A program made the translations under genes and the position numbers. Shown here one piece after another: positions 1 to 32,301 of a stretch of 32,301 nt of DNA (position 1 is the stretch's first letter; each line of letters opens with the position of its first letter). Where the stretch lies: positions 1 through 32,301 of the forward strand of contig DAOWEP010000023.1 in assembly GCA_030638455.1 (NCBI GenBank), written 5' to 3'. Under the pieces are notes generated by a model, which was given only the letters and a program-made list of their open reading frames with translations, had not been told where the DNA came from and did no database searches. The stretch is from Gammaproteobacteria bacterium (GTDB lineage: Bacteria; Pseudomonadota; Gammaproteobacteria; DAOWEP01).

Positions 1-702
1 AGTGTTGCAGCTCCAATGCCGGCCGCAAGTGCCAACCATTTTTGTGATGGGTTATTGGATTTGGTGATTTTGTTGTATGAAAGTAACAAAATTCCCAGGC
101 CAAGCACGGTAACACCAGCAGATGTATGAATGGCCATGTGGGTGAGATGTGACCAGCCATAAGGAGTATTCGTACCAAGCATATAACCAAAAATGGTGCC
201 TATACCAATCGAAGCTACCAGCGTGCCCAGTATTCCTGAAATCCTATAATGAAGTATGGGGAATAAGGCGCACCGAGAAAACATTATTGCAATGCCAGAT
301 AATATAAAAGTGATGGCTGTAGAAGGTGCCATGCGGCCAGGGTGCAAGGAATTGGTTGTGATATAGTGATCCATGAAAATCTGGTCAATATGCAGATCTG
401 TATTAGTAGCGTACTCGAGGATTGTCAGGGACCCTATGCCGACAACCATGATTCCGGCCGAAACTGCTATACGAGATTTATTATAAAGTTGGGCCAGCAA
501 GCCAATCCCACAGAGAATGAAAGATAATGCGGTATTGAATTGCATGGGTGTATAAGAAGGGAGTACTTGTATTAACTTTTCGTTATGCGTTAGCCACCCG
601 AGCAGAACGATAAGACCCAGTAATACTACTATTCCTCCAGCGCTGGAGATCAAAACTTTCTGAAGAGAAATTTTGGTCAATAGATTGCGAAAATTATCCA
701 TA
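1..702 (-). CDS. Multi-pass membrane protein, N-terminal part only (gene runs off the left edge). Probably the membrane sensor module of a signal-transduction protein.
   Basis: My own reverse-strand translation from the ATG at 702-700 reads MDNFRNLLTKISLQKVLISSAGGIVVLLGLIVLLGWLTHNEKL..MQFNTALSFILCGIGLL..HMAIHTSAGVTVLGLGILLL. It stays open to position 1 and has about seven hydrophobic helices. It is absent from the ORF track because there is no stop inside the window. The family call is by resemblance only. Confidence 0.6.
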
Positions 703-1173
703 ACATTCCATTTCGGCCTGCAAAGAGATGGCGGCAGGGTTAATGCGGTCTCCAAGTATGCTCGTTATTATGTAAGTGTTAATTCATGTTAAATATTATT
801 TGCTGTTATAGGTCATGGCAGGGCATGAATGACACTATAAAAATACCTCAATAATACTTTATATTCCATCAGATTAATTCCTATTAAGAATGAGAAAAAG
901 ACCTATAAACAGAGTAAATAAAGCGCTAATAATTTTGTTTATACTTTAATTCTCTAAGAGTTTAATTCCCCGCAGTTTGCTGCGAATATCGTCATTTCGG
1001 CCTTTGTCGGTGTAACGTGATGATTTTAATACCTCGTCCGCTTGTGGCGGGGTAGTTCTCTAGCTACTTTAAGTAATTTGAGGCGCAATGGTGGCCTTTC
1101 ACTCTGTGACTGATGTAGTTTTACCAGTGTTATGAAGCGAATTGTAAATAATTGTAAAATCGTTTGGGTTACC

Positions 1174-1438
1174 AGTACTCCTTCAAGGTGATATTGACGG
1201 GTTCAGCGAGTCGGGAAGCGGTTGGCTGCAAGGCGCGTCTTGCCGGGAATGGTTAGCCCTTGCCAAGAGGCGCAACACCGCAGACGACTGCTTCCCGACT
1301 CGCCCGAAGGGAGCTACCCAGATAACCCAATACGGCGTTGCATTCCTTGAAAAGGACAAGCCATTCCCTGCGGAATGCGCCTTGTTTTGGGTTATCTGGG
1401 TAGCTCTGAACCCGTCAATATCACCTTGAAGGAGTACT
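1174..1438. repeat. 265-nt nested inverted-repeat element: an outer 33-bp perfect stem closing two long hairpins. Either a MITE-like element or a structured RNA of unknown class.
   Basis: Checked base by base. 1174-1206 (agtactccttcaaggtgatattgacgggttcag) is the exact reverse complement of 1406-1438. Hairpin A pairs 1207-1219 with 1290-1302 (13 bp perfect, continuing imperfectly). Hairpin B pairs 1312-1330 with 1387-1405 (19 bp perfect, continuing imperfectly). The interior is visibly more GC-rich than the flanks, and no ORF is present. Confidence 0.7.
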
Positions 1439-1957
1439 AGAATGCACCATTATGTAGCGGTTATTTAACCATTATTTGATAGCAAATATGATGCATAGGA
1501 TCATCTCCGTCCTTCCTGGGGGGCAGTTCCAGATTATAAATTAATGTTGATGTGGTTAATCATGGGTTGGTGCATGTTCTGTATATGCATGATTCCTAAA
1601 TCTTGCAATATCAGTCTGGTTTTCAATGTAGGTTCTTTCCGGTTTGTTGTGTATTCCTGAGTAAGTAACCAGGCCGGGTAAGAATTCATACCTTATCCGT
1701 TATCAGATATTTCCTTAGTCCATAAGCAGGACAGTTATTATCAAATCATAAGTTGTTACCTGATCAAATATTCACTTGGATAGTCGAAATACTTAGGTAT
1801 ACCAGTTATGGAAATGTTGATTTAGAAGGAAGAAGGGCAAGGGTGAAAACACGAATACTACTAAAAGGTGCAAATAACTATAGGACTTAAATCAGACCCA
1901 AGATAAAGCAGTTATTTATTCGGTCTTTATGAAGTTGAAACATTTTAGGGTGATGCG

Positions 1958-2326
1958 ATGGGTAAAACAATTTTAATAGTTGATGATTCAGATTCAATGA
2001 GACATGTGCTCGGGGTTACCTTGAGAAAGGAAGGATATGAAGTAATCGACGCTAAAGATGGTGTTGATGCCCTGGAAAAGCTTGATGGAACAAGGATCTC
2101 ATTGATTATCAGTGATATCAATATGCCGAATATGGATGGCATAACCTTTATTAAGGAGGTGAAAAAAATTTATGCGTACAGGTTTACGCCTATTTGTACG
2201 TTGACCACCGAAGGGGGAAGGAAAAGGATTGATGAAGGGAAGGATGCCGGTGCCAAGGCGTGGATGGTTAAACCGTTTGTGCCACAAAAATTACTCGAAA
2301 CCGTTTCAATGCTTGTGATGCCCTGA
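1958..2326 (+). CDS. cheY: CheY-like single-domain response regulator
   Basis: 122 aa. Receiver signature ILIVDDSD, SDINMPNMDG, TLTTEG, MVKPF. It is the first gene of the che cluster. Confidence 0.9.
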   Translation: MGKTILIVDDSDSMRHVLGVTLRKEGYEVIDAKDGVDALEKLDGTRISLIISDINMPNMDGITFIKEVKKIYAYRFTPICTLTTEGGRKRIDEGKDAGAKAWMVKPFVPQKLLETVSMLVMP

Positions 2327-2387
2327 TCTGGATTTTTATATTAAGAAGCGTATTAAAACAATTAATAAAGAAAGTGGAGAGAAGACT

Positions 2388-2720
2388 ATGTCTATCAAAA
2401 CGTATGCTCGGAATGGAAAGTGCAAAATCAAGGTGGAGGTTGACATGACCATCTACACAACAGCGGATCTAATGCCGAAGATATTAAAGAGCCTGGATAA
2501 ACACAAGGAATTGGTTATAGATTTGTCTGATGTATTTGAGATTGATACATCAGGCATTCAGCTTCTTGAATTCATAAAACGTGAAGCCAGGCGAGATAAT
2601 AAAGTATTCAGCATGGTTTCTCATAAAGAGAACGTGCTGGATGTGTTTCATCTTTACCGATTGAATGGCCAATTGGATGCGATACCGGATAATTCTGTAT
2701 CGGAAATTAAGGTTGCCTAG
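2388..2720 (+). CDS. STAS-domain protein (anti-sigma-factor-antagonist fold)
   Basis: 110 aa. VIDLSDVFEIDTSGIQLL matches the SpoIIAA/RsbV-type DLSxVxFIDSSG segment, including the Ser/Thr position. It lies between cheY and cheA. Confidence 0.75.
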   Translation: MSIKTYARNGKCKIKVEVDMTIYTTADLMPKILKSLDKHKELVIDLSDVFEIDTSGIQLLEFIKREARRDNKVFSMVSHKENVLDVFHLYRLNGQLDAIPDNSVSEIKVA

Positions 2721-2731
2721 GTATCGCCTTC

Positions 2732-4960
2732 ATGAATGAAGAAATACAGGAAAGCATCCAGGTATTTGTTTCCGAGGCGGGGGAATTGCTTGACGAGATG
2801 GAATCTGCTCTTCTTGTGCTGGAAGAAGACCCCTCTCATGAAGGACATATTAATACCGTATTCCGGGCCGTTCATACCATAAAAGGTTCAGCCGGACTTT
2901 TTTCATATGATCATATTGTGGATTTCTCCCACCATGTTGAAAGTGTTCTGGACAGGGTGCGTGACGGGCAACAGAAAATTACCAGTGAATTACTGTCCAT
3001 ATTGCTGGCTTGTCATGACATTCTGGAAAATCTTGTGCAAGCCGCTGTCAATGATCAGGGTGCGGGTGATGAAGAAGTACAGGAAAGAACACGCGGGATT
3101 GCTGGACAGCTTGAACAATATCTTGGAGAAAGTGCATGTGCGGTGGATGAGAATCCTATGGTTAGCCATGAAGTACTACAGATTGATGACCAGATATCAG
3201 GAATAGAGCTGGGTAGTAATTGGCATATATCTCTACGCTTTGGTCCTGATGTACTGCGCAATGGCATGGATCCCTTGTCCTTTATGCGTTATCTCTCCAG
3301 GCTTGGTGAGGTCGTCCAGATTCTTCCTGTTTGGGATGATATGCCCGGCAGGGGCGAGATGGAGCCTGAAAGTTGCTATCTGGATCTTGAGATCGAATTC
3401 AAAAGTGATGCGGACAAGGTAACCATTGAAAATGTATTTCAGTTCGTCAAGGACGACTGCAAGGTAACCATTCTTCCGCCACTCACCCGCCATTCTCTTT
3501 ATAAGGAAGCAATTGAAGATCTTCCTGGTGAGCCAATGCGCCTTGGCGATATCCTGGTTGAAAGTGGTGCGGTAACAGAACGTGAGCTCAAAGAGGCTCT
3601 GGAAGTCCAGCAGAGTGAAGTGGATCAGGCTGAGCTCAAGATGGAAAATATTTCAAAAACTCCAATCGGTGAAGTCCTGATACATAAAGGATCCGTACAT
3701 CCTGAGTTGGTCAATGCGGCAGTAAATAAGCAGGCAAAGAACAAAGGATCGCCAGAAAAAACCATTCGCGTAAGTGCCGATAAGCTGGAGTCTCTTATTA
3801 ACCTTATGGGCGAACTGGTGATATCCACTGCAAACATAGCCTTGCTCGCAAATCTCACAAGAAAAGATACGCTGAATGATGCGTTAATTGAGGCCACTGA
3901 AAATATGGGGCAACTGGTCGATGGGGTTCGTGATGCGTCGCTTGGCTTGCGTATGGTGCAAATTGGCGAAACGTTTTTTCGATTTCGTCGTATTGTGAGA
4001 GATGTGTCTCATAAATCATGTAAGGATATCGAGCTCAAGATCAGTGGTGGTGAAGCTGAGCTAGATAAAACAGTTATTGAGAAAATATCAGATCCGCTTT
4101 TACATCTGGTTCGTAACGCAATAGATCATGGTATTGAGTCAACGGAAACACGCCATAAAACCGGTAAGCCAAAAAAAGGTTTGTTACATCTTAGTGCATC
4201 ACATGATTCGGGCGGTATTGTAATTAAGGTAAGTGATGATGGCTGTGGATTATCGCACGAGAAAATACTTGCAAAGGCACAAGACCTGGGCCTGGTTAAA
4301 GACAATCAGAAGCTTTCTGACCAGGAGGTATATCGCCTGATATTCGAGCCTGGATTTTCAACAGCAGAGCAGGTAACTGATCTTTCCGGGCGTGGAGTCG
4401 GGATGGATGTAGTCAGGCGCAATATTGAAGCACTGCGTGGACATGTCGATGTCGAAAGTCAGCCGGGAAAAGGCACCAGTTTTAGTATTCACCTGCCATT
4501 AACACTGGCGATTATCGATGGTTTTCTGGTCAGGGTTGGTAAGTCTTTTTATGTGATCCCGCTGGATATGGTGGAAGAATGTACAGAATTGCCAGAGGAG
4601 TTCCAGAATGCCAGTCAACTAAATAGCTATATGGACTTGCGTGGAGAAGTTTTGCCATTTATCCATCTCGCAGAGCTGTTTCAGGAAAAAAATGTGCGAT
4701 CAGGACGCGAAAATATCGTGGTAGCAAAGTTCGCAGGTCAGAAGGCTGGTCTGGTTGTGGATGAATTGCATGGTGAGTACCAGACAGTTATCAAGCCGTT
4801 GGGAAAAGTTTTTAGACAACTTCATGGTATCAGCGGGGCAACTATTCTGGGTAGCGGGAAAGTTGCCATGGTTATTGATGTGCCTGCATTGGTGAAAACG
4901 GCCGCTTCTGGGGCATTTGAACATGGTCGTTTCAGTAGCAATTCAGAAGTGCTTAATTGA
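2732..4960 (+). CDS. cheA: Chemotaxis histidine kinase CheA (P1 Hpt, P2-like region, inserted MshEN-like double motif, P3, P4, P5)
   Basis: 742 aa. Hpt site VHTIKGSAGLF. ATP-binding core HLVRNAIDHG, DDGCGL, GRGVGMDVV. C-terminal CheW-like domain (GFLVRVGKSFYVIPLDMV). No C-terminal receiver. Confidence 0.95.
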   Translation: MNEEIQESIQVFVSEAGELLDEMESALLVLEEDPSHEGHINTVFRAVHTIKGSAGLFSYDHIVDFSHHVESVLDRVRDGQQKITSELLSILLACHDILENLVQAAVNDQGAGDEEVQERTRGIAGQLEQYLGESACAVDENPMVSHEVLQIDDQISGIELGSNWHISLRFGPDVLRNGMDPLSFMRYLSRLGEVVQILPVWDDMPGRGEMEPESCYLDLEIEFKSDADKVTIENVFQFVKDDCKVTILPPLTRHSLYKEAIEDLPGEPMRLGDILVESGAVTERELKEALEVQQSEVDQAELKMENISKTPIGEVLIHKGSVHPELVNAAVNKQAKNKGSPEKTIRVSADKLESLINLMGELVISTANIALLANLTRKDTLNDALIEATENMGQLVDGVRDASLGLRMVQIGETFFRFRRIVRDVSHKSCKDIELKISGGEAELDKTVIEKISDPLLHLVRNAIDHGIESTETRHKTGKPKKGLLHLSASHDSGGIVIKVSDDGCGLSHEKILAKAQDLGLVKDNQKLSDQEVYRLIFEPGFSTAEQVTDLSGRGVGMDVVRRNIEALRGHVDVESQPGKGTSFSIHLPLTLAIIDGFLVRVGKSFYVIPLDMVEECTELPEEFQNASQLNSYMDLRGEVLPFIHLAELFQEKNVRSGRENIVVAKFAGQKAGLVVDELHGEYQTVIKPLGKVFRQLHGISGATILGSGKVAMVIDVPALVKTAASGAFEHGRFSSNSEVLN
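3539..3733 (+). other. Two MshEN/T2SSE_N-type 24-residue motifs inside CheA (aa 270-293 and 311-334)
   Basis: The motifs are RLGDILVESGAVTERELKEALEVQ and PIGEVLIHKGSVHPELVNAAVNKQ. The published MshEN c-di-GMP motif is RLGxx[LVI][LVI]xxG[LVI][LVI]xxxxLxxxLxxQ. Motif 1 fits at every fixed position except one (Ala for L/V/I). Confidence 0.6.
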
Positions 4961-5047
4961 GCGTGTTGGATAGTTACATATTGTTTAATTAAACCGGAAT
5001 ATATTTTATGGCGGTATCCGCCTGCTAAGGACATAAATGGAGTTTCT

Positions 5048-8000
5048 ATGAAGACAGTGTCACAAAAAGCCAGTAACGAAGTACAGGTAGAAGAAGGTAT
5101 GTTACTTGTAGTGAGGAGTGATGATAAAGGCATTGTTACCTATGCTAGCGATGACTTTATTAAGATTAGTGGTTTTGAAAGTAGTGAGCTTATCGGGGAA
5201 TATAATATTGCGATTCATCATCCGGATATGCCAGCAGAAGTTTGTGAGGAACTTTGGTTGACGATAAGTTCCGGAAAGCCCTGGATAGGGCTGATTAAAG
5301 AATCTTGCAAGAATGGTGATTACTATTGGGTGGAGAAAAATATAACTCCAGTGTTTAAACAAGGACGCATTATCGAATACTTGTCAGTGTCTACCAAACC
5401 TACTCGTGAACAGATTGCTGAGGCCGAGCTGTGGTACCAACAAATCAGAGCAGGAAAAAAACCAAAAAATAAATTATATGAAAGGCTAAATGTATTTCGA
5501 GACCTCAAGATAGGGCAAAAACTGGGTTTCGTGAGTATTATATTCTTGTTGTTGATCACAGTTTTATCTGTGGATTTAGTGCTGACAAGGAATGAGGCCA
5601 TTAATTTCGCAGAGCAGGAAATAAACGGGGTGAGATACCTGAGGCCAGTGAGAAAGCTCCTGCAAAATATCCTTCAGCATCGAGGGCGGGTCGCTGCCTA
5701 TCTTAACGGTCACAACCCCCTTCAATCCGGTATTCTAGAAGCGCATCATGAAATTGATAAAAATTTACAGGCTATCGCGGTAGTGGATCAGGAGCTTGGT
5801 GAACAGCTAGATACCACCATAATATTGAAGGCCGTAACAGAAAAATGGCACTCCCTCAAGAAACAGGGCCTTGATCTGAATTATAAGGAAAGTTTTGCAC
5901 GTTATACAGCTCTTCATAAAGATATTGTCAAACTAGCTACCCAGGTACGAGACACTTCAGGTCTCATACTGGATGGAGAGCTGGACACTTATTACCTTAT
6001 GGATCTGGCAGTAAACTGGGTTACTGATATTACCGAGAGGTTGGGTCAAAACAGAGGGGTTGGTTCCGGAATTATCAGTCGAGGTCACTTTGATGATGGG
6101 GAGCGGGAAAAAATGATCGTGTTACGGGCATTAATGCAGTCTGGCTCGGCAGGTCTGGCTCATGCGCTCGAACATACTTCCAATGTCAATCGATCAAGCG
6201 TGCAGGTACAGGATTTATTCAAGTCAATAGAAATCTTTGATGCTCAGATTAGAACTCTCATCAAAGGCAACATCAATGACCTCAACACAAGTGATTATTT
6301 TGCGGCGGGCACACGGGCGGTAGATAACATTTTTACCCTGTACGATGTCTCGTCGCAGATTTTGATAGAGAAACTACAGGAAAGAGCGGATCGCCTGTCT
6401 CGTAATATTCTCCTGGTTATGCTTTTTGTTCTTGCAGGCGCGTTTTTATCTGTTCTAGTGAGTATTGGAGTTACGAAAAATATTGTTCGTTCTTTGAGGA
6501 AAGCTGTCTGGCATTTTAACCGGATTTCTGAAGGCAGCTATCAAGAAGAAATTGATATCAAGAAAGGAGACGAGATTGGTGATTTGTTGCGTGGTCTTAA
6601 GTCCATGCAGGTAAATCTTGCATTTAATATTAATAAGGAAAAGGAAAGCGCGCATGGTATGCGGCGTATCAAGACAGCACTAGATCAGGTGGCTACCGGA
6701 GTGATGATGTCAGATAAAGATCGCAATATTATTTATATGAACAAGGCCGTTAAGAAGATGTTTGAAGATGCTCAGGAAGATATCCGTAATGAGTTGCCGT
6801 GCTTCGATGTAGATAAACTAATGGGATCATGCATTGATCAATACCATAAAAATCCAGCTCATCAGATTGATGTGTTGGGGGAAATGAATGAACCAAACAG
6901 TGGATCCATTATGCTGGGTGGTCATACTTTCAAGGTAAATATGACACCTGTATTTGATGATCTTGGGGAGCGCCTGGGTACTGCCATTGAATGGATGGAT
7001 AGTACATCTGAGGTGGCAGTAGAGAATGAGATTGACTCGATTATTGAAGCAGCTGGAAACGGCGATTTCTCTCAACGGATTTCACTTGATGGAAAGGAAG
7101 GCTTCTTCGAGAAACTGGCCAGGGGCATCAATAAGATCATAAGTACCAGTGATTCAGGATTAAATGATGTGGCCAGGATTATTCGTGAACTGGCGTCGGG
7201 TGACTTGAGACACACAATGGATAAAGATTATGAGGGTATCTTTGGGGAGCTCAAGAATGATGTAAATTCAACTATTACCAAGTTGTCTGAGGTCATAAGT
7301 GAAGTAAGTAGTAACGCGAATATGATTTCAAGTGCCTCAGAGCAATTAAGTGCAACCGCCCAGACATTAAGTCAGGATACCAGTAATCAGGCGTCCAGCG
7401 TTCAGAAAACCAGCGCATCTATTGAAGAGATGATCGCATTGATTAGCCAAAATAGTGAAAACGCAAAGATCACGGACAGTATAGCAATGGAAGCATCTAC
7501 ATCTGCAAAGGAAGGGGGATATGCGGTGCTGGATACTGTTGATGCTATGAATAGCATCGCTGACAAAATCGGAGTTATTGAAGAAATAGCCTATCAGACG
7601 AACATGCTGGCATTGAATGCAGCAATAGAAGCGGCCAGGGCAGGTGCACAGGGAAAAGGGTTTGCGGTTGTTGCTACTGAGGTTCGGAAACTGGCTGAGC
7701 GCAGTCAGGTTGCTGCCCAGGAAATCGGTAGTTTGGCAGCAGATAGTGTAAAGATTGCAGGAAAAGCAGGGGACATGCTCGAGCAGATAGTGCCAAATAT
7801 TGCCAAAACTGCAGATTTGGTGCAGGAGATTTCTGCTTCATCTGAAGAGCAGGCAGCAGGTGTTGGTCAAATTAGCAATGCGATGTACCAGCTCGATCAT
7901 CTGACACAAAAAGGATCATCCAGTGCTGAAAATCTTGCATCAACTTCAATTGAATTGCGTGGCCAGGCAGAACAACTAAATCAAATGATGTCGTTTTTCT

Positions 8001-8224
8001 CGCTAAGAAAAAAATACAGAATGTTAGATCAAGAGAGTACTAAGAGTACTAGTGGAGACAGAAGGTCAGCGTCTGTTGTCAGTACTTTGCAAATTCCAGA
8101 TCCAAAAGAAAATATTAGCATATCAGCGGAAAATGGTGCGCAGGGTACAGATGACCAGGAAAAGCGTGACATTCTTGAGATTGAACAGGGCGACTCAAGT
8201 GAAGTTGATTTCGAGAGATTCTAG
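5048..8224 (+). CDS. Methyl-accepting chemotaxis protein. Order of domains: Aer-type N-terminal PAS, TM1, about 270-aa periplasmic helical (NIT-like) domain, TM2, HAMP, second PAS, further HAMP-like repeats, MA signalling domain.
   Basis: 1058 aa. The N-terminus aligns with E. coli Aer PAS as I recall it ([28 protein letters not shown]...KNGDYYWV). TM segments are [20 protein letters not shown] and [39 protein letters not shown] resembles the NIT motif. The hairpin tip is [41 protein letters not shown]. Confidence 0.95.
8207..8221 (+). other. C-terminal pentapeptide DFERF of the MCP: candidate CheR/CheB tethering site at the end of a long low-complexity tail
   Basis: The last five codons, gat ttc gag aga ttc, precede the tag stop. 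This fits the aromatic-x-x-Phe shape of NWETF-type pentapeptides. It is preceded by a roughly 85-residue Ser/Asp/Glu/Gln-rich tail that follows the signalling domain. Confidence 0.5.
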
Positions 8225-8240
8225 CAAGGGATATGGCGTT

Positions 8241-8804
8241 ATGTCACCAGTAGCACATGTAACCACAGATGATGACTCAGGAGCTGATCAGATAGAGAGT
8301 CAAAACCAGTTTCTAAGCTTCAGGTTGGCAGATGAGGTATATGCAATTGATCTTATGAGCCTCAAAGAGATTATTGGATACGGTGATTTGACAAGTGTTC
8401 CTATGATGCCGGGCTTTATACGTGGGGTAATAAACTTGCGTGGAAGAGTTGTTCCTGTCGTGGATCTAGCAGAGAGGCTTGGTGGTCAGAAGACAGAGGT
8501 TAGGAAAAGGACCAGTATTATTATCGTGGAGATTTTTGATGAAAGTGATGACGAGAGAATTGATATTGGCATCATAGTCGATAGTGTGAATGAAGTTCTT
8601 GATATTTGCCCGGATGATATTGAGCCGCCTCCGAGTTTCGGTGCAAAGATTCGTACTGATTTTATTGAGGGGATGGGAAAGGTAGACGGGAAATTCCTGG
8701 TGTTACTTGATATAGGGAACATTCTTTCAATTGAAGAATTGTCCATGTTGAATGATGTAAATGTAGGGGTTAAGGAACCTGCCAGGAAACCGGAGACAGA
8801 ATAA
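8241..8804 (+). CDS. cheW: CheW coupling protein
   Basis: The track ORF starts at 8052 but overlaps the MCP 3-prime end. An in-frame ATG at 8241 follows the MCP stop (8222-8224). FLSFRLADEVYAIDLMSLKEII..VPMMPGFIRGVINLRGRVVPVVDL is a typical CheW sequence. Confidence 0.9.
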   Translation: MSPVAHVTTDDDSGADQIESQNQFLSFRLADEVYAIDLMSLKEIIGYGDLTSVPMMPGFIRGVINLRGRVVPVVDLAERLGGQKTEVRKRTSIIIVEIFDESDDERIDIGIIVDSVNEVLDICPDDIEPPPSFGAKIRTDFIEGMGKVDGKFLVLLDIGNILSIEELSMLNDVNVGVKEPARKPETE

Positions 8805-8805
8805 T

Positions 8806-9684
8806 ATGGTTAATGTACCAGACAAACTTACTGCTATCGGTAATCATAACTCGGTATATTCTGATGTTGTAAAGGAGTTTGTATGTGAGATAAAGGATGA
8901 TGAATTCCTGCGGATAAGGAATTATTTATACATGGAATCAGGGATTCACCTGGGGGTGGATAAAAAACAAATGATGGCAACTCGTCTTGCGAGCCGTTTA
9001 AGACATTTTAACGTGCACACATATAGTGAATATCTTCGCCTGGTGATGGATGGGGATCATGATGAAGAAAAGCAGGAGATTGTCGACCTGCTAACCACGC
9101 ATGAAACATATTTTTTCAGAGAGCCAGCCCACTTTGATTTTCTAAGGGAACGAATTTGCGAGAATTGGGAATATGGGAGGCTATTTCGCGCATGGAGTGC
9201 AGCCAGCTCTTCCGGAGAAGAAGCATATAGTATGGCCATGGTGTTTTCAGAACACCTGCCGCAAAATTACTGGGAGTTGGTTGGGTCTGATATATGCAGA
9301 GAAGTGCTGGAGAAGGCGCGTGCTGGATACTATCCAGTAGAAAAAACACAAAATATACCCGTTAACTATCTCAGTCAATATTGCCTGAAAGGTGTACGTT
9401 CACAAAACGGAGTTATGCTAATAGACGAGAATCTCCGTAAGCGGGTTCAATTCATAAAAGTAAACCTTAATCAATCATTTGAAGGTTTTCTTGGAATGTT
9501 TGATGTGATCTTTTTGAGAAATGTTCTTATCTATTTTGACCTTCATGCAAGACAACAAATCGTGCATCGTATCGTTGAGAAGCTGAATAAAGGTGGCTAC
9601 TTGTTTGTCAGTCATACGGAATCAATTATTGCTATTAGTGACCGACTTCAGCAAGTAGCGCCAAGTATTTATCAAAAAATATAG
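8806..9684 (+). CDS. cheR: Chemotaxis methyltransferase CheR
   Basis: 292 aa. THETYFFRE and SAASSSGEEAYS (SAM-binding region) are present. The ATG lies one nucleotide after the cheW stop. Confidence 0.9.
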   Translation: MVNVPDKLTAIGNHNSVYSDVVKEFVCEIKDDEFLRIRNYLYMESGIHLGVDKKQMMATRLASRLRHFNVHTYSEYLRLVMDGDHDEEKQEIVDLLTTHETYFFREPAHFDFLRERICENWEYGRLFRAWSAASSSGEEAYSMAMVFSEHLPQNYWELVGSDICREVLEKARAGYYPVEKTQNIPVNYLSQYCLKGVRSQNGVMLIDENLRKRVQFIKVNLNQSFEGFLGMFDVIFLRNVLIYFDLHARQQIVHRIVEKLNKGGYLFVSHTESIIAISDRLQQVAPSIYQKI

Positions 9685-9741
9685 TTATTAATATTAGAAG
9701 GATAATCGAAACAAATAAATGAGTGATGGTTATTGACTGTT

Positions 9742-10890
9742 ATGGATAAGAAAAAAAACAAAATTAAAGTATTGTTGGTGGACGACTCTGCAGTTGTAAG
9801 GCAATCGCTATCCAGGGTATTTGCTACTGCACCAGATATTGAAATTATTGGTAGTGTTATAGATCCACTTTTTGCACTGGAGCGAATGAAGCAGCAATGG
9901 CCTGATGTAATTGTGCTGGATATTGAAATGCCACGCATGGACGGAATAACTTTTCTGAATATTATTATGAAAGAACACCCAACTCCTGTAGTAGTTTGTT
10001 CGGCGCTGACCGCGAAAGGAGCAGAAACCACATTGCAGGCCCTCTCTTTAGGTGCTGTGGAAGTTATTAACAAGCCTGCCATTGGCGTAAAGGATTTTTT
10101 GAGGGAATCAGCGGAGTTTCTGATTGATGCTGTGAGAGCAGCTTCATGTTCTGATCTGAAAAAACTACAAGATAATTCAAATAAAAAAATTGAGATAAAT
10201 TCAAGTTCTGTAGAAGATGCCGTTTTCTCCAATGATTTACAGGGTTCAATGAATAATACAACTGACAAGGTAGTTGCCATAGGGACATCAACAGGAGGTA
10301 CGCAGGCACTTGAGCTGATTCTTCCCGCATTACCAAGAGTTGTACCTGGTATTGTGGTTGTTCAGCATATGCCAGAAAAGTTCACCCGATCTTTTGCTGA
10401 AAGACTTAATTCATTGTCCCGAATTAATGTAAAGGAGGCGGAGGATAATGACCGCGTATTACCTGGTGTGGCCCTGATTGCACCGGGTGGACGTCATATG
10501 GTTTTAGTCAGAAGTGGGGCACATTACCATGTAAAGATTCATGATGGACCACCTGTAAACAGGCATCGACCTTCAGTTGATGTGCTGTTCAGGTCAGTAG
10601 CGAAGGTGGCCGGTAAGAATTCATATGGCATTATATTAACAGGTATGGGTGATGATGGTGCAAGAGGGCTAAAAGAAATGCAGGATGTTGGCGCCAGTAC
10701 CGTTGCTCAGGATGAGTCTACCAGTATCGTTTTTGGTATGCCAAGGGAGGCAGTGAAGCATGGAGGTGTACAAACTGTTTTGCCGTTACAGGAAATACCA
10801 GGGTCAATTATCAGAAACCATTCTGACTCAGTTGATATGCAGCAGAAATCATGCCTGGTAAATAGTTGCAGAGAAGTATGTAGTAAGTAA
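9742..10890 (+). CDS. cheB: Chemotaxis methylesterase CheB (REC plus esterase)
   Basis: Receiver [21 protein letters not shown]. Esterase GTSTGG, VVVQHMP, GMGDDG. The track start 9733 is TTG; the ATG at 9742 is preferred. It has an unusually long linker and a 25-30 aa Cys-containing C-terminal tail. Confidence 0.9.
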
Positions 10891-10958
10891 TACATGGTGA
10901 TTCATGAAGTATTATGAATCAAATATTGTTTGAATAAATAGATATTAATGAGGTTGAC

Positions 10959-11462
10959 ATGAATAGAGCCTTGCTTTTAGTAGATGATGATGAGAATTAT
11001 CTAAAGTCTATGGCCAGAATATTCTTGTATGAAGGATACAAGATATTTGCGGCGACAAGTGGTGATGAGGCAATTAAAATTCTCGATCAAAATAAAGTAC
11101 AGGTTATTGTGTCTGATCAGCGCATGCCAGGAATGAGCGGTGTCGAATTACTTAGTCGCGTAAAATATCTTTACCCGGATGTTGTCCGTATTGTGATAAC
11201 AGGTTATGCAGATATTGAACTCGCTACCAAAGCAGTTAACAAGGGAGCAATCTTCAAATTCCTGGTCAAGCCATGTTCTAACGATTTGCTACGAAGTACG
11301 GTGCAGCAAGCGTTCCGTTATTCTGATCTTCAAAATGAGAGAAATGAAAATTCTTCCGAGTTTAATGATATATCTGAAGATGAGAGAGAAGAATGTGCTT
11401 CAGGGGATGGTAAGAAGAAGGGCTCTCTCTACAGGGCAAAAAAGAAGTGGGGGCTTGGATAG
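10959..11462 (+). CDS. Stand-alone response regulator with an acidic/basic C-terminal tail and no recognisable output domain
   Basis: 167 aa. LLVDDDENYL, SDQRMPGMSG, GYADIE, FKFLVKPC place it in the FLxKPW receiver subfamily. Confidence 0.85.
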   Translation: MNRALLLVDDDENYLKSMARIFLYEGYKIFAATSGDEAIKILDQNKVQVIVSDQRMPGMSGVELLSRVKYLYPDVVRIVITGYADIELATKAVNKGAIFKFLVKPCSNDLLRSTVQQAFRYSDLQNERNENSSEFNDISEDEREECASGDGKKKGSLYRAKKKWGLG

Positions 11463-11511
11463 ATGGGCATCCCACATATTTTTCCAATTCGTTTGTACAT
11501 AACAGGGTGAA

Positions 11512-13569
11512 GTGTTAATGGTGAGGACTCTTTTATTGGTTGATGACGAAGAAAATATACTTTCTTCATTGTCTCGCGTGCTATCAAATGATGGCTATAA
11601 AATACTTACTGCAAGTAGTGCCAGGGTAGCGCTTGAGCTGCTTAAGGAAAATGATGTAGGCGTAATTCTGTCAGACCAATGCATGCCGGGTATGACAGGC
11701 GTTGAGTTTATGTCCATAGCAAAAGAATTATACCCGGATCCGGTTCGTATAATGTTAAGTGGTTATGCGGATATTAAAGCAGTTACAGAGGCCATTAATC
11801 AAGGCTCAATATACAAGTTTCTTATCAAGCCATGTGACAACGAGAATTTTCGGAATAATATTCGTGATGCTTTTGAACAATTCGAGCTTAAGCGCGAAAA
11901 TGAAAGATTAACAAAAGAACTGGTGCTTACAAACAAACAGCTTGATGAGGCATTGATCAAAGCAAATGAGACCACCCGGGCAAAGTCAGAGTTTCTGGCC
12001 AATATGAGTCATGAGCTACGCACTCCTATGAATGGGGTACTGGGGATGACCGAGTTGCTGCTTGAAACTACGCTGTCCCCCGAGCAACTCGAATATATTG
12101 AGGCTGTCAGGACTTCTGGGAACTTATTGCTTGGTAATATTAATGACATCCTTGATTTTTCAAAGGCAGAGGCAGGAAAGCTGGTCCTGGAGGAAACGGA
12201 ATTTAATCTCAGGCGTGTTATTGATGAGGTCGCCGAGTTATTGGCAATTCAGGCACACAATAAGGGAATAGAACTGGTTAGTTTAATAGAAAGAAATGTC
12301 CCGGAAAATATTTGCGGTGATCCGACAAGGCTACGTCAAATATTAACCAATCTTATCAGCAATGCAATCAAGTTTACTTCACAAGGAGAGGTCGCAATAA
12401 ATGTCAACTCGGTTGAAGAGGTGAATGATTCTGTCTTGTTAAGATTCGAGGTTAGGGATACCGGTATTGGTGTTAGTGAAGATGAAAGGGGGAAGATATT
12501 TGACAGTTTTTCACAGGCAAATGGTTCAACTACGAGGGTGTATGGCGGTACAGGTCTTGGCCTGGCGATATGCCAACAACTGGTAACCACCATGGGTGGG
12601 GATATCGGTGTTGAATCCACAGAAGGTATAGGCAGTACATTCTGGTTTACCGTACGGATAAAGACGATTACAGATTCCGAAACACGTATGTTGGATACTG
12701 AGTCTCGTAATTATCGTGTTTTGATAGTGGATGATAATGAAACAGCACGTACCGCATTGAGGCAGTATCTGGATTCCTGGGGTGTATCAGTTGGGATTGC
12801 AAGAGACGGGTCAGAGGCGCTTGAAAGACTGAAAATGGCAAGTAAAAGTAATCAACCTTACAAGATCGCATTAATTGACATGATCTTACCGGATATGGAT
12901 GGCCTGGAACTTGCGAGAGAAATCATGATAGACCAGGGGGTTTCACCAATTCAAGCGGTGCTGATGATTCCTTTTGGACAAAGAGGGTCAAGGGATGACG
13001 CCGAAGCAGCAGGCGTTACAACATACCTGACCAAGCCATTACGCCAGTCAAATTTATATGATTGTATTGTGAAGCTGCAGGGAAAAGAGAAGGCGGGAGA
13101 ATTGATCGAGGGAAATTCATTTAGTCAACAAGAAGTAAAGTCATTGTTTTCAGGTAGGGTCCTTGTGGTAGAAGACAATATTGTTAATCAAAAGGTTGCT
13201 CATGGAATTCTGAAAAATCTTGGCGCTGAGGTTGATATAGCAAGTACAGGAAGAGAGGCGCTGGATATCTTAAGTGATGAGTATTATGACGTGGTATTTA
13301 TGGATGTTCAGATGCCTGAGCTGGATGGGTTTGAGACTACCAGAATTATTCGTGAGAGAGAGGCAGAAAAGGACGATCTTAGGGGTAATAATAAAAATAG
13401 CCACCGAATTAAAGTAGTTGCGATGACTGCAAACGCAATGCAGGGAGATCGGGAGAAATGCCTGGCGGCAGGGATGGATGATTATATTTCAAAGCCTGTT
13501 AGTAAAAATGGGTTTACGGAAATACTGAATCGCTTTATTAAAGAAAAGATACATGGAGGAAACAAATGA
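11512..13569 (+). CDS. Soluble hybrid histidine kinase: REC, coiled coil, HisKA, HATPase, REC, REC. No Hpt and no TM segment.
   Basis: 685 aa. REC1 SDQCMPGMTG..YKFLIKPC. H-box FLANMSHELRTPMNG. NLISNAIKFT, DTGIGV, GGTGLGLAI. Two C-terminal receivers (LIDMILPDMDG; FMDVQMPELDG..YISKPV). The track start is GTG at 11512; an alternative ATG lies at 11518. Confidence 0.9.
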   Translation: MLMVRTLLLVDDEENILSSLSRVLSNDGYKILTASSARVALELLKENDVGVILSDQCMPGMTGVEFMSIAKELYPDPVRIMLSGYADIKAVTEAINQGSIYKFLIKPCDNENFRNNIRDAFEQFELKRENERLTKELVLTNKQLDEALIKANETTRAKSEFLANMSHELRTPMNGVLGMTELLLETTLSPEQLEYIEAVRTSGNLLLGNINDILDFSKAEAGKLVLEETEFNLRRVIDEVAELLAIQAHNKGIELVSLIERNVPENICGDPTRLRQILTNLISNAIKFTSQGEVAINVNSVEEVNDSVLLRFEVRDTGIGVSEDERGKIFDSFSQANGSTTRVYGGTGLGLAICQQLVTTMGGDIGVESTEGIGSTFWFTVRIKTITDSETRMLDTESRNYRVLIVDDNETARTALRQYLDSWGVSVGIARDGSEALERLKMASKSNQPYKIALIDMILPDMDGLELAREIMIDQGVSPIQAVLMIPFGQRGSRDDAEAAGVTTYLTKPLRQSNLYDCIVKLQGKEKAGELIEGNSFSQQEVKSLFSGRVLVVEDNIVNQKVAHGILKNLGAEVDIASTGREALDILSDEYYDVVFMDVQMPELDGFETTRIIREREAEKDDLRGNNKNSHRIKVVAMTANAMQGDREKCLAAGMDDYISKPVSKNGFTEILNRFIKEKIHGGNK

Positions 13570-13781
13570 GATTATTGCCCAGAAGGTTTTTCCAGTGAGA
13601 TGAATTTGTTTATTGATGCAATAAGAATTGAGTTCACCAGGACGGGTGATGCCTTGATAAGTAGTAAAGGTATTAAGGAGTAAATGTAAATATACGTAAT
13701 ATTTTGTATTTAATGCAAGATAATAACTGATTTATTTGAAATGCTATTAATTATTTAATCAGTCTTAATGGAGATATAAAA

Positions 13782-14639
13782 ATGGAAAGAACTCTTTTGC
13801 TGGTAGATGATGAAGAAAATATCCTGCGTTCATTAGTGCGCTTGTTGCGGCGTGATGGATACAAAATCCTGACAGCAAACAGCGGGGATGAGGGTATGGA
13901 AGTACTTAAAGAAAATGATGTGTCCGTAATTATTTCAGACCAACGTATGCCTCAGATGACCGGTGTAGAATTTCTTAGTGAAGTTAAGGAGATATATCCA
14001 GGTACAGTTCGAATTGTGTTGAGTGGCTATACCGATCTTAAATCTGTTACAGATGCTATAAATCAGGGGGCTATTTTCAGGTTTCTTACCAAGCCATGGG
14101 ATGATGCCTTGCTCCGGGCAAATATAGAAGAGGCATTTCAATATTATGAGCTCCAGGATGAAAATATAAGGCTCACGCATGAACTCAAGGAGGCGAATAA
14201 AGAATTGTCTTTTCTTAATCAGGATCTGGAAAAGCGTGTAGAGGAAAAGACGCATGAATTAATACTGAATATGAGGGCCGCTCAGATTTCTCAGGAAGTA
14301 TTAGAGAACTTGCCAATAGCTGTGCTGGGGATTGGCGATGACGGGACTATCGCGGTTGCAAACCAACTGGCACACAAGTTGCTGGGGCATGAGGGTGGAT
14401 GTTTGGTGGGGTGTTCATCTGAGACTGTGCTTCCTGAAGTGCTTAATGAAATGCTTCAGTATGCAGTAACAGATGGAATATCAGAATATGAGAGAATTTC
14501 TCTGAATGAGGAGATTCAATTCGAAGCATGTTACAGCCAGTTAGGGTGTGCAGACCACATTCAGGGATCTATTTTGGTAATGCGGCCACTAAAGGACCAG
14601 GTGGAAGCCAATCTAAAACGTGGAACAGGTGGTATTTAA
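13782..14639 (+). CDS. Response regulator with a C-terminal PAS domain (REC, coiled coil, PAS)
   Basis: 285 aa. The receiver is roughly 60% identical (by eye) to REC1 of the hybrid kinase (LLLVDDEENIL, SDQRMPQMTGVEFL, FRFLTKPW). A PAS-like LENLPIAVLGIGDDGTIAVANQ follows. Confidence 0.85.
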   Translation: MERTLLLVDDEENILRSLVRLLRRDGYKILTANSGDEGMEVLKENDVSVIISDQRMPQMTGVEFLSEVKEIYPGTVRIVLSGYTDLKSVTDAINQGAIFRFLTKPWDDALLRANIEEAFQYYELQDENIRLTHELKEANKELSFLNQDLEKRVEEKTHELILNMRAAQISQEVLENLPIAVLGIGDDGTIAVANQLAHKLLGHEGGCLVGCSSETVLPEVLNEMLQYAVTDGISEYERISLNEEIQFEACYSQLGCADHIQGSILVMRPLKDQVEANLKRGTGGI

Positions 14640-14676
14640 TAATGTCAGGAACCTTCTGTTATGAATAAATATTGTA

Positions 14677-14991
14677 ATGAAGAATATTAAACAAGTTTCG
14701 TTGGAAAGCGCAATGCCAGGATCAATATTGGCATATGACGTGCTGGATAGCAGGGAAAATCTGCTTATGAAGGCCGGCTTAAAGTTAACAGTGCAATCGT
14801 TGGCCATATTGGAGCGGAAAAATATATCACATATCCATATAGTGGATGATGTAATACAAACCCCCGAACAGTTGGAGATTATAAAGAAAACGATTGAAGA
14901 ATCACTGGCATTTCGTTTCCGCAAGAGCAGCTCTTCGCCAGAGATGCGTAAATTGCAATCGATCTTGTTGGCTTATCAACTGGAAAAGTAG
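14677..14991 (+). CDS. Small protein of unknown function sharing a module with the C-terminus of the second HD-GYP protein
   Basis: 104 aa. VSLESAMPGSILAYDVLDSRENLLMKAGLKLT..ISHIHIV resembles ISLKSLVPGMVLSKDVMLKDGVLLLSEGRILD..NLDIHV at 23080-23259. The only evidence that it is coding is the ORF, its position in the operon and this similarity. Confidence 0.5.
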   Translation: MKNIKQVSLESAMPGSILAYDVLDSRENLLMKAGLKLTVQSLAILERKNISHIHIVDDVIQTPEQLEIIKKTIEESLAFRFRKSSSSPEMRKLQSILLAYQLEK

Positions 14992-15059
14992 CTCTCAGGG
15001 CAAGTAACTATCGGGTCAAGTCGCTATGTTGAATTACTTTGTAAAAGGGTTGTAATAAA

Positions 15060-15938
15060 TTGGGAAATTTAACGATCAATCAACTGGACAATGAGATCCA
15101 GCAGTTACCATCACTATCCGTGATAGTGATGGAGGTATTATCGATGATTGAAAAAGGGAATGTAGATCTGACTGTGCTTATGAACAAGATAGGGCAGGAT
15201 CAGGCATTGGCAGCACGTGTACTTAAAGTCGCTAACTCTCCTTTTTACGGATTCTCAAGAAATATAGCATCACTCAAGGATGCCGGAATTATGTTAGGGA
15301 TTCATACACTTCAACATATAGTGACGGCCGCTGGAATTATTGGCCACTTTAGTACCGAAAGGAATCTAAACTTCAGCCATGCAGCATTCTGGCAGCACTC
15401 AATCGGAACGGGTATTTGTGCCAAGGTGCTGGCCCGTCATAGCGCTCTTGATCAGGAAACTGCATTTACGGCAGGTTTGCTTCATGATATTGGTAAGCTG
15501 GTCCTGGCGGTACATTTTCCAAATGATTTTTTACGGATACTGGAATATAGGGATGAGCATGATTGCTTGCTTAAGGATGCAGAAAAAGCCGTACTGGATT
15601 TTGATCATAGTATTATTGGAGCCAAAATAACAGAGCACTGGAAGCTTCCAGATCTCATTATTTCATCAATCAGGTATCACCATACACCTGATGCTGAGTC
15701 TGTATTGCCGCTTGCTGGCCTGGTTCATATTGCCGATATTATTTGCCGTGGCATGGAGATCGGTAATGGTGGCGATACATTGATCCCTGTAATCAGTAGT
15801 GGCGTAATGGAAGATCTTGGTCTGGATTGGGATGCCGTTAAGAACAGTTTACCTGAAATCGAAAAATTGAATGCTTCCGCAAACGTTCTCGTAGAGCAGG
15901 ATGATATTAACACATTTGATAAATGTGGAGGTGTGTGA
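15060..15938 (+). CDS. HDOD-domain protein
   Basis: 292 aa with a TTG start. LPSLSVIVMEVLSMI..LMNKIGQDQALAARVLKVANSPFYGF..GLLHDIGKLVLA is a typical HDOD sequence. Confidence 0.85.
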   Translation: MGNLTINQLDNEIQQLPSLSVIVMEVLSMIEKGNVDLTVLMNKIGQDQALAARVLKVANSPFYGFSRNIASLKDAGIMLGIHTLQHIVTAAGIIGHFSTERNLNFSHAAFWQHSIGTGICAKVLARHSALDQETAFTAGLLHDIGKLVLAVHFPNDFLRILEYRDEHDCLLKDAEKAVLDFDHSIIGAKITEHWKLPDLIISSIRYHHTPDAESVLPLAGLVHIADIICRGMEIGNGGDTLIPVISSGVMEDLGLDWDAVKNSLPEIEKLNASANVLVEQDDINTFDKCGGV

Positions 15939-17047
15939 TGTTAGAAACAATATTGCTGGTTGATGATGAAATAGCTAATCGTAATGCAATCAAGCGAGTC
16001 TTGCGCCACACAGGGTTGAATTTCCTGGAGGCTGGGAATGGAAAGGATGCCCTGGAAATTGTTGATGAAATTCCTGTGGATCTGGTTCTCCTGGATATTG
16101 GTATGCCGGTTATGGATGGCTACAAGTTTCTTGAAAGATTCAAATCACGAGACTGTAATCAGGAAATTCCAGTGTGCGTGATGACAGCCTGGTCCGATAA
16201 TGAAACTCGTAAAAGGGTGATTGACCTTGGCGCAGATGATTTTGTTGGTAAACCAGCAGATAGAGTTGAGTTGGAAACACGTGTCAAGGCATTGCTACGT
16301 ATTCGCGGATATCAGAAGCGTTTGCTTGATTTTAATAACAAACTTGAAAATCTTGTTGAAGAGCGTACACGTGATTTACGCATCGCATATGTACACCTTG
16401 AAGAGTCTCGTGAAGAAACCATGCTTGCCTATCATGACACTATTATGCGGCTTTCTCTGGCGGCAGAACATAAAGACAGGGTGACGGCTGCTCATATACA
16501 ACGTATGAGCCATTACTCTGAATTGCTTGCTCTTAAATGTGGATGGGGAGAAGAAGATGCAAGTCTTTTGCTGGAAGCGGCAAAAATGCATGATATTGGG
16601 AAGATCGGAATCCCTGATGCGATTCTTAATAAACCTGGCAAGTTAACCAGTGGAGAATTCGAAACTATGAAGATGCACTGTGAGATTGGTGCTTCAATCC
16701 TTTCGGGGTCTGATTCCAGGTTGCTGCAGATGGCTGAATCGGTAGCGAAAAGCCATCATGAGAGGTTCGATGGTACAGGCTACCCATATGGTATGTCAGG
16801 AATGATAATACCTGAAGTGGGCCGCATTGTAGCAATTGCAGATGTATTTGATGCATTGATGACCTCCAGACCATATAAGGAAGCCTGGCCTTTAGAAAAA
16901 GTATGTAGTGTGATGCAGGAAGACAGCGGTAAGCATTTTGATCCTGATCTTTTGGAGTTGTTTTTTGATGATGTTCAGGTTTTGCTAAAGATCCATAATC
17001 GCTATTCAGATGAAGAAACGGTTTCTATGAATATAGAAGTAGCTTGA
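15938..17047 (+). CDS. RpfG-type response regulator: REC plus HD-GYP c-di-GMP phosphodiesterase domain
   Basis: The ATG at 15938 overlaps the HDOD stop (tgATG) and has GGAGG 5 nt upstream. LLVDDE, LLDIGMPVMDG, KMHDIGKIGIPD, HHERFDGTGYPYG are present. The track start 15923 lies inside HDOD. Confidence 0.9.
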   Translation: MLETILLVDDEIANRNAIKRVLRHTGLNFLEAGNGKDALEIVDEIPVDLVLLDIGMPVMDGYKFLERFKSRDCNQEIPVCVMTAWSDNETRKRVIDLGADDFVGKPADRVELETRVKALLRIRGYQKRLLDFNNKLENLVEERTRDLRIAYVHLEESREETMLAYHDTIMRLSLAAEHKDRVTAAHIQRMSHYSELLALKCGWGEEDASLLLEAAKMHDIGKIGIPDAILNKPGKLTSGEFETMKMHCEIGASILSGSDSRLLQMAESVAKSHHERFDGTGYPYGMSGMIIPEVGRIVAIADVFDALMTSRPYKEAWPLEKVCSVMQEDSGKHFDPDLLELFFDDVQVLLKIHNRYSDEETVSMNIEVA

Positions 17048-17054
17048 GGGCCCT

Positions 17055-18347
17055 ATGAGCAAAGAGATAAAAGTCCTAATCGTTGATGATGATCAATATG
17101 GTTTCGATATTCTGGAAGAGATTCTTGCAGATGATTGCTATGTGTTGGAGCAGGCATTAGATGGTGTTATGGCCCTTGAGAAAATGGAATCGTTCAATCC
17201 GGATATTGTGCTGCTTGATTATGTTATGCCACGTATGGATGGTCTTGAGGTTTGTAAGCATATCCGGGCGAATCCGGATTTTAAGTTTACAAAGGTCATC
17301 ATGCTTTCCAGTCGAGGCGAATCTTCTGAACGCGTCAAGGGATATGGTGCAGGCGCTGATGATTACGTAGTAAAGCCGTTTGATTTTGACGAGATGTCAG
17401 CCAAGATCAAGGTGTTTTCCAAACTGAAATTTGTAGAGGAATCGGATCGGGCGCTTAGACAAGAAAAGGAGGAGCAGGCAAGTCTGATCAATCAACTGGA
17501 GCATACCAAAGACAAGTTAATGCAGGCGGATAAAATGGCTTCGATTGGTCAGTTGGCGGCAGGAGTTGCACATGAGATCAATAACCCGGTTGGTTACATT
17601 AACTCCAATATTGGAATGTTAAAAGAGTATATGGTGGAAATATTCCAGATGCTTGATGCCTATGAAAAGGCAGAAGATCTGGTAAGTCCAGAGTCCGAGC
17701 AAATGAAACTTGTTATGTCCTTGAAGAAAAAGCTGAAGCTTGATTTTCTCAGGCAGGATATTGTTGACCTGATGAATGAGTCAGAGGAAGGAGTAACACG
17801 TGTAAAGGATATTGTGCAGAATCTAAAGGACTTTTCGCATGTTGATGTCGCGGAGTGGGCGTGGTCGGATGTGCACAATGGACTTGATAGTACGCTTAAT
17901 ATTGTGAATAACGAGATTAAGTACAAGGCAGAAGTAAAAAAGGAATATGGAGAGCTTCCGTTGGTGGAATGTCAGATGCAGCAGGTTAACCAGGTGTTTA
18001 TGAATTTGCTGGTAAATGCTGCGCATGCAATTGAGGAAAGAGGAGTAATTACCATTCGGACCGGATGTGAAGGTGACTGGGTATGGGTAGAGATAGAGGA
18101 TACGGGTAAAGGAATCGCTGCTGAAGATAAGGGAAAGCTGTTTGAGCCATTTTTTACCACCAAACCTTTAGGTGAAGGCACAGGTCTTGGACTTTCCGTT
18201 TCCTATGGAATAATAAATACGCATGGTGGCAGGATTGATGTGGAAAGTGAGGTAGGTAAAGGATCAAAGTTCAGAATATGGCTGCCGGTGCACCATAGTC
18301 AGGGCGCTGGAAATGTCAACGAAAAAATGTACGCCGGTCAGGAATAG
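17055..18347 (+). CDS. Soluble REC-histidine kinase (paralog 1 of 4)
   Basis: 430 aa. LIVDDD..LLDYVMPRMDG..VVKPF, then ADKMASIGQLAAGVAHEINNPVG, NQVFMNLLVNAAHAI, DTGKGI, GTGLGLSVSYG. Confidence 0.9.
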   Translation: MSKEIKVLIVDDDQYGFDILEEILADDCYVLEQALDGVMALEKMESFNPDIVLLDYVMPRMDGLEVCKHIRANPDFKFTKVIMLSSRGESSERVKGYGAGADDYVVKPFDFDEMSAKIKVFSKLKFVEESDRALRQEKEEQASLINQLEHTKDKLMQADKMASIGQLAAGVAHEINNPVGYINSNIGMLKEYMVEIFQMLDAYEKAEDLVSPESEQMKLVMSLKKKLKLDFLRQDIVDLMNESEEGVTRVKDIVQNLKDFSHVDVAEWAWSDVHNGLDSTLNIVNNEIKYKAEVKKEYGELPLVECQMQQVNQVFMNLLVNAAHAIEERGVITIRTGCEGDWVWVEIEDTGKGIAAEDKGKLFEPFFTTKPLGEGTGLGLSVSYGIINTHGGRIDVESEVGKGSKFRIWLPVHHSQGAGNVNEKMYAGQE

Positions 18348-18352
18348 AAGCG

Positions 18353-19879
18353 ATGGATTATAAGCAGTTATTGAATGAAGATTTCGACGCTGAGCTGGAA
18401 AATCGTATTAATATGCGCACGCTACAATTAGCTGCGAAAAATGAAGAATTAAATGAAAAAATAGTTGAGTTAGAGCAAGTACGTCAACAGCAAGGAGTTT
18501 GGTCAGAGGCGCAGATGTGGGTCAACGAAGCGCAGCAATTGCTGTCCACAGAGGGTGATGTCCAGCGTTTCTATGAGAAAGTCGTTTATCATGCAATGTT
18601 ACTTACGCGAGCAAAATACGGTGCCTATATCTCATTTGATGGGACAGGAAAATTGATTGAATCTGTTGAGCAAGGGACTGAAAATAATTCGCCCCGGAAC
18701 ATTGAAAACCTTATATCTGATATTAGTAAATTCTTGAGCAAGGGAGAGCATGTTCAGGCAGGCGAGCATAATGAGAAGCCTGTCCCGATTTCTTTATTGT
18801 CCATTAGGGTAGCAAATGAAGAGCTGGCAATGTTCCCTTTGTATCAGAAGGGCGCCCTGAAGATAATCATTTTATTGGGTAATAAAAAGGACGACGAGTT
18901 ATTTGATATTCATGATGAGATGGCGCTTCGGTTTTTTGTAAGCCAGGTAGATGGTGCGCTTGAACGACAAAAATTAATTGATGCCTTGAAATGTGGACAT
19001 GAAGAATTAAAGCATAAGCACGAAGAGCAGTGTGTATTGGTCAATAAATTGCAGGAAGCTCAGGGGCAGATTTTACAATCGGAAAAGATGGCTTCCATAG
19101 GGCAGCTTGCTGCGGGTGTTGCACACGAGATTAATAATCCAATTGCTTTTGTCTTTTCAAATATGAATGCAATGCAGAAATATGTTGGTGATTTGCTCAA
19201 GGTGTTAGAGGTCTATGAACAAGCTGATCCGTTTTTAGAACAAAATAAAGAAATATTTAGCAATATTCAGCAGGTTAGAGGTCAGGCAGAGCTGGAATAT
19301 CTGAAAGAAGATATCTCTGTGCTGGTAAATGAGTCTAGAGATGGGTTGGTGCGTGTCAAACAGATCGTTCAGGATTTAAAGGATTTTTCTCATGTTGATG
19401 AAGCTGAGTGGCAATGGGTAGATCTGCATCAGTGCTTGAACAGTACATTGAATATCGTTAATAACGAAATCAAGTACAAGGCCGAAGTGATGAAAGAATT
19501 TGGTGATTTACCGAAAGTTGAATGTATGGCTTCACAACTCAACCAGGTGTTTATGAATCTACTGATAAATGCCTCTCATGCCATTGAGAAAAGAGGCTCT
19601 ATTATTATTCGTACACGGTTGGAAGATGAGTGGGTATGTATAGAGATTATAGATACGGGCAGGGGGATTGAACCTGCGCATATGAACCGCTTGTTTGAGC
19701 CATTTTTTACGACTAAACCTGTAGGCATTGGAACAGGTCTGGGATTATCACTGTCATATGGCATTGTAAATAAGCATGGTGGTCATATAGATGTGGAGAG
19801 TAAGCCTGGCGAAGGAAGCACATTCCGGATATTGTTGCCCGTTAGGCAAGCAGAAGAAGGGGCTAAAAGAGTGGGTTGA
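18353..19879 (+). CDS. Soluble histidine kinase with coiled coil and GAF-like input (paralog 2)
   Basis: 508 aa. GAF-like FYEKVVYHAMLLTRAKYGAYISFD..IIILLGNKKD. SEKMASIGQLAAGVAHEINNPIA, NQVFMNLLINASHAI, GTGLGLSLSYG. Confidence 0.85.
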   Translation: MDYKQLLNEDFDAELENRINMRTLQLAAKNEELNEKIVELEQVRQQQGVWSEAQMWVNEAQQLLSTEGDVQRFYEKVVYHAMLLTRAKYGAYISFDGTGKLIESVEQGTENNSPRNIENLISDISKFLSKGEHVQAGEHNEKPVPISLLSIRVANEELAMFPLYQKGALKIIILLGNKKDDELFDIHDEMALRFFVSQVDGALERQKLIDALKCGHEELKHKHEEQCVLVNKLQEAQGQILQSEKMASIGQLAAGVAHEINNPIAFVFSNMNAMQKYVGDLLKVLEVYEQADPFLEQNKEIFSNIQQVRGQAELEYLKEDISVLVNESRDGLVRVKQIVQDLKDFSHVDEAEWQWVDLHQCLNSTLNIVNNEIKYKAEVMKEFGDLPKVECMASQLNQVFMNLLINASHAIEKRGSIIIRTRLEDEWVCIEIIDTGRGIEPAHMNRLFEPFFTTKPVGIGTGLGLSLSYGIVNKHGGHIDVESKPGEGSTFRILLPVRQAEEGAKRVG

Positions 19880-19881
19880 TC

Positions 19882-19983
19882 ATGAAGATATCAATCACAA
19901 AAAATCTTGTTGCGATGTTGCTCATGCCAGTGATCGGAGTATTGATTGCACTCGCCGCATATTTTCATTCCATTCATCGGTAG
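19882..19983 (+). CDS. Candidate 33-codon single-TM small ORF, or a relic of a membrane anchor
   Basis: My own translation is MKISITKNLVAMLLMPVIGVLIALAAYFHSIHR. It starts 3 nt after the upstream kinase stop. It is too short to appear in the track, has only a weak RBS, and has no other support. Confidence 0.25.
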   Translation: MKISITKNLVAMLLMPVIGVLIALAAYFHSIHR

Positions 19984-20023
19984 AGACTAACAGTGATTAT
20001 ATTATTGCTGCAGGATTTTTATA

Positions 20024-21919
20024 GTGCATAAAGAACACGAGAACACATTGATCAATGTAAGCGAAAAAACCCAGCAGCAATTGAACGCGCTGGCAAATGC
20101 AAGTGTGCGGATGGCAATGATATCAAGTGCGACGGATGTAATTCAGCAAGCTGATAACAGGTTGCAGAATGGGGGGGAGCTTGATTCTTTTTATAAAGAA
20201 ATCCTCAGTGAAGTGATGGAGGTTACTGCTGCACGTTATGGTGCATTTGTTGTTTTTGATATTGAGGGAAGTCCTTGTGGATCTGTTGCGCACGAAATTT
20301 CAGCAGGGCTTGTGGGAGGGCTTGTAGAATTCTCAGTTAGTAAGGGTATGTTTGGAGCTGAGCCTAACGAAATATCAGCAATTCGTGTTGACAATATGGC
20401 TGAGGAATCATTATCAGGAAATTGCATATCGGGTCATTCAAATATAAAAACATTGTTTATTCAGCCATTAATAATGGGTGGAGTGATGCGTGGAATTATA
20501 TATTTGGCAGATAAGAAAAGCGGTGAATCATATACAGATAGCGACGAATTTATTCTTAACATGGTCGCCAGGGATATAGTAAATATTTTAGATCGAAATG
20601 AATTATCAAAAAAAATGCACGAAGATATTGAATTACGTGAGCATGCACAAAAAGAATTAAATATGGCCAGCGCGCAGCTTCGGTATCTGGTGGAAAATAT
20701 ACCATCGGTTATCTATCGCGCGGTTCCGTCAGGTGATTTTTCTTTTACCTATATCAGTGAAAATATCCACCGTACTCTTGGGTATCACCCTATGGATGTT
20801 TTAGGAGACCCCAATTTCTGGTTTCAACATATACACCCGGATGATTTGCCGGAATTATTTCCCAGAATATCTTATCTGGTTGAAGATGGTCAGCAAACAT
20901 ATGATTATCGTTTTAAACATAAGAATGGTTCGTATCACTGGATGCATGACACAATGCGGGTAATTTATGATGCTGATAATACACCTCTCGAAATAGTAGG
21001 TTCATTGACTGATATTACAGAATTGAAACTGGCAGAGAAGGAGATCGATAAGACCAATATGGAGTTGGATGAGGCACATGAACAATTATTGCAATCAGAG
21101 AAAATGTCATCTATCGGGCAACTAGCTGCTGGAGTAGCGCATGAGATCAATAATCCAATCGCCTTTGTTTATTCCAATCTTAGTACCATGCAAAAGTATA
21201 CGCAGAAACTGCTTAATGTACTGAAAGTCTACAGTAAGGCAGAACCACTACTTGCGCAGAACGAGGAGGTTGCTAAGGAAGTTCAGCAGGTGAGAGAGCA
21301 GGCTGACCTGGATTTTCTGATAGAAGATTTACCGGAGCTTGTGCAGGAGTCACGAAATGGTTTGTCCCGTGTTAAACAGATCATTCAGGACCTGAAGGAT
21401 TTCTCACGGGTTGATCATGCTGAACTGGAATTTGTGGATTTGCACAAGGGTCTTGACAGTACATTGAATATTGCCAATAACGAGATCAAGTACACGGCGG
21501 AGGTCGTAAAGGAATATGGCGATTTGCCGCTGGTGGAGTGTCGCTCGGCACAAATCAATCAGGTGTTTATGAATCTGTTAGTAAATGCGGCCCATTCCAT
21601 TAAGGAGCATGGAGTGATTACCATAAGGACAGGAACAGAAGAAAAACTGGTATGGGTAGAGATTACGGATACAGGGAGCGGGATTGCACCTGAAAATATG
21701 AAAAAGTTGTTTGACCCATTTTTTACAACAAAACCGGTGGGCAAAGGTACTGGGTTAGGGTTGTCACTTTCTTACGGGATTGTGAATACTCACGATGGCC
21801 GAATTGAGGTAGAGAGTGAAGTTGGTAAGGGCGCTACATTCAGGGTATGGCTTCCAGTTAAGCAGGAAGACAAGCCCGATGAGCTTGATAATGAAGTGCA
21901 GGCATCTGCAATTGCCTGA
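20024..21919 (+). CDS. Soluble histidine kinase with GAF and PAS inputs (paralog 3)
   Basis: 631 aa; GTG start is uncertain. The GAF-like FYKEILSEVMEVTAARYGAFVVFD..IIYLADKKS is paralogous to that of the preceding kinase. PAS: VIYRAVPSGDFSFTYISENI..YRFKHKNGSYHWMHD. SEKMSSIGQLAAGVAHEINNPIA, NQVFMNLLVNAAHSI. Confidence 0.85.
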   Translation: MHKEHENTLINVSEKTQQQLNALANASVRMAMISSATDVIQQADNRLQNGGELDSFYKEILSEVMEVTAARYGAFVVFDIEGSPCGSVAHEISAGLVGGLVEFSVSKGMFGAEPNEISAIRVDNMAEESLSGNCISGHSNIKTLFIQPLIMGGVMRGIIYLADKKSGESYTDSDEFILNMVARDIVNILDRNELSKKMHEDIELREHAQKELNMASAQLRYLVENIPSVIYRAVPSGDFSFTYISENIHRTLGYHPMDVLGDPNFWFQHIHPDDLPELFPRISYLVEDGQQTYDYRFKHKNGSYHWMHDTMRVIYDADNTPLEIVGSLTDITELKLAEKEIDKTNMELDEAHEQLLQSEKMSSIGQLAAGVAHEINNPIAFVYSNLSTMQKYTQKLLNVLKVYSKAEPLLAQNEEVAKEVQQVREQADLDFLIEDLPELVQESRNGLSRVKQIIQDLKDFSRVDHAELEFVDLHKGLDSTLNIANNEIKYTAEVVKEYGDLPLVECRSAQINQVFMNLLVNAAHSIKEHGVITIRTGTEEKLVWVEITDTGSGIAPENMKKLFDPFFTTKPVGKGTGLGLSLSYGIVNTHDGRIEVESEVGKGATFRVWLPVKQEDKPDELDNEVQASAIA

Positions 21920-21924
21920 TATAA

Positions 21925-23262
21925 ATGGGTGCGATAATGAATAATGCAGATACCATAATACAAGAACAGACATTTTCCGAGTCACTGTTGTTTGTTGATG
22001 ATGAGGAAAGCATTCTTTCTTCATTGAAACGGCTATTTAGGCCATTGGGTTACCGCATCTTTACGGCCCAGAGCGGGGCAGAGGGGCTGGATATTATGAA
22101 AAAAGAGGAGATTGATCTGGTGGTATCAGATATGCGGATGCCTGAAATGGATGGCGCACAGTTTCTTGAAAATGTAGCGGCCAACTGGCCTAAAACAGTG
22201 CGTATTCTTCTGACAGGTTATGCAGATATTACATCCACTGTTGCAGCAATTAATAAGGGGAAAATATACAGTTATTTCAGTAAACCCTGGGAAGATAATG
22301 ACATTGCTCTGTCCATACGCCATGCGCTGAACGTAAAGGATCTGGAAGAGGAAAGAGACGGTCTCCTTGAAATGATATTGGTCAAGAATGAAAAACTGAA
22401 AGAGCTGAATGAAAGTCTTGAAGACAAGGTAGAACAGCGAACCGCAGAACTCAAGCAGGCCTTTCTCAAGCTCGAAAAGTCTCATGAGTCACTTAAAATG
22501 GGTTATTTCGCAACGGTTAAAAGTTTTTCCAGCTTGATTGAGATGCGTGAAGGTGCAGTCGCGGGTTACTCACGTCGCATTGCAGATCAGGCACGAAAGC
22601 TGGCACTGAAAATGGAGATGAGTAATGCCGATGTTCAGGATGTTCTCTATGCATCGTTACTACATGATATAGGTAAAATCGGAATGCCTGATCATCTTTT
22701 TAACAAACCATTTAATGCGCTTAGCCCTGAAGATAAAGTGACTGTCTGTAAACACCCTGTTATAGGTCAGGGAGTTATGATGGCATGGGGATCTCTGGAG
22801 GGCGTTGCAAGGATTATTCGTAGTCATCGTGAATGCTACGATGGTTATGGTTATCCGGACTCTCTGAAGGGAATAGAAATTCCATTGGGGGCAAGAATTC
22901 TATCCGTTGTAAGTGATTTTGAAGCATTAAGGATTGGGAAGCTGGCATCACAAAAGTATTCTGCTTTGGAAGCACAGGAATATCTTATCAGGCATCGTGG
23001 TAAACGATATGATCCTGATGTTGTTGACGCATTTTTGAATATGGATTCCAGTCATCAGCCAACACCACAAAATCAGGAGCTGAAGATTTCTTTAAAGTCC
23101 CTGGTGCCAGGTATGGTTCTATCAAAAGATGTGATGTTGAAAGACGGAGTACTGTTATTGTCTGAGGGCCGTATTCTAGATAAAAGAAATATCGAGGAGC
23201 TCCGGGATATGGAGAAATCTCTGAATGAGAATCTGGATATCCATGTATTAATGAAAGGGTAA
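21925..23262 (+). CDS. Response regulator: REC, HD-GYP, C-terminal LxPGxxLxxDV module
   Basis: 445 aa (alternative ATG at 21937). LLFVDDEESIL, SDMRMPEMDG, YSYFSKPW, LLHDIGKIGMPD, HRECYDGYGYPD. Confidence 0.9.
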   Translation: MGAIMNNADTIIQEQTFSESLLFVDDEESILSSLKRLFRPLGYRIFTAQSGAEGLDIMKKEEIDLVVSDMRMPEMDGAQFLENVAANWPKTVRILLTGYADITSTVAAINKGKIYSYFSKPWEDNDIALSIRHALNVKDLEEERDGLLEMILVKNEKLKELNESLEDKVEQRTAELKQAFLKLEKSHESLKMGYFATVKSFSSLIEMREGAVAGYSRRIADQARKLALKMEMSNADVQDVLYASLLHDIGKIGMPDHLFNKPFNALSPEDKVTVCKHPVIGQGVMMAWGSLEGVARIIRSHRECYDGYGYPDSLKGIEIPLGARILSVVSDFEALRIGKLASQKYSALEAQEYLIRHRGKRYDPDVVDAFLNMDSSHQPTPQNQELKISLKSLVPGMVLSKDVMLKDGVLLLSEGRILDKRNIEELRDMEKSLNENLDIHVLMKG

Positions 23263-23366
23263 TAATTCGATGTTCAGGATTCTGGTTATTAATTATGAAG
23301 GGAAAAAAGTTGGTTAGACCATGAGTGATGAAGACATACAGGACGAAGGAAGCGAGTAAAGCAGCC

Positions 23367-24041
23367 ATGTCTGAATTCAATGAAAAAAAGAACAAGATTA
23401 CACTAAAGCTGGTGTATTACGGCCCTGCGCTTAGTGGAAAGACAACGAACCTGATGAGCTTACATGACATACTTAGTCCTGAGCTTAAAGGAGAGATGAT
23501 GGTGCTGGAAACCAAGGACGACCGAACCCTGTTTTTTGATCTTTTGCCAATGGGGATTACTGCGCCATCAGGTTTGTTGATAAAACTGAAGTTGTTTACG
23601 GTGCCGGGACAAGTTGCACATGATAGTACCAGAAAAGCAGTTCTGTCACGTGCAGATGGTGTAGTGTTTGTAGCGGACTCCCAGAAAACGCAAAGCATTA
23701 ATAATGCAGAATCATTTGAAAATCTTGTAGGTAATATTGCCAGGGTAGGATTGGATATTGAAAAGCTACCATTGGTTGTTCAGTTTAATAAACGTGATCT
23801 ATCAGATATCTTGACCGAGGATGAAATTAGAACCCGCTGGAAAGACGCTCATTGGCCGTTATTATTTAGTACTGCATTGCAGGGATCTGGTGTAGAAGAG
23901 ACATTAAGTGAATTGTTATCACTTGTCTATGACGCATTGGATGAGGAGTATGGCCTTAATGAGCGGCATAATCTGGATAAGGATTTGTTTGTATCAGGTG
24001 TGACGGGTTGTGAGTTCTCAAAAGCGGTCAATGGAGGATAA
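23367..24041 (+). CDS. mglA: MglA-family Ras-like small GTPase with a roughly 35-aa C-terminal extension
   Basis: Taken from the internal ATG at 23367 (MSEFNEKK..). It matches Myxococcus MglA as I recall it. P-loop: YYGPALSGKTTN here, YYGPGLCGKTTN in MglA. Switch 1: DDRTLFFDLLP here, TDRTLFFDFLP in MglA. TVPGQV, VFVADSQ and QFNKRDL also match. Confidence 0.85.
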   Translation: MSEFNEKKNKITLKLVYYGPALSGKTTNLMSLHDILSPELKGEMMVLETKDDRTLFFDLLPMGITAPSGLLIKLKLFTVPGQVAHDSTRKAVLSRADGVVFVADSQKTQSINNAESFENLVGNIARVGLDIEKLPLVVQFNKRDLSDILTEDEIRTRWKDAHWPLLFSTALQGSGVEETLSELLSLVYDALDEEYGLNERHNLDKDLFVSGVTGCEFSKAVNGG

Positions 24042-24045
24042 AAGT

Positions 24046-25290
24046 ATGGGTTTAGAGTCTTTTAAAAGTGAACCGCTTCCTGCGTTTGACAGGGAAATGT
24101 CAATGGAAGAATTATTGGCGGGTATTGATCATGATAAATTGAGAGGAACATTGGCAAGCCTTTTAGGTGTGCCTGTATGCTTGCTTAATGAAGACGAGGA
24201 TGTAGTGTTAGGGTATAAGCTTGGACCATCCTGTAAACGTGCGCCGATTCATTCTGATATGGAGATCATTGGTTACCTTGAAGCAGGGGAAATAGATGAT
24301 GAAGCCCTTGAGTCGGCAGTATGTTTTATTGAATTACTATTAAAGAATTCGGAACGTTATTTAATGGCTTCAAATCTTCATTTGCAGGCGGTAAATGAAG
24401 ATTTTGAGAAGCTGAAAAAGAAGCATGAGGCATTAGTGGAGTCAGAAGGTCGTTATAAGGAGCTTTCAGAAAATCTTGAGCAACGTGTTCAGGAGCAGGT
24501 CAAGACTATTGATCTTGCCCGGAGACAGATTTATCAATCAGAAAAACTGGCATCAGTAGGACAGCTGGCGGCAGGCGTGGCGCATGAAATTAACAATCCG
24601 ATAGGTTTCATGAGAAGTAATCTTAATACAGCACAATCCTATCTTGAAAAACTAACGGTATTTTCAGAGAAGTTGGTAGAGGAGAATAATGAGAGAGATT
24701 TGTTGCGTATATGGAATGAAATGGAACTGGACTACGTCATCAAGGATTTCAACGAAATGATGGAAGAGACAATTGATGGAGCCGTGCGTATTGCGAAAAT
24801 CGTAAGTGATTTAAAAGGGTTTTCAAATGTAGATGCAAATGAAGAGGAGGTAATCGATATAAATCAGTGTGTCCGCAGGGTGTGTGACATTGTATCTGGT
24901 AAGGATGAAAGGCATGCGGTACAGATACGAGGTTTTGAGGGTTGCCCGCCTGTACGATGTCGGGTGGGAGAGCTTGGTCAGGCATTACTGAATATATTAT
25001 TAAATGCAGAGCAGGCAATTAAGGGCTCTGGGAATATTTATGTGCAAACCTCATGTGAGGACGACAGGATATGTATTTCTATTGTCGATACTGGAGTCGG
25101 TATGACCAATGAAGTATTGGAGCGCGCGTTTGAGCCATTTTTTACAACTCGTGATGTAGGTAAAGGAGCAGGACTTGGTCTTACTGTCAGTCGAGATATC
25201 GTACAATCACATGATGGAGAAATATCAATAGAGAGTGAAGTGGGTAACGGCACCACCGTGAAAGTCTGGCTACCTGTGGCCAAGGATTAG
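24046..25290 (+). CDS. Soluble histidine kinase with an unassigned roughly 110-aa N-terminal domain (paralog 4)
   Basis: The ATG at 24046 lies 7 nt after GGAGGA (24033-24038), and the mglA stop lies between them. The track GTG at 24010 overlaps mglA. SEKLASVGQLAAGVAHEINNPIG, LLNILLNAEQAI, DTGVGM, GAGLGLTVS. Confidence 0.85.
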   Translation: MGLESFKSEPLPAFDREMSMEELLAGIDHDKLRGTLASLLGVPVCLLNEDEDVVLGYKLGPSCKRAPIHSDMEIIGYLEAGEIDDEALESAVCFIELLLKNSERYLMASNLHLQAVNEDFEKLKKKHEALVESEGRYKELSENLEQRVQEQVKTIDLARRQIYQSEKLASVGQLAAGVAHEINNPIGFMRSNLNTAQSYLEKLTVFSEKLVEENNERDLLRIWNEMELDYVIKDFNEMMEETIDGAVRIAKIVSDLKGFSNVDANEEEVIDINQCVRRVCDIVSGKDERHAVQIRGFEGCPPVRCRVGELGQALLNILLNAEQAIKGSGNIYVQTSCEDDRICISIVDTGVGMTNEVLERAFEPFFTTRDVGKGAGLGLTVSRDIVQSHDGEISIESEVGNGTTVKVWLPVAKD

Positions 25291-25305
25291 TAAAGAGAAA
25301 ATATT

Positions 25306-27549
25306 ATGGGAAATTATTCATCATTATTTACAGATGTTTCAGATGACAAAGAAGATGACTCGATAGGAAATCCTGTATTTGAAGGCTATCAAATTCTTTT
25401 TGTCGATGATGAGAAGAATGTGCTCAACTCGCTTAAACGTGTTTTTCGACAGGAAAATTATCGGATACTAACGGCTGTAGATGGAGAAGAGGCACTGGAA
25501 ATACTGGGCCGTGAAAAATGCCAGCTTATGATCTCGGATTACATGATGCCGAAGATGGATGGTGCCGAGCTCTTGCGAGAGGTTAAGAAAAACTATCCCG
25601 ACATGATACGTATTATGCTGACAGGCCACGCAGATATGAATGCTGTTCTGGCCGCGGTGAGGGATGGTGCTGTATATAAGTTTATTCTGAAGCCCTGGAA
25701 CGATGATGACATACGCGTGACTGTAGCGTTGGCACTGGAGCAATATGATTTAATACAGAATAACAAGATATTGATAAAGCAGAACAAGGAAAAGAGCGAG
25801 GAGATCAGCTCTCTGGCAAAGCTTGCCGTAACCAATCGTAGTCAGCTTGCCATTATGTTGCATAAGCGAAATCTTCTGAATGAGAAGCAGGTTCAGGAGC
25901 TGTACAAGCAGCAACAAGTCAATAAAGAGCCAATCTTTAAGATTATTCTTGAACGTGATTGGGTTAGTGAGGATAAAATACGCAATATTCTTCGTAAAGA
26001 TCTGATGGTTGAGGAAGTATCACTGGATGAAATCCAGGTAGATGCTTCAGTTGCTTCGCTAATTCCGCATAGTCTATGTAAACAACAATCAGTGTTACCG
26101 ATAAGGGAGAGTAACCGGCGCTTGACATTGGTAATGGCAGACCCGATGGATATGGGGCTAATTGATGACTTGAGTTTTACTACGGGTCTTGAGATCCAGG
26201 CCGTGATGGCTAATGTTTCAGATATAAAAAAGAAGATTGCTGAAATTTATGGACAAGATGATAGTTCTTTTACTGAAATTGAAACGCTGATTGGGCTAGC
26301 AGATCCTTTTGAAGGTATCGAAGTTCTTATTGAGGATGACGATGACATTTCTATTGAAGAATTACTTCATGGTACAGATGAGCCTCCTGCTATACGATTG
26401 GTCAACGCAATTATAATTGAGGCTATTCGTCTGCGTGCAAGCGATATTCATATTCAGCCGCGAACAAAAAGTGTAATGGTGCGCTACCGTATTGATGGTG
26501 TTTTGCATGACAAGATTCAGGTGCCACATAGCATGCACATGTCTTTGGTTGCCCGTATCAAAGTAATGGCTGAGCTGGATATTACAGAACGTCGTCGACC
26601 TCAAGACGGGCGAATAACAGTAAAAACACCCATGCGCATTGTTGACTTGAGAATTTCTTCGTTGCCTACCATTAGTGGTGAGAAGATTGTCATGCGTATA
26701 TTGGACCGAAATTCATCTGTACTAAAGATGGAACGCTTGAGTATGTCTGATATGAATCTGAAAAAAATTACTAATGTCGCATGTAGGCCACAAGGGCTTA
26801 TTCTTGCAACAGGTCCTACAGGTAGTGGCAAGACCACCACGCTTTATTCCATGTTGCAGCATGAGGCCACCCCTGAAAAGAACTATGTCACTATTGAGGA
26901 TCCTGTTGAGTATTATATGGATATGGCTGGCCAGGTAATGATAAAAGATAAAATTGGTCTGGATTTTTCGAGTGTATTGCGCGCCATTCTACGTCAGGAT
27001 CCAGATGTGATTTTATTGGGTGAGATTCGTGATTATGAAACTGCGGAGGTAGCCCTTAATGCGGCATTGACAGGGCATTTAGTATATTCAACATTGCATA
27101 CTAACTCCGGAGTGGCAACTATTGCGCGCCTGTTTGACCTGGGACTGAAGCCCTTTGTGCTAGCCTCAGCACTGGAGGCTATTATTGCACAGAGATTGGT
27201 TCGGAAAATATGTGAGGATTGCAGTGAATCGGTATCTGTAGATTCTGATGTACTGTATAAACTAGGCCCTGTTTTCCAGTCATCAAAAATTGAAACATGC
27301 AAAGGTAAAGGCTGCCCCAAGTGCAATAACACTGGTTATTCGGGCCGGGTTGCGATTTATGAAGTATTGATTCCAAGTGAAAAGATGCGCCACCTGATAT
27401 CTTCAGGTGCCAGTATTCATGAGATTACAAATCTGGTCAATGAAGAAGGCATGGTTACGCTAATTGAGGATGCCCACGATAAAGTTAGTATGGGCCTGAC
27501 TACAATAGAAGAAGTATTTCGTGTTTTAGGCCCACAAGTTATTGATTGA
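25306..27549 (+). CDS. PilB/GspE/MshE-family secretion ATPase with an N-terminal receiver: REC, T2SSE_N-like domain, AAA+ ATPase with a tetracysteine motif
   Basis: 747 aa. REC: LFVDDEKNVL, SDYMMPKMDG, YKFILKPW. Walker A GPTGSGKTTT. VTIEDPVEY. Walker B DPDVILLGEIRD. His box TGHLVYSTLHTN. CEDC..CPKC. Confidence 0.9.
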   Translation: MGNYSSLFTDVSDDKEDDSIGNPVFEGYQILFVDDEKNVLNSLKRVFRQENYRILTAVDGEEALEILGREKCQLMISDYMMPKMDGAELLREVKKNYPDMIRIMLTGHADMNAVLAAVRDGAVYKFILKPWNDDDIRVTVALALEQYDLIQNNKILIKQNKEKSEEISSLAKLAVTNRSQLAIMLHKRNLLNEKQVQELYKQQQVNKEPIFKIILERDWVSEDKIRNILRKDLMVEEVSLDEIQVDASVASLIPHSLCKQQSVLPIRESNRRLTLVMADPMDMGLIDDLSFTTGLEIQAVMANVSDIKKKIAEIYGQDDSSFTEIETLIGLADPFEGIEVLIEDDDDISIEELLHGTDEPPAIRLVNAIIIEAIRLRASDIHIQPRTKSVMVRYRIDGVLHDKIQVPHSMHMSLVARIKVMAELDITERRRPQDGRITVKTPMRIVDLRISSLPTISGEKIVMRILDRNSSVLKMERLSMSDMNLKKITNVACRPQGLILATGPTGSGKTTTLYSMLQHEATPEKNYVTIEDPVEYYMDMAGQVMIKDKIGLDFSSVLRAILRQDPDVILLGEIRDYETAEVALNAALTGHLVYSTLHTNSGVATIARLFDLGLKPFVLASALEAIIAQRLVRKICEDCSESVSVDSDVLYKLGPVFQSSKIETCKGKGCPKCNNTGYSGRVAIYEVLIPSEKMRHLISSGASIHEITNLVNEEGMVTLIEDAHDKVSMGLTTIEEVFRVLGPQVID

Positions 27550-27643
27550 AGCTTTGAGGGACATAGAAGCCCCCTGGCTTTAAGCCTCTCGCTGGAAAAC
27601 CGAAGCATATTATTGTTAACAAATATAGAAACCGGGTTAATTC

Positions 27644-27884
27644 ATGAATGAAGAACCTGTAATACTGATAGTTGATGATGTTGCGAGTAATATTCAGTTA
27701 TTGGCGCAGACAATGCCTGGTCTTATTTACCGGATATTGTCATGCCCACATGTATGGCTATGAAGTTTGTAAGCATTTAAAAATGGGTGAGAAAACCAGA
27801 AAGATACCAGTGATTATTATTACCGGGAAAGCTGATGATGGGAAGTATAGTCTAGACATAATGATAGGGAGTTCCAGGATATGA
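27644..27884 (+). pseudogene. Degraded response-regulator (REC) gene with an internal deletion and frameshifts
   Basis: The ATG at 27644 gives MNEEPVILIVDDVASNIQLLAQ and then hits a stop. The rest of a receiver (..HMYGYEVCKHLKMGEKTRKIPVIIITGKADDG) is in another frame (track ORF 27672-27884). The roughly 35 residues between the DD and the phospho-Asp segment are missing. Confidence 0.6.
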
Positions 27885-28504
27885 AACATTTAATTTTAAT
27901 ATCTATTATATTATTCATGCAGGCAAATGTATATGCAAAAGATGTGAAGGAGCTAGGTGAATATAGAGTCGCTAATGCAATACACTCTATTATCCAGTCA
28001 ACTCGGAAGATATATACATCTGAAATATCTGATAAGTTGCTCCAGGATGGAACAGGTTCACTATTAGAATATAGGCATCAGAAGGGTTTTGTACCATTGC
28101 CTGTTCAGGTAATACAACAAATAGGCAAGGATCTAAGTAAAAGTACTGGAGGAAATATTAGTATTGAATTAAAAAGTAAATATTTTGTTAACGAGAAAAA
28201 TAGATTGATAGGCAGGGAAGCAGAAGCCTGGACATACCTGGAAAAGCAACAAAATTCAGCAAAAAATTTAAAAAATATGACATGGAAACCTTACGTATAT
28301 ATCAATAATGCAGTTGATAGGGATTATCTAATATACATCGTGCCAGACCTTGCAACTGAATACGCATGTATTGCGTGCCATAAATCTCAGGAAAATACGG
28401 CTTCAGTTAAATATGCACGTGAACAGCACGGTATCACAGGCGAGCCAATTTTAAAGCTATGGCATATGCTAGGTATTCTTAAGGTAATGGTGGCGATAGA
28501 TTGA
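27881..28504 (+). CDS. Secreted DUF3365 (Tll0287-like) heme-c protein
   Basis: 207 aa. Signal peptide MKHLILISIILFMQANVYA. A single CxxCH motif (CIACH). The overall layout fits the DUF3365 family by memory. The last codons overlap an HDOD-like relic. Confidence 0.65.
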   Translation: MKHLILISIILFMQANVYAKDVKELGEYRVANAIHSIIQSTRKIYTSEISDKLLQDGTGSLLEYRHQKGFVPLPVQVIQQIGKDLSKSTGGNISIELKSKYFVNEKNRLIGREAEAWTYLEKQQNSAKNLKNMTWKPYVYINNAVDRDYLIYIVPDLATEYACIACHKSQENTASVKYAREQHGITGEPILKLWHMLGILKVMVAID

Positions 28505-28536
28505 CCCCTGTAATCAGTGGTGGCGTAATGGAAGGT
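28483..28536 (+). pseudogene. 54-nt relic of an HDOD-gene paralog
   Basis: ggtaatggtggcgatagattgacccctgtaatcagtggtggcgtaatggaaggt matches 15762-15815 of the intact HDOD gene at 50 of 54 positions (counted by hand). It encodes GNGGDRLTPVISGGVMEG; the intact gene encodes GNGGDTLIPVISSGVMED. Confidence 0.6.
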
Positions 28537-28555
28537 ATAGGTGGCGAATTCCTGA

Positions 28556-28830
28556 TCATGCGGCAATGGGTGTCTGGGAGAGTCCTCTACAGAGATCTTT
28601 CCAGGCGTAGTGGCCACTGTTCATGCAATTAAGTTTAGGTTTTTCGATTATTTCCAACGGAGTTTTTCCGTCTAAACCAGTATGAACACGAACACCATTG
28701 TAGTAATCTTTAAACGCGCCGAGTTTTTCTGTAGGTCGTGTCGATTCCAGAATAACGCCTGGTCAAGATATTCGCGACGCATAGTACCAATGAGTCGTTC
28801 GATGAACCGGTGCGATATCGGGGTATAGGG
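28556..28830 (-). mobile_element. Truncated, frameshifted 3-prime part of a DDE (rve-type) transposase gene: IS relic copy 1
   Basis: Reverse translation gives IPYTPISHRFIERLIGTMRREYLDQALFWNRHDLQ, then a frameshift in an A-run, then EKLGAFKDYYNGVRVHTGLDGKTPLEIIEKPKLNCMNSGHYAWKDLCRGLSQTPIAA and a stop. This is the typical C-terminal end of an integrase-core domain. The N-terminal two thirds are missing. Confidence 0.7.
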
Positions 28831-28880
28831 GATCGATTTTATTTAGTAACTGTTATGCATCAATCTCATGGACACAAATT

Positions 28881-29270
28881 ATGAATAAGCCGATATCTTC
28901 CTTAATGGAGAAACACGTAACAACAGTAGATGTTGACGATACTATAGACAGGATTGAGGAGTTGCTGGATTCGCACAAACTATCGTGCGTACCAGTTGTT
29001 GATTCGAAGGGAAACTGTTTTGGGGTAATTAGTTCCCCAGATATTGTGCATTTTCATGCGATACACAAAAACCTAAGAACCAAACGAGCATGGGAATTGT
29101 GTACGCACAAGATTATCGAAGTAAGCCCGGATATAGCTGTTAAGGAGGCATCCGAATTAATGGTAAAGAATAAGATCCACCACATCGTTATAGTAGATAA
29201 TGGAATCATAAGAGGCATTGTTTCATCGGTCGATATCGTAGAAGAGTACTTATTGAAACAGAATGCATAA
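28881..29270 (+). CDS. CBS-pair domain protein
   Basis: 129 aa. Two CBS repeats (VTTVDVDDTI..KLSCVPVVDSKGNCFGVIS; IIEVSPDIAV..KIHHIVIVDNGIIRGIVS). Confidence 0.8.
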   Translation: MNKPISSLMEKHVTTVDVDDTIDRIEELLDSHKLSCVPVVDSKGNCFGVISSPDIVHFHAIHKNLRTKRAWELCTHKIIEVSPDIAVKEASELMVKNKIHHIVIVDNGIIRGIVSSVDIVEEYLLKQNA

Positions 29271-29483
29271 CAAATCATCAAGCCAGATCGGCGCAAAAGA
29301 CGTGTCTCCTGGTTAGCTCCACGTGATGTTTCAAAAATGATTTCAAGACAATACTAGGCGCTCAATTACGATATCAGAAGAAATTAATTAAGAATGGATA
29401 GGGATAGAATTACGAATCGTTATTACAATTTCTAGAAAAAGACTTTATTCACCATTTACTAACCTATATGTGAGGAGAGAGTC

Positions 29484-30227
29484 ATGTCAGATAACGAACT
29501 TAAATATTATTCTGTATGGGATCGCACTACGCGCTTGTTTCACTGGATCAATGTGATTTGTATCATTGGTCTTATCAGTGTTGGGGTAGTTATACTGAAT
29601 TATAAAGTATTGGGAGTGAATAATGACGGTAAATTACTGTTAAAAACTGTTCATGTTTATTTTGGTTATGTTTTTGTGCTAAATCTAATCTGGCGATTGG
29701 TTTGGGGTTTTATTGGGAACAAATATTCTCGATGGAAGGCAATATTACCTATTGGTAAAGGATATTGGCGTTCTGTGAGTGAGTATGTTGCTGGTGCAAA
29801 AGCTGGTGAGCCACCTCAGTATTTAGGTCATAACCCCGTAGCTAAGCTCATGGTTGGGTTTCTGTTCTTGCTTCTTGTAACGCAGGCGACAACAGGTTTA
29901 GTCTTGGCAGGAACAGATTTATATCTGCCACCGTTTGGTCATGAAATCGCGGAATGGGTAACAGGCTCAGGTGAGGAGCATGATAAAATTAAAAATCTTA
30001 AGCCCGGCTCCAAAGATGATGTGGATTCGGAAGCGTATGCTGAAATGCGTAAATTCAGAAAGCCCTTTATTACAACGCATGTTTATTCGTTTTATGTGCT
30101 CCTTATTTCAATTGTTTTACATATAGCAGCTGTTGTTTTGATAGAAGTGAGGGAAAAGAATGGGGTTGTATCTGCAATGTTTACCGGAAATAAGGTTGTA
30201 TCCAAAAAGCCTGTAGATCTAAATTAA
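29484..30227 (+). CDS. Membrane b-type cytochrome (Ni/Fe-hydrogenase cytochrome b / cytochrome b561 family)
   Basis: 247 aa with four TM helices. Conserved His positions are RLFHWINV, TVHVYFGY, GHNPVAK and VLHIAAV. Confidence 0.75.
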   Translation: MSDNELKYYSVWDRTTRLFHWINVICIIGLISVGVVILNYKVLGVNNDGKLLLKTVHVYFGYVFVLNLIWRLVWGFIGNKYSRWKAILPIGKGYWRSVSEYVAGAKAGEPPQYLGHNPVAKLMVGFLFLLLVTQATTGLVLAGTDLYLPPFGHEIAEWVTGSGEEHDKIKNLKPGSKDDVDSEAYAEMRKFRKPFITTHVYSFYVLLISIVLHIAAVVLIEVREKNGVVSAMFTGNKVVSKKPVDLN

Positions 30228-30460
30228 AGTAGCACCTTGAGTAATATAGGAAAGTGATACGGTCATTTAATTAGAGGGTATAGCTATAATTGTAGGCTAG
30301 GTAGTTTTAGCGGGGGTGGAAGACCCCTTCCATTATTTTTGTGATTCTTGAGAAGAAGTTCTGTATGCTCGACTAATGATGCTGTTCGGAAGAATCTTAG
30401 GAGCATCTGATCAAGTTATGAACTATTGCTGTCTTATTGATAACATGCGCGGATGTTAAA

Positions 30461-30883
30461 ATGACTGAATCAGTTGATCAATCAACCCTAATTAAAGACA
30501 TTATGACTTCACATGTCCTAAGTGTGACGTTAAACCAAACAGTTTATCACGTATTGAAACTAGCAAAAGAGAAAAATGTAACTGGATTTCCTGTCATTGA
30601 TATTGACCGCAAGGTTATCGGCGTTGTTTCAACACTTGATTTAATCACAGAGGTAGCGGCAGGTAAGCTACATTTAAAACTAGGAGAATTACCATTAGTT
30701 ATTAAAGTCGAAAAAGATGTAATTAGACTTAGCCCAGATACTCCTGTAAAAAAAGCTCTACTATCTTTAATTAAGAATCGTGTTGGTCGAATTATTATCA
30801 CTGATAAAGATAACAAGCTGTGCGGTATCGTTAGTCGGAAAGATCTAATAAACTTTTTCATTGATATAAATAAACTGGGATAA
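30461..30883 (+). CDS. CBS-pair domain protein
   Basis: The track start 30437 is TTG; the ATG at 30461 (MTESVDQSTLIKDIMTSHV) is preferred. Two CBS repeats are present (VTGFPVIDIDRKVIGVVS; RVGRIIITDKDNKLCGIVS). Confidence 0.8.
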   Translation: MTESVDQSTLIKDIMTSHVLSVTLNQTVYHVLKLAKEKNVTGFPVIDIDRKVIGVVSTLDLITEVAAGKLHLKLGELPLVIKVEKDVIRLSPDTPVKKALLSLIKNRVGRIIITDKDNKLCGIVSRKDLINFFIDINKLG

Positions 30884-30930
30884 GGTTCCAGTCATTCCTG
30901 GTATATCGTCTGTGCATGGCGAATTATTAA

Positions 30931-31084
30931 TTACGCTGCAACCGGCATCTGAAAGAGTCCTTTACAGTGATCTTTCCAGGTGTAGTGGCCACTGTTCACA
31001 CAGTTAAGTTTAGGTTTTTCGATTATTTTCAGCAGAGTTTTTCCGCCTAAATCGGCATGAACACGATAACCGTTGTAGTAGTCA
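30931..31084 (-). mobile_element. Truncated 3-prime end of the same transposase family: IS relic copy 2
   Basis: The reverse strand encodes DYYNGYRVHADLGGKTLLKIIEKPKLNCVNSGHYTWKDHCKGLFQMPVAA and a stop. At the nucleotide level it aligns with 28556-28710 in the same orientation. Upstream it abuts a pilB-like relic abruptly. Confidence 0.7.
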
Positions 31085-31222
31085 TTATCTGGTGCCAGTA
31101 TTCGCGAGATTACATATCTGACCAATGAAGAAGACATAGTTACGCTAACTGATAATGTTAGTAAGGGCCTGGCCACGATAGATGAAGTGTTTCGTGTTCT
31201 GGGGCCACAAGTTGTCGATTAG
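31085..31222 (+). pseudogene. Relic of the last ~43 codons of a pilB/gspE-like paralog
   Basis: It encodes GASIREITYLTNEEDIVTLTDNVSKGLATIDEVFRVLGPQVVD and a stop. The intact gene at 27406-27549 ends GASIHEITNLVNEEGMVTLIEDAHDKVSMGLTTIEEVFRVLGPQVID and a stop. Nucleotide identity is roughly 80% by eye, with one 9-nt gap. Confidence 0.7.
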
Positions 31223-31285
31223 GTATTTCTTGTAACTTGTGGGGGCTTTTTTGTTTTGGGTAGCGCCCTGGTTACCGGTAATAAA

Positions 31286-32301
31286 TCACGCATTCACCTG
31301 CCACTGTTTCATATGTGTTAGTTCATACATGATGGGTACCAGGATCAGACTCACCAGCATAGAAAACGATAGCCCGGATACAATAGATACGGCTAGTGGT
31401 CTGAGCATCTCGGCACCTTCACCAAAGCCAATGGCTAATGGCAGCATACCGAATACGGTTGTGAGTGTAGTCATCAAAATAGGGCGCAACCTTAAACGTG
31501 CGGCCTCAAGAATAGCTTCACGAATATGGCTGCCCCTGTCTCGTACTATCTCGATGTACTCCACCAGTACAATGGCATTGTTTACCACAATACCTGCCAG
31601 CATGATAATGCCCAGTTTCACGGGCATGGACAATGGCAGCCCTGTTAAATAAATACCGATGGCTACACCGATCAAGGCAAAGGGTACACTCAGCATAATG
31701 ATGACAGGGTTGCGCAGGGATTCATATTGAATGGCCATTACTACAAACACCAGAAACAATGCCAGAAATAGTAGTGTTACCCCCAGGGCTCTGCTTTCCT
31801 GTAGCGTTTTCTTAGAACCACCGTCATACAGGGTGTAACCTTGAGGTAGTTCCAGGGTCTCCAGTTTTTTATCGATACTGACGAGTACACCCCCCAGTGT
31901 TGCACCCCTTGCAATAGAGGCGCTGACTTCAACAATGCGTTGCTGATTATCACGCAGGATCCTGGAAGAGGATTCAATCAGGTTTATTTTTGCCACATTG
32001 CCCAGGTATATTGCCTTTTTATTTTCCCTGGCCGGAAACAATAATATGGACTCCAGATCCTGTGGGTTTGATGCCTCCACTTGAGGGATGCGTACACGTA
32101 TATCATAACTGCGGTCACCCTCAAGAAAGTCGGTTACCACGATGCCGGACAGGGCAATACGCATGGCCCTGCCTACGTCCTCTACGTCCAGTCCAAGGTT
32201 GCTTGCCCGCTCCCGATCGATATCGATTTTAAGTTCATGATGAACGTCTTCAGAGGAATGTGAAATGTTACGTAGCCCTTTAACATCTTTCAGGTTAAGT
32301 G
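31286..32301 (-). CDS. RND-family efflux transporter (AcrB/CzcA-like), C-terminal part; the gene continues past the right edge
   Basis: The track ORF 31286-32164 stays open upstream to 32301 (my translation: LKDVKGLRNISHSSEDVHHELKIDIDRERASNLGLDVEDVGRAM..). AIQYESLRNPVIIMLSVPFALIG, GIVVNNAIVLVEY and LRLRPILMTTLTTVFGMLPLA are typical RND TM8-12 sequences. Confidence 0.9.
   Translation of the reverse strand, partial: LNLKDVKGLRNISHSSEDVHHELKIDIDRERASNLGLDVEDVGRAMRIALSGIVVTDFLEGDRSYDIRVRIPQVEASNPQDLESILLFPARENKKAIYLGNVAKINLIESSSRILRDNQQRIVEVSASIARGATLGGVLVSIDKKLETLELPQGYTLYDGGSKKTLQESRALGVTLLFLALFLVFVVMAIQYESLRNPVIIMLSVPFALIGVAIGIYLTGLPLSMPVKLGIIMLAGIVVNNAIVLVEYIEIVRDRGSHIREAILEAARLRLRPILMTTLTTVFGMLPLAIGFGEGAEMLRPLAVSIVSGLSFSMLVSLILVPIMYELTHMKQWQVNA

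Follow-up and report, generated by a model that had tools for sequence, protein, structure and literature searches.

A composite array of Che, two-component and MglA-like GTPase/PilB-type ATPase modules in a gammaproteobacterial genome

Twenty co-directional signalling genes

The window analyzed here is a 32,301-nt stretch of DNA from a gammaproteobacterial genome assembly. At positions 1958-27549, 20 consecutive signalling genes lie on the plus strand over 25.6 kb (ORF listing and Pfam), and the minus-strand ORFs within this interval are all short shadows of the plus-strand genes. The genes are as follows:

1958..2326, plus strand: g01, CheY, single REC, 122 aa (Pfam Response_reg, E 1e-24)
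2388..2720, plus strand: g02, STAS protein of the anti-sigma-factor-antagonist type, 110 aa (Pfam STAS/STAS_2)
2732..4960, plus strand: g03, CheA with Hpt, dimerisation, HATPase and CheW domains (Pfam)
5048..8224, plus strand: g04, MCP, 1058 aa (Pfam, hydropathy)
8241..8804, plus strand: g05, CheW, 187 aa from ATG 8241 (Pfam CheW, E 2e-38); the ORF opens at 8052, and orthologues have 186-190 aa
8806..9684, plus strand: g06, CheR (Pfam CheR_N and CheR)
9742..10890, plus strand: g07, CheB, REC and methylesterase (Pfam)
10959..11462, plus strand: g08, REC-only protein of the NosR/RpfG-like REC subfamily, 167 aa (Pfam)
11518..13569, plus strand: g09, hybrid kinase REC-HisKA-HATPase-REC-REC, without Hpt domain (Pfam)
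13782..14639, plus strand: g10, REC-PAS, 285 aa (Pfam)
14677..14991, plus strand: g11, "o104", conserved 104-aa protein without assigned family
15060..15938, plus strand: g12, HDOD protein (Pfam HDOD, E 2e-57)
15938..17047, plus strand: g13, REC-HD-GYP, 369 aa (Pfam HD_5 and Response_reg)
17055..18347, plus strand: g14, REC-histidine kinase with HEINN-type DHp (Pfam)
18353..19879, plus strand: g15, soluble kinase (Pfam HisKA/HATPase) with a weak GAF-like N-terminus (GAF_2, E 0.076 only)
20024..21919, plus strand: g16, GAF-PAS-histidine kinase (Pfam)
21925..23262, plus strand: g17, REC-HD-GYP of the NosR family with a C-terminal o104-like extension (NCBIfam, Pfam); start perhaps 21937
23367..24041, plus strand: g18, orphan MglA-family small GTPase, 224 aa (phmmer, motifs)
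24046..25290, plus strand: g19, soluble histidine kinase, 414 aa (Pfam)
25306..27549, plus strand: g20, REC-MshEN-T2SSE, receiver-fused PilB-type hexameric ATPase, 747 aa (Pfam)

Six kinase cores and 11 REC domains are detected by Pfam. Each of the 11 RECs retains the acidic pair as well as the phospho-Asp and Lys residues, and the conserved Thr/Ser is missing from the middle REC of g09. A DNA-binding domain is found by Pfam in none of the 20 proteins, and strong transmembrane (TM) segments are confined to the MCP, as judged by Kyte-Doolittle hydropathy alone, without a dedicated TM predictor. The domain inventory of an earlier note on this DNA is correct, including 20 co-directional genes, six kinase cores, 11 intact receivers without fused DNA-binding domain, and the MCP as the single membrane protein.

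Junctions were recomputed with start codons picked by comparison with orthologues. From g01 to g11, they are 61, 11, 87, 16, 1, 57, 68, 55, 212, and 37 nt, and from g11 to g20, 68, -1, 7, 5, 144, 5, 104, 4, and 15 nt. The four values quoted earlier are exact (cheW/cheR 1 nt, HDOD/HD-GYP overlap TGATG, kinase/kinase 5 nt, and mglA/kinase 4 nt), while the wording "mostly tiny" was generous, because about 10 of the 19 junctions are 16 nt or shorter and three exceed 100 nt. These three leave room for separate transcription units. The array is a composite of separable modules rather than one indivisible super-cluster: module A, an F8-like Che core (CheY-STAS-CheA-MCP-CheW-CheR-CheB, g01-g07); module B (g08-g16), a REC, a hybrid kinase, REC-PAS, the 104-aa protein, HDOD, REC-HD-GYP, and three soluble kinases; and module C, the NosR-family REC-HD-GYP g17 followed by a trio of MglA-like GTPase, kinase, and REC-MshEN-PilB-type ATPase (g18-g20).

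The Che core and the two-component block

Judging from sequence and gene order, the Che core is an ordinary F8-type set. Its order is that of a Pseudomonas cannabina cluster whose CheB is 65% identical, and CheB identity is 70-83% in related metagenome-assembled genomes and 64-65% in P. syringae-group F8 clusters. P. syringae cluster II has been classed as F8 with a 34H pentapeptide-bearing MCP (PMC11253619). The MCP g04 is ordered PAS, TM1, NIT, TM2, HAMP, PAS, HAMP_2, signalling domain, and a long tail ending in DFERF, with TM segments at residues 161-179 and 454-472 on either side of the NIT domain. Its signalling domain aligns gap-free with that of the P. cannabina F8-cluster MCP, and both proteins have a pentapeptide-like C-terminus. 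The position of g01 matches that of CheY in three F8-type clusters compared (L166-L168), and a STAS gene between cheY and cheA is kept in all three.

The STAS protein bears on the earlier statement that the array has no transcriptional output and is purely post-translational. This view is supported in part, being true only for fused DNA-binding domains. However, g02 is an anti-sigma-factor antagonist by type (37 bits to NCBIfam ant_ant_sig, below cutoff) and could feed sigma-factor control, the target of its partner switching being a sigma/anti-sigma pair from another locus; alternatively, the output may pass through a trans-encoded DNA-binding regulator such as the REC-GerE protein whose gene lies immediately upstream of the cluster in L166 and L167. 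In Shewanella, the STAS protein CrsA of an F7 cluster and CrsR form a partner switch controlling RpoS (PMC9855816), and a serine phosphatase and anti-sigma antagonists are among the proteins of F7 clusters of stages 1-2 (PMC7184735). We regard a transcriptional output of this array as distinctly improbable, however: the window contains no RsbW-like anti-sigma kinase, PP2C phosphatase, or sigma factor, no REC-GerE remnant is found upstream of the array in the window, and the STAS proteins of F8-type clusters are uncharacterised.

Parts of module B are shared with other loci, including those found in a survey of the trio in 80 species-level genomes of Beta-/Gammaproteobacteria and Desulfobacterota. 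Orthologues of g08 (70-75% identical) lie downstream of cheB in L169 and L170, and a hybrid kinase follows cheB in these two as well as in L166 and L167. With g10 begins a set of genes that is found beside the trio even where Che genes are missing; a REC(-PAS) protein of about 275 aa is encoded upstream of o104/HDOD in L007-L010, L013-L015, and others. o104, which has no Pfam or NCBIfam match, is a relative of the extension at the C-terminus of g17 (BLASTP against residues 387-437, E 9e-4). It is found in L166, L167, L169, and L170 as well as in 20 of the 80 trio loci, and an HDOD gene is found in 27 of the 80. The start of g13 overlaps the HDOD stop; g13 has canonical HD, HHE, and GYP motifs, and its orthologues are also 369 aa long. 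The RECs of g08, the g09 N-terminus, and g10 share no more than about 30% identity with the CheY/CheB RECs and 52-55% among themselves, and they resemble NosR-type RECs rather than CheY. Since these Che-adjacent RECs do not favour CheA as the donor, the view that one chemoreceptor signal is carried through the array stays conjectural, and a CheA path into modules B and C is putative also because Che genes are absent from 78 of the 80 trio loci.

The GTPase, the kinase and the receiver-fused ATPase

g17 matches NCBIfam NF053512 over its full length with 533.7 bits (cutoff 400). It has HD, HRE, and GYP motifs, and its activity is uncertain because HRE replaces HHE in the HD-GYP metal site. In 38 of the 80 genomes, a REC-HD-GYP gene precedes mglA at a distance of at most 1 kb, and in 51 one lies inside 10 kb of the trio. 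NosK phosphorylates NosR, and an accessory protein encoded between them regulates NosK (PMC12570481); the g18 gene sits where NosP sits in nosR-nosP-nosK operons. The g18/g19 pair is also reminiscent of actinobacterial conservons, in which a GTPase is paired with a kinase. g18 resembles Myxococcus xanthus MglA (5ymx; phmmer E 1.6e-45), and among 21 homologues the G1-G5 motifs show no variation, nor do Arg53 and Gln82. Homologues number more than 8000, at least 501 species genomes are represented, and no MglB adjoins the trio. Noviherbaspirillum sp. Root189, Pseudomonas indica NBRC 103045, Zoogloea ramigera NBRC 15342, and Azonexus hydrophilus ZS02 are examples of cultured bacteria with g18-g20 orthologues. 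g19 begins 4 nt past mglA, and in the trio the two genes are either separated by 4 nt or overlap by 4-8 nt. The N-terminal domain of g19, about 85 aa long and leading into a long helix, is family-specific: it occurs solely in kinases of this family, about 400-425 aa in length, and there only at the N-terminus. In the AF2 model of g19 (pLDDT 87), the fold matches of the domain are no more than weakly GAF-like (best E 0.02, TM about 0.3); a Roadblock-like reading was rejected, so that no structural tie to the GTPase is apparent.

The trio is apparently a widespread unit that has escaped study; we found no literature on it. In 76 of 77 genomes, the kinase gene comes after mglA, and a REC-PilB-type ATPase is downstream of mglA in all 66 with room for it. 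The catalytic residues of REC, ATPase, and GTPase are invariant, and the distance matrices of the three proteins correlate (Mantel r 0.81-0.85), which vertical descent alone could explain.

Compared along the full MshEN-ATPase part, the nearest solved structures to g20 are those of T4aP PilB (E 1e-130), with GspE at 1e-114. The REC and ATPase catalytic residues and the four-Cys motif are invariant in 71 orthologues; such a tetracysteine motif is typical of extension ATPases. These features stand against g20 being, instead of a pilus motor, a phosphorylation-controlled regulatory or secretion ATPase (T2SS-/MSHA-like or a signalling NTPase), perhaps binding c-di-GMP as a ligand that the HD-GYP proteins would tune, which we consider doubtful. 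The non-motor reading draws on g20 being an extra, orphan paralogue without pil or gsp genes nearby, on scores below both the PilB (564.7, cutoff 675.65) and GspE equivalog cutoffs, and on the frequent HD-GYP neighbours. Imperfect MshEN motifs may still bind c-di-GMP, and a REC-MshEN protein of Bdellovibrio does (Wang et al., PMC5013675). However, both 24-residue MshEN motifs are degenerate throughout the g20 family, with several key positions of each half-site departing even from the relaxed motif, much as in XpsE, which does not bind c-di-GMP. A direct connection from c-di-GMP to the ATPase by way of MshEN is therefore unlikely. A pilus output of the trio would itself be by analogy, because g20 falls below the PilB cutoff and the 80 genomes have no pilC, pilM-Q, or other fibre genes, and no further conserved partner, at a distance of up to 10 kb from the trio.

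Recurrence of the array and a possible pathway

The earlier note had allowed that, if the parts never co-occurred in relatives, their juxtaposition would be accidental; the compared neighbourhoods show co-occurrence instead, and array gene order is conserved among related uncultured gammaproteobacteria. Che core, kinase array, and mglA-pilB trio travel together in two diverged relatives. An independent contig from another sample (Logan SRR25425413_59686) has the full array in an identical 17-gene order at only 66-71% protein identity (CheB 71%, post-mglA kinase 66%), so that the arrangement is no accident of a single contig. In a more distant relative (GCA_036986275.1, 122-kb contig), all three modules are co-directional in a variant with genes gained and lost. 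Three other Che classes independently abut the trio in further genomes (Noviherbaspirillum Root189, L045; L015; L004), and REC-PAS/o104/HDOD goes with the Che core in L166 and L167 and with the trio in L008-L010, L014, and others. From these gene neighbourhoods, accidental juxtaposition appears unlikely. It also seems rather unlikely that the modules form a mere signalling-gene "island", each with its own or distant partners and no shared pathway, although the F8 core is solitary in P. cannabina, the trio stands alone or beside HD-GYP only in many genomes with Che genes adjoining it in 2 of the 80, the 212-, 144-, and 104-nt junctions fall at or near module borders, and the RECs adjoining the Che core are unlike CheY. 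The "super-cluster" of the earlier note is thus a recurrent assembly in relatives and not an indivisible unit.

Tentatively, we favour a composite locus in which three recurrent modules were joined in this lineage, with a proposed phospho-controlled pilus-type output. This reading draws on the domain architecture, the F8 affinity, the invariance of the trio and its catalytic residues, the correlated distance matrices, the N-domain restricted to g19-type kinases, the HD-GYP co-occurrence, the NosR match of g17, the closeness to PilB, the recurrence of the array, and the varied Che classes beside the trio. HEINN-type kinases, chiefly g19, would phosphorylate a family of paralogous receivers, and these receivers would in turn control both the PilB-type motor ATPase and the HD-GYP phosphodiesterases. 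An accessory switch on g19 may be supplied by the MglA-like GTPase, whose translation would be coupled to that of the kinase. The Che core may serve as an upstream input that is optional and in this clade would add a periplasmic (NIT) and a cytoplasmic (PAS) signal with methylation-based adaptation. The proposed output logic is that of Frz, MglA, and PilB in Myxococcus, where the T4P machinery is stimulated by MglA-GTP (PMC9481161). As output, a type IV pilus-like fibre would be assembled or placed at a pole and c-di-GMP would be turned over locally, and the trio may give phospho-control of a pilus-type motor.

Composition of the array and its flanks

The window is a complete 32,301-bp contig of a metagenome assembly filed at NCBI as "Gammaproteobacteria bacterium", with a GC content of about 0.41, and the same locus is found in two ENA assemblies (samples SAMN18200495 and SAMN18200497). 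Its features are as follows.

1-701 (-): N-terminal 233 aa of a multi-pass membrane protein, start codon 699-701, running off the window start
1140-1470 (+): nested inverted repeat of about 330 nt, predicted to form a three-way junction
1958-27549 (+): array of 20 consecutive genes, g01 to g20
23367-24041 (+): g18, MglA-like GTPase
25306-27549 (+): g20, receiver-fused PilB-type ATPase
27881-30883 (+): after a 332-nt gap, gene for a secreted, Tll0287-like protein (PF11845) that carries the heme-c motif CIACH, followed by CBS, cytochrome b561-type (Ni_hydr_CYTB) and CBS genes

The ORF listing agrees with the 20 consecutive genes described in the earlier note, the opposite strand carrying only short shadow ORFs. 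By Pfam, the array begins with module A, g01 to g07: CheY, STAS, CheA (Hpt, H-kinase_dim, HATPase_c, CheW), MCP, CheW, CheR and CheB, so that the core set of CheA, CheW, CheR, CheB, CheY and MCP is complete in one cluster. Block B, g08 to g16, is composed of a 167-aa REC protein, a hybrid kinase (REC-HisKA-HATPase-REC-REC), REC-PAS, a 104-aa protein without family (o104), HDOD, REC-HD-GYP, REC-HK, an HK with a weak GAF-like N-terminus and GAF-PAS-HK. Module C consists of a second REC-HD-GYP (g17) and a trio made of a small GTPase (g18), an HK (g19) and REC-MshEN-T2SSE (g20). Every domain in the array is already known.

The Pfam assignment upholds the count of six kinase cores and 11 receivers, and no DNA-binding domain was found in the array. 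When aligned, all 11 receivers have the acidic pair, the phospho-acceptor Asp and the conserved Lys, and the Thr/Ser is missing from the middle REC of the hybrid kinase g09. Five receivers (g08, the N-terminal REC of g09, g10, g17 and g20) belong to one subfamily, with 38-55% mutual identity and only about 30% identity to CheY and CheB; the best solved relatives of this subfamily are NtrC- and RpfG-type receivers. The MCP (g04, 1058 aa; PAS, NIT, HAMP, PAS, HAMP_2, MCPsignal) is, as had been claimed, the only protein with predicted transmembrane segments: a Kyte-Doolittle scan gives strong hydrophobic segments at 161-179 and 454-472, on either side of NIT, and the marginal values in CheA and CheB correspond to core helices.

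The 19 junctions, computed with start codons adjusted to orthologue lengths, measure 61, 11, 87, 16, 1, 57, 68, 55, 212, 37, 68, -1, 7, 5, 144, 5, 104, 4 and 15 nt. The four junctions quoted in the earlier note are exact, and its wording "mostly tiny" applies to 10 of the 19 and fails for the rest. Scans for sigma-70 promoters and for terminators gave as many hits as shuffled controls did, and therefore say nothing on operon structure; Rfam and tRNA scans gave no match. The same note regarded the array as a purely post-translational circuit without transcriptional output. The lack of fused DNA-binding domains is real, and does not establish this reading, because a STAS protein is present and a REC-GerE gene adjoins the cluster in relatives.

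The inverted repeat is located in the 1.25-kb non-coding gap upstream of cheY. Its outer arms cover 1145-1206 and 1406-1467, and its inner hairpins 1206-1303 and 1311-1406; the RNA MFE is -186.9 kcal/mol (z = -14.7 against shuffles). It matches no Rfam family, has no copy in the loci fetched from other genomes, and might represent a MITE or else a structured non-coding RNA. As for the gap itself, a decayed copy of the soluble-MCP/REC-GerE genes seen in relatives was considered and gave no tblastn or blastn signal. The membrane protein at the window start, divergent from the cluster, has no Pfam family, and perhaps represents the sensor domain of a further signalling protein. The genes at 27881-30883, conserved only in two contigs of the same species (L001 and L002), may constitute a small redox-sensing unit.

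The Che core and its companions in relatives

Homologues of the CheB fall into three groups: the nearest are 99% and 83% identical and come from the same samples, a second group of about 70% identity is found in other gammaproteobacterial MAGs, and a third, 64-65% identical, in the Pseudomonas syringae group and P. fluorescens. In P. cannabina (locus L168), the CheB homologue sits in MCP-CheY-STAS-CheA-MCP-CheW-CheR-CheD-CheB, followed by a transposase. Compared with this locus, the window likewise has STAS between cheY and cheA, and the gene order is that of P. syringae-group cluster II and Shewanella oneidensis che2. The full-length MCP signalling domain aligns with that of the P. cannabina cluster MCP free of gaps, and both proteins end in pentapeptide-like C-termini, DFERF in the window and EFTRF in P. 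cannabina. Cluster II of P. syringae (cheA1/cheY1) is of class F8, and PSPTO_0912 is the sole 34H receptor and the sole MCP with a C-terminal pentapeptide in that species (PMC11253619). Judged indirectly, through the alignment with the P. cannabina MCP and the tail rather than a heptad count, the window MCP would likewise be of heptad class 34H with a C-terminal pentapeptide.

Because gene order, CheB identity, MCP alignment and tail all match the P. syringae-group cluster, the core is filed as F8-like, an assignment made from these likenesses instead of class HMMs and although CheD is absent. CheD is also absent from the loci L166, L167 and L169, and present in L168. F7 stage 1-2 clusters carry STAS genes as well, in a different order (PMC7184735). 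The window core is a new member of a known chemosensory class. The order CheY-STAS-CheA-MCP-CheW-CheR-CheB is common to the window and known F8 systems, P. syringae cluster II and S. oneidensis che2 (PMC11253619; PMC9855816), whereas the window lacks CheD and the upstream soluble MCP, its MCP has a PAS-NIT-HAMP-PAS-HAMP input in place of the 4HB of F8, and its core is, unlike in known F8 systems, followed by 13 further signalling genes. In P. syringae, F8 is associated with the modulation of biofilm and motility.

Comparison of gene neighborhoods revealed that the parts of the array do co-occur in relatives within the window's clade. Logan contig SRR25425413_59686 (21,938 bp), whose CheB and g19 are 71% and 66% identical to those of the window, carries MCP-CheW-CheR-CheB-REC-hybrid HK-REC-106 aa-HDOD-REC-HD-GYP and then REC-HK-HK-GAF-PAS-HK-REC-HD-GYP-MglA-HK-REC-PilB, in the window's order gene for gene.

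The gene order is looser in GCA_036986275.1 (contig BTRG01000001.1, 122 kb; CheB 70%, g19 49% identical), where the listed genes are all on one strand. REC-GerE lies upstream, followed by soluble MCP-CheY-STAS-CheA-MCP-CheW-CheR-CheB, then hybrid HK, REC-PAS-GGDEF-EAL, REC, 106 aa, HDOD, HAMP-HK, REC-GAF-HK, an Avd-like gene and a phosphonate-binding protein gene, and finally HAMP-PAS-HK, REC-HD-GYP, REC, MglA, HK and REC-PilB. The Avd-like (23S_rRNA_IVP/bAvd) and periplasmic phosphonate-binding protein genes (2559-3817 of the fetched locus, L172) thus stand between the kinase block and the trio; since the latter precedes the HAMP-PAS kinase, it may be an added periplasmic input. The first half is the same in GCA_011051685.1.

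Other Che genes adjoin the trio elsewhere: CheA-CheW-REC and CheB in Noviherbaspirillum sp. Root189 (L045), CheW, CheW-REC and MCP in L015, and CheR-TPR, CheW and CHASE3-MCP in L004. The Noviherbaspirillum array (NZ_LMHZ01000033.1, 3-18230) contains the CheA-CheW-REC/CheB pair, two large REC proteins, the trio, o104, HDOD, HK, REC-HD-GYP and REC; it is co-directional and overlapping and belongs to a cultured isolate, a ready experimental model for Che-trio coupling. Because the neighborhoods differ, and block B occurs both with module A and with module C, the array is modular, and Che genes seem to have become associated with the trio on more than one occasion. A scan of metagenome contigs anchored on the hybrid kinase g09 found only generic hybrid kinases of at most 49% identity, none with Che, MglA or PilB neighbors.

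GTPase, kinase and ATPase of the trio

A scan of one genome per species found at least 501 loci. The best 80 of these include Gammaproteobacteria (Chromatiales, Thiohalomonas, Sedimenticola, Methylomonas subterranea, Marinobacter, Pseudomonas indica, P. zhanjiangensis, Halovibrio and Aliikangiella), Betaproteobacteria (Janthinobacterium, Noviherbaspirillum, Azonexus, Zoogloea, Dechloromonas, Aromatoleum, Azoarcus, Gallionella and Sulfuricella) and some Desulfobacterota. Annotation with HMMs built on the window's own domains showed that, among these best 80, mglA is followed by the kinase with its specific N-terminal region in 76 of the 77 loci with room for it, and REC-MshEN-T2SSE lies downstream in all 66 with room; HD-GYP genes are near in 51/80, HDOD in 27/80, o104 in 20/80 and Che core genes in 2/80. 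The mglA-kinase junction has a 4-nt spacing or a 4-8-nt overlap. No Roadblock/MglB, pil or gsp gene was found around the trio in the annotated loci, and no other conserved unannotated neighbor (pilC, mglB, etc.) occurs in more than 9 of the best 80. Pairwise-distance matrices of the trio proteins correlate (r 0.81-0.85, Mantel p 0.001), which, with no housekeeping control included, would indicate only that the three have not been shuffled independently. In some lineages, a hemerythrin-domain histidine kinase gene comes right after REC-PilB (L004, 15138-16652; L005, 14450-15973), which points to O2, iron or NO as a possible input of the trio module.

The GTPase g18 matches M. xanthus MglA (5ymx) with a phmmer E of 1.6e-45. 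GPALSGKT, DRTLFFD (switch I, with the intrinsic Arg), TVPGQ (PGQ in G3) and NKRD are invariant in 21 homologues; g18 has the motifs G1-G5 and is a genuine MglA-family member. More than 8000 homologues were found, the top 120 being 65-88% identical. No Robl_LC7 or MglB is encoded in the Pfam-annotated contexts of the window and related loci, which makes g18 an "orphan" MglA as PMC4316618 uses the term; 59 such sequences were found, and then set aside, by Wuichet and Søgaard-Andersen. In many lineages (L003-L005; L172, 8675-9208; about 27 of the best 80 of at least 501 loci), the gene directly between REC-HD-GYP and mglA encodes a REC protein (about 180 aa) whose C-terminal tail is conserved (…EPGIT.V…PDGS…DE). 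This protein recalls RomR and is a candidate GTPase partner. The window has no orthologue of it; g08 was considered and rejected, the proteins in question best matching the REC of g10 (about 42% identity).

The kinase g19 carries an N-terminal domain for which Pfam finds nothing even at E 10. An AF2 model (pLDDT 86.9, 50-sequence alignment) has two short helices and four strands, plus a long helix that continues into the DHp. The idea of an MglB/Roadblock-like GAP domain found no support: Foldseek gave weak GAF-like matches only, the best at E 0.02, and none to Roadblock. A phmmer search of 1.84 billion representatives gave just 71 clusters with the domain; in each it forms the N-terminus of a protein of about 400-425 aa or belongs to a fragment.

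The best structural matches of the ATPase g20 are T4aP PilB of Geobacter and Myxococcus (E 1e-130 over MshEN and ATPase), with GspE behind at 1e-114; its score against the NCBIfam PilB equivalog TIGR02538 is 564.7, under the cutoff of 675.65. In 71 orthologues (52-70% identical), the REC residues DD, D78, T106 and K129 are invariant, as are Walker A, the Asp box, Walker B, the His box and the four Cys of the tetracysteine motif. The c-di-GMP motif of MshEN is two 24-residue stretches, RLGxxLLxxGLLxxxxLxxxLxxQ, or their relaxed version as given by Wang et al. 2016. In g20, the first deviates with Q/A/H/N at positions 1/3/7/10 and the second with F at position 3 and D at position 24; both are degenerate across the family, the relaxed pattern failing at several key positions, and g20 does not match the c-di-GMP receptor motif. 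Genes of the pilC/pilD/pilM-Q machinery are missing from the window and from the surrounding 10 kb of related loci. Identical or near-identical proteins are publicly named "Flp pilus assembly complex ATPase component TadA", a misleading name because g20 is of REC-MshEN-PilB type and not TadA type; those of g18 are named "GTPase domain-containing protein". The present analysis corrects both automatic annotations.

Upstream of the trio, g17 scores 533.7 bits against the NCBIfam NosR family NF053512 (cutoff 400) over profile positions 1-422 of 422, and is a REC-HD-GYP protein with a C-terminal extension and the motifs HD, HRE and GYP. The motifs of g13 are canonical (HD, HHE, GYP). Among 57 related proteins, HD is kept in about 40 and GYP in 37. 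No Pfam or NCBIfam family was found for o104, which has a weak but specific similarity to the C-terminal extension of g17 (E 9e-4).

Known systems and a possible mechanism

Frz-MglA/MglB-PilB of Myxococcus xanthus shares with the window a Che-type system, an MglA GTPase (Arg finger, catalytic Gln), receiver intermediaries and a PilB-type extension ATPase. SgmX is part of the polarity control in Myxococcus, which also has MglB and RomR/RomX; none of these is seen in the present locus. Furthermore, the window GTPase comes with a histidine kinase, the receiver is part of PilB, the genes are contiguous and the hosts are Beta- and Gammaproteobacteria. To our knowledge, there is hardly any work on MglA-type GTPases of bacteria other than those of Myxococcus, Bdellovibrio, Thermus and the actinobacterial conservons.

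A parallel to module C is the nosR-nosP-nosK operon of Burkholderia pseudomallei. NosK is a soluble kinase with a HEINN motif and about 130 unassigned N-terminal residues; it phosphorylates NosR, and is under the control of NosP, an accessory heme protein (PMC12570481). With NosP-NosK-NosR systems (Burkholderia, Shewanella and others), the window shares a NosR-family REC-HD-GYP, g17, which matches over its full length, and a kinase of the general build described for NosK: soluble, about 45 kDa, with HEINN and an unrecognised N-terminal 130-160 aa. The accessory gene between the regulator and kinase genes encodes NosP (FIST/heme) there and the MglA-like GTPase in the window family, which adds a REC-PilB ATPase; no FIST domain was found in the window or annotated related loci. 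Because mglA sits between a NosR-type regulator and a NosK-like kinase, where NosP sits, the GTPase is proposed as an accessory kinase regulator. The CvnA/CvnD pairing of conservons is a second precedent: an MglA-family GTPase gene adjoins a histidine kinase gene, and the GTPase is thought to be part of the signalling core (PMC4316618). This pairing is common to the window and actinobacterial conservons (CvnA kinase, CvnB Roadblock, CvnC, CvnD GTPase), whereas the conservon kinase is membrane-bound with HAMP and that of the window soluble, and conservons are without the response-regulator receivers that the window system has. CvnB (Roadblock) and CvnC are absent beside the window kinase and GTPase.

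On the ATPase side, g20 has the MshEN plus T2SSE architecture of the c-di-GMP-binding MshE/MshEN ATPases, with motifs degenerate as in XpsE. With the RpfG-PilZ-FimX-PilB axis of Xanthomonas, the window family shares a genomic link between HD-GYP response regulators and a PilB-type ATPase.

From the demonstrated domain content, order conservation, catalytic intactness and family assignments, a mechanism may be proposed. The kinases would find phosphotransfer partners within the array, the GTPase g18 would regulate the kinase g19, the ATPase g20 would drive a T4P-like fibre and be expected to be controlled via its fused receiver, and the Che core might feed block B and module C. It is possible, though doubtful, that the trio, present in at least about 500 bacterial species, is an undescribed module in which a Ras-like G protein serves as input or co-regulator of a kinase directly phospho-switching a pilus-type motor ATPase and a NosR-type HD-GYP protein: a "G-protein-coupled two-component system" for post-translational control of a surface-fibre motor, into which several Che classes, F8 here, plug in. 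Since the trio occurs in cultured strains of Pseudomonas, Marinobacter, Zoogloea, Azonexus, Aromatoleum, Methylomonas and Noviherbaspirillum, this hypothesis is directly testable by genetics and phosphotransfer profiling.

The combination of an orphan MglA, a dedicated kinase and a receiver-fused PilB, with NosR-type HD-GYP, HDOD, o104 and recurrent Che docking, appears to be new. In the literature searched, largely open-access and such that absence is not proof, there was no description of the trio, of MglA with HD-GYP and PilB, of REC with MshEN and GspE, or of MglA in the carrier genera, nor of any direct phospho-control of a PilB-type ATPase. We know of no defined output for F8 and several other non-flagellar chemosensory classes. 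The present locus ties an F8-like core to a strictly conserved unit with intact catalytic residues, whose parts suggest direct phospho-control of a PilB-type ATPase. If true, the G-protein-coupled two-component reading would give the enigmatic F8 class a concrete output.

Follow-up and report, generated by a model that had tools for sequence, protein, structure and literature searches.

The c-di-GMP-binding MshEN domain of Vibrio cholerae MshE (5HTL) is built on two tandem 24-residue motifs, in which Gly3 and Gln24 make polar contacts with the ligand, and isolated MshEN_N binds c-di-GMP without MshEN_C with a Kd of 0.35 µM (PMC5013675). Binding has been lost in XpsE/GspE, and XpsE carries the substitutions G11V, G40L and Q61V (PMC5013675). 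In the pilus ATPase PilF of Thermus thermophilus, GSPII-B and GSPII-C bind c-di-GMP with Kd values of ~6 nM and ~460-500 nM, respectively; Arg at position 1 of the motif is dispensable, and Pro at position 1 of motif II is compatible with binding (PMC11731258). GSPII-A of the same protein has a near-perfect motif I and does not bind, which was attributed to its N-cap, its elongated helix alpha1 and subdomain contacts (PMC12002112). Chemotaxis kinases with an MshEN insert were listed by Wang et al. 2016 (Nat Commun 7:12481) in their Supplementary Table 4, and the insert of the Aeromonas veronii CheA is aligned in their Fig. 3c. A CheA with an MshEN insert is thus an already catalogued architecture, and the protein described here has no claim to novelty on that count.

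Several routes lead from c-di-GMP to chemotaxis, among them MapZ-CheR1 in P. aeruginosa, the PilZ chemoreceptors Cbp1/Tlp1, and PlzC-CheX in V. cholerae. The second messenger also binds CckA, at the CA domain of a kinase that is not a CheA. All of these resemble the CheA insert in that the c-di-GMP level is, or would be, coupled to chemosensory or kinase output; they differ in working through PilZ adaptors, receptor C-termini or the CA domain, and none acts through a module inside CheA. A literature search returned no c-di-GMP binding measurement for any CheA and no experimental follow-up on CheA-MshEN proteins.

The window analysed here is a stretch of 32,301 nucleotides from a gammaproteobacterium, and all features given with coordinates lie on its forward strand. 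The cheA gene (2732..4960) encodes 742 aa with the domain order P1(Hpt) - P2 - MshEN_N insert - P3 - P4 - P5. P1 (2756..3040) is matched by Pfam Hpt at aa 9-103 (E = 3.8e-16) and contains the phospho-accepting His48 within HTIKGSAG, a residue that showed no variation across 48 homologues. The P3 dimerisation domain (3758..3943) is matched by H-kinase_dim at aa 343-400 and was predicted by AF2 as helices 349-375 and 382-404. The P4 ATP-binding kinase domain (4091..4504) is matched by HATPase_c at aa 454-591 (E = 4e-20) and superimposed on CheA P4 structures with an rmsd of 1.1-1.8 Å in Foldseek. The CheW-like receptor-coupling domain P5 (4520..4900) is matched at aa 597-723 (E = 8.9e-27). Hpt with its His, H-kinase_dim, HATPase_c and CheW were thus found in this order, all above Pfam cut-offs. 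The NCBIfam CheA models were the top matches for the protein, yet scored under their equivalog cut-offs, and Foldseek matched the full-length AF2 model through P3-P5 only (6s1k, 8c5v and 1b3q; E. coli and T. maritima CheA).

The region between P1 and P3 is where this protein departs from the usual layout. A divergent, response-regulator-binding P2 domain (3221..3475, aa 164-248) comes first, with a conserved helix (aa 251-262) behind it, and in the full-length AF2 model P2 adopts a beta-alpha-beta-beta-alpha-beta fold with a pLDDT of 83-94. Pfam P2 (PF07194) matched the window CheA weakly (E = 0.15) and 14 of 26 homologues, at best with 2e-4, and a profile of the P2-like domain found no match among PDB sequences; the domain is identified as P2 from these weak Pfam matches and its position. 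Downstream lie two motifs and the segment that separates them, and then a short insert-to-P3 linker (3734..3757), with a pLDDT below 50 at aa 340-352 of the full-length model. With P2 at aa 164-248 and H-kinase_dim starting at aa 343, the insert lies between P2 and the dimerisation domain, as had been proposed from the sequence. CheA aa 270-334 is a genuine MshEN_N module without MshEN_C that replaces the usual flexible P2-P3 linker. In the GSPII domains of MshE, PilB and PilF, MshEN_N makes up the N-terminal part, a subdomain of four helices.

Positions 3539-3733, within the CheA ORF, translate as RLGDILVESGAVTERELKEALEVQ / QSEVDQAELKMENISKT / PIGEVLIHKGSVHPELVNAAVNKQ. The strict MshEN pattern, RLGxx[LVI][LVI]xxG[LVI][LVI]xxxxLxxxLxxQ, spans 24 residues with 11 fixed positions. 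Translation and pattern matching bore out what the preliminary description had read from the letters. Motif I (3539..3610, aa 270-293) satisfied 10 of the 11 positions, the sole mismatch being Ala at position 11, and motif II (3662..3733, aa 311-334) satisfied 6 of 11, with Gly3, Gly10 and Gln24 kept. The five positions at which motif II departs from the pattern carry conservative substitutions (P for R, I for L, S for [LVI], and V for L twice), and when this motif is scored by the relaxed pattern that Wang et al. used, its only failure is Ser321. The pair is counted here as a tandem of 24-residue motifs; the 53-residue unit with a 5-residue spacer is not present, as the spacer in CheA (3611..3661) is 17 aa long. 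Among 20,000 shuffled versions of CheA, none contained a match to the strict pattern with at most one mismatch, and 16 of 20,000 matched the relaxed pattern; translating the window in all six frames yielded the relaxed pattern only once.

An insert profile built from 37 homologues was searched against PDB sequences, and its top 13 matches were exclusively MshEN/GSPII proteins. The best was PilF (6f8l, E = 4.8e-13), where the best-matching stretch, GSPII-C 302-360, covers both motifs; PilB (5zfr, E = 3.3e-8) and MshE (5htl, E = 4.4e-4) were also matched. The NCBIfam model c-di-GMP_motif (NF053729.1), with a curated cut-off of 38 bits, scored 39.9 bits on the full CheA and 46.4 bits on the segment, its positions 1-26 aligning to motif I. 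The HMM scan for T2SSE_N/MshEN proposed in the preliminary description was therefore positive for this curated family model and negative for Pfam: MshEN (PF05157)/T2SSE_N matched neither CheA nor the segment, and only a weak DUF4388 match appeared in its place. The silence of PF05157 is explained by its coverage of the C-terminal subdomain, which is absent from the CheA insert. The same Pfam model did match a T2SSE ATPase encoded in the window, at aa 235-320. The motifs of that ATPase are degenerate, with Gly3 replaced by Ala and Phe and Gln24 by Asp, and scored 23 bits against the cut-off of 38; hhalign of the insert profile to its aa 201-350 gave no significant match, which says little because most of that region is MshEN_C and the remainder a degenerate motif II. 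Querying proteins with the 79-aa insert profile gave no hit longer than 151 aa, all of them short and free-standing, a result that does not bear on the distribution of the module among CheA proteins.

The structure predicted for the insert agreed with the profile results. An AF2 model of the insert consisted of four helices with a pLDDT of 86.6, with motif I forming alpha1-alpha2, motif II forming alpha3-alpha4, and the spacer extending alpha2 and looping to alpha3; in the full-length model the same region reached a pLDDT of 92-96, with a helix at 283-302 and then a loop. The top Foldseek match in the PDB was c-di-GMP-bound MshE (5htl; rmsd 1.3 Å over 68 columns, TMq 0.67), followed by c-di-GMP-bound PilF GSPII-B (8pdk/9glg, 0.8-1.3 Å), and the top 12 matches were all of MshEN type. 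Foldseek E-values were weak (0.07), because the domain is tiny. A failure of the two motifs to pack as in MshEN, which would have spoken against the preliminary reading, was not seen: in the model they do pack, the predicted four-helix bundle superimposing on MshE and PilF. An ordinary helical P2-P3 linker rich in Leu, Glu and Gln may mimic amphipathic motifs, and Pfam MshEN is silent on CheA, so a chance resemblance might be suggested; given the absence of strict matches in 20,000 shuffles, PDB profile matches confined to MshEN/GSPII structures, a curated HMM above its cut-off, the structural superposition and the family-wide conservation described below, we regard that explanation as having next to no probability. 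The chance-match reading was rejected on the shuffles, the PDB profile, Foldseek and NF053729.

No other database sequence is more than 61% identical to the window CheA. Of 120 homologues with 52-61% identity to it, 119 keep the insert. The motif I residues G272, T282, E285, L290 and Q293 occur unchanged in 119 of the 120; in motif II, G313 is conserved in 119 and A330 and Q334 in all 120. Gly3 and Gln24 of both motifs, the positions that contact the ligand in MshE, are thus invariant in 119-120/120 homologues, and surface positions around them vary freely. Only 54 of the 120 have Gly10, the turn residue, in motif II, and just 14 match the relaxed regular expression twice. The residues N-terminal to motif I are acidic, LPGEP in the window CheA with a consensus of LPE[DE]. 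The spacer is variable, ranging from 5 to 47 aa among 119 homologues. The connectors to the neighbouring domains are fixed: 19 aa from P2 to the insert, and 13 aa from Q334 to the IRV motif in 112 of 120 homologues (10 aa in the window CheA). Other CheA lineages carry the module at an equivalent place just before P3, and one of these (P0309) has the canonical 5-aa spacer and scored 87.8 bits on c-di-GMP_motif. The clade with the insert is large and widespread, comprising hundreds of sequences that include Aeromonas and a Pseudomonas plasmid (NZ_CP139142 of Pseudomonas sp. HR96).

Compared with the A. veronii CheA, the window protein has an identical domain order and an insert at nearly the same place (262-342, against 260-342 in A. 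veronii). The A. veronii flanks, LPE... and ...SKSKE.RYVRVHA, are those of homologues P0013 and P0018, and both proteins have a motif II that begins [PK]LG and a spacer of more than 5 residues. They differ in that motif I begins MLG in A. veronii and RLG, more canonical, in the window CheA, and in that the window cheA belongs to another and far larger block of signalling genes. The likeness to MshE lies in the two tandem motifs, with Gly3, Gln24 and the hydrophobic residues kept, and in the predicted superposition. Unlike MshE, the window CheA is a histidine kinase with neither MshEN_C nor a T2SSE ATPase, has a 17-aa rather than a 5-aa spacer and a motif II that begins with Pro, and has an acidic flank where MshE has a basic N-terminal patch. 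The PilF GSPII domains differ from the insert in belonging to the N-terminal regulatory part of a pilus ATPase and in including a C-terminal alpha/beta subdomain. By sequence, the insert profile matches GSPII-C (6F8L) best; this domain has Pro at position 1 of motif II and a 7-aa spacer, and GSPII-B (8PDK) binds though it lacks both Arg residues.

The double motif claimed in the preliminary description is upheld by the PDB profile, NF053729, AF2/Foldseek and the invariant contact residues. From the retained motifs and the modelled fold, the window CheA is predicted to bind c-di-GMP, and we consider this probable. MshEN_N origin together with c-di-GMP binding as the most likely function is the joint explanation that we favour, with a little less assurance. 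The preliminary description had counted the spacer as 17 residues rather than 5, correctly, and had doubted binding on that ground. This doubt is weakened by the range of spacers among homologues and by PilF GSPII-C; neither spacer length nor the Pro of motif II is disqualifying, because GSPII-C has Pro and a 7-aa spacer yet binds.

Points against binding comprise the five strict deviations in motif II, the low conservation of its Gly10 and the few homologues with two relaxed matches, the acidic flank, the 17-aa spacer, the weak Foldseek E-values, and the example of PilF GSPII-A, in which the presence of the motif alone is insufficient.

The bundle may instead descend from MshEN_N but no longer bind a nucleotide, acting as a rigid spacer or offering a docking site to a partner such as the STAS protein, a response regulator or an adaptor of PilZ type. 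Precedents exist in XpsE/GspE (PMC5013675), in PilF GSPII-A with its good motifs (PMC12002112), and in the N-terminal domain of Xanthomonas citri PilB, which binds a PilZ protein (7lkm, 7lkn, 7lko). The poorly conserved turn Gly of motif II, the failure of most homologues on the relaxed pattern at least once, the acidic flank of motif I and a STAS gene that always adjoins cheA of this type would fit such a role. However, XpsE is substituted at Gly3/Gln24, the very positions that are invariant in the CheA homologues, and degeneration looks like the in-window T2SSE ATPase, which has lost both. The PilZ-binding PilB structures were also among the Foldseek matches, but the insert model lies at 5 Å from them and is nearest to ligand-bound MshE/PilF (0.8-1.3 Å). 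A bundle that does not bind is accordingly a possibility that we hold to be rather unlikely.

Recognition of another cyclic dinucleotide, such as 3'3'-cGAMP, or of some other ligand instead of c-di-GMP appears quite improbable. MshEN does bind cGAMP weakly (Kd 3.3e-4 M), and the half-sites of the insert are not equivalent, because motif II has Val for Leu at positions 17 and 21 and starts with Pro. On the other hand, guanine is read specifically through backbone amides at Gly3 and the position after it, both conserved in the two motifs, both Gln24 residues are kept, and the gene cluster has HD-GYP and HDOD genes and none related to cGAMP.

If the insert binds c-di-GMP as we favour, one molecule would sit across both motifs, with the backbone amides of Gly272/Asp273 and Gly313/Glu314 reading the guanine Hoogsteen edges, Gln293 and Gln334 contacting ribose and phosphate, and Leu/Ile/Val residues of the motifs stacking on the bases. 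With homology, fold, conservation and position of the insert established, we infer binding and, beyond it, the direction and site of an effect on the kinase. Ligand binding may order or reorient the bundle, and the fixed connector lengths to P2 (19 aa) and P3 (13 aa; 10 here) imply that such a change would alter the presentation of P1/P2 to P4 or to response regulators. Because the module is held at these set distances, a mechanical influence on the kinase is plausible, and altered presentation would tune the output of a pathway that is not of E. coli type (REC-STAS-CheA-MCP-CheW-CheR-(CheD)-CheB).

The gene cheA lies among other chemosensory genes. A CheY-like single-domain response regulator (1958..2326, Pfam Response_reg) and a STAS anti-sigma-factor-antagonist-like protein (2388..2720, Pfam STAS), the latter directly upstream of cheA, precede it; this REC-STAS-CheA order is a conserved core repeated in loci L003-L007. 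The rest of the chemosensory core, a PAS-NIT-HAMP-PAS MCP, CheW, CheR and CheB (5048..10890, Pfam), follows, so that REC-STAS-CheA-MCP-CheW-CheR-CheB spans 1958-10890. By description only, the gene order and the multi-PAS/HAMP receptor resemble the ancestral F7 (or F8) class of Ortega et al. 2020, whose Aer2-type clusters include an anti-sigma-factor antagonist. A contig search with the single CheA protein returned two distant loci, and an Rfam scan of the window found nothing.

Further downstream, Pfam and motif inspection recovered the HDOD protein and two HD-GYP proteins that had been noted in the cluster. HDOD (15060..15938, E = 2.3e-57) is followed by a REC-HD-GYP phosphodiesterase (15923..17047; Response_reg and HD_5) with intact HD and HHERFDGTGYP motifs, whose likely true start is 15938, its closest homologues being 369 aa long; a second REC-HD-GYP protein (21925..23262, Pfam) has the variant motif HRECYDGYGYP. 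The proposal that these genes close a feedback loop with CheA within one operon is not supported in that form. The HD-GYP genes lie ~11 kb downstream of cheA, are syntenic only in one close relative (L008), and are absent near the more distant insert-bearing CheA homologues (L004-L007), which argues against a general loop. Only a narrow clade retains HD-GYP genes in the neighbourhood of cheA. A closed loop in this organism, in which c-di-GMP would bind CheA directly and gate its autophosphorylation or phosphotransfer and the same phosphorelay block would control both REC-HD-GYPs, so that the pathway would set as well as sense local c-di-GMP, seems to us unlikely.

The prediction for CheA has stood in a supplementary table since 2016; the present analysis adds structural, profile and conservation evidence for an intact site and singles out its key residues, Gly272/Gly313 and Gln293/Gln334. 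Known links between c-di-GMP and chemotaxis run via adaptors (MapZ-CheR, PlzC-CheX, YcgR) or receptor C-termini. If the central kinase does carry a built-in c-di-GMP receptor, no link could be more direct, and it would hold across the large, widespread clade with the insert; should gating be true as well, it would provide the first demonstration that a second messenger acts on CheA itself.

The cheA gene (window 2732-4960, + strand) encodes a 742-aa chemotaxis kinase. Translation of window 3539-3733 (+) gave RLGDILVESGAVTERELKEALEVQ - QSEVDQAELKMENISKT - PIGEVLIHKGSVHPELVNAAVNKQ, in which motif I occupies CheA aa 270-293 and motif II aa 311-334, separated by a spacer of 17 aa. Against the 11 fixed positions of the strict MshEN pattern, motif I had a single mismatch, Ala at position 11, and motif II had five (P, I, S, V, V), all of them conservative, with Gly3, Gly10 and Gln24 intact. 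When the CheA sequence was shuffled 20,000 times, no site with at most one mismatch arose, and the relaxed pattern of Wang et al. occurred once in a six-frame translation of the window. The double motif in CheA is not due to chance, and the preliminary description had given its coordinates, motif positions and spacer exactly.

Pfam models placed Hpt (CheA aa 9-103), H-kinase_dim (aa 343-400), HATPase_c (aa 454-591) and CheW (aa 597-723). A full-length AlphaFold2 model (mean pLDDT 82.4) comprised P1 (aa 3-131), a disordered linker (aa 134-157), a P2-like beta-alpha-beta-beta-alpha-beta domain (aa 164-248), a connecting helix (aa 251-262), four insert helices (aa 271-278, 283-302, 312-318 and 324-337; pLDDT 92-96), a low-confidence, disordered stretch (aa 340-352) reaching into the beginning of the first P3 helix, P3 (aa 349-404), and P4 and P5 beyond aa 404. 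P3-P5 matched the E. coli and T. maritima CheA structures. Pfam PF07194 (P2) was matched in 14 of 26 homologues (best 2e-4; 0.15 for the window CheA); the domain preceding the insert is a divergent P2, and the earlier placement of the motifs between P2 and the dimerisation domain was therefore right. The P2-like region (window 3221-3517, aa 164-262) was unusually conserved, with a mean column identity of 69% (insert, 48%; overall, 62%), and carried 18 residues invariant across the CheA family; the P2-like domain had no sequence match in the PDB.

The best 120 CheA homologues were compared (52-61% identity to the window CheA, self-match excepted). Both motifs lay at the same place in 119 of them. 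The sole exception, P0010 (692 aa, from an Acidiferrobacteraceae MAG), had a clean deletion that takes out helices alpha1-alpha3, so that the alpha4 remnant MHPELVETAVKKQ is all that is left of the insert; the deletion is either natural, making this protein a loss-of-module variant, or an artefact of assembly. A profile of 37 non-redundant inserts was searched against all PDB sequences, and the top 13 matches were all MshEN/GSPII domains: T. thermophilus PilF (6f8l, E = 4.8e-13, best stretch GSPII-C 302-360, spanning both motifs), PilB (5zfr, 5tsg and 6olj, E = 3e-8 to 2e-6), V. cholerae MshE (5htl, E = 4.4e-4) and the PilF c-di-GMP-binding domain (8pfa and 8pdk, E = 2e-3 to 5e-3). The curated 53-position NCBI HMM NF053729.1 ([quoted passage not shown]) gave whole CheA 39.9 bits and the insert segment 46.4 bits, both above its cut-off of 38 bits. 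The HMM scan proposed earlier gave a match with this model but not with Pfam MshEN, which matched neither CheA nor the insert segment because it covers the C-terminal alpha/beta subdomain (compare aa 235-320 of the in-window ATPase). AlphaFold2 run on the insert alignment predicted four helices (pLDDT 86.6, pTM 0.70). In a Foldseek search of the PDB with this model the top 12 matches were all MshEN-type, led by c-di-GMP-bound MshE (5htl; rmsd 1.3 Å over 68 columns, TMq 0.67) and followed by c-di-GMP-bound PilF GSPII-B structures (0.8-1.3 Å); the E-values were weak (at least 0.07), a consequence of the very small size of the domain. The two motifs are therefore predicted to pack as in MshEN, and the identification of the insert as an MshEN_N module, the N-terminal four-helix subdomain of such domains, is strongly supported.

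In MshE, Gln24 of each motif, together with the backbone amides of Gly3 and of the residue that follows it, forms the polar contacts to c-di-GMP, and the guanines are stacked against Leu residues (PMC5013675). The substitutions G11L and G40I abolished binding, the non-binder XpsE carries G11V, G40L and Q61V, and MshEN_N without MshEN_C bound with a Kd of 0.35 µM (PMC5013675). The corresponding CheA residues G272, Q293, G313 and Q334 were invariant in 119-120 of the 120 homologues, while adjacent surface positions varied freely. The 17-aa spacer had been held to leave binding in doubt; its length was correctly given, but a spacer longer than 5 aa is tolerated in PilF GSPII-C, a proven binder (Kd ~460-500 nM) that has a 7-aa spacer and, like the window CheA, Pro at motif II position 1 (PMC11731258). 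GSPII-B binds at 6 nM with Lys and Leu replacing both Arg (PMC11731258). Among the CheA homologues the spacer ranged from 5 to 47 aa, which identifies it as the variable alpha2-alpha3 loop, and one lineage, represented by P0309 (87.8 bits), has the canonical 5 aa. Caution comes from PilF GSPII-A, which does not bind although its motif I is near-perfect (PMC12002112). Further grounds for caution are that the motif II turn Gly10, present in the window CheA, was kept in just 54 of the 120 homologues, that the relaxed pattern was matched twice in only 14, and that the flank preceding motif I is acidic in the CheA family (LPE...), whereas MshE has a basic patch. Taken together, sequence and model make it fairly probable that the window CheA binds c-di-GMP. 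Full-text literature searches found no paper testing binding or function of any CheA of this type.

The end of P2 lay 19 aa from motif I in 112 of 120 homologues, and motif II lay 13 aa from the IRV start of P3 in 112 of 120 (10 aa in the window CheA); unlike both of these connectors, the internal insert loop was free to vary in length. These fixed distances indicate that the usual flexible P2-P3 tether has been swapped for a folded bundle set at constant spacing from its neighbours, and the absence of a low-confidence linker between the P2-like domain and MshEN_N in the model suggests that the two form one rigid unit. When PilF binds its ligand, one alpha1 turn unwinds and the subdomains are reoriented (PMC11731258). 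In CheA, a PilF-like change of the predicted ligand-binding bundle on c-di-GMP binding would shift presentation of P1/P2 to P4 or response regulators.

All genes in window 1958-27549 (+) were co-directional, forming a ~25-kb block of 19 signalling genes with six histidine kinases (HK) besides CheA and nine further REC-containing proteins. The order is REC, STAS, CheA; a PAS-NIT-HAMP-PAS MCP, CheW, CheR, CheB; REC, a hybrid histidine kinase with three REC domains, REC-PAS; HDOD; REC-HD-GYP (15923-17047, HHERFDGTGYP intact); REC-HK, HK, GAF-PAS-HK; a second REC-HD-GYP (21925-23262, HRECYDGYGYP); a small Ras/Arf-like GTPase (23325-24041), HK; and a REC-MshEN-T2SSE ATPase (25306-27549). Two HD-GYP proteins and an HDOD protein do share the cluster, as first described. 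In the second HD-GYP, HRE replaces HHE of the HHExxDGxxGYP signature, a substitution that may alter metal binding or catalysis. The called starts of CheW (8052-8804, 250 aa, GTG) and the first HD-GYP are probably too far upstream: CheW overlaps the MCP by 170 nt and its homologues have 180-190 aa, and the closest HD-GYP homologues (369 aa) imply a start at 15938. The PilB/MshE-type ATPase has its own N-terminal double motif at canonical 5-aa spacing, but this is degenerate (QLA... and PIF..., with Gly3 replaced by Ala and Phe and motif II Gln24 by Asp; NF053729 score 23 bits, cut-off 38). The intact predicted c-di-GMP site of the cluster is therefore that of CheA; from its sequence, the ATPase appears to have traded nucleotide control for a receiver domain.

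The block downstream of the MCP was syntenic gene-for-gene in one related metagenomic contig (L008, 1-21038; HD-GYP 76% identical), and HDOD likewise lay downstream in L003, from the CheA clade at 61% identity. Four loci with more distant CheAs that keep the insert (L004-L007) had the core only (MCP-REC-STAS-CheA-MCP-CheW-CheR-CheD-CheB), with no HD-GYP found near cheA, and the next HD-GYP homologue examined (L009) was unlinked to che genes. The proposed c-di-GMP feedback loop closed within one operon is thus limited to a narrow lineage and is speculative. An MCPsignal-only receptor of ~400-430 aa lay directly 5' of the REC gene in each of L003-L007; in the window it is absent, and 765-1957 is instead a 1.2-kb ORF-free region 5' of the che operon containing a nested inverted-repeat element of ~320 nt (1145-1467). 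The outer arms measure 62 nt, with 77% complementarity, and inside them are two hairpins with stems of 23-24 nt (88-96%) and loops of 50 nt; the element had no Rfam match and could be MITE-like or regulatory. In gene order, STAS gene and multi-PAS/HAMP receptor the cluster resembles ancestral F7-type clusters (Ortega et al. 2020).

Fusion of MshEN to CheA was already stated by Wang et al. (2016), who list this CheA architecture under "MshEN_N only, no T2SSE_N1 domain". The Aeromonas veronii CheA aligned over residues 260-342 in their Supplementary Fig. 3c has the same insert position and the SKSKE.RYVRVHA tail of two homologues compared here (P0013 and P0018), and by sequence is clearly orthologous to the window CheA family. 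The CheA-MshEN_N architecture is thus already catalogued, and the site is likewise picked up by the curated NCBI HMM. In a representative search with the insert profile, two proteins of 780-1180 aa (P0222 and P0226) outscored every CheA; they have an Hpt domain together with a tandem array of 7-11 MshEN_N-like repeats, in one case joined by dockerin and TSP3 repeats, an Hpt-(MshEN_N)n architecture not found in the examined part of Supplementary Table 4 of Wang et al. A complete MCP-REC-STAS-CheA(MshEN_N)-MCP-CheW-CheR-CheD-CheB cluster (L007) lies at 40626-49437 of NZ_CP139142, a 180-kb, non-mobilizable plasmid of the cultured Pseudomonas sp. HR96. The CheA MshEN_N site is not a discovery but is worth an experiment, and this plasmid cluster is a possible tractable system for the module.

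Follow-up and report, generated by a model that had tools for sequence, protein, structure and literature searches.

A conserved and apparently uncharacterised gene trio: orphan MglA-family GTPase, soluble histidine kinase and receiver-fused PilB-type ATPase

Introduction

What does an MglA-family GTPase do when a histidine kinase and a pilus-type motor ATPase, rather than MglB, are encoded beside it? We addressed this question in a 32,301-nucleotide stretch of gammaproteobacterial DNA (hereafter the window), where the original prediction had proposed such a trio, at the end of a Che cluster, as an uncharacterised system.

Results

All three predicted genes were found on the + strand at 23367-27549, in the order MglA-family GTPase (224 aa), soluble histidine kinase (414 aa) and REC-MshEN-PilB/GspE ATPase (747 aa). 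The features of the trio and of the two genes upstream are as follows.

20024-21919, + strand: GAF-PAS histidine kinase of a companion cassette (Pfam), with the DHp type of the trio kinase
21925-23262, + strand: REC-HD-GYP response regulator, predicted c-di-GMP phosphodiesterase (Pfam HD_5 and Response_reg)
23367-24041, + strand: GTPase, 224 aa, start ATG at 23367
24033-24048, + strand: coupling junction, with GGAGGA (24033-24038), GTPase TAA (24039-24041) and kinase ATG (24046-24048), read directly from the sequence
24046-24300, + strand: kinase N-terminal domain, residues 1-85, modelled as minimal GAF/PocR-like α-α-β4 (AlphaFold, Foldseek)
24298-24555, + strand: long signalling helix, residues 85 to ~170, connecting the N-terminal domain to DHp
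24556-25290, + strand: histidine kinase core, DHp and CA domains (Pfam HisKA, HATPase_c)
25390-25746, + strand: ATPase receiver, residues 29-147 (Pfam Response_reg, 3.6e-25)
25837-26007, + strand: MshEN_N region, degenerate, residues 178-234 (aligned with Geobacter PilB and 48 orthologues)
26008-27549, + strand: MshEN C-subdomain and PilB/GspE-type ATPase (Pfam T2SSE, 1.9e-128; PDB PilB 6olj, 1.3e-130)

The predicted arrangement, in which the mglA stop lies between GGAGGA and the kinase ATG and the ATPase follows the kinase after 15 nt, was borne out by reading the sequence: the GTPase and kinase genes are 4 nt apart, and the kinase TAG at 25288-25290 precedes the ATPase ATG at 25306. The GTPase and kinase genes are coupled translationally; in the window and in loci L001, L082, L083 and L084 they either overlap by 4 nt or are at most 5 nt apart.

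We then compared related loci whose GTPase is at least 57% identical (n = 57, L001-L057). The order GTPase, kinase, ATPase was present in 57/57 of them wherever the contig reaches far enough, and the loci belong to Gamma- and Betaproteobacteria, Desulfuromonadales and Desulfobacterales (Desulfobacterota), and Nitrospirota. When 58 loci were clustered, 54 contained the kinase and 47 the ATPase, the remainder being truncated loci. Searches seeded with the kinase or the ATPase led to the trio again in Sulfurimicrobium lacus and Sulfuricella denitrificans, as well as on a contig with a protein listed by NCBI under Sulfuriferula sp. AH1. The flanking genes vary between loci, and with respect to an HD-GYP cassette the trio changes position as one block. 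The original prediction hinged on the order being kept in relatives, and it is decisively so: three phyla or more share the trio, inherited together and in the same order, which is more than chance.

The GTPase matched the solved MglA structures 5ymx, 3t12 and 6h17 with E ~1e-45 and ~50% identity. Its motifs are the P-loop GPALSGKT (K25/T26), D52-R53-T54-LFFD, TVPGQ82 and N141-K-R-D144, where R53 is the Arg finger and Q82 the catalytic Gln, and all MglA catalytic residues are kept among the 57 clade members compared. Clade-specific features are H85, R95 in place of Gly, and a C-terminal extension with F208. H85 instead of Tyr and the F208 extension were found only in kinase-coupled clades, while Tyr at position 85 was invariant in 18 comparison sequences outside these clades, including the MglAs of Myxococcus xanthus and Thermus thermophilus. 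In a neighbour-joining tree, the GTPases of the trio formed their own clade (bootstrap 100/100) apart from canonical MglA, and a sister clade, also kinase-coupled, joined it at 91/100. Judged by its sequence, the protein is an orphan MglA-family (Group 1-like) small GTPase; the predicted family membership, Arg finger and catalytic Gln stood, while identity with canonical MglA did not.

No Roadblock/LC7 match was detected among window ORFs of at least 100 aa. Among 150 small flanking ORFs from the related loci, Roadblock/MglB was not recurrent, whereas Response_reg recurred with 33 matches. The GTPase is thus without a coupled MglB, as predicted. The kinase does lie directly after the GTPase, but calling this the usual MglB position was loose wording, because mglB usually lies upstream of mglA in canonical systems (Table S2, PMC4316618). 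Also in agreement with the prediction, the window holds no pilin, platform or secretin genes; likewise, no pilin, PilC/GspF or secretin gene was linked to the trio in any locus examined.

In the kinase, Pfam detected HisKA and HATPase_c and left ~130 N-terminal residues without a match; the N-terminal domain had no Pfam match in 67 orthologues either. The AlphaFold model of this region (pLDDT 87) has an α-α-β4 arrangement followed by a long helix (85-212). In Foldseek, the PDB structures it resembled were GAF domains alone, and these weakly; the best 50 structural matches included neither MglB nor Roadblock chains. A Roadblock fold, for which a structure prediction had been proposed as a check, was accordingly rejected; a GAP or GEF of another fold is compatible with these results. 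As modelled, the domain is a minimal GAF/PocR-like sensor or docking domain. It had 33 representatives among 1.84 billion proteins; full-length carriers are kinases of ~380-420 aa with the domain at the N-terminus, and it belongs to this kinase family alone and occurs in no other protein architecture. The N-termini of the delta/Nitrospirota kinases showed no similarity to that of the window kinase detectable by tblastn, so the idea of a docking domain draws its support mainly from the gamma/beta group. On the signalling helix, the columns of R104-Y105-x-M107-A-S-x-x-H112 were invariant in 67 orthologues, and a related motif aligns in Myxococcota PocR kinases. The DHp domain has H180 (24583-24585) and a long inter-helix insert, and the CA domain has N320, D348xGxG352 and G372xGxG376. 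With these catalytic residues invariant in 67 orthologues, and Foldseek matches to ZraS, WalK and HK853, the catalytic core is intact.

The ATPase comprises Response_reg (residues 30-139, with YKFILKPW), MshEN (235-320) and T2SSE (357-739). A receiver on the PilB-type ATPase had been predicted, and its D34, D35, phospho-acceptor D78 (25537-25539), T106 and K129 were all invariant in 48/48 orthologues. On the other hand, in both 24-residue c-di-GMP motifs, as defined in PMC5013675, the RLG sequence is without its Arg and its Gly (Q180/A182; P209/F211), and the final Gln of motif 2 is missing too (D232). These changes resemble those of XpsE, given as a non-binding example in the same study, suggesting that c-di-GMP binding has probably been lost; imperfect motifs may still bind, as that study warns (PMC5013675). 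The motor motifs, namely Walker A G503-T510 (26812-26835), the Asp box, Walker B with E573, the His box H591/H598 and the tetracysteine C636/C639/C670/C673, were all conserved in 48 orthologues. The ATPase scored under the cut-off of both TIGR02538 PilB and TIGR02533 GspE. It is the best-conserved member of the trio (65-82% identity).

Contrary to the original proposal, the trio does not lie at the end of the Che cluster: the Che genes (1958-10890) are upstream by 12.5 kb, and ten further signalling genes intervene. Che genes were within 10 kb of the trio in only 1/57 loci, arguing against chemosensory control as a conserved feature of the cassette. In the window, the trio sits in a larger kinase/response-regulator network downstream of the Che cluster. 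A companion cassette (kinase, REC-HD-GYP, REC) usually accompanies the trio, with a REC-HD-GYP gene nearby in 35/58 loci and a GAF kinase at the matching position in S. lacus and S. denitrificans. The core of the companion GAF-PAS kinase is 42% identical to that of the trio kinase, and the REC-HD-GYP receiver is the closest paralogue of the ATPase receiver in the window (47% identity). The window encodes four paralogous kinases and as many paralogous receivers, so kinases other than the adjacent one may also donate phosphate or may even be its main source.

In the Myxococcota sister clade, the GTPase is paired with a kinase bearing a full PocR sensor, MCP/CheA genes adjoin, and there is no ATPase, indicating that the link between GTPase and kinase is older and more constant than that to the ATPase. 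In a Zixibacteria MAG, a canonical MglA with flanking Roadblock genes is followed by a receiver-less PilB, which supports a general functional link between MglA and PilB.

Discussion

We tentatively favour, at somewhat under an even chance, a reading in which the orphan MglA-type GTPase, its dedicated soluble kinase and the receiver-fused PilB-type ATPase act as one conserved cytoplasmic signalling unit. In this unit, the nucleotide state of the GTPase would gate the kinase: in one state the GTPase would dock on the mini GAF/PocR-like domain or the signalling helix and set the kinase/phosphatase balance. The target of the kinase would be D78 in the ATPase receiver and, probably, paralogous receivers as well, those of REC-HD-GYP and the other response regulators. 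Phosphorylation would then switch the activity of the ATPase hexamer, or how the motor is recruited to a type IV pilus/type II secretion-like machine whose genes lie elsewhere. The fused receiver may have taken over from c-di-GMP as the N-terminal input of the motor, while the companion cassette would tune c-di-GMP in parallel.

The original prediction leaned towards the kinase replacing MglB, with its N-terminal domain serving as GAP or GEF. The GTPase would then be the output and determine where or whether the ATPase acts, in the manner of MglA and SofG with PilB in Myxococcus, and receiver phosphorylation would be a second, separate input. The lack of a linked MglB throughout the clade and the tight GTPase-kinase junction fit this idea, as do the proposal that the actinobacterial conservon kinase acts upstream of an MglA-family GTPase and the low intrinsic activity of canonical MglA, which depends on a partner for the positioning of R53 and Q82 (PMC4316618). 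However, the N-terminal domain is not a Roadblock fold and resembles GAF domains weakly, and the full PocR ligand-sensor at that position in the sister clade suggests an input domain more than a GAP; we consider replacement of MglB rather unlikely. Alternatively, the GTPase may bind the ATPase, or its receiver/MshEN region, and localise it, for example to a pole, while the kinase phosphorylates the receiver independently and does not communicate with the GTPase. MglA and SofG govern PilB/PilT placement in Myxococcus (PMC4316618; see also PMC7519303, PMC7668184), and both the adjoining MglA and PilB genes of the Zixibacteria MAG and the high conservation of the ATPase agree with such a role. 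Nevertheless, the tightest junction is GTPase-kinase and not GTPase-ATPase, and the Myxococcota pair persists without an ATPase, so that we regard this alternative as improbable.

Three unrelated functions could also have become neighbours by accident in a gene-dense signalling island, since a window full of two-component genes is expected to hold some juxtapositions. The recurrence of the order in 57 loci with differing flanks effectively refutes this, and movement of the trio as a unit argues against it as well; we give it hardly any credence.

The favoured signalling unit differs from each known system with which it shares parts. The numbering of P-loop, R53, T54, Q82 and NKxD matches the MglA of the MglA/MglB polarity module (M. 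xanthus, T. thermophilus) at ~50% identity to solved MglA, and MglA has a functional connection with type IV pilus ATPases; unlike MglA, the present GTPase lacks a Roadblock/MglB partner, forms a separate clade, carries H85 for Tyr, R95 for Gly and an extra C-terminal extension, and is encoded with the kinase and the ATPase itself. SofG, which positions PilB and PilT, and Bdellovibrio MglA are likewise orphan MglA-family GTPases without a cognate MglB, but their genes are not near those of their interaction partners (PMC4316618); for SofG the comparison is by description. The actinobacterial conservon (CvnA kinase, CvnB Roadblock, CvnC, CvnD GTPase) also couples an MglA-family GTPase to a histidine kinase, genetically and functionally (PMC4316618). 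Its kinase is membrane-bound with HAMP whereas ours is soluble, its GTPase (Group 2) lacks the Arg finger, and it has Roadblock and CvnC and no response regulator, whereas here Roadblock is absent and a receiver-fused motor follows.

The MshEN-T2SSE body is common to c-di-GMP-regulated MshE/PilB ATPases, and REC+MshEN combinations appear in a domain survey (PMC5013675). The present ATPase differs in its additional N-terminal, putatively phosphorylatable receiver, in the degeneracy of both c-di-GMP motifs and in having no pilus/secretion genes alongside. Two-component or chemosensory phosphorylation also controls the extension motor through trans-acting PilB regulators (Synechocystis PATAN-REC; PilG/PilH, FimX, PdeK-PdeR; 10.1101/2021.06.11.447907; PMC11656802), whereas the present motor carries its receiver in cis, as a fusion. 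A 2024 review of PilB places a REC domain only in FimX and mentions no fused regulatory domain on PilB (PMC11656802).

We found no paper describing a GTPase-kinase-REC-ATPase cassette. With its order conserved, the trio is a real, tightly coupled and apparently uncharacterised unit, as originally proposed, and the cassette looks like an unstudied way to switch a type IV pilus-like motor.

Gene Content of the Window

In the window, every gene between 1958 and 30883 was found on the + strand, in the following order.

1958-10890, +: Che cluster, encoding a CheY-like REC protein, STAS, CheA, a PAS-NIT-HAMP MCP, CheW, CheR and CheB, in that order
~12 kb following the Che cluster, +: two-component stretch, encoding REC; a hybrid kinase with three receivers; REC-PAS; a 104-aa ORF; HDOD; REC-HD-GYP; a REC-kinase; a kinase; and a GAF-PAS kinase
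21925-23262, +: REC-HD-GYP, directly before the trio in window order
23367-24041, +: MglA-like GTPase, 224 aa
24046-25290, +: kinase, 414 aa, HisKA and HATPase_c, with an N-terminus lacking Pfam assignment
25306-27549, +: ATPase, 747 aa, REC, MshEN and T2SSE, starting 15 nt past the kinase stop
after the trio: Tll0287-like protein, CBS proteins and cytochrome b561, followed by an AcrB fragment on the − strand

The GTPase, kinase and ATPase genes (23367-27549; hereafter, the trio) were predicted to form a coupled unit, and the genes, their junction and the 15-nt gap between kinase and ATPase were all as claimed. Specifically, a GGAGGA (24033-24038) is followed by the TAA stop of the GTPase gene (24039-24041) and then by the ATG of the kinase gene (24046), so that the stop indeed lies between the two, and this kinase start is backed by orthologue alignments. 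Rfam and tRNA scans of the window found nothing. A promoter and terminator scan of 19800-28000 gave counts about equal to those in shuffled sequence, and it therefore says nothing on operon limits.

Several other elements were observed in the window. Just 3' of the ATPase gene (27645-27850), a receiver-gene remnant is spread over three reading frames (MNEEPVILIVDDVASNIQLLAQ..., ...LPDIVMP..., ...YGYEVCKHLKMGEKTRKIPVIIITGKADDGK), representing either a pseudogene or assembly frameshifts. The region at 1-1957 has no ORF of at least 65 aa that lies complete within it, and it gave no Rfam or tRNA match; on its − strand, a stop-free frame of 254 aa continues past the 5' end of the window. Nested inverted repeats are present at 1145-1467, with 62-nt arms of 77% complementarity and two 23-24-nt pairs of 88-96%. 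The 104-aa ORF (14677-14991), flanked by REC-PAS and HDOD, gave no match in Pfam, and a 106-aa protein likewise without Pfam match occupies the same position before HDOD in the Sulfuricella denitrificans locus (L083:3567-3887).

Conservation of the Trio

Relatives of the GTPase were collected from one genome per species, yielding 80 loci, each of which was searched by tblastn with the window proteins. In the loci whose GTPase is at least 57% identical to that of the window (L001-L057), the kinase gene starts a few nt after the GTPase gene, and the REC-MshEN-ATPase gene lies ~1.2-1.6 kb past the GTPase end on the same strand. The predicted order was kept wherever the contig was long enough, the sole exceptions being contigs that end too early, and the conservation of this order across phyla rules out chance adjacency of the three genes. 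Loci with a GTPase of 52% identity or less were without the trio. Hosts of the trio include Gammaproteobacteria (Thiohalobacter, Thiohalomonas, Chromatiaceae, Ectothiorhodospiraceae, Oleiphilaceae and Hahella sp. NBU794), Betaproteobacteria (Sulfuricella, Methylophilaceae, Dechloromonas, Azonexus and Noviherbaspirillum), Desulfuromonadales (including Oryzomonas japonica Red96), Desulfobacterales and Nitrospirota. Four more contigs, found with the GTPase, kinase or ATPase as seed, also carry it, namely those of another Gammaproteobacteria MAG, Sulfurimicrobium lacus and Sulfuricella denitrificans skB26, and one with a protein named by NCBI from Sulfuriferula sp. AH1; in these contigs, the GTPase and kinase genes are 1 nt apart or overlap by 4 nt.

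The trio had also been placed at the end of a Che cluster. The cluster is in the same window, but it is 12.5 kb away, and Che genes occur within 10 kb in only one of the 57 trio loci, so that the Che cluster was rejected as a conserved partner of the trio.

The GTPase Belongs to a Distinct Clade of the MglA Family

In a phmmer search against PDB, the window GTPase matched MglA with an E-value of 1.6e-45, the next family being Arl3 (9e-4). The protein shares its residue numbering with MglA (K25/T26, R53, T54, Q82 and N141KRD144), and its P-loop GPALSGKT and its NKRD fit the GxxxxGKT and NKxD patterns of MglA Group 1 (Wuichet & Søgaard-Andersen 2014; PMC4316618). The Arg finger of switch 1 (R53) and the catalytic Gln of switch 2 (Q82) were found in 57 of 57 clade members, as in canonical MglA. 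The PDB match, R53, Q82 and NKRD agree with the MglA-type assignment of the original prediction.

A neighbour-joining tree of 83 sequences with 100 bootstrap replicates placed the trio-associated GTPases in a clade of their own (100/100), which was joined by a small Myxococcota group (L058-L065) at 91/100. M. xanthus and T. thermophilus MglA fell into a different clade, so that on this neighbour-joining tree the GTPase is placed outside the canonical MglA clade. R53, T54, Q82 and NKxD were kept in all groups of the tree. The kinase-coupled clades differ from the others in having His instead of Tyr at position 85 (H85) and in a C-terminal extension in which Phe208 is conserved; R95 is an extra mark of the trio clade. 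The M. xanthus and T. thermophilus proteins group with the GTPase of a Zixibacteria MAG, in which Roadblock, MglA, Roadblock and a receiver-less MshEN-T2SSE (PilB-type) ATPase are encoded in that order (L075:9617-12779); this is a canonical MglA/MglB pair encoded beside a PilB-type motor. Several of the non-module MglA-like genes in L066-L078 run on in frame for 350-550 aa (e.g., L066:9992-11323 and L076:9258-10922), and the extensions gave no Pfam match in the five scanned; these genes could represent fusions, or else artefacts of gene calling where genomes have a high GC content.

In the Myxococcota sister group, a kinase follows the GTPase in L058, and in other loci (L059:10001-13390; also L060, L063, L064 and L065) a PocR-HisKA-HATPase kinase comes after the GTPase, then an MCP, with CheA located further downstream. 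This is a second, different GTPase-kinase arrangement, tied to chemosensory genes.

As predicted, no Robl_LC7 gene was found in the window, and the GTPase thus has no MglB gene within four genes, the distance used to define MglB coupling in Group 1. Roadblock was also not among the recurrent families in 150 small flanking ORFs (from module loci L001-L056, plus one window ORF). The kinase had been described as being in the usual MglB position; it does lie directly 3' of mglA, but the description is loose since mglB is normally located before, not after, mglA (PMC4316618 Table S2). In the same table, Daro_0968 (214 aa) and HCH_00229 (216 aa) are listed as Group 1 MglA proteins without an MglB neighbour, and both probably belong to the trio clade because of their hosts and lengths. 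Group 1 neighbourhoods were reported there to be widely variable save for occasional PATAN proteins, with no mention of the trio arrangement (PMC4316618).

The ATPase Carries a Receiver and Degenerate c-di-GMP Motifs

The PF00437 match (1.9e-128) places the ATPase in the PilB/GspE/MshE superfamily, and its closest solved relative is Geobacter PilB (1.3e-130). Its scores against TIGR02538 (PilB equivalog; 564.7 bits) and TIGR02533 (GspE; 547.5) are under the respective cut-offs of 675.65 and 630.25, and its best 120 relatives carry generic database names. The predicted fusion of a receiver to a PilB/GspE ATPase was confirmed as REC, MshEN and T2SSE. Among 48 orthologues, the Walker A, Asp box, Walker B, His box, tetracysteine and N2 arginines are conserved and mostly invariant, and D34, D35, D78, T106 and K129 of the receiver are invariant in all 48, which suggests that the motor is active and that its phospho-receiver works.

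MshEN domains bind c-di-GMP through a motif defined as two RLGxxLLxxGLLxxxxLxxxLxxQ stretches of 24 residues each (PMC5013675). In the first, the window ATPase has Gln180 and Ala182 where RLG has Arg and Gly, and in the second, Pro209, Phe211 and Asp232 replace Arg, Gly and Gln. This degenerate pattern is kept across the ATPase orthologues, with Phe/Ile at 211 and Asp/Glu at 232. Non-binding by XpsE was put down to such motif changes, although imperfect motifs may yet bind, and REC was listed among the domains accompanying MshEN (PMC5013675). A 2024 review of PilB mentions REC only in FimX and no domain fused to PilB (PMC11656802). One ATPase of 801 aa (L045:11928-14333) has an added C-terminal double zinc-ribbon domain; other ATPases of Desulfuromonadales, Desulfobacterales and Nitrospirota have a similar length (801-834 aa), L045 being the one scanned.

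The Kinase Has a Private N-Terminal Domain

End-to-end alignment of 67 kinase orthologues of ~410 aa showed that H180, N320, D348xGxG (G1) and G372xGxG (G2) are invariant, which together with the HATPase_c match (7.6e-24) identifies a HisKA-type kinase. We detected neither transmembrane nor HAMP domains in the cassette kinase. Since Foldseek with the full-length AlphaFold model (pLDDT 81.5) gave generic kinase cores only, residues 1-110 were modelled separately (pLDDT 87.3). The models predict two short helices, a four-stranded sheet (44-80) and one long helix (85-212) that continues into the DHp. Foldseek of the N-domain against PDB gave weak GAF matches (E 0.02-0.3, TM 0.4-0.54), and no MglB or Roadblock chain was present among the 50 matches listed, so that an MglB-like fold is unsupported. 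The Roadblock/GAP fold contemplated for this domain was thus rejected. In addition, no PocR, PAS, GAF or other Pfam match to the N-domain was obtained at E ≤ 1 in the 67 orthologues.

When cassette kinases were compared with the Myxococcota PocR kinases by hhalign, they aligned from residue 50 on, mostly over the helix and the core, with a shared helix motif (RYxMASxLHxExV..DY..LQ.KH in cassette kinases and YKxALTSxMHVExV..SY.ELQ.KN in PocR kinases). The N-domain may plausibly be a reduced sensor of the PocR/GAF-like type. Residues 1-110, searched against 1.84 billion representative proteins, retrieved 33 proteins, in 30 of which the match begins within the first 14 residues, the full-length ones being kinases of ~380-420 aa; the two weakest are repeated short matches within much longer proteins. 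The domain is used in no other domain architecture.

The best NCBIfam match of the cassette kinase was the 'T2SS_HK' subfamily NF038348 (245 bits, cut-off 450). Four kinases of the window (17055-21919 and 24046-25290) have the unusual DHp sequence QLAAGVAHEINNP in common, as well as an insert of roughly 40 residues between the two DHp helices, with a core identity of 37-43%. The receivers of the ATPase, REC-HD-GYP (21925), REC-PAS and the 167-aa REC are 43-47% identical to each other. These common DHp sequences and similar receivers suggest that several kinases and several response regulators form a network.

Neighbours of the Trio

We clustered 1195 neighbouring genes from 82 sequences and annotated the contexts with Pfam. 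A companion cassette is usually found near the trio; its members are a sensor kinase that shares the DHp type and often has GAF, a REC-HD-GYP and a single receiver. It is upstream of the trio in most loci and downstream in L084 and L045, the REC-HD-GYP of L045 being 3' of the ATPase instead of 5', indicating that both cassettes move as units. In the window, the GAF-PAS kinase and REC-HD-GYP are present and the tailed single receiver is missing. This receiver, with the tail PGIT.V.W.PDGS, lies directly 5' of the GTPase in at least 19 loci (e.g., L001:6416-7021, L082:8754-9311 and L083:7496-8101), and, in loose analogy to RomR, it might act as a partner of the GTPase under the control of phosphorylation. 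Pilin, platform and secretin genes were absent from the window, as originally noted, and none were conserved within ±10 kb of the related loci; neither the clustering nor the Pfam annotation of the contexts showed one linked to the trio.

A Possible GTPase-Kinase-Motor Pathway

The sole input domain of the kinase is tiny, cytoplasmic and unique to the family, and the kinase gene is translationally coupled to the GTPase gene; the simplest reading is therefore that the GTPase is the input of the kinase. The kinase would then control the adjacent receiver on the motor, and probably paralogous receivers too, so that phosphorylation would replace c-di-GMP in the N-terminal control of the motor. We favour this order of events tentatively, at somewhat less than an even chance. 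The first of two main rivals is the reverse relation, with the kinase as a GAP or GEF for a GTPase that is itself the output, which seems unlikely to us. Slightly less likely again is the second, a GTPase that serves the ATPase as a landmark without involvement of the kinase.

A wider form of the GTPase-to-kinase reading, which we consider possible yet doubtful, is an unrecognised G-protein pathway extending from Gammaproteobacteria to Nitrospirota. Here the GTPase would be a direct ligand of the kinase through the dedicated domain, and the kinase would phosphorylate the receiver of the motor, giving a three-tier switch (GTPase, His-Asp phosphorelay and mechano-ATPase) without MglB or c-di-GMP binding; the machine or function may differ from pilus extension.

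Each component comes from a known family, and links between GTPase and kinase (the conservon) and between MglA and PilB are already known. The actinobacterial conservon consists of the membrane kinase CvnA, the Roadblock protein CvnB, CvnC and CvnD; unlike it, the cassette has no Roadblock and no CvnC-like gene, and its kinase has no detected TM or HAMP. The wiring here combines an orphan MglA of Group 1, a soluble kinase dedicated to it that has a private domain, and a receiver-fused PilB-type motor with degenerate c-di-GMP motifs, conserved across phyla. Our literature searches found no description of it. Such a wiring is surprising for specialists in bacterial polarity and pilus regulation.

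To our knowledge, bacterial Ras-like GTPases are understood almost wholly through MglA/MglB in Myxococcus. In the cassette, an orphan GTPase has beside it the kinase as a candidate regulator or effector and the motor as a candidate target. Since the trio is carried by cultured bacteria whose genomes are available in complete or draft form (Sulfuricella denitrificans skB26, Sulfurimicrobium lacus, Hahella and Oryzomonas japonica), the regulation of orphan MglA proteins and their targets are directly testable. This system includes thousands of database proteins that are named just 'GTPase', 'ATP-binding protein' or 'GspE/PulE family protein'. If the proposed pathway is true, the ATPase would be the first PilB-type motor regulated by its own phosphorylatable receiver, and an example of second-messenger control swapped for phosphorylation control in evolution.
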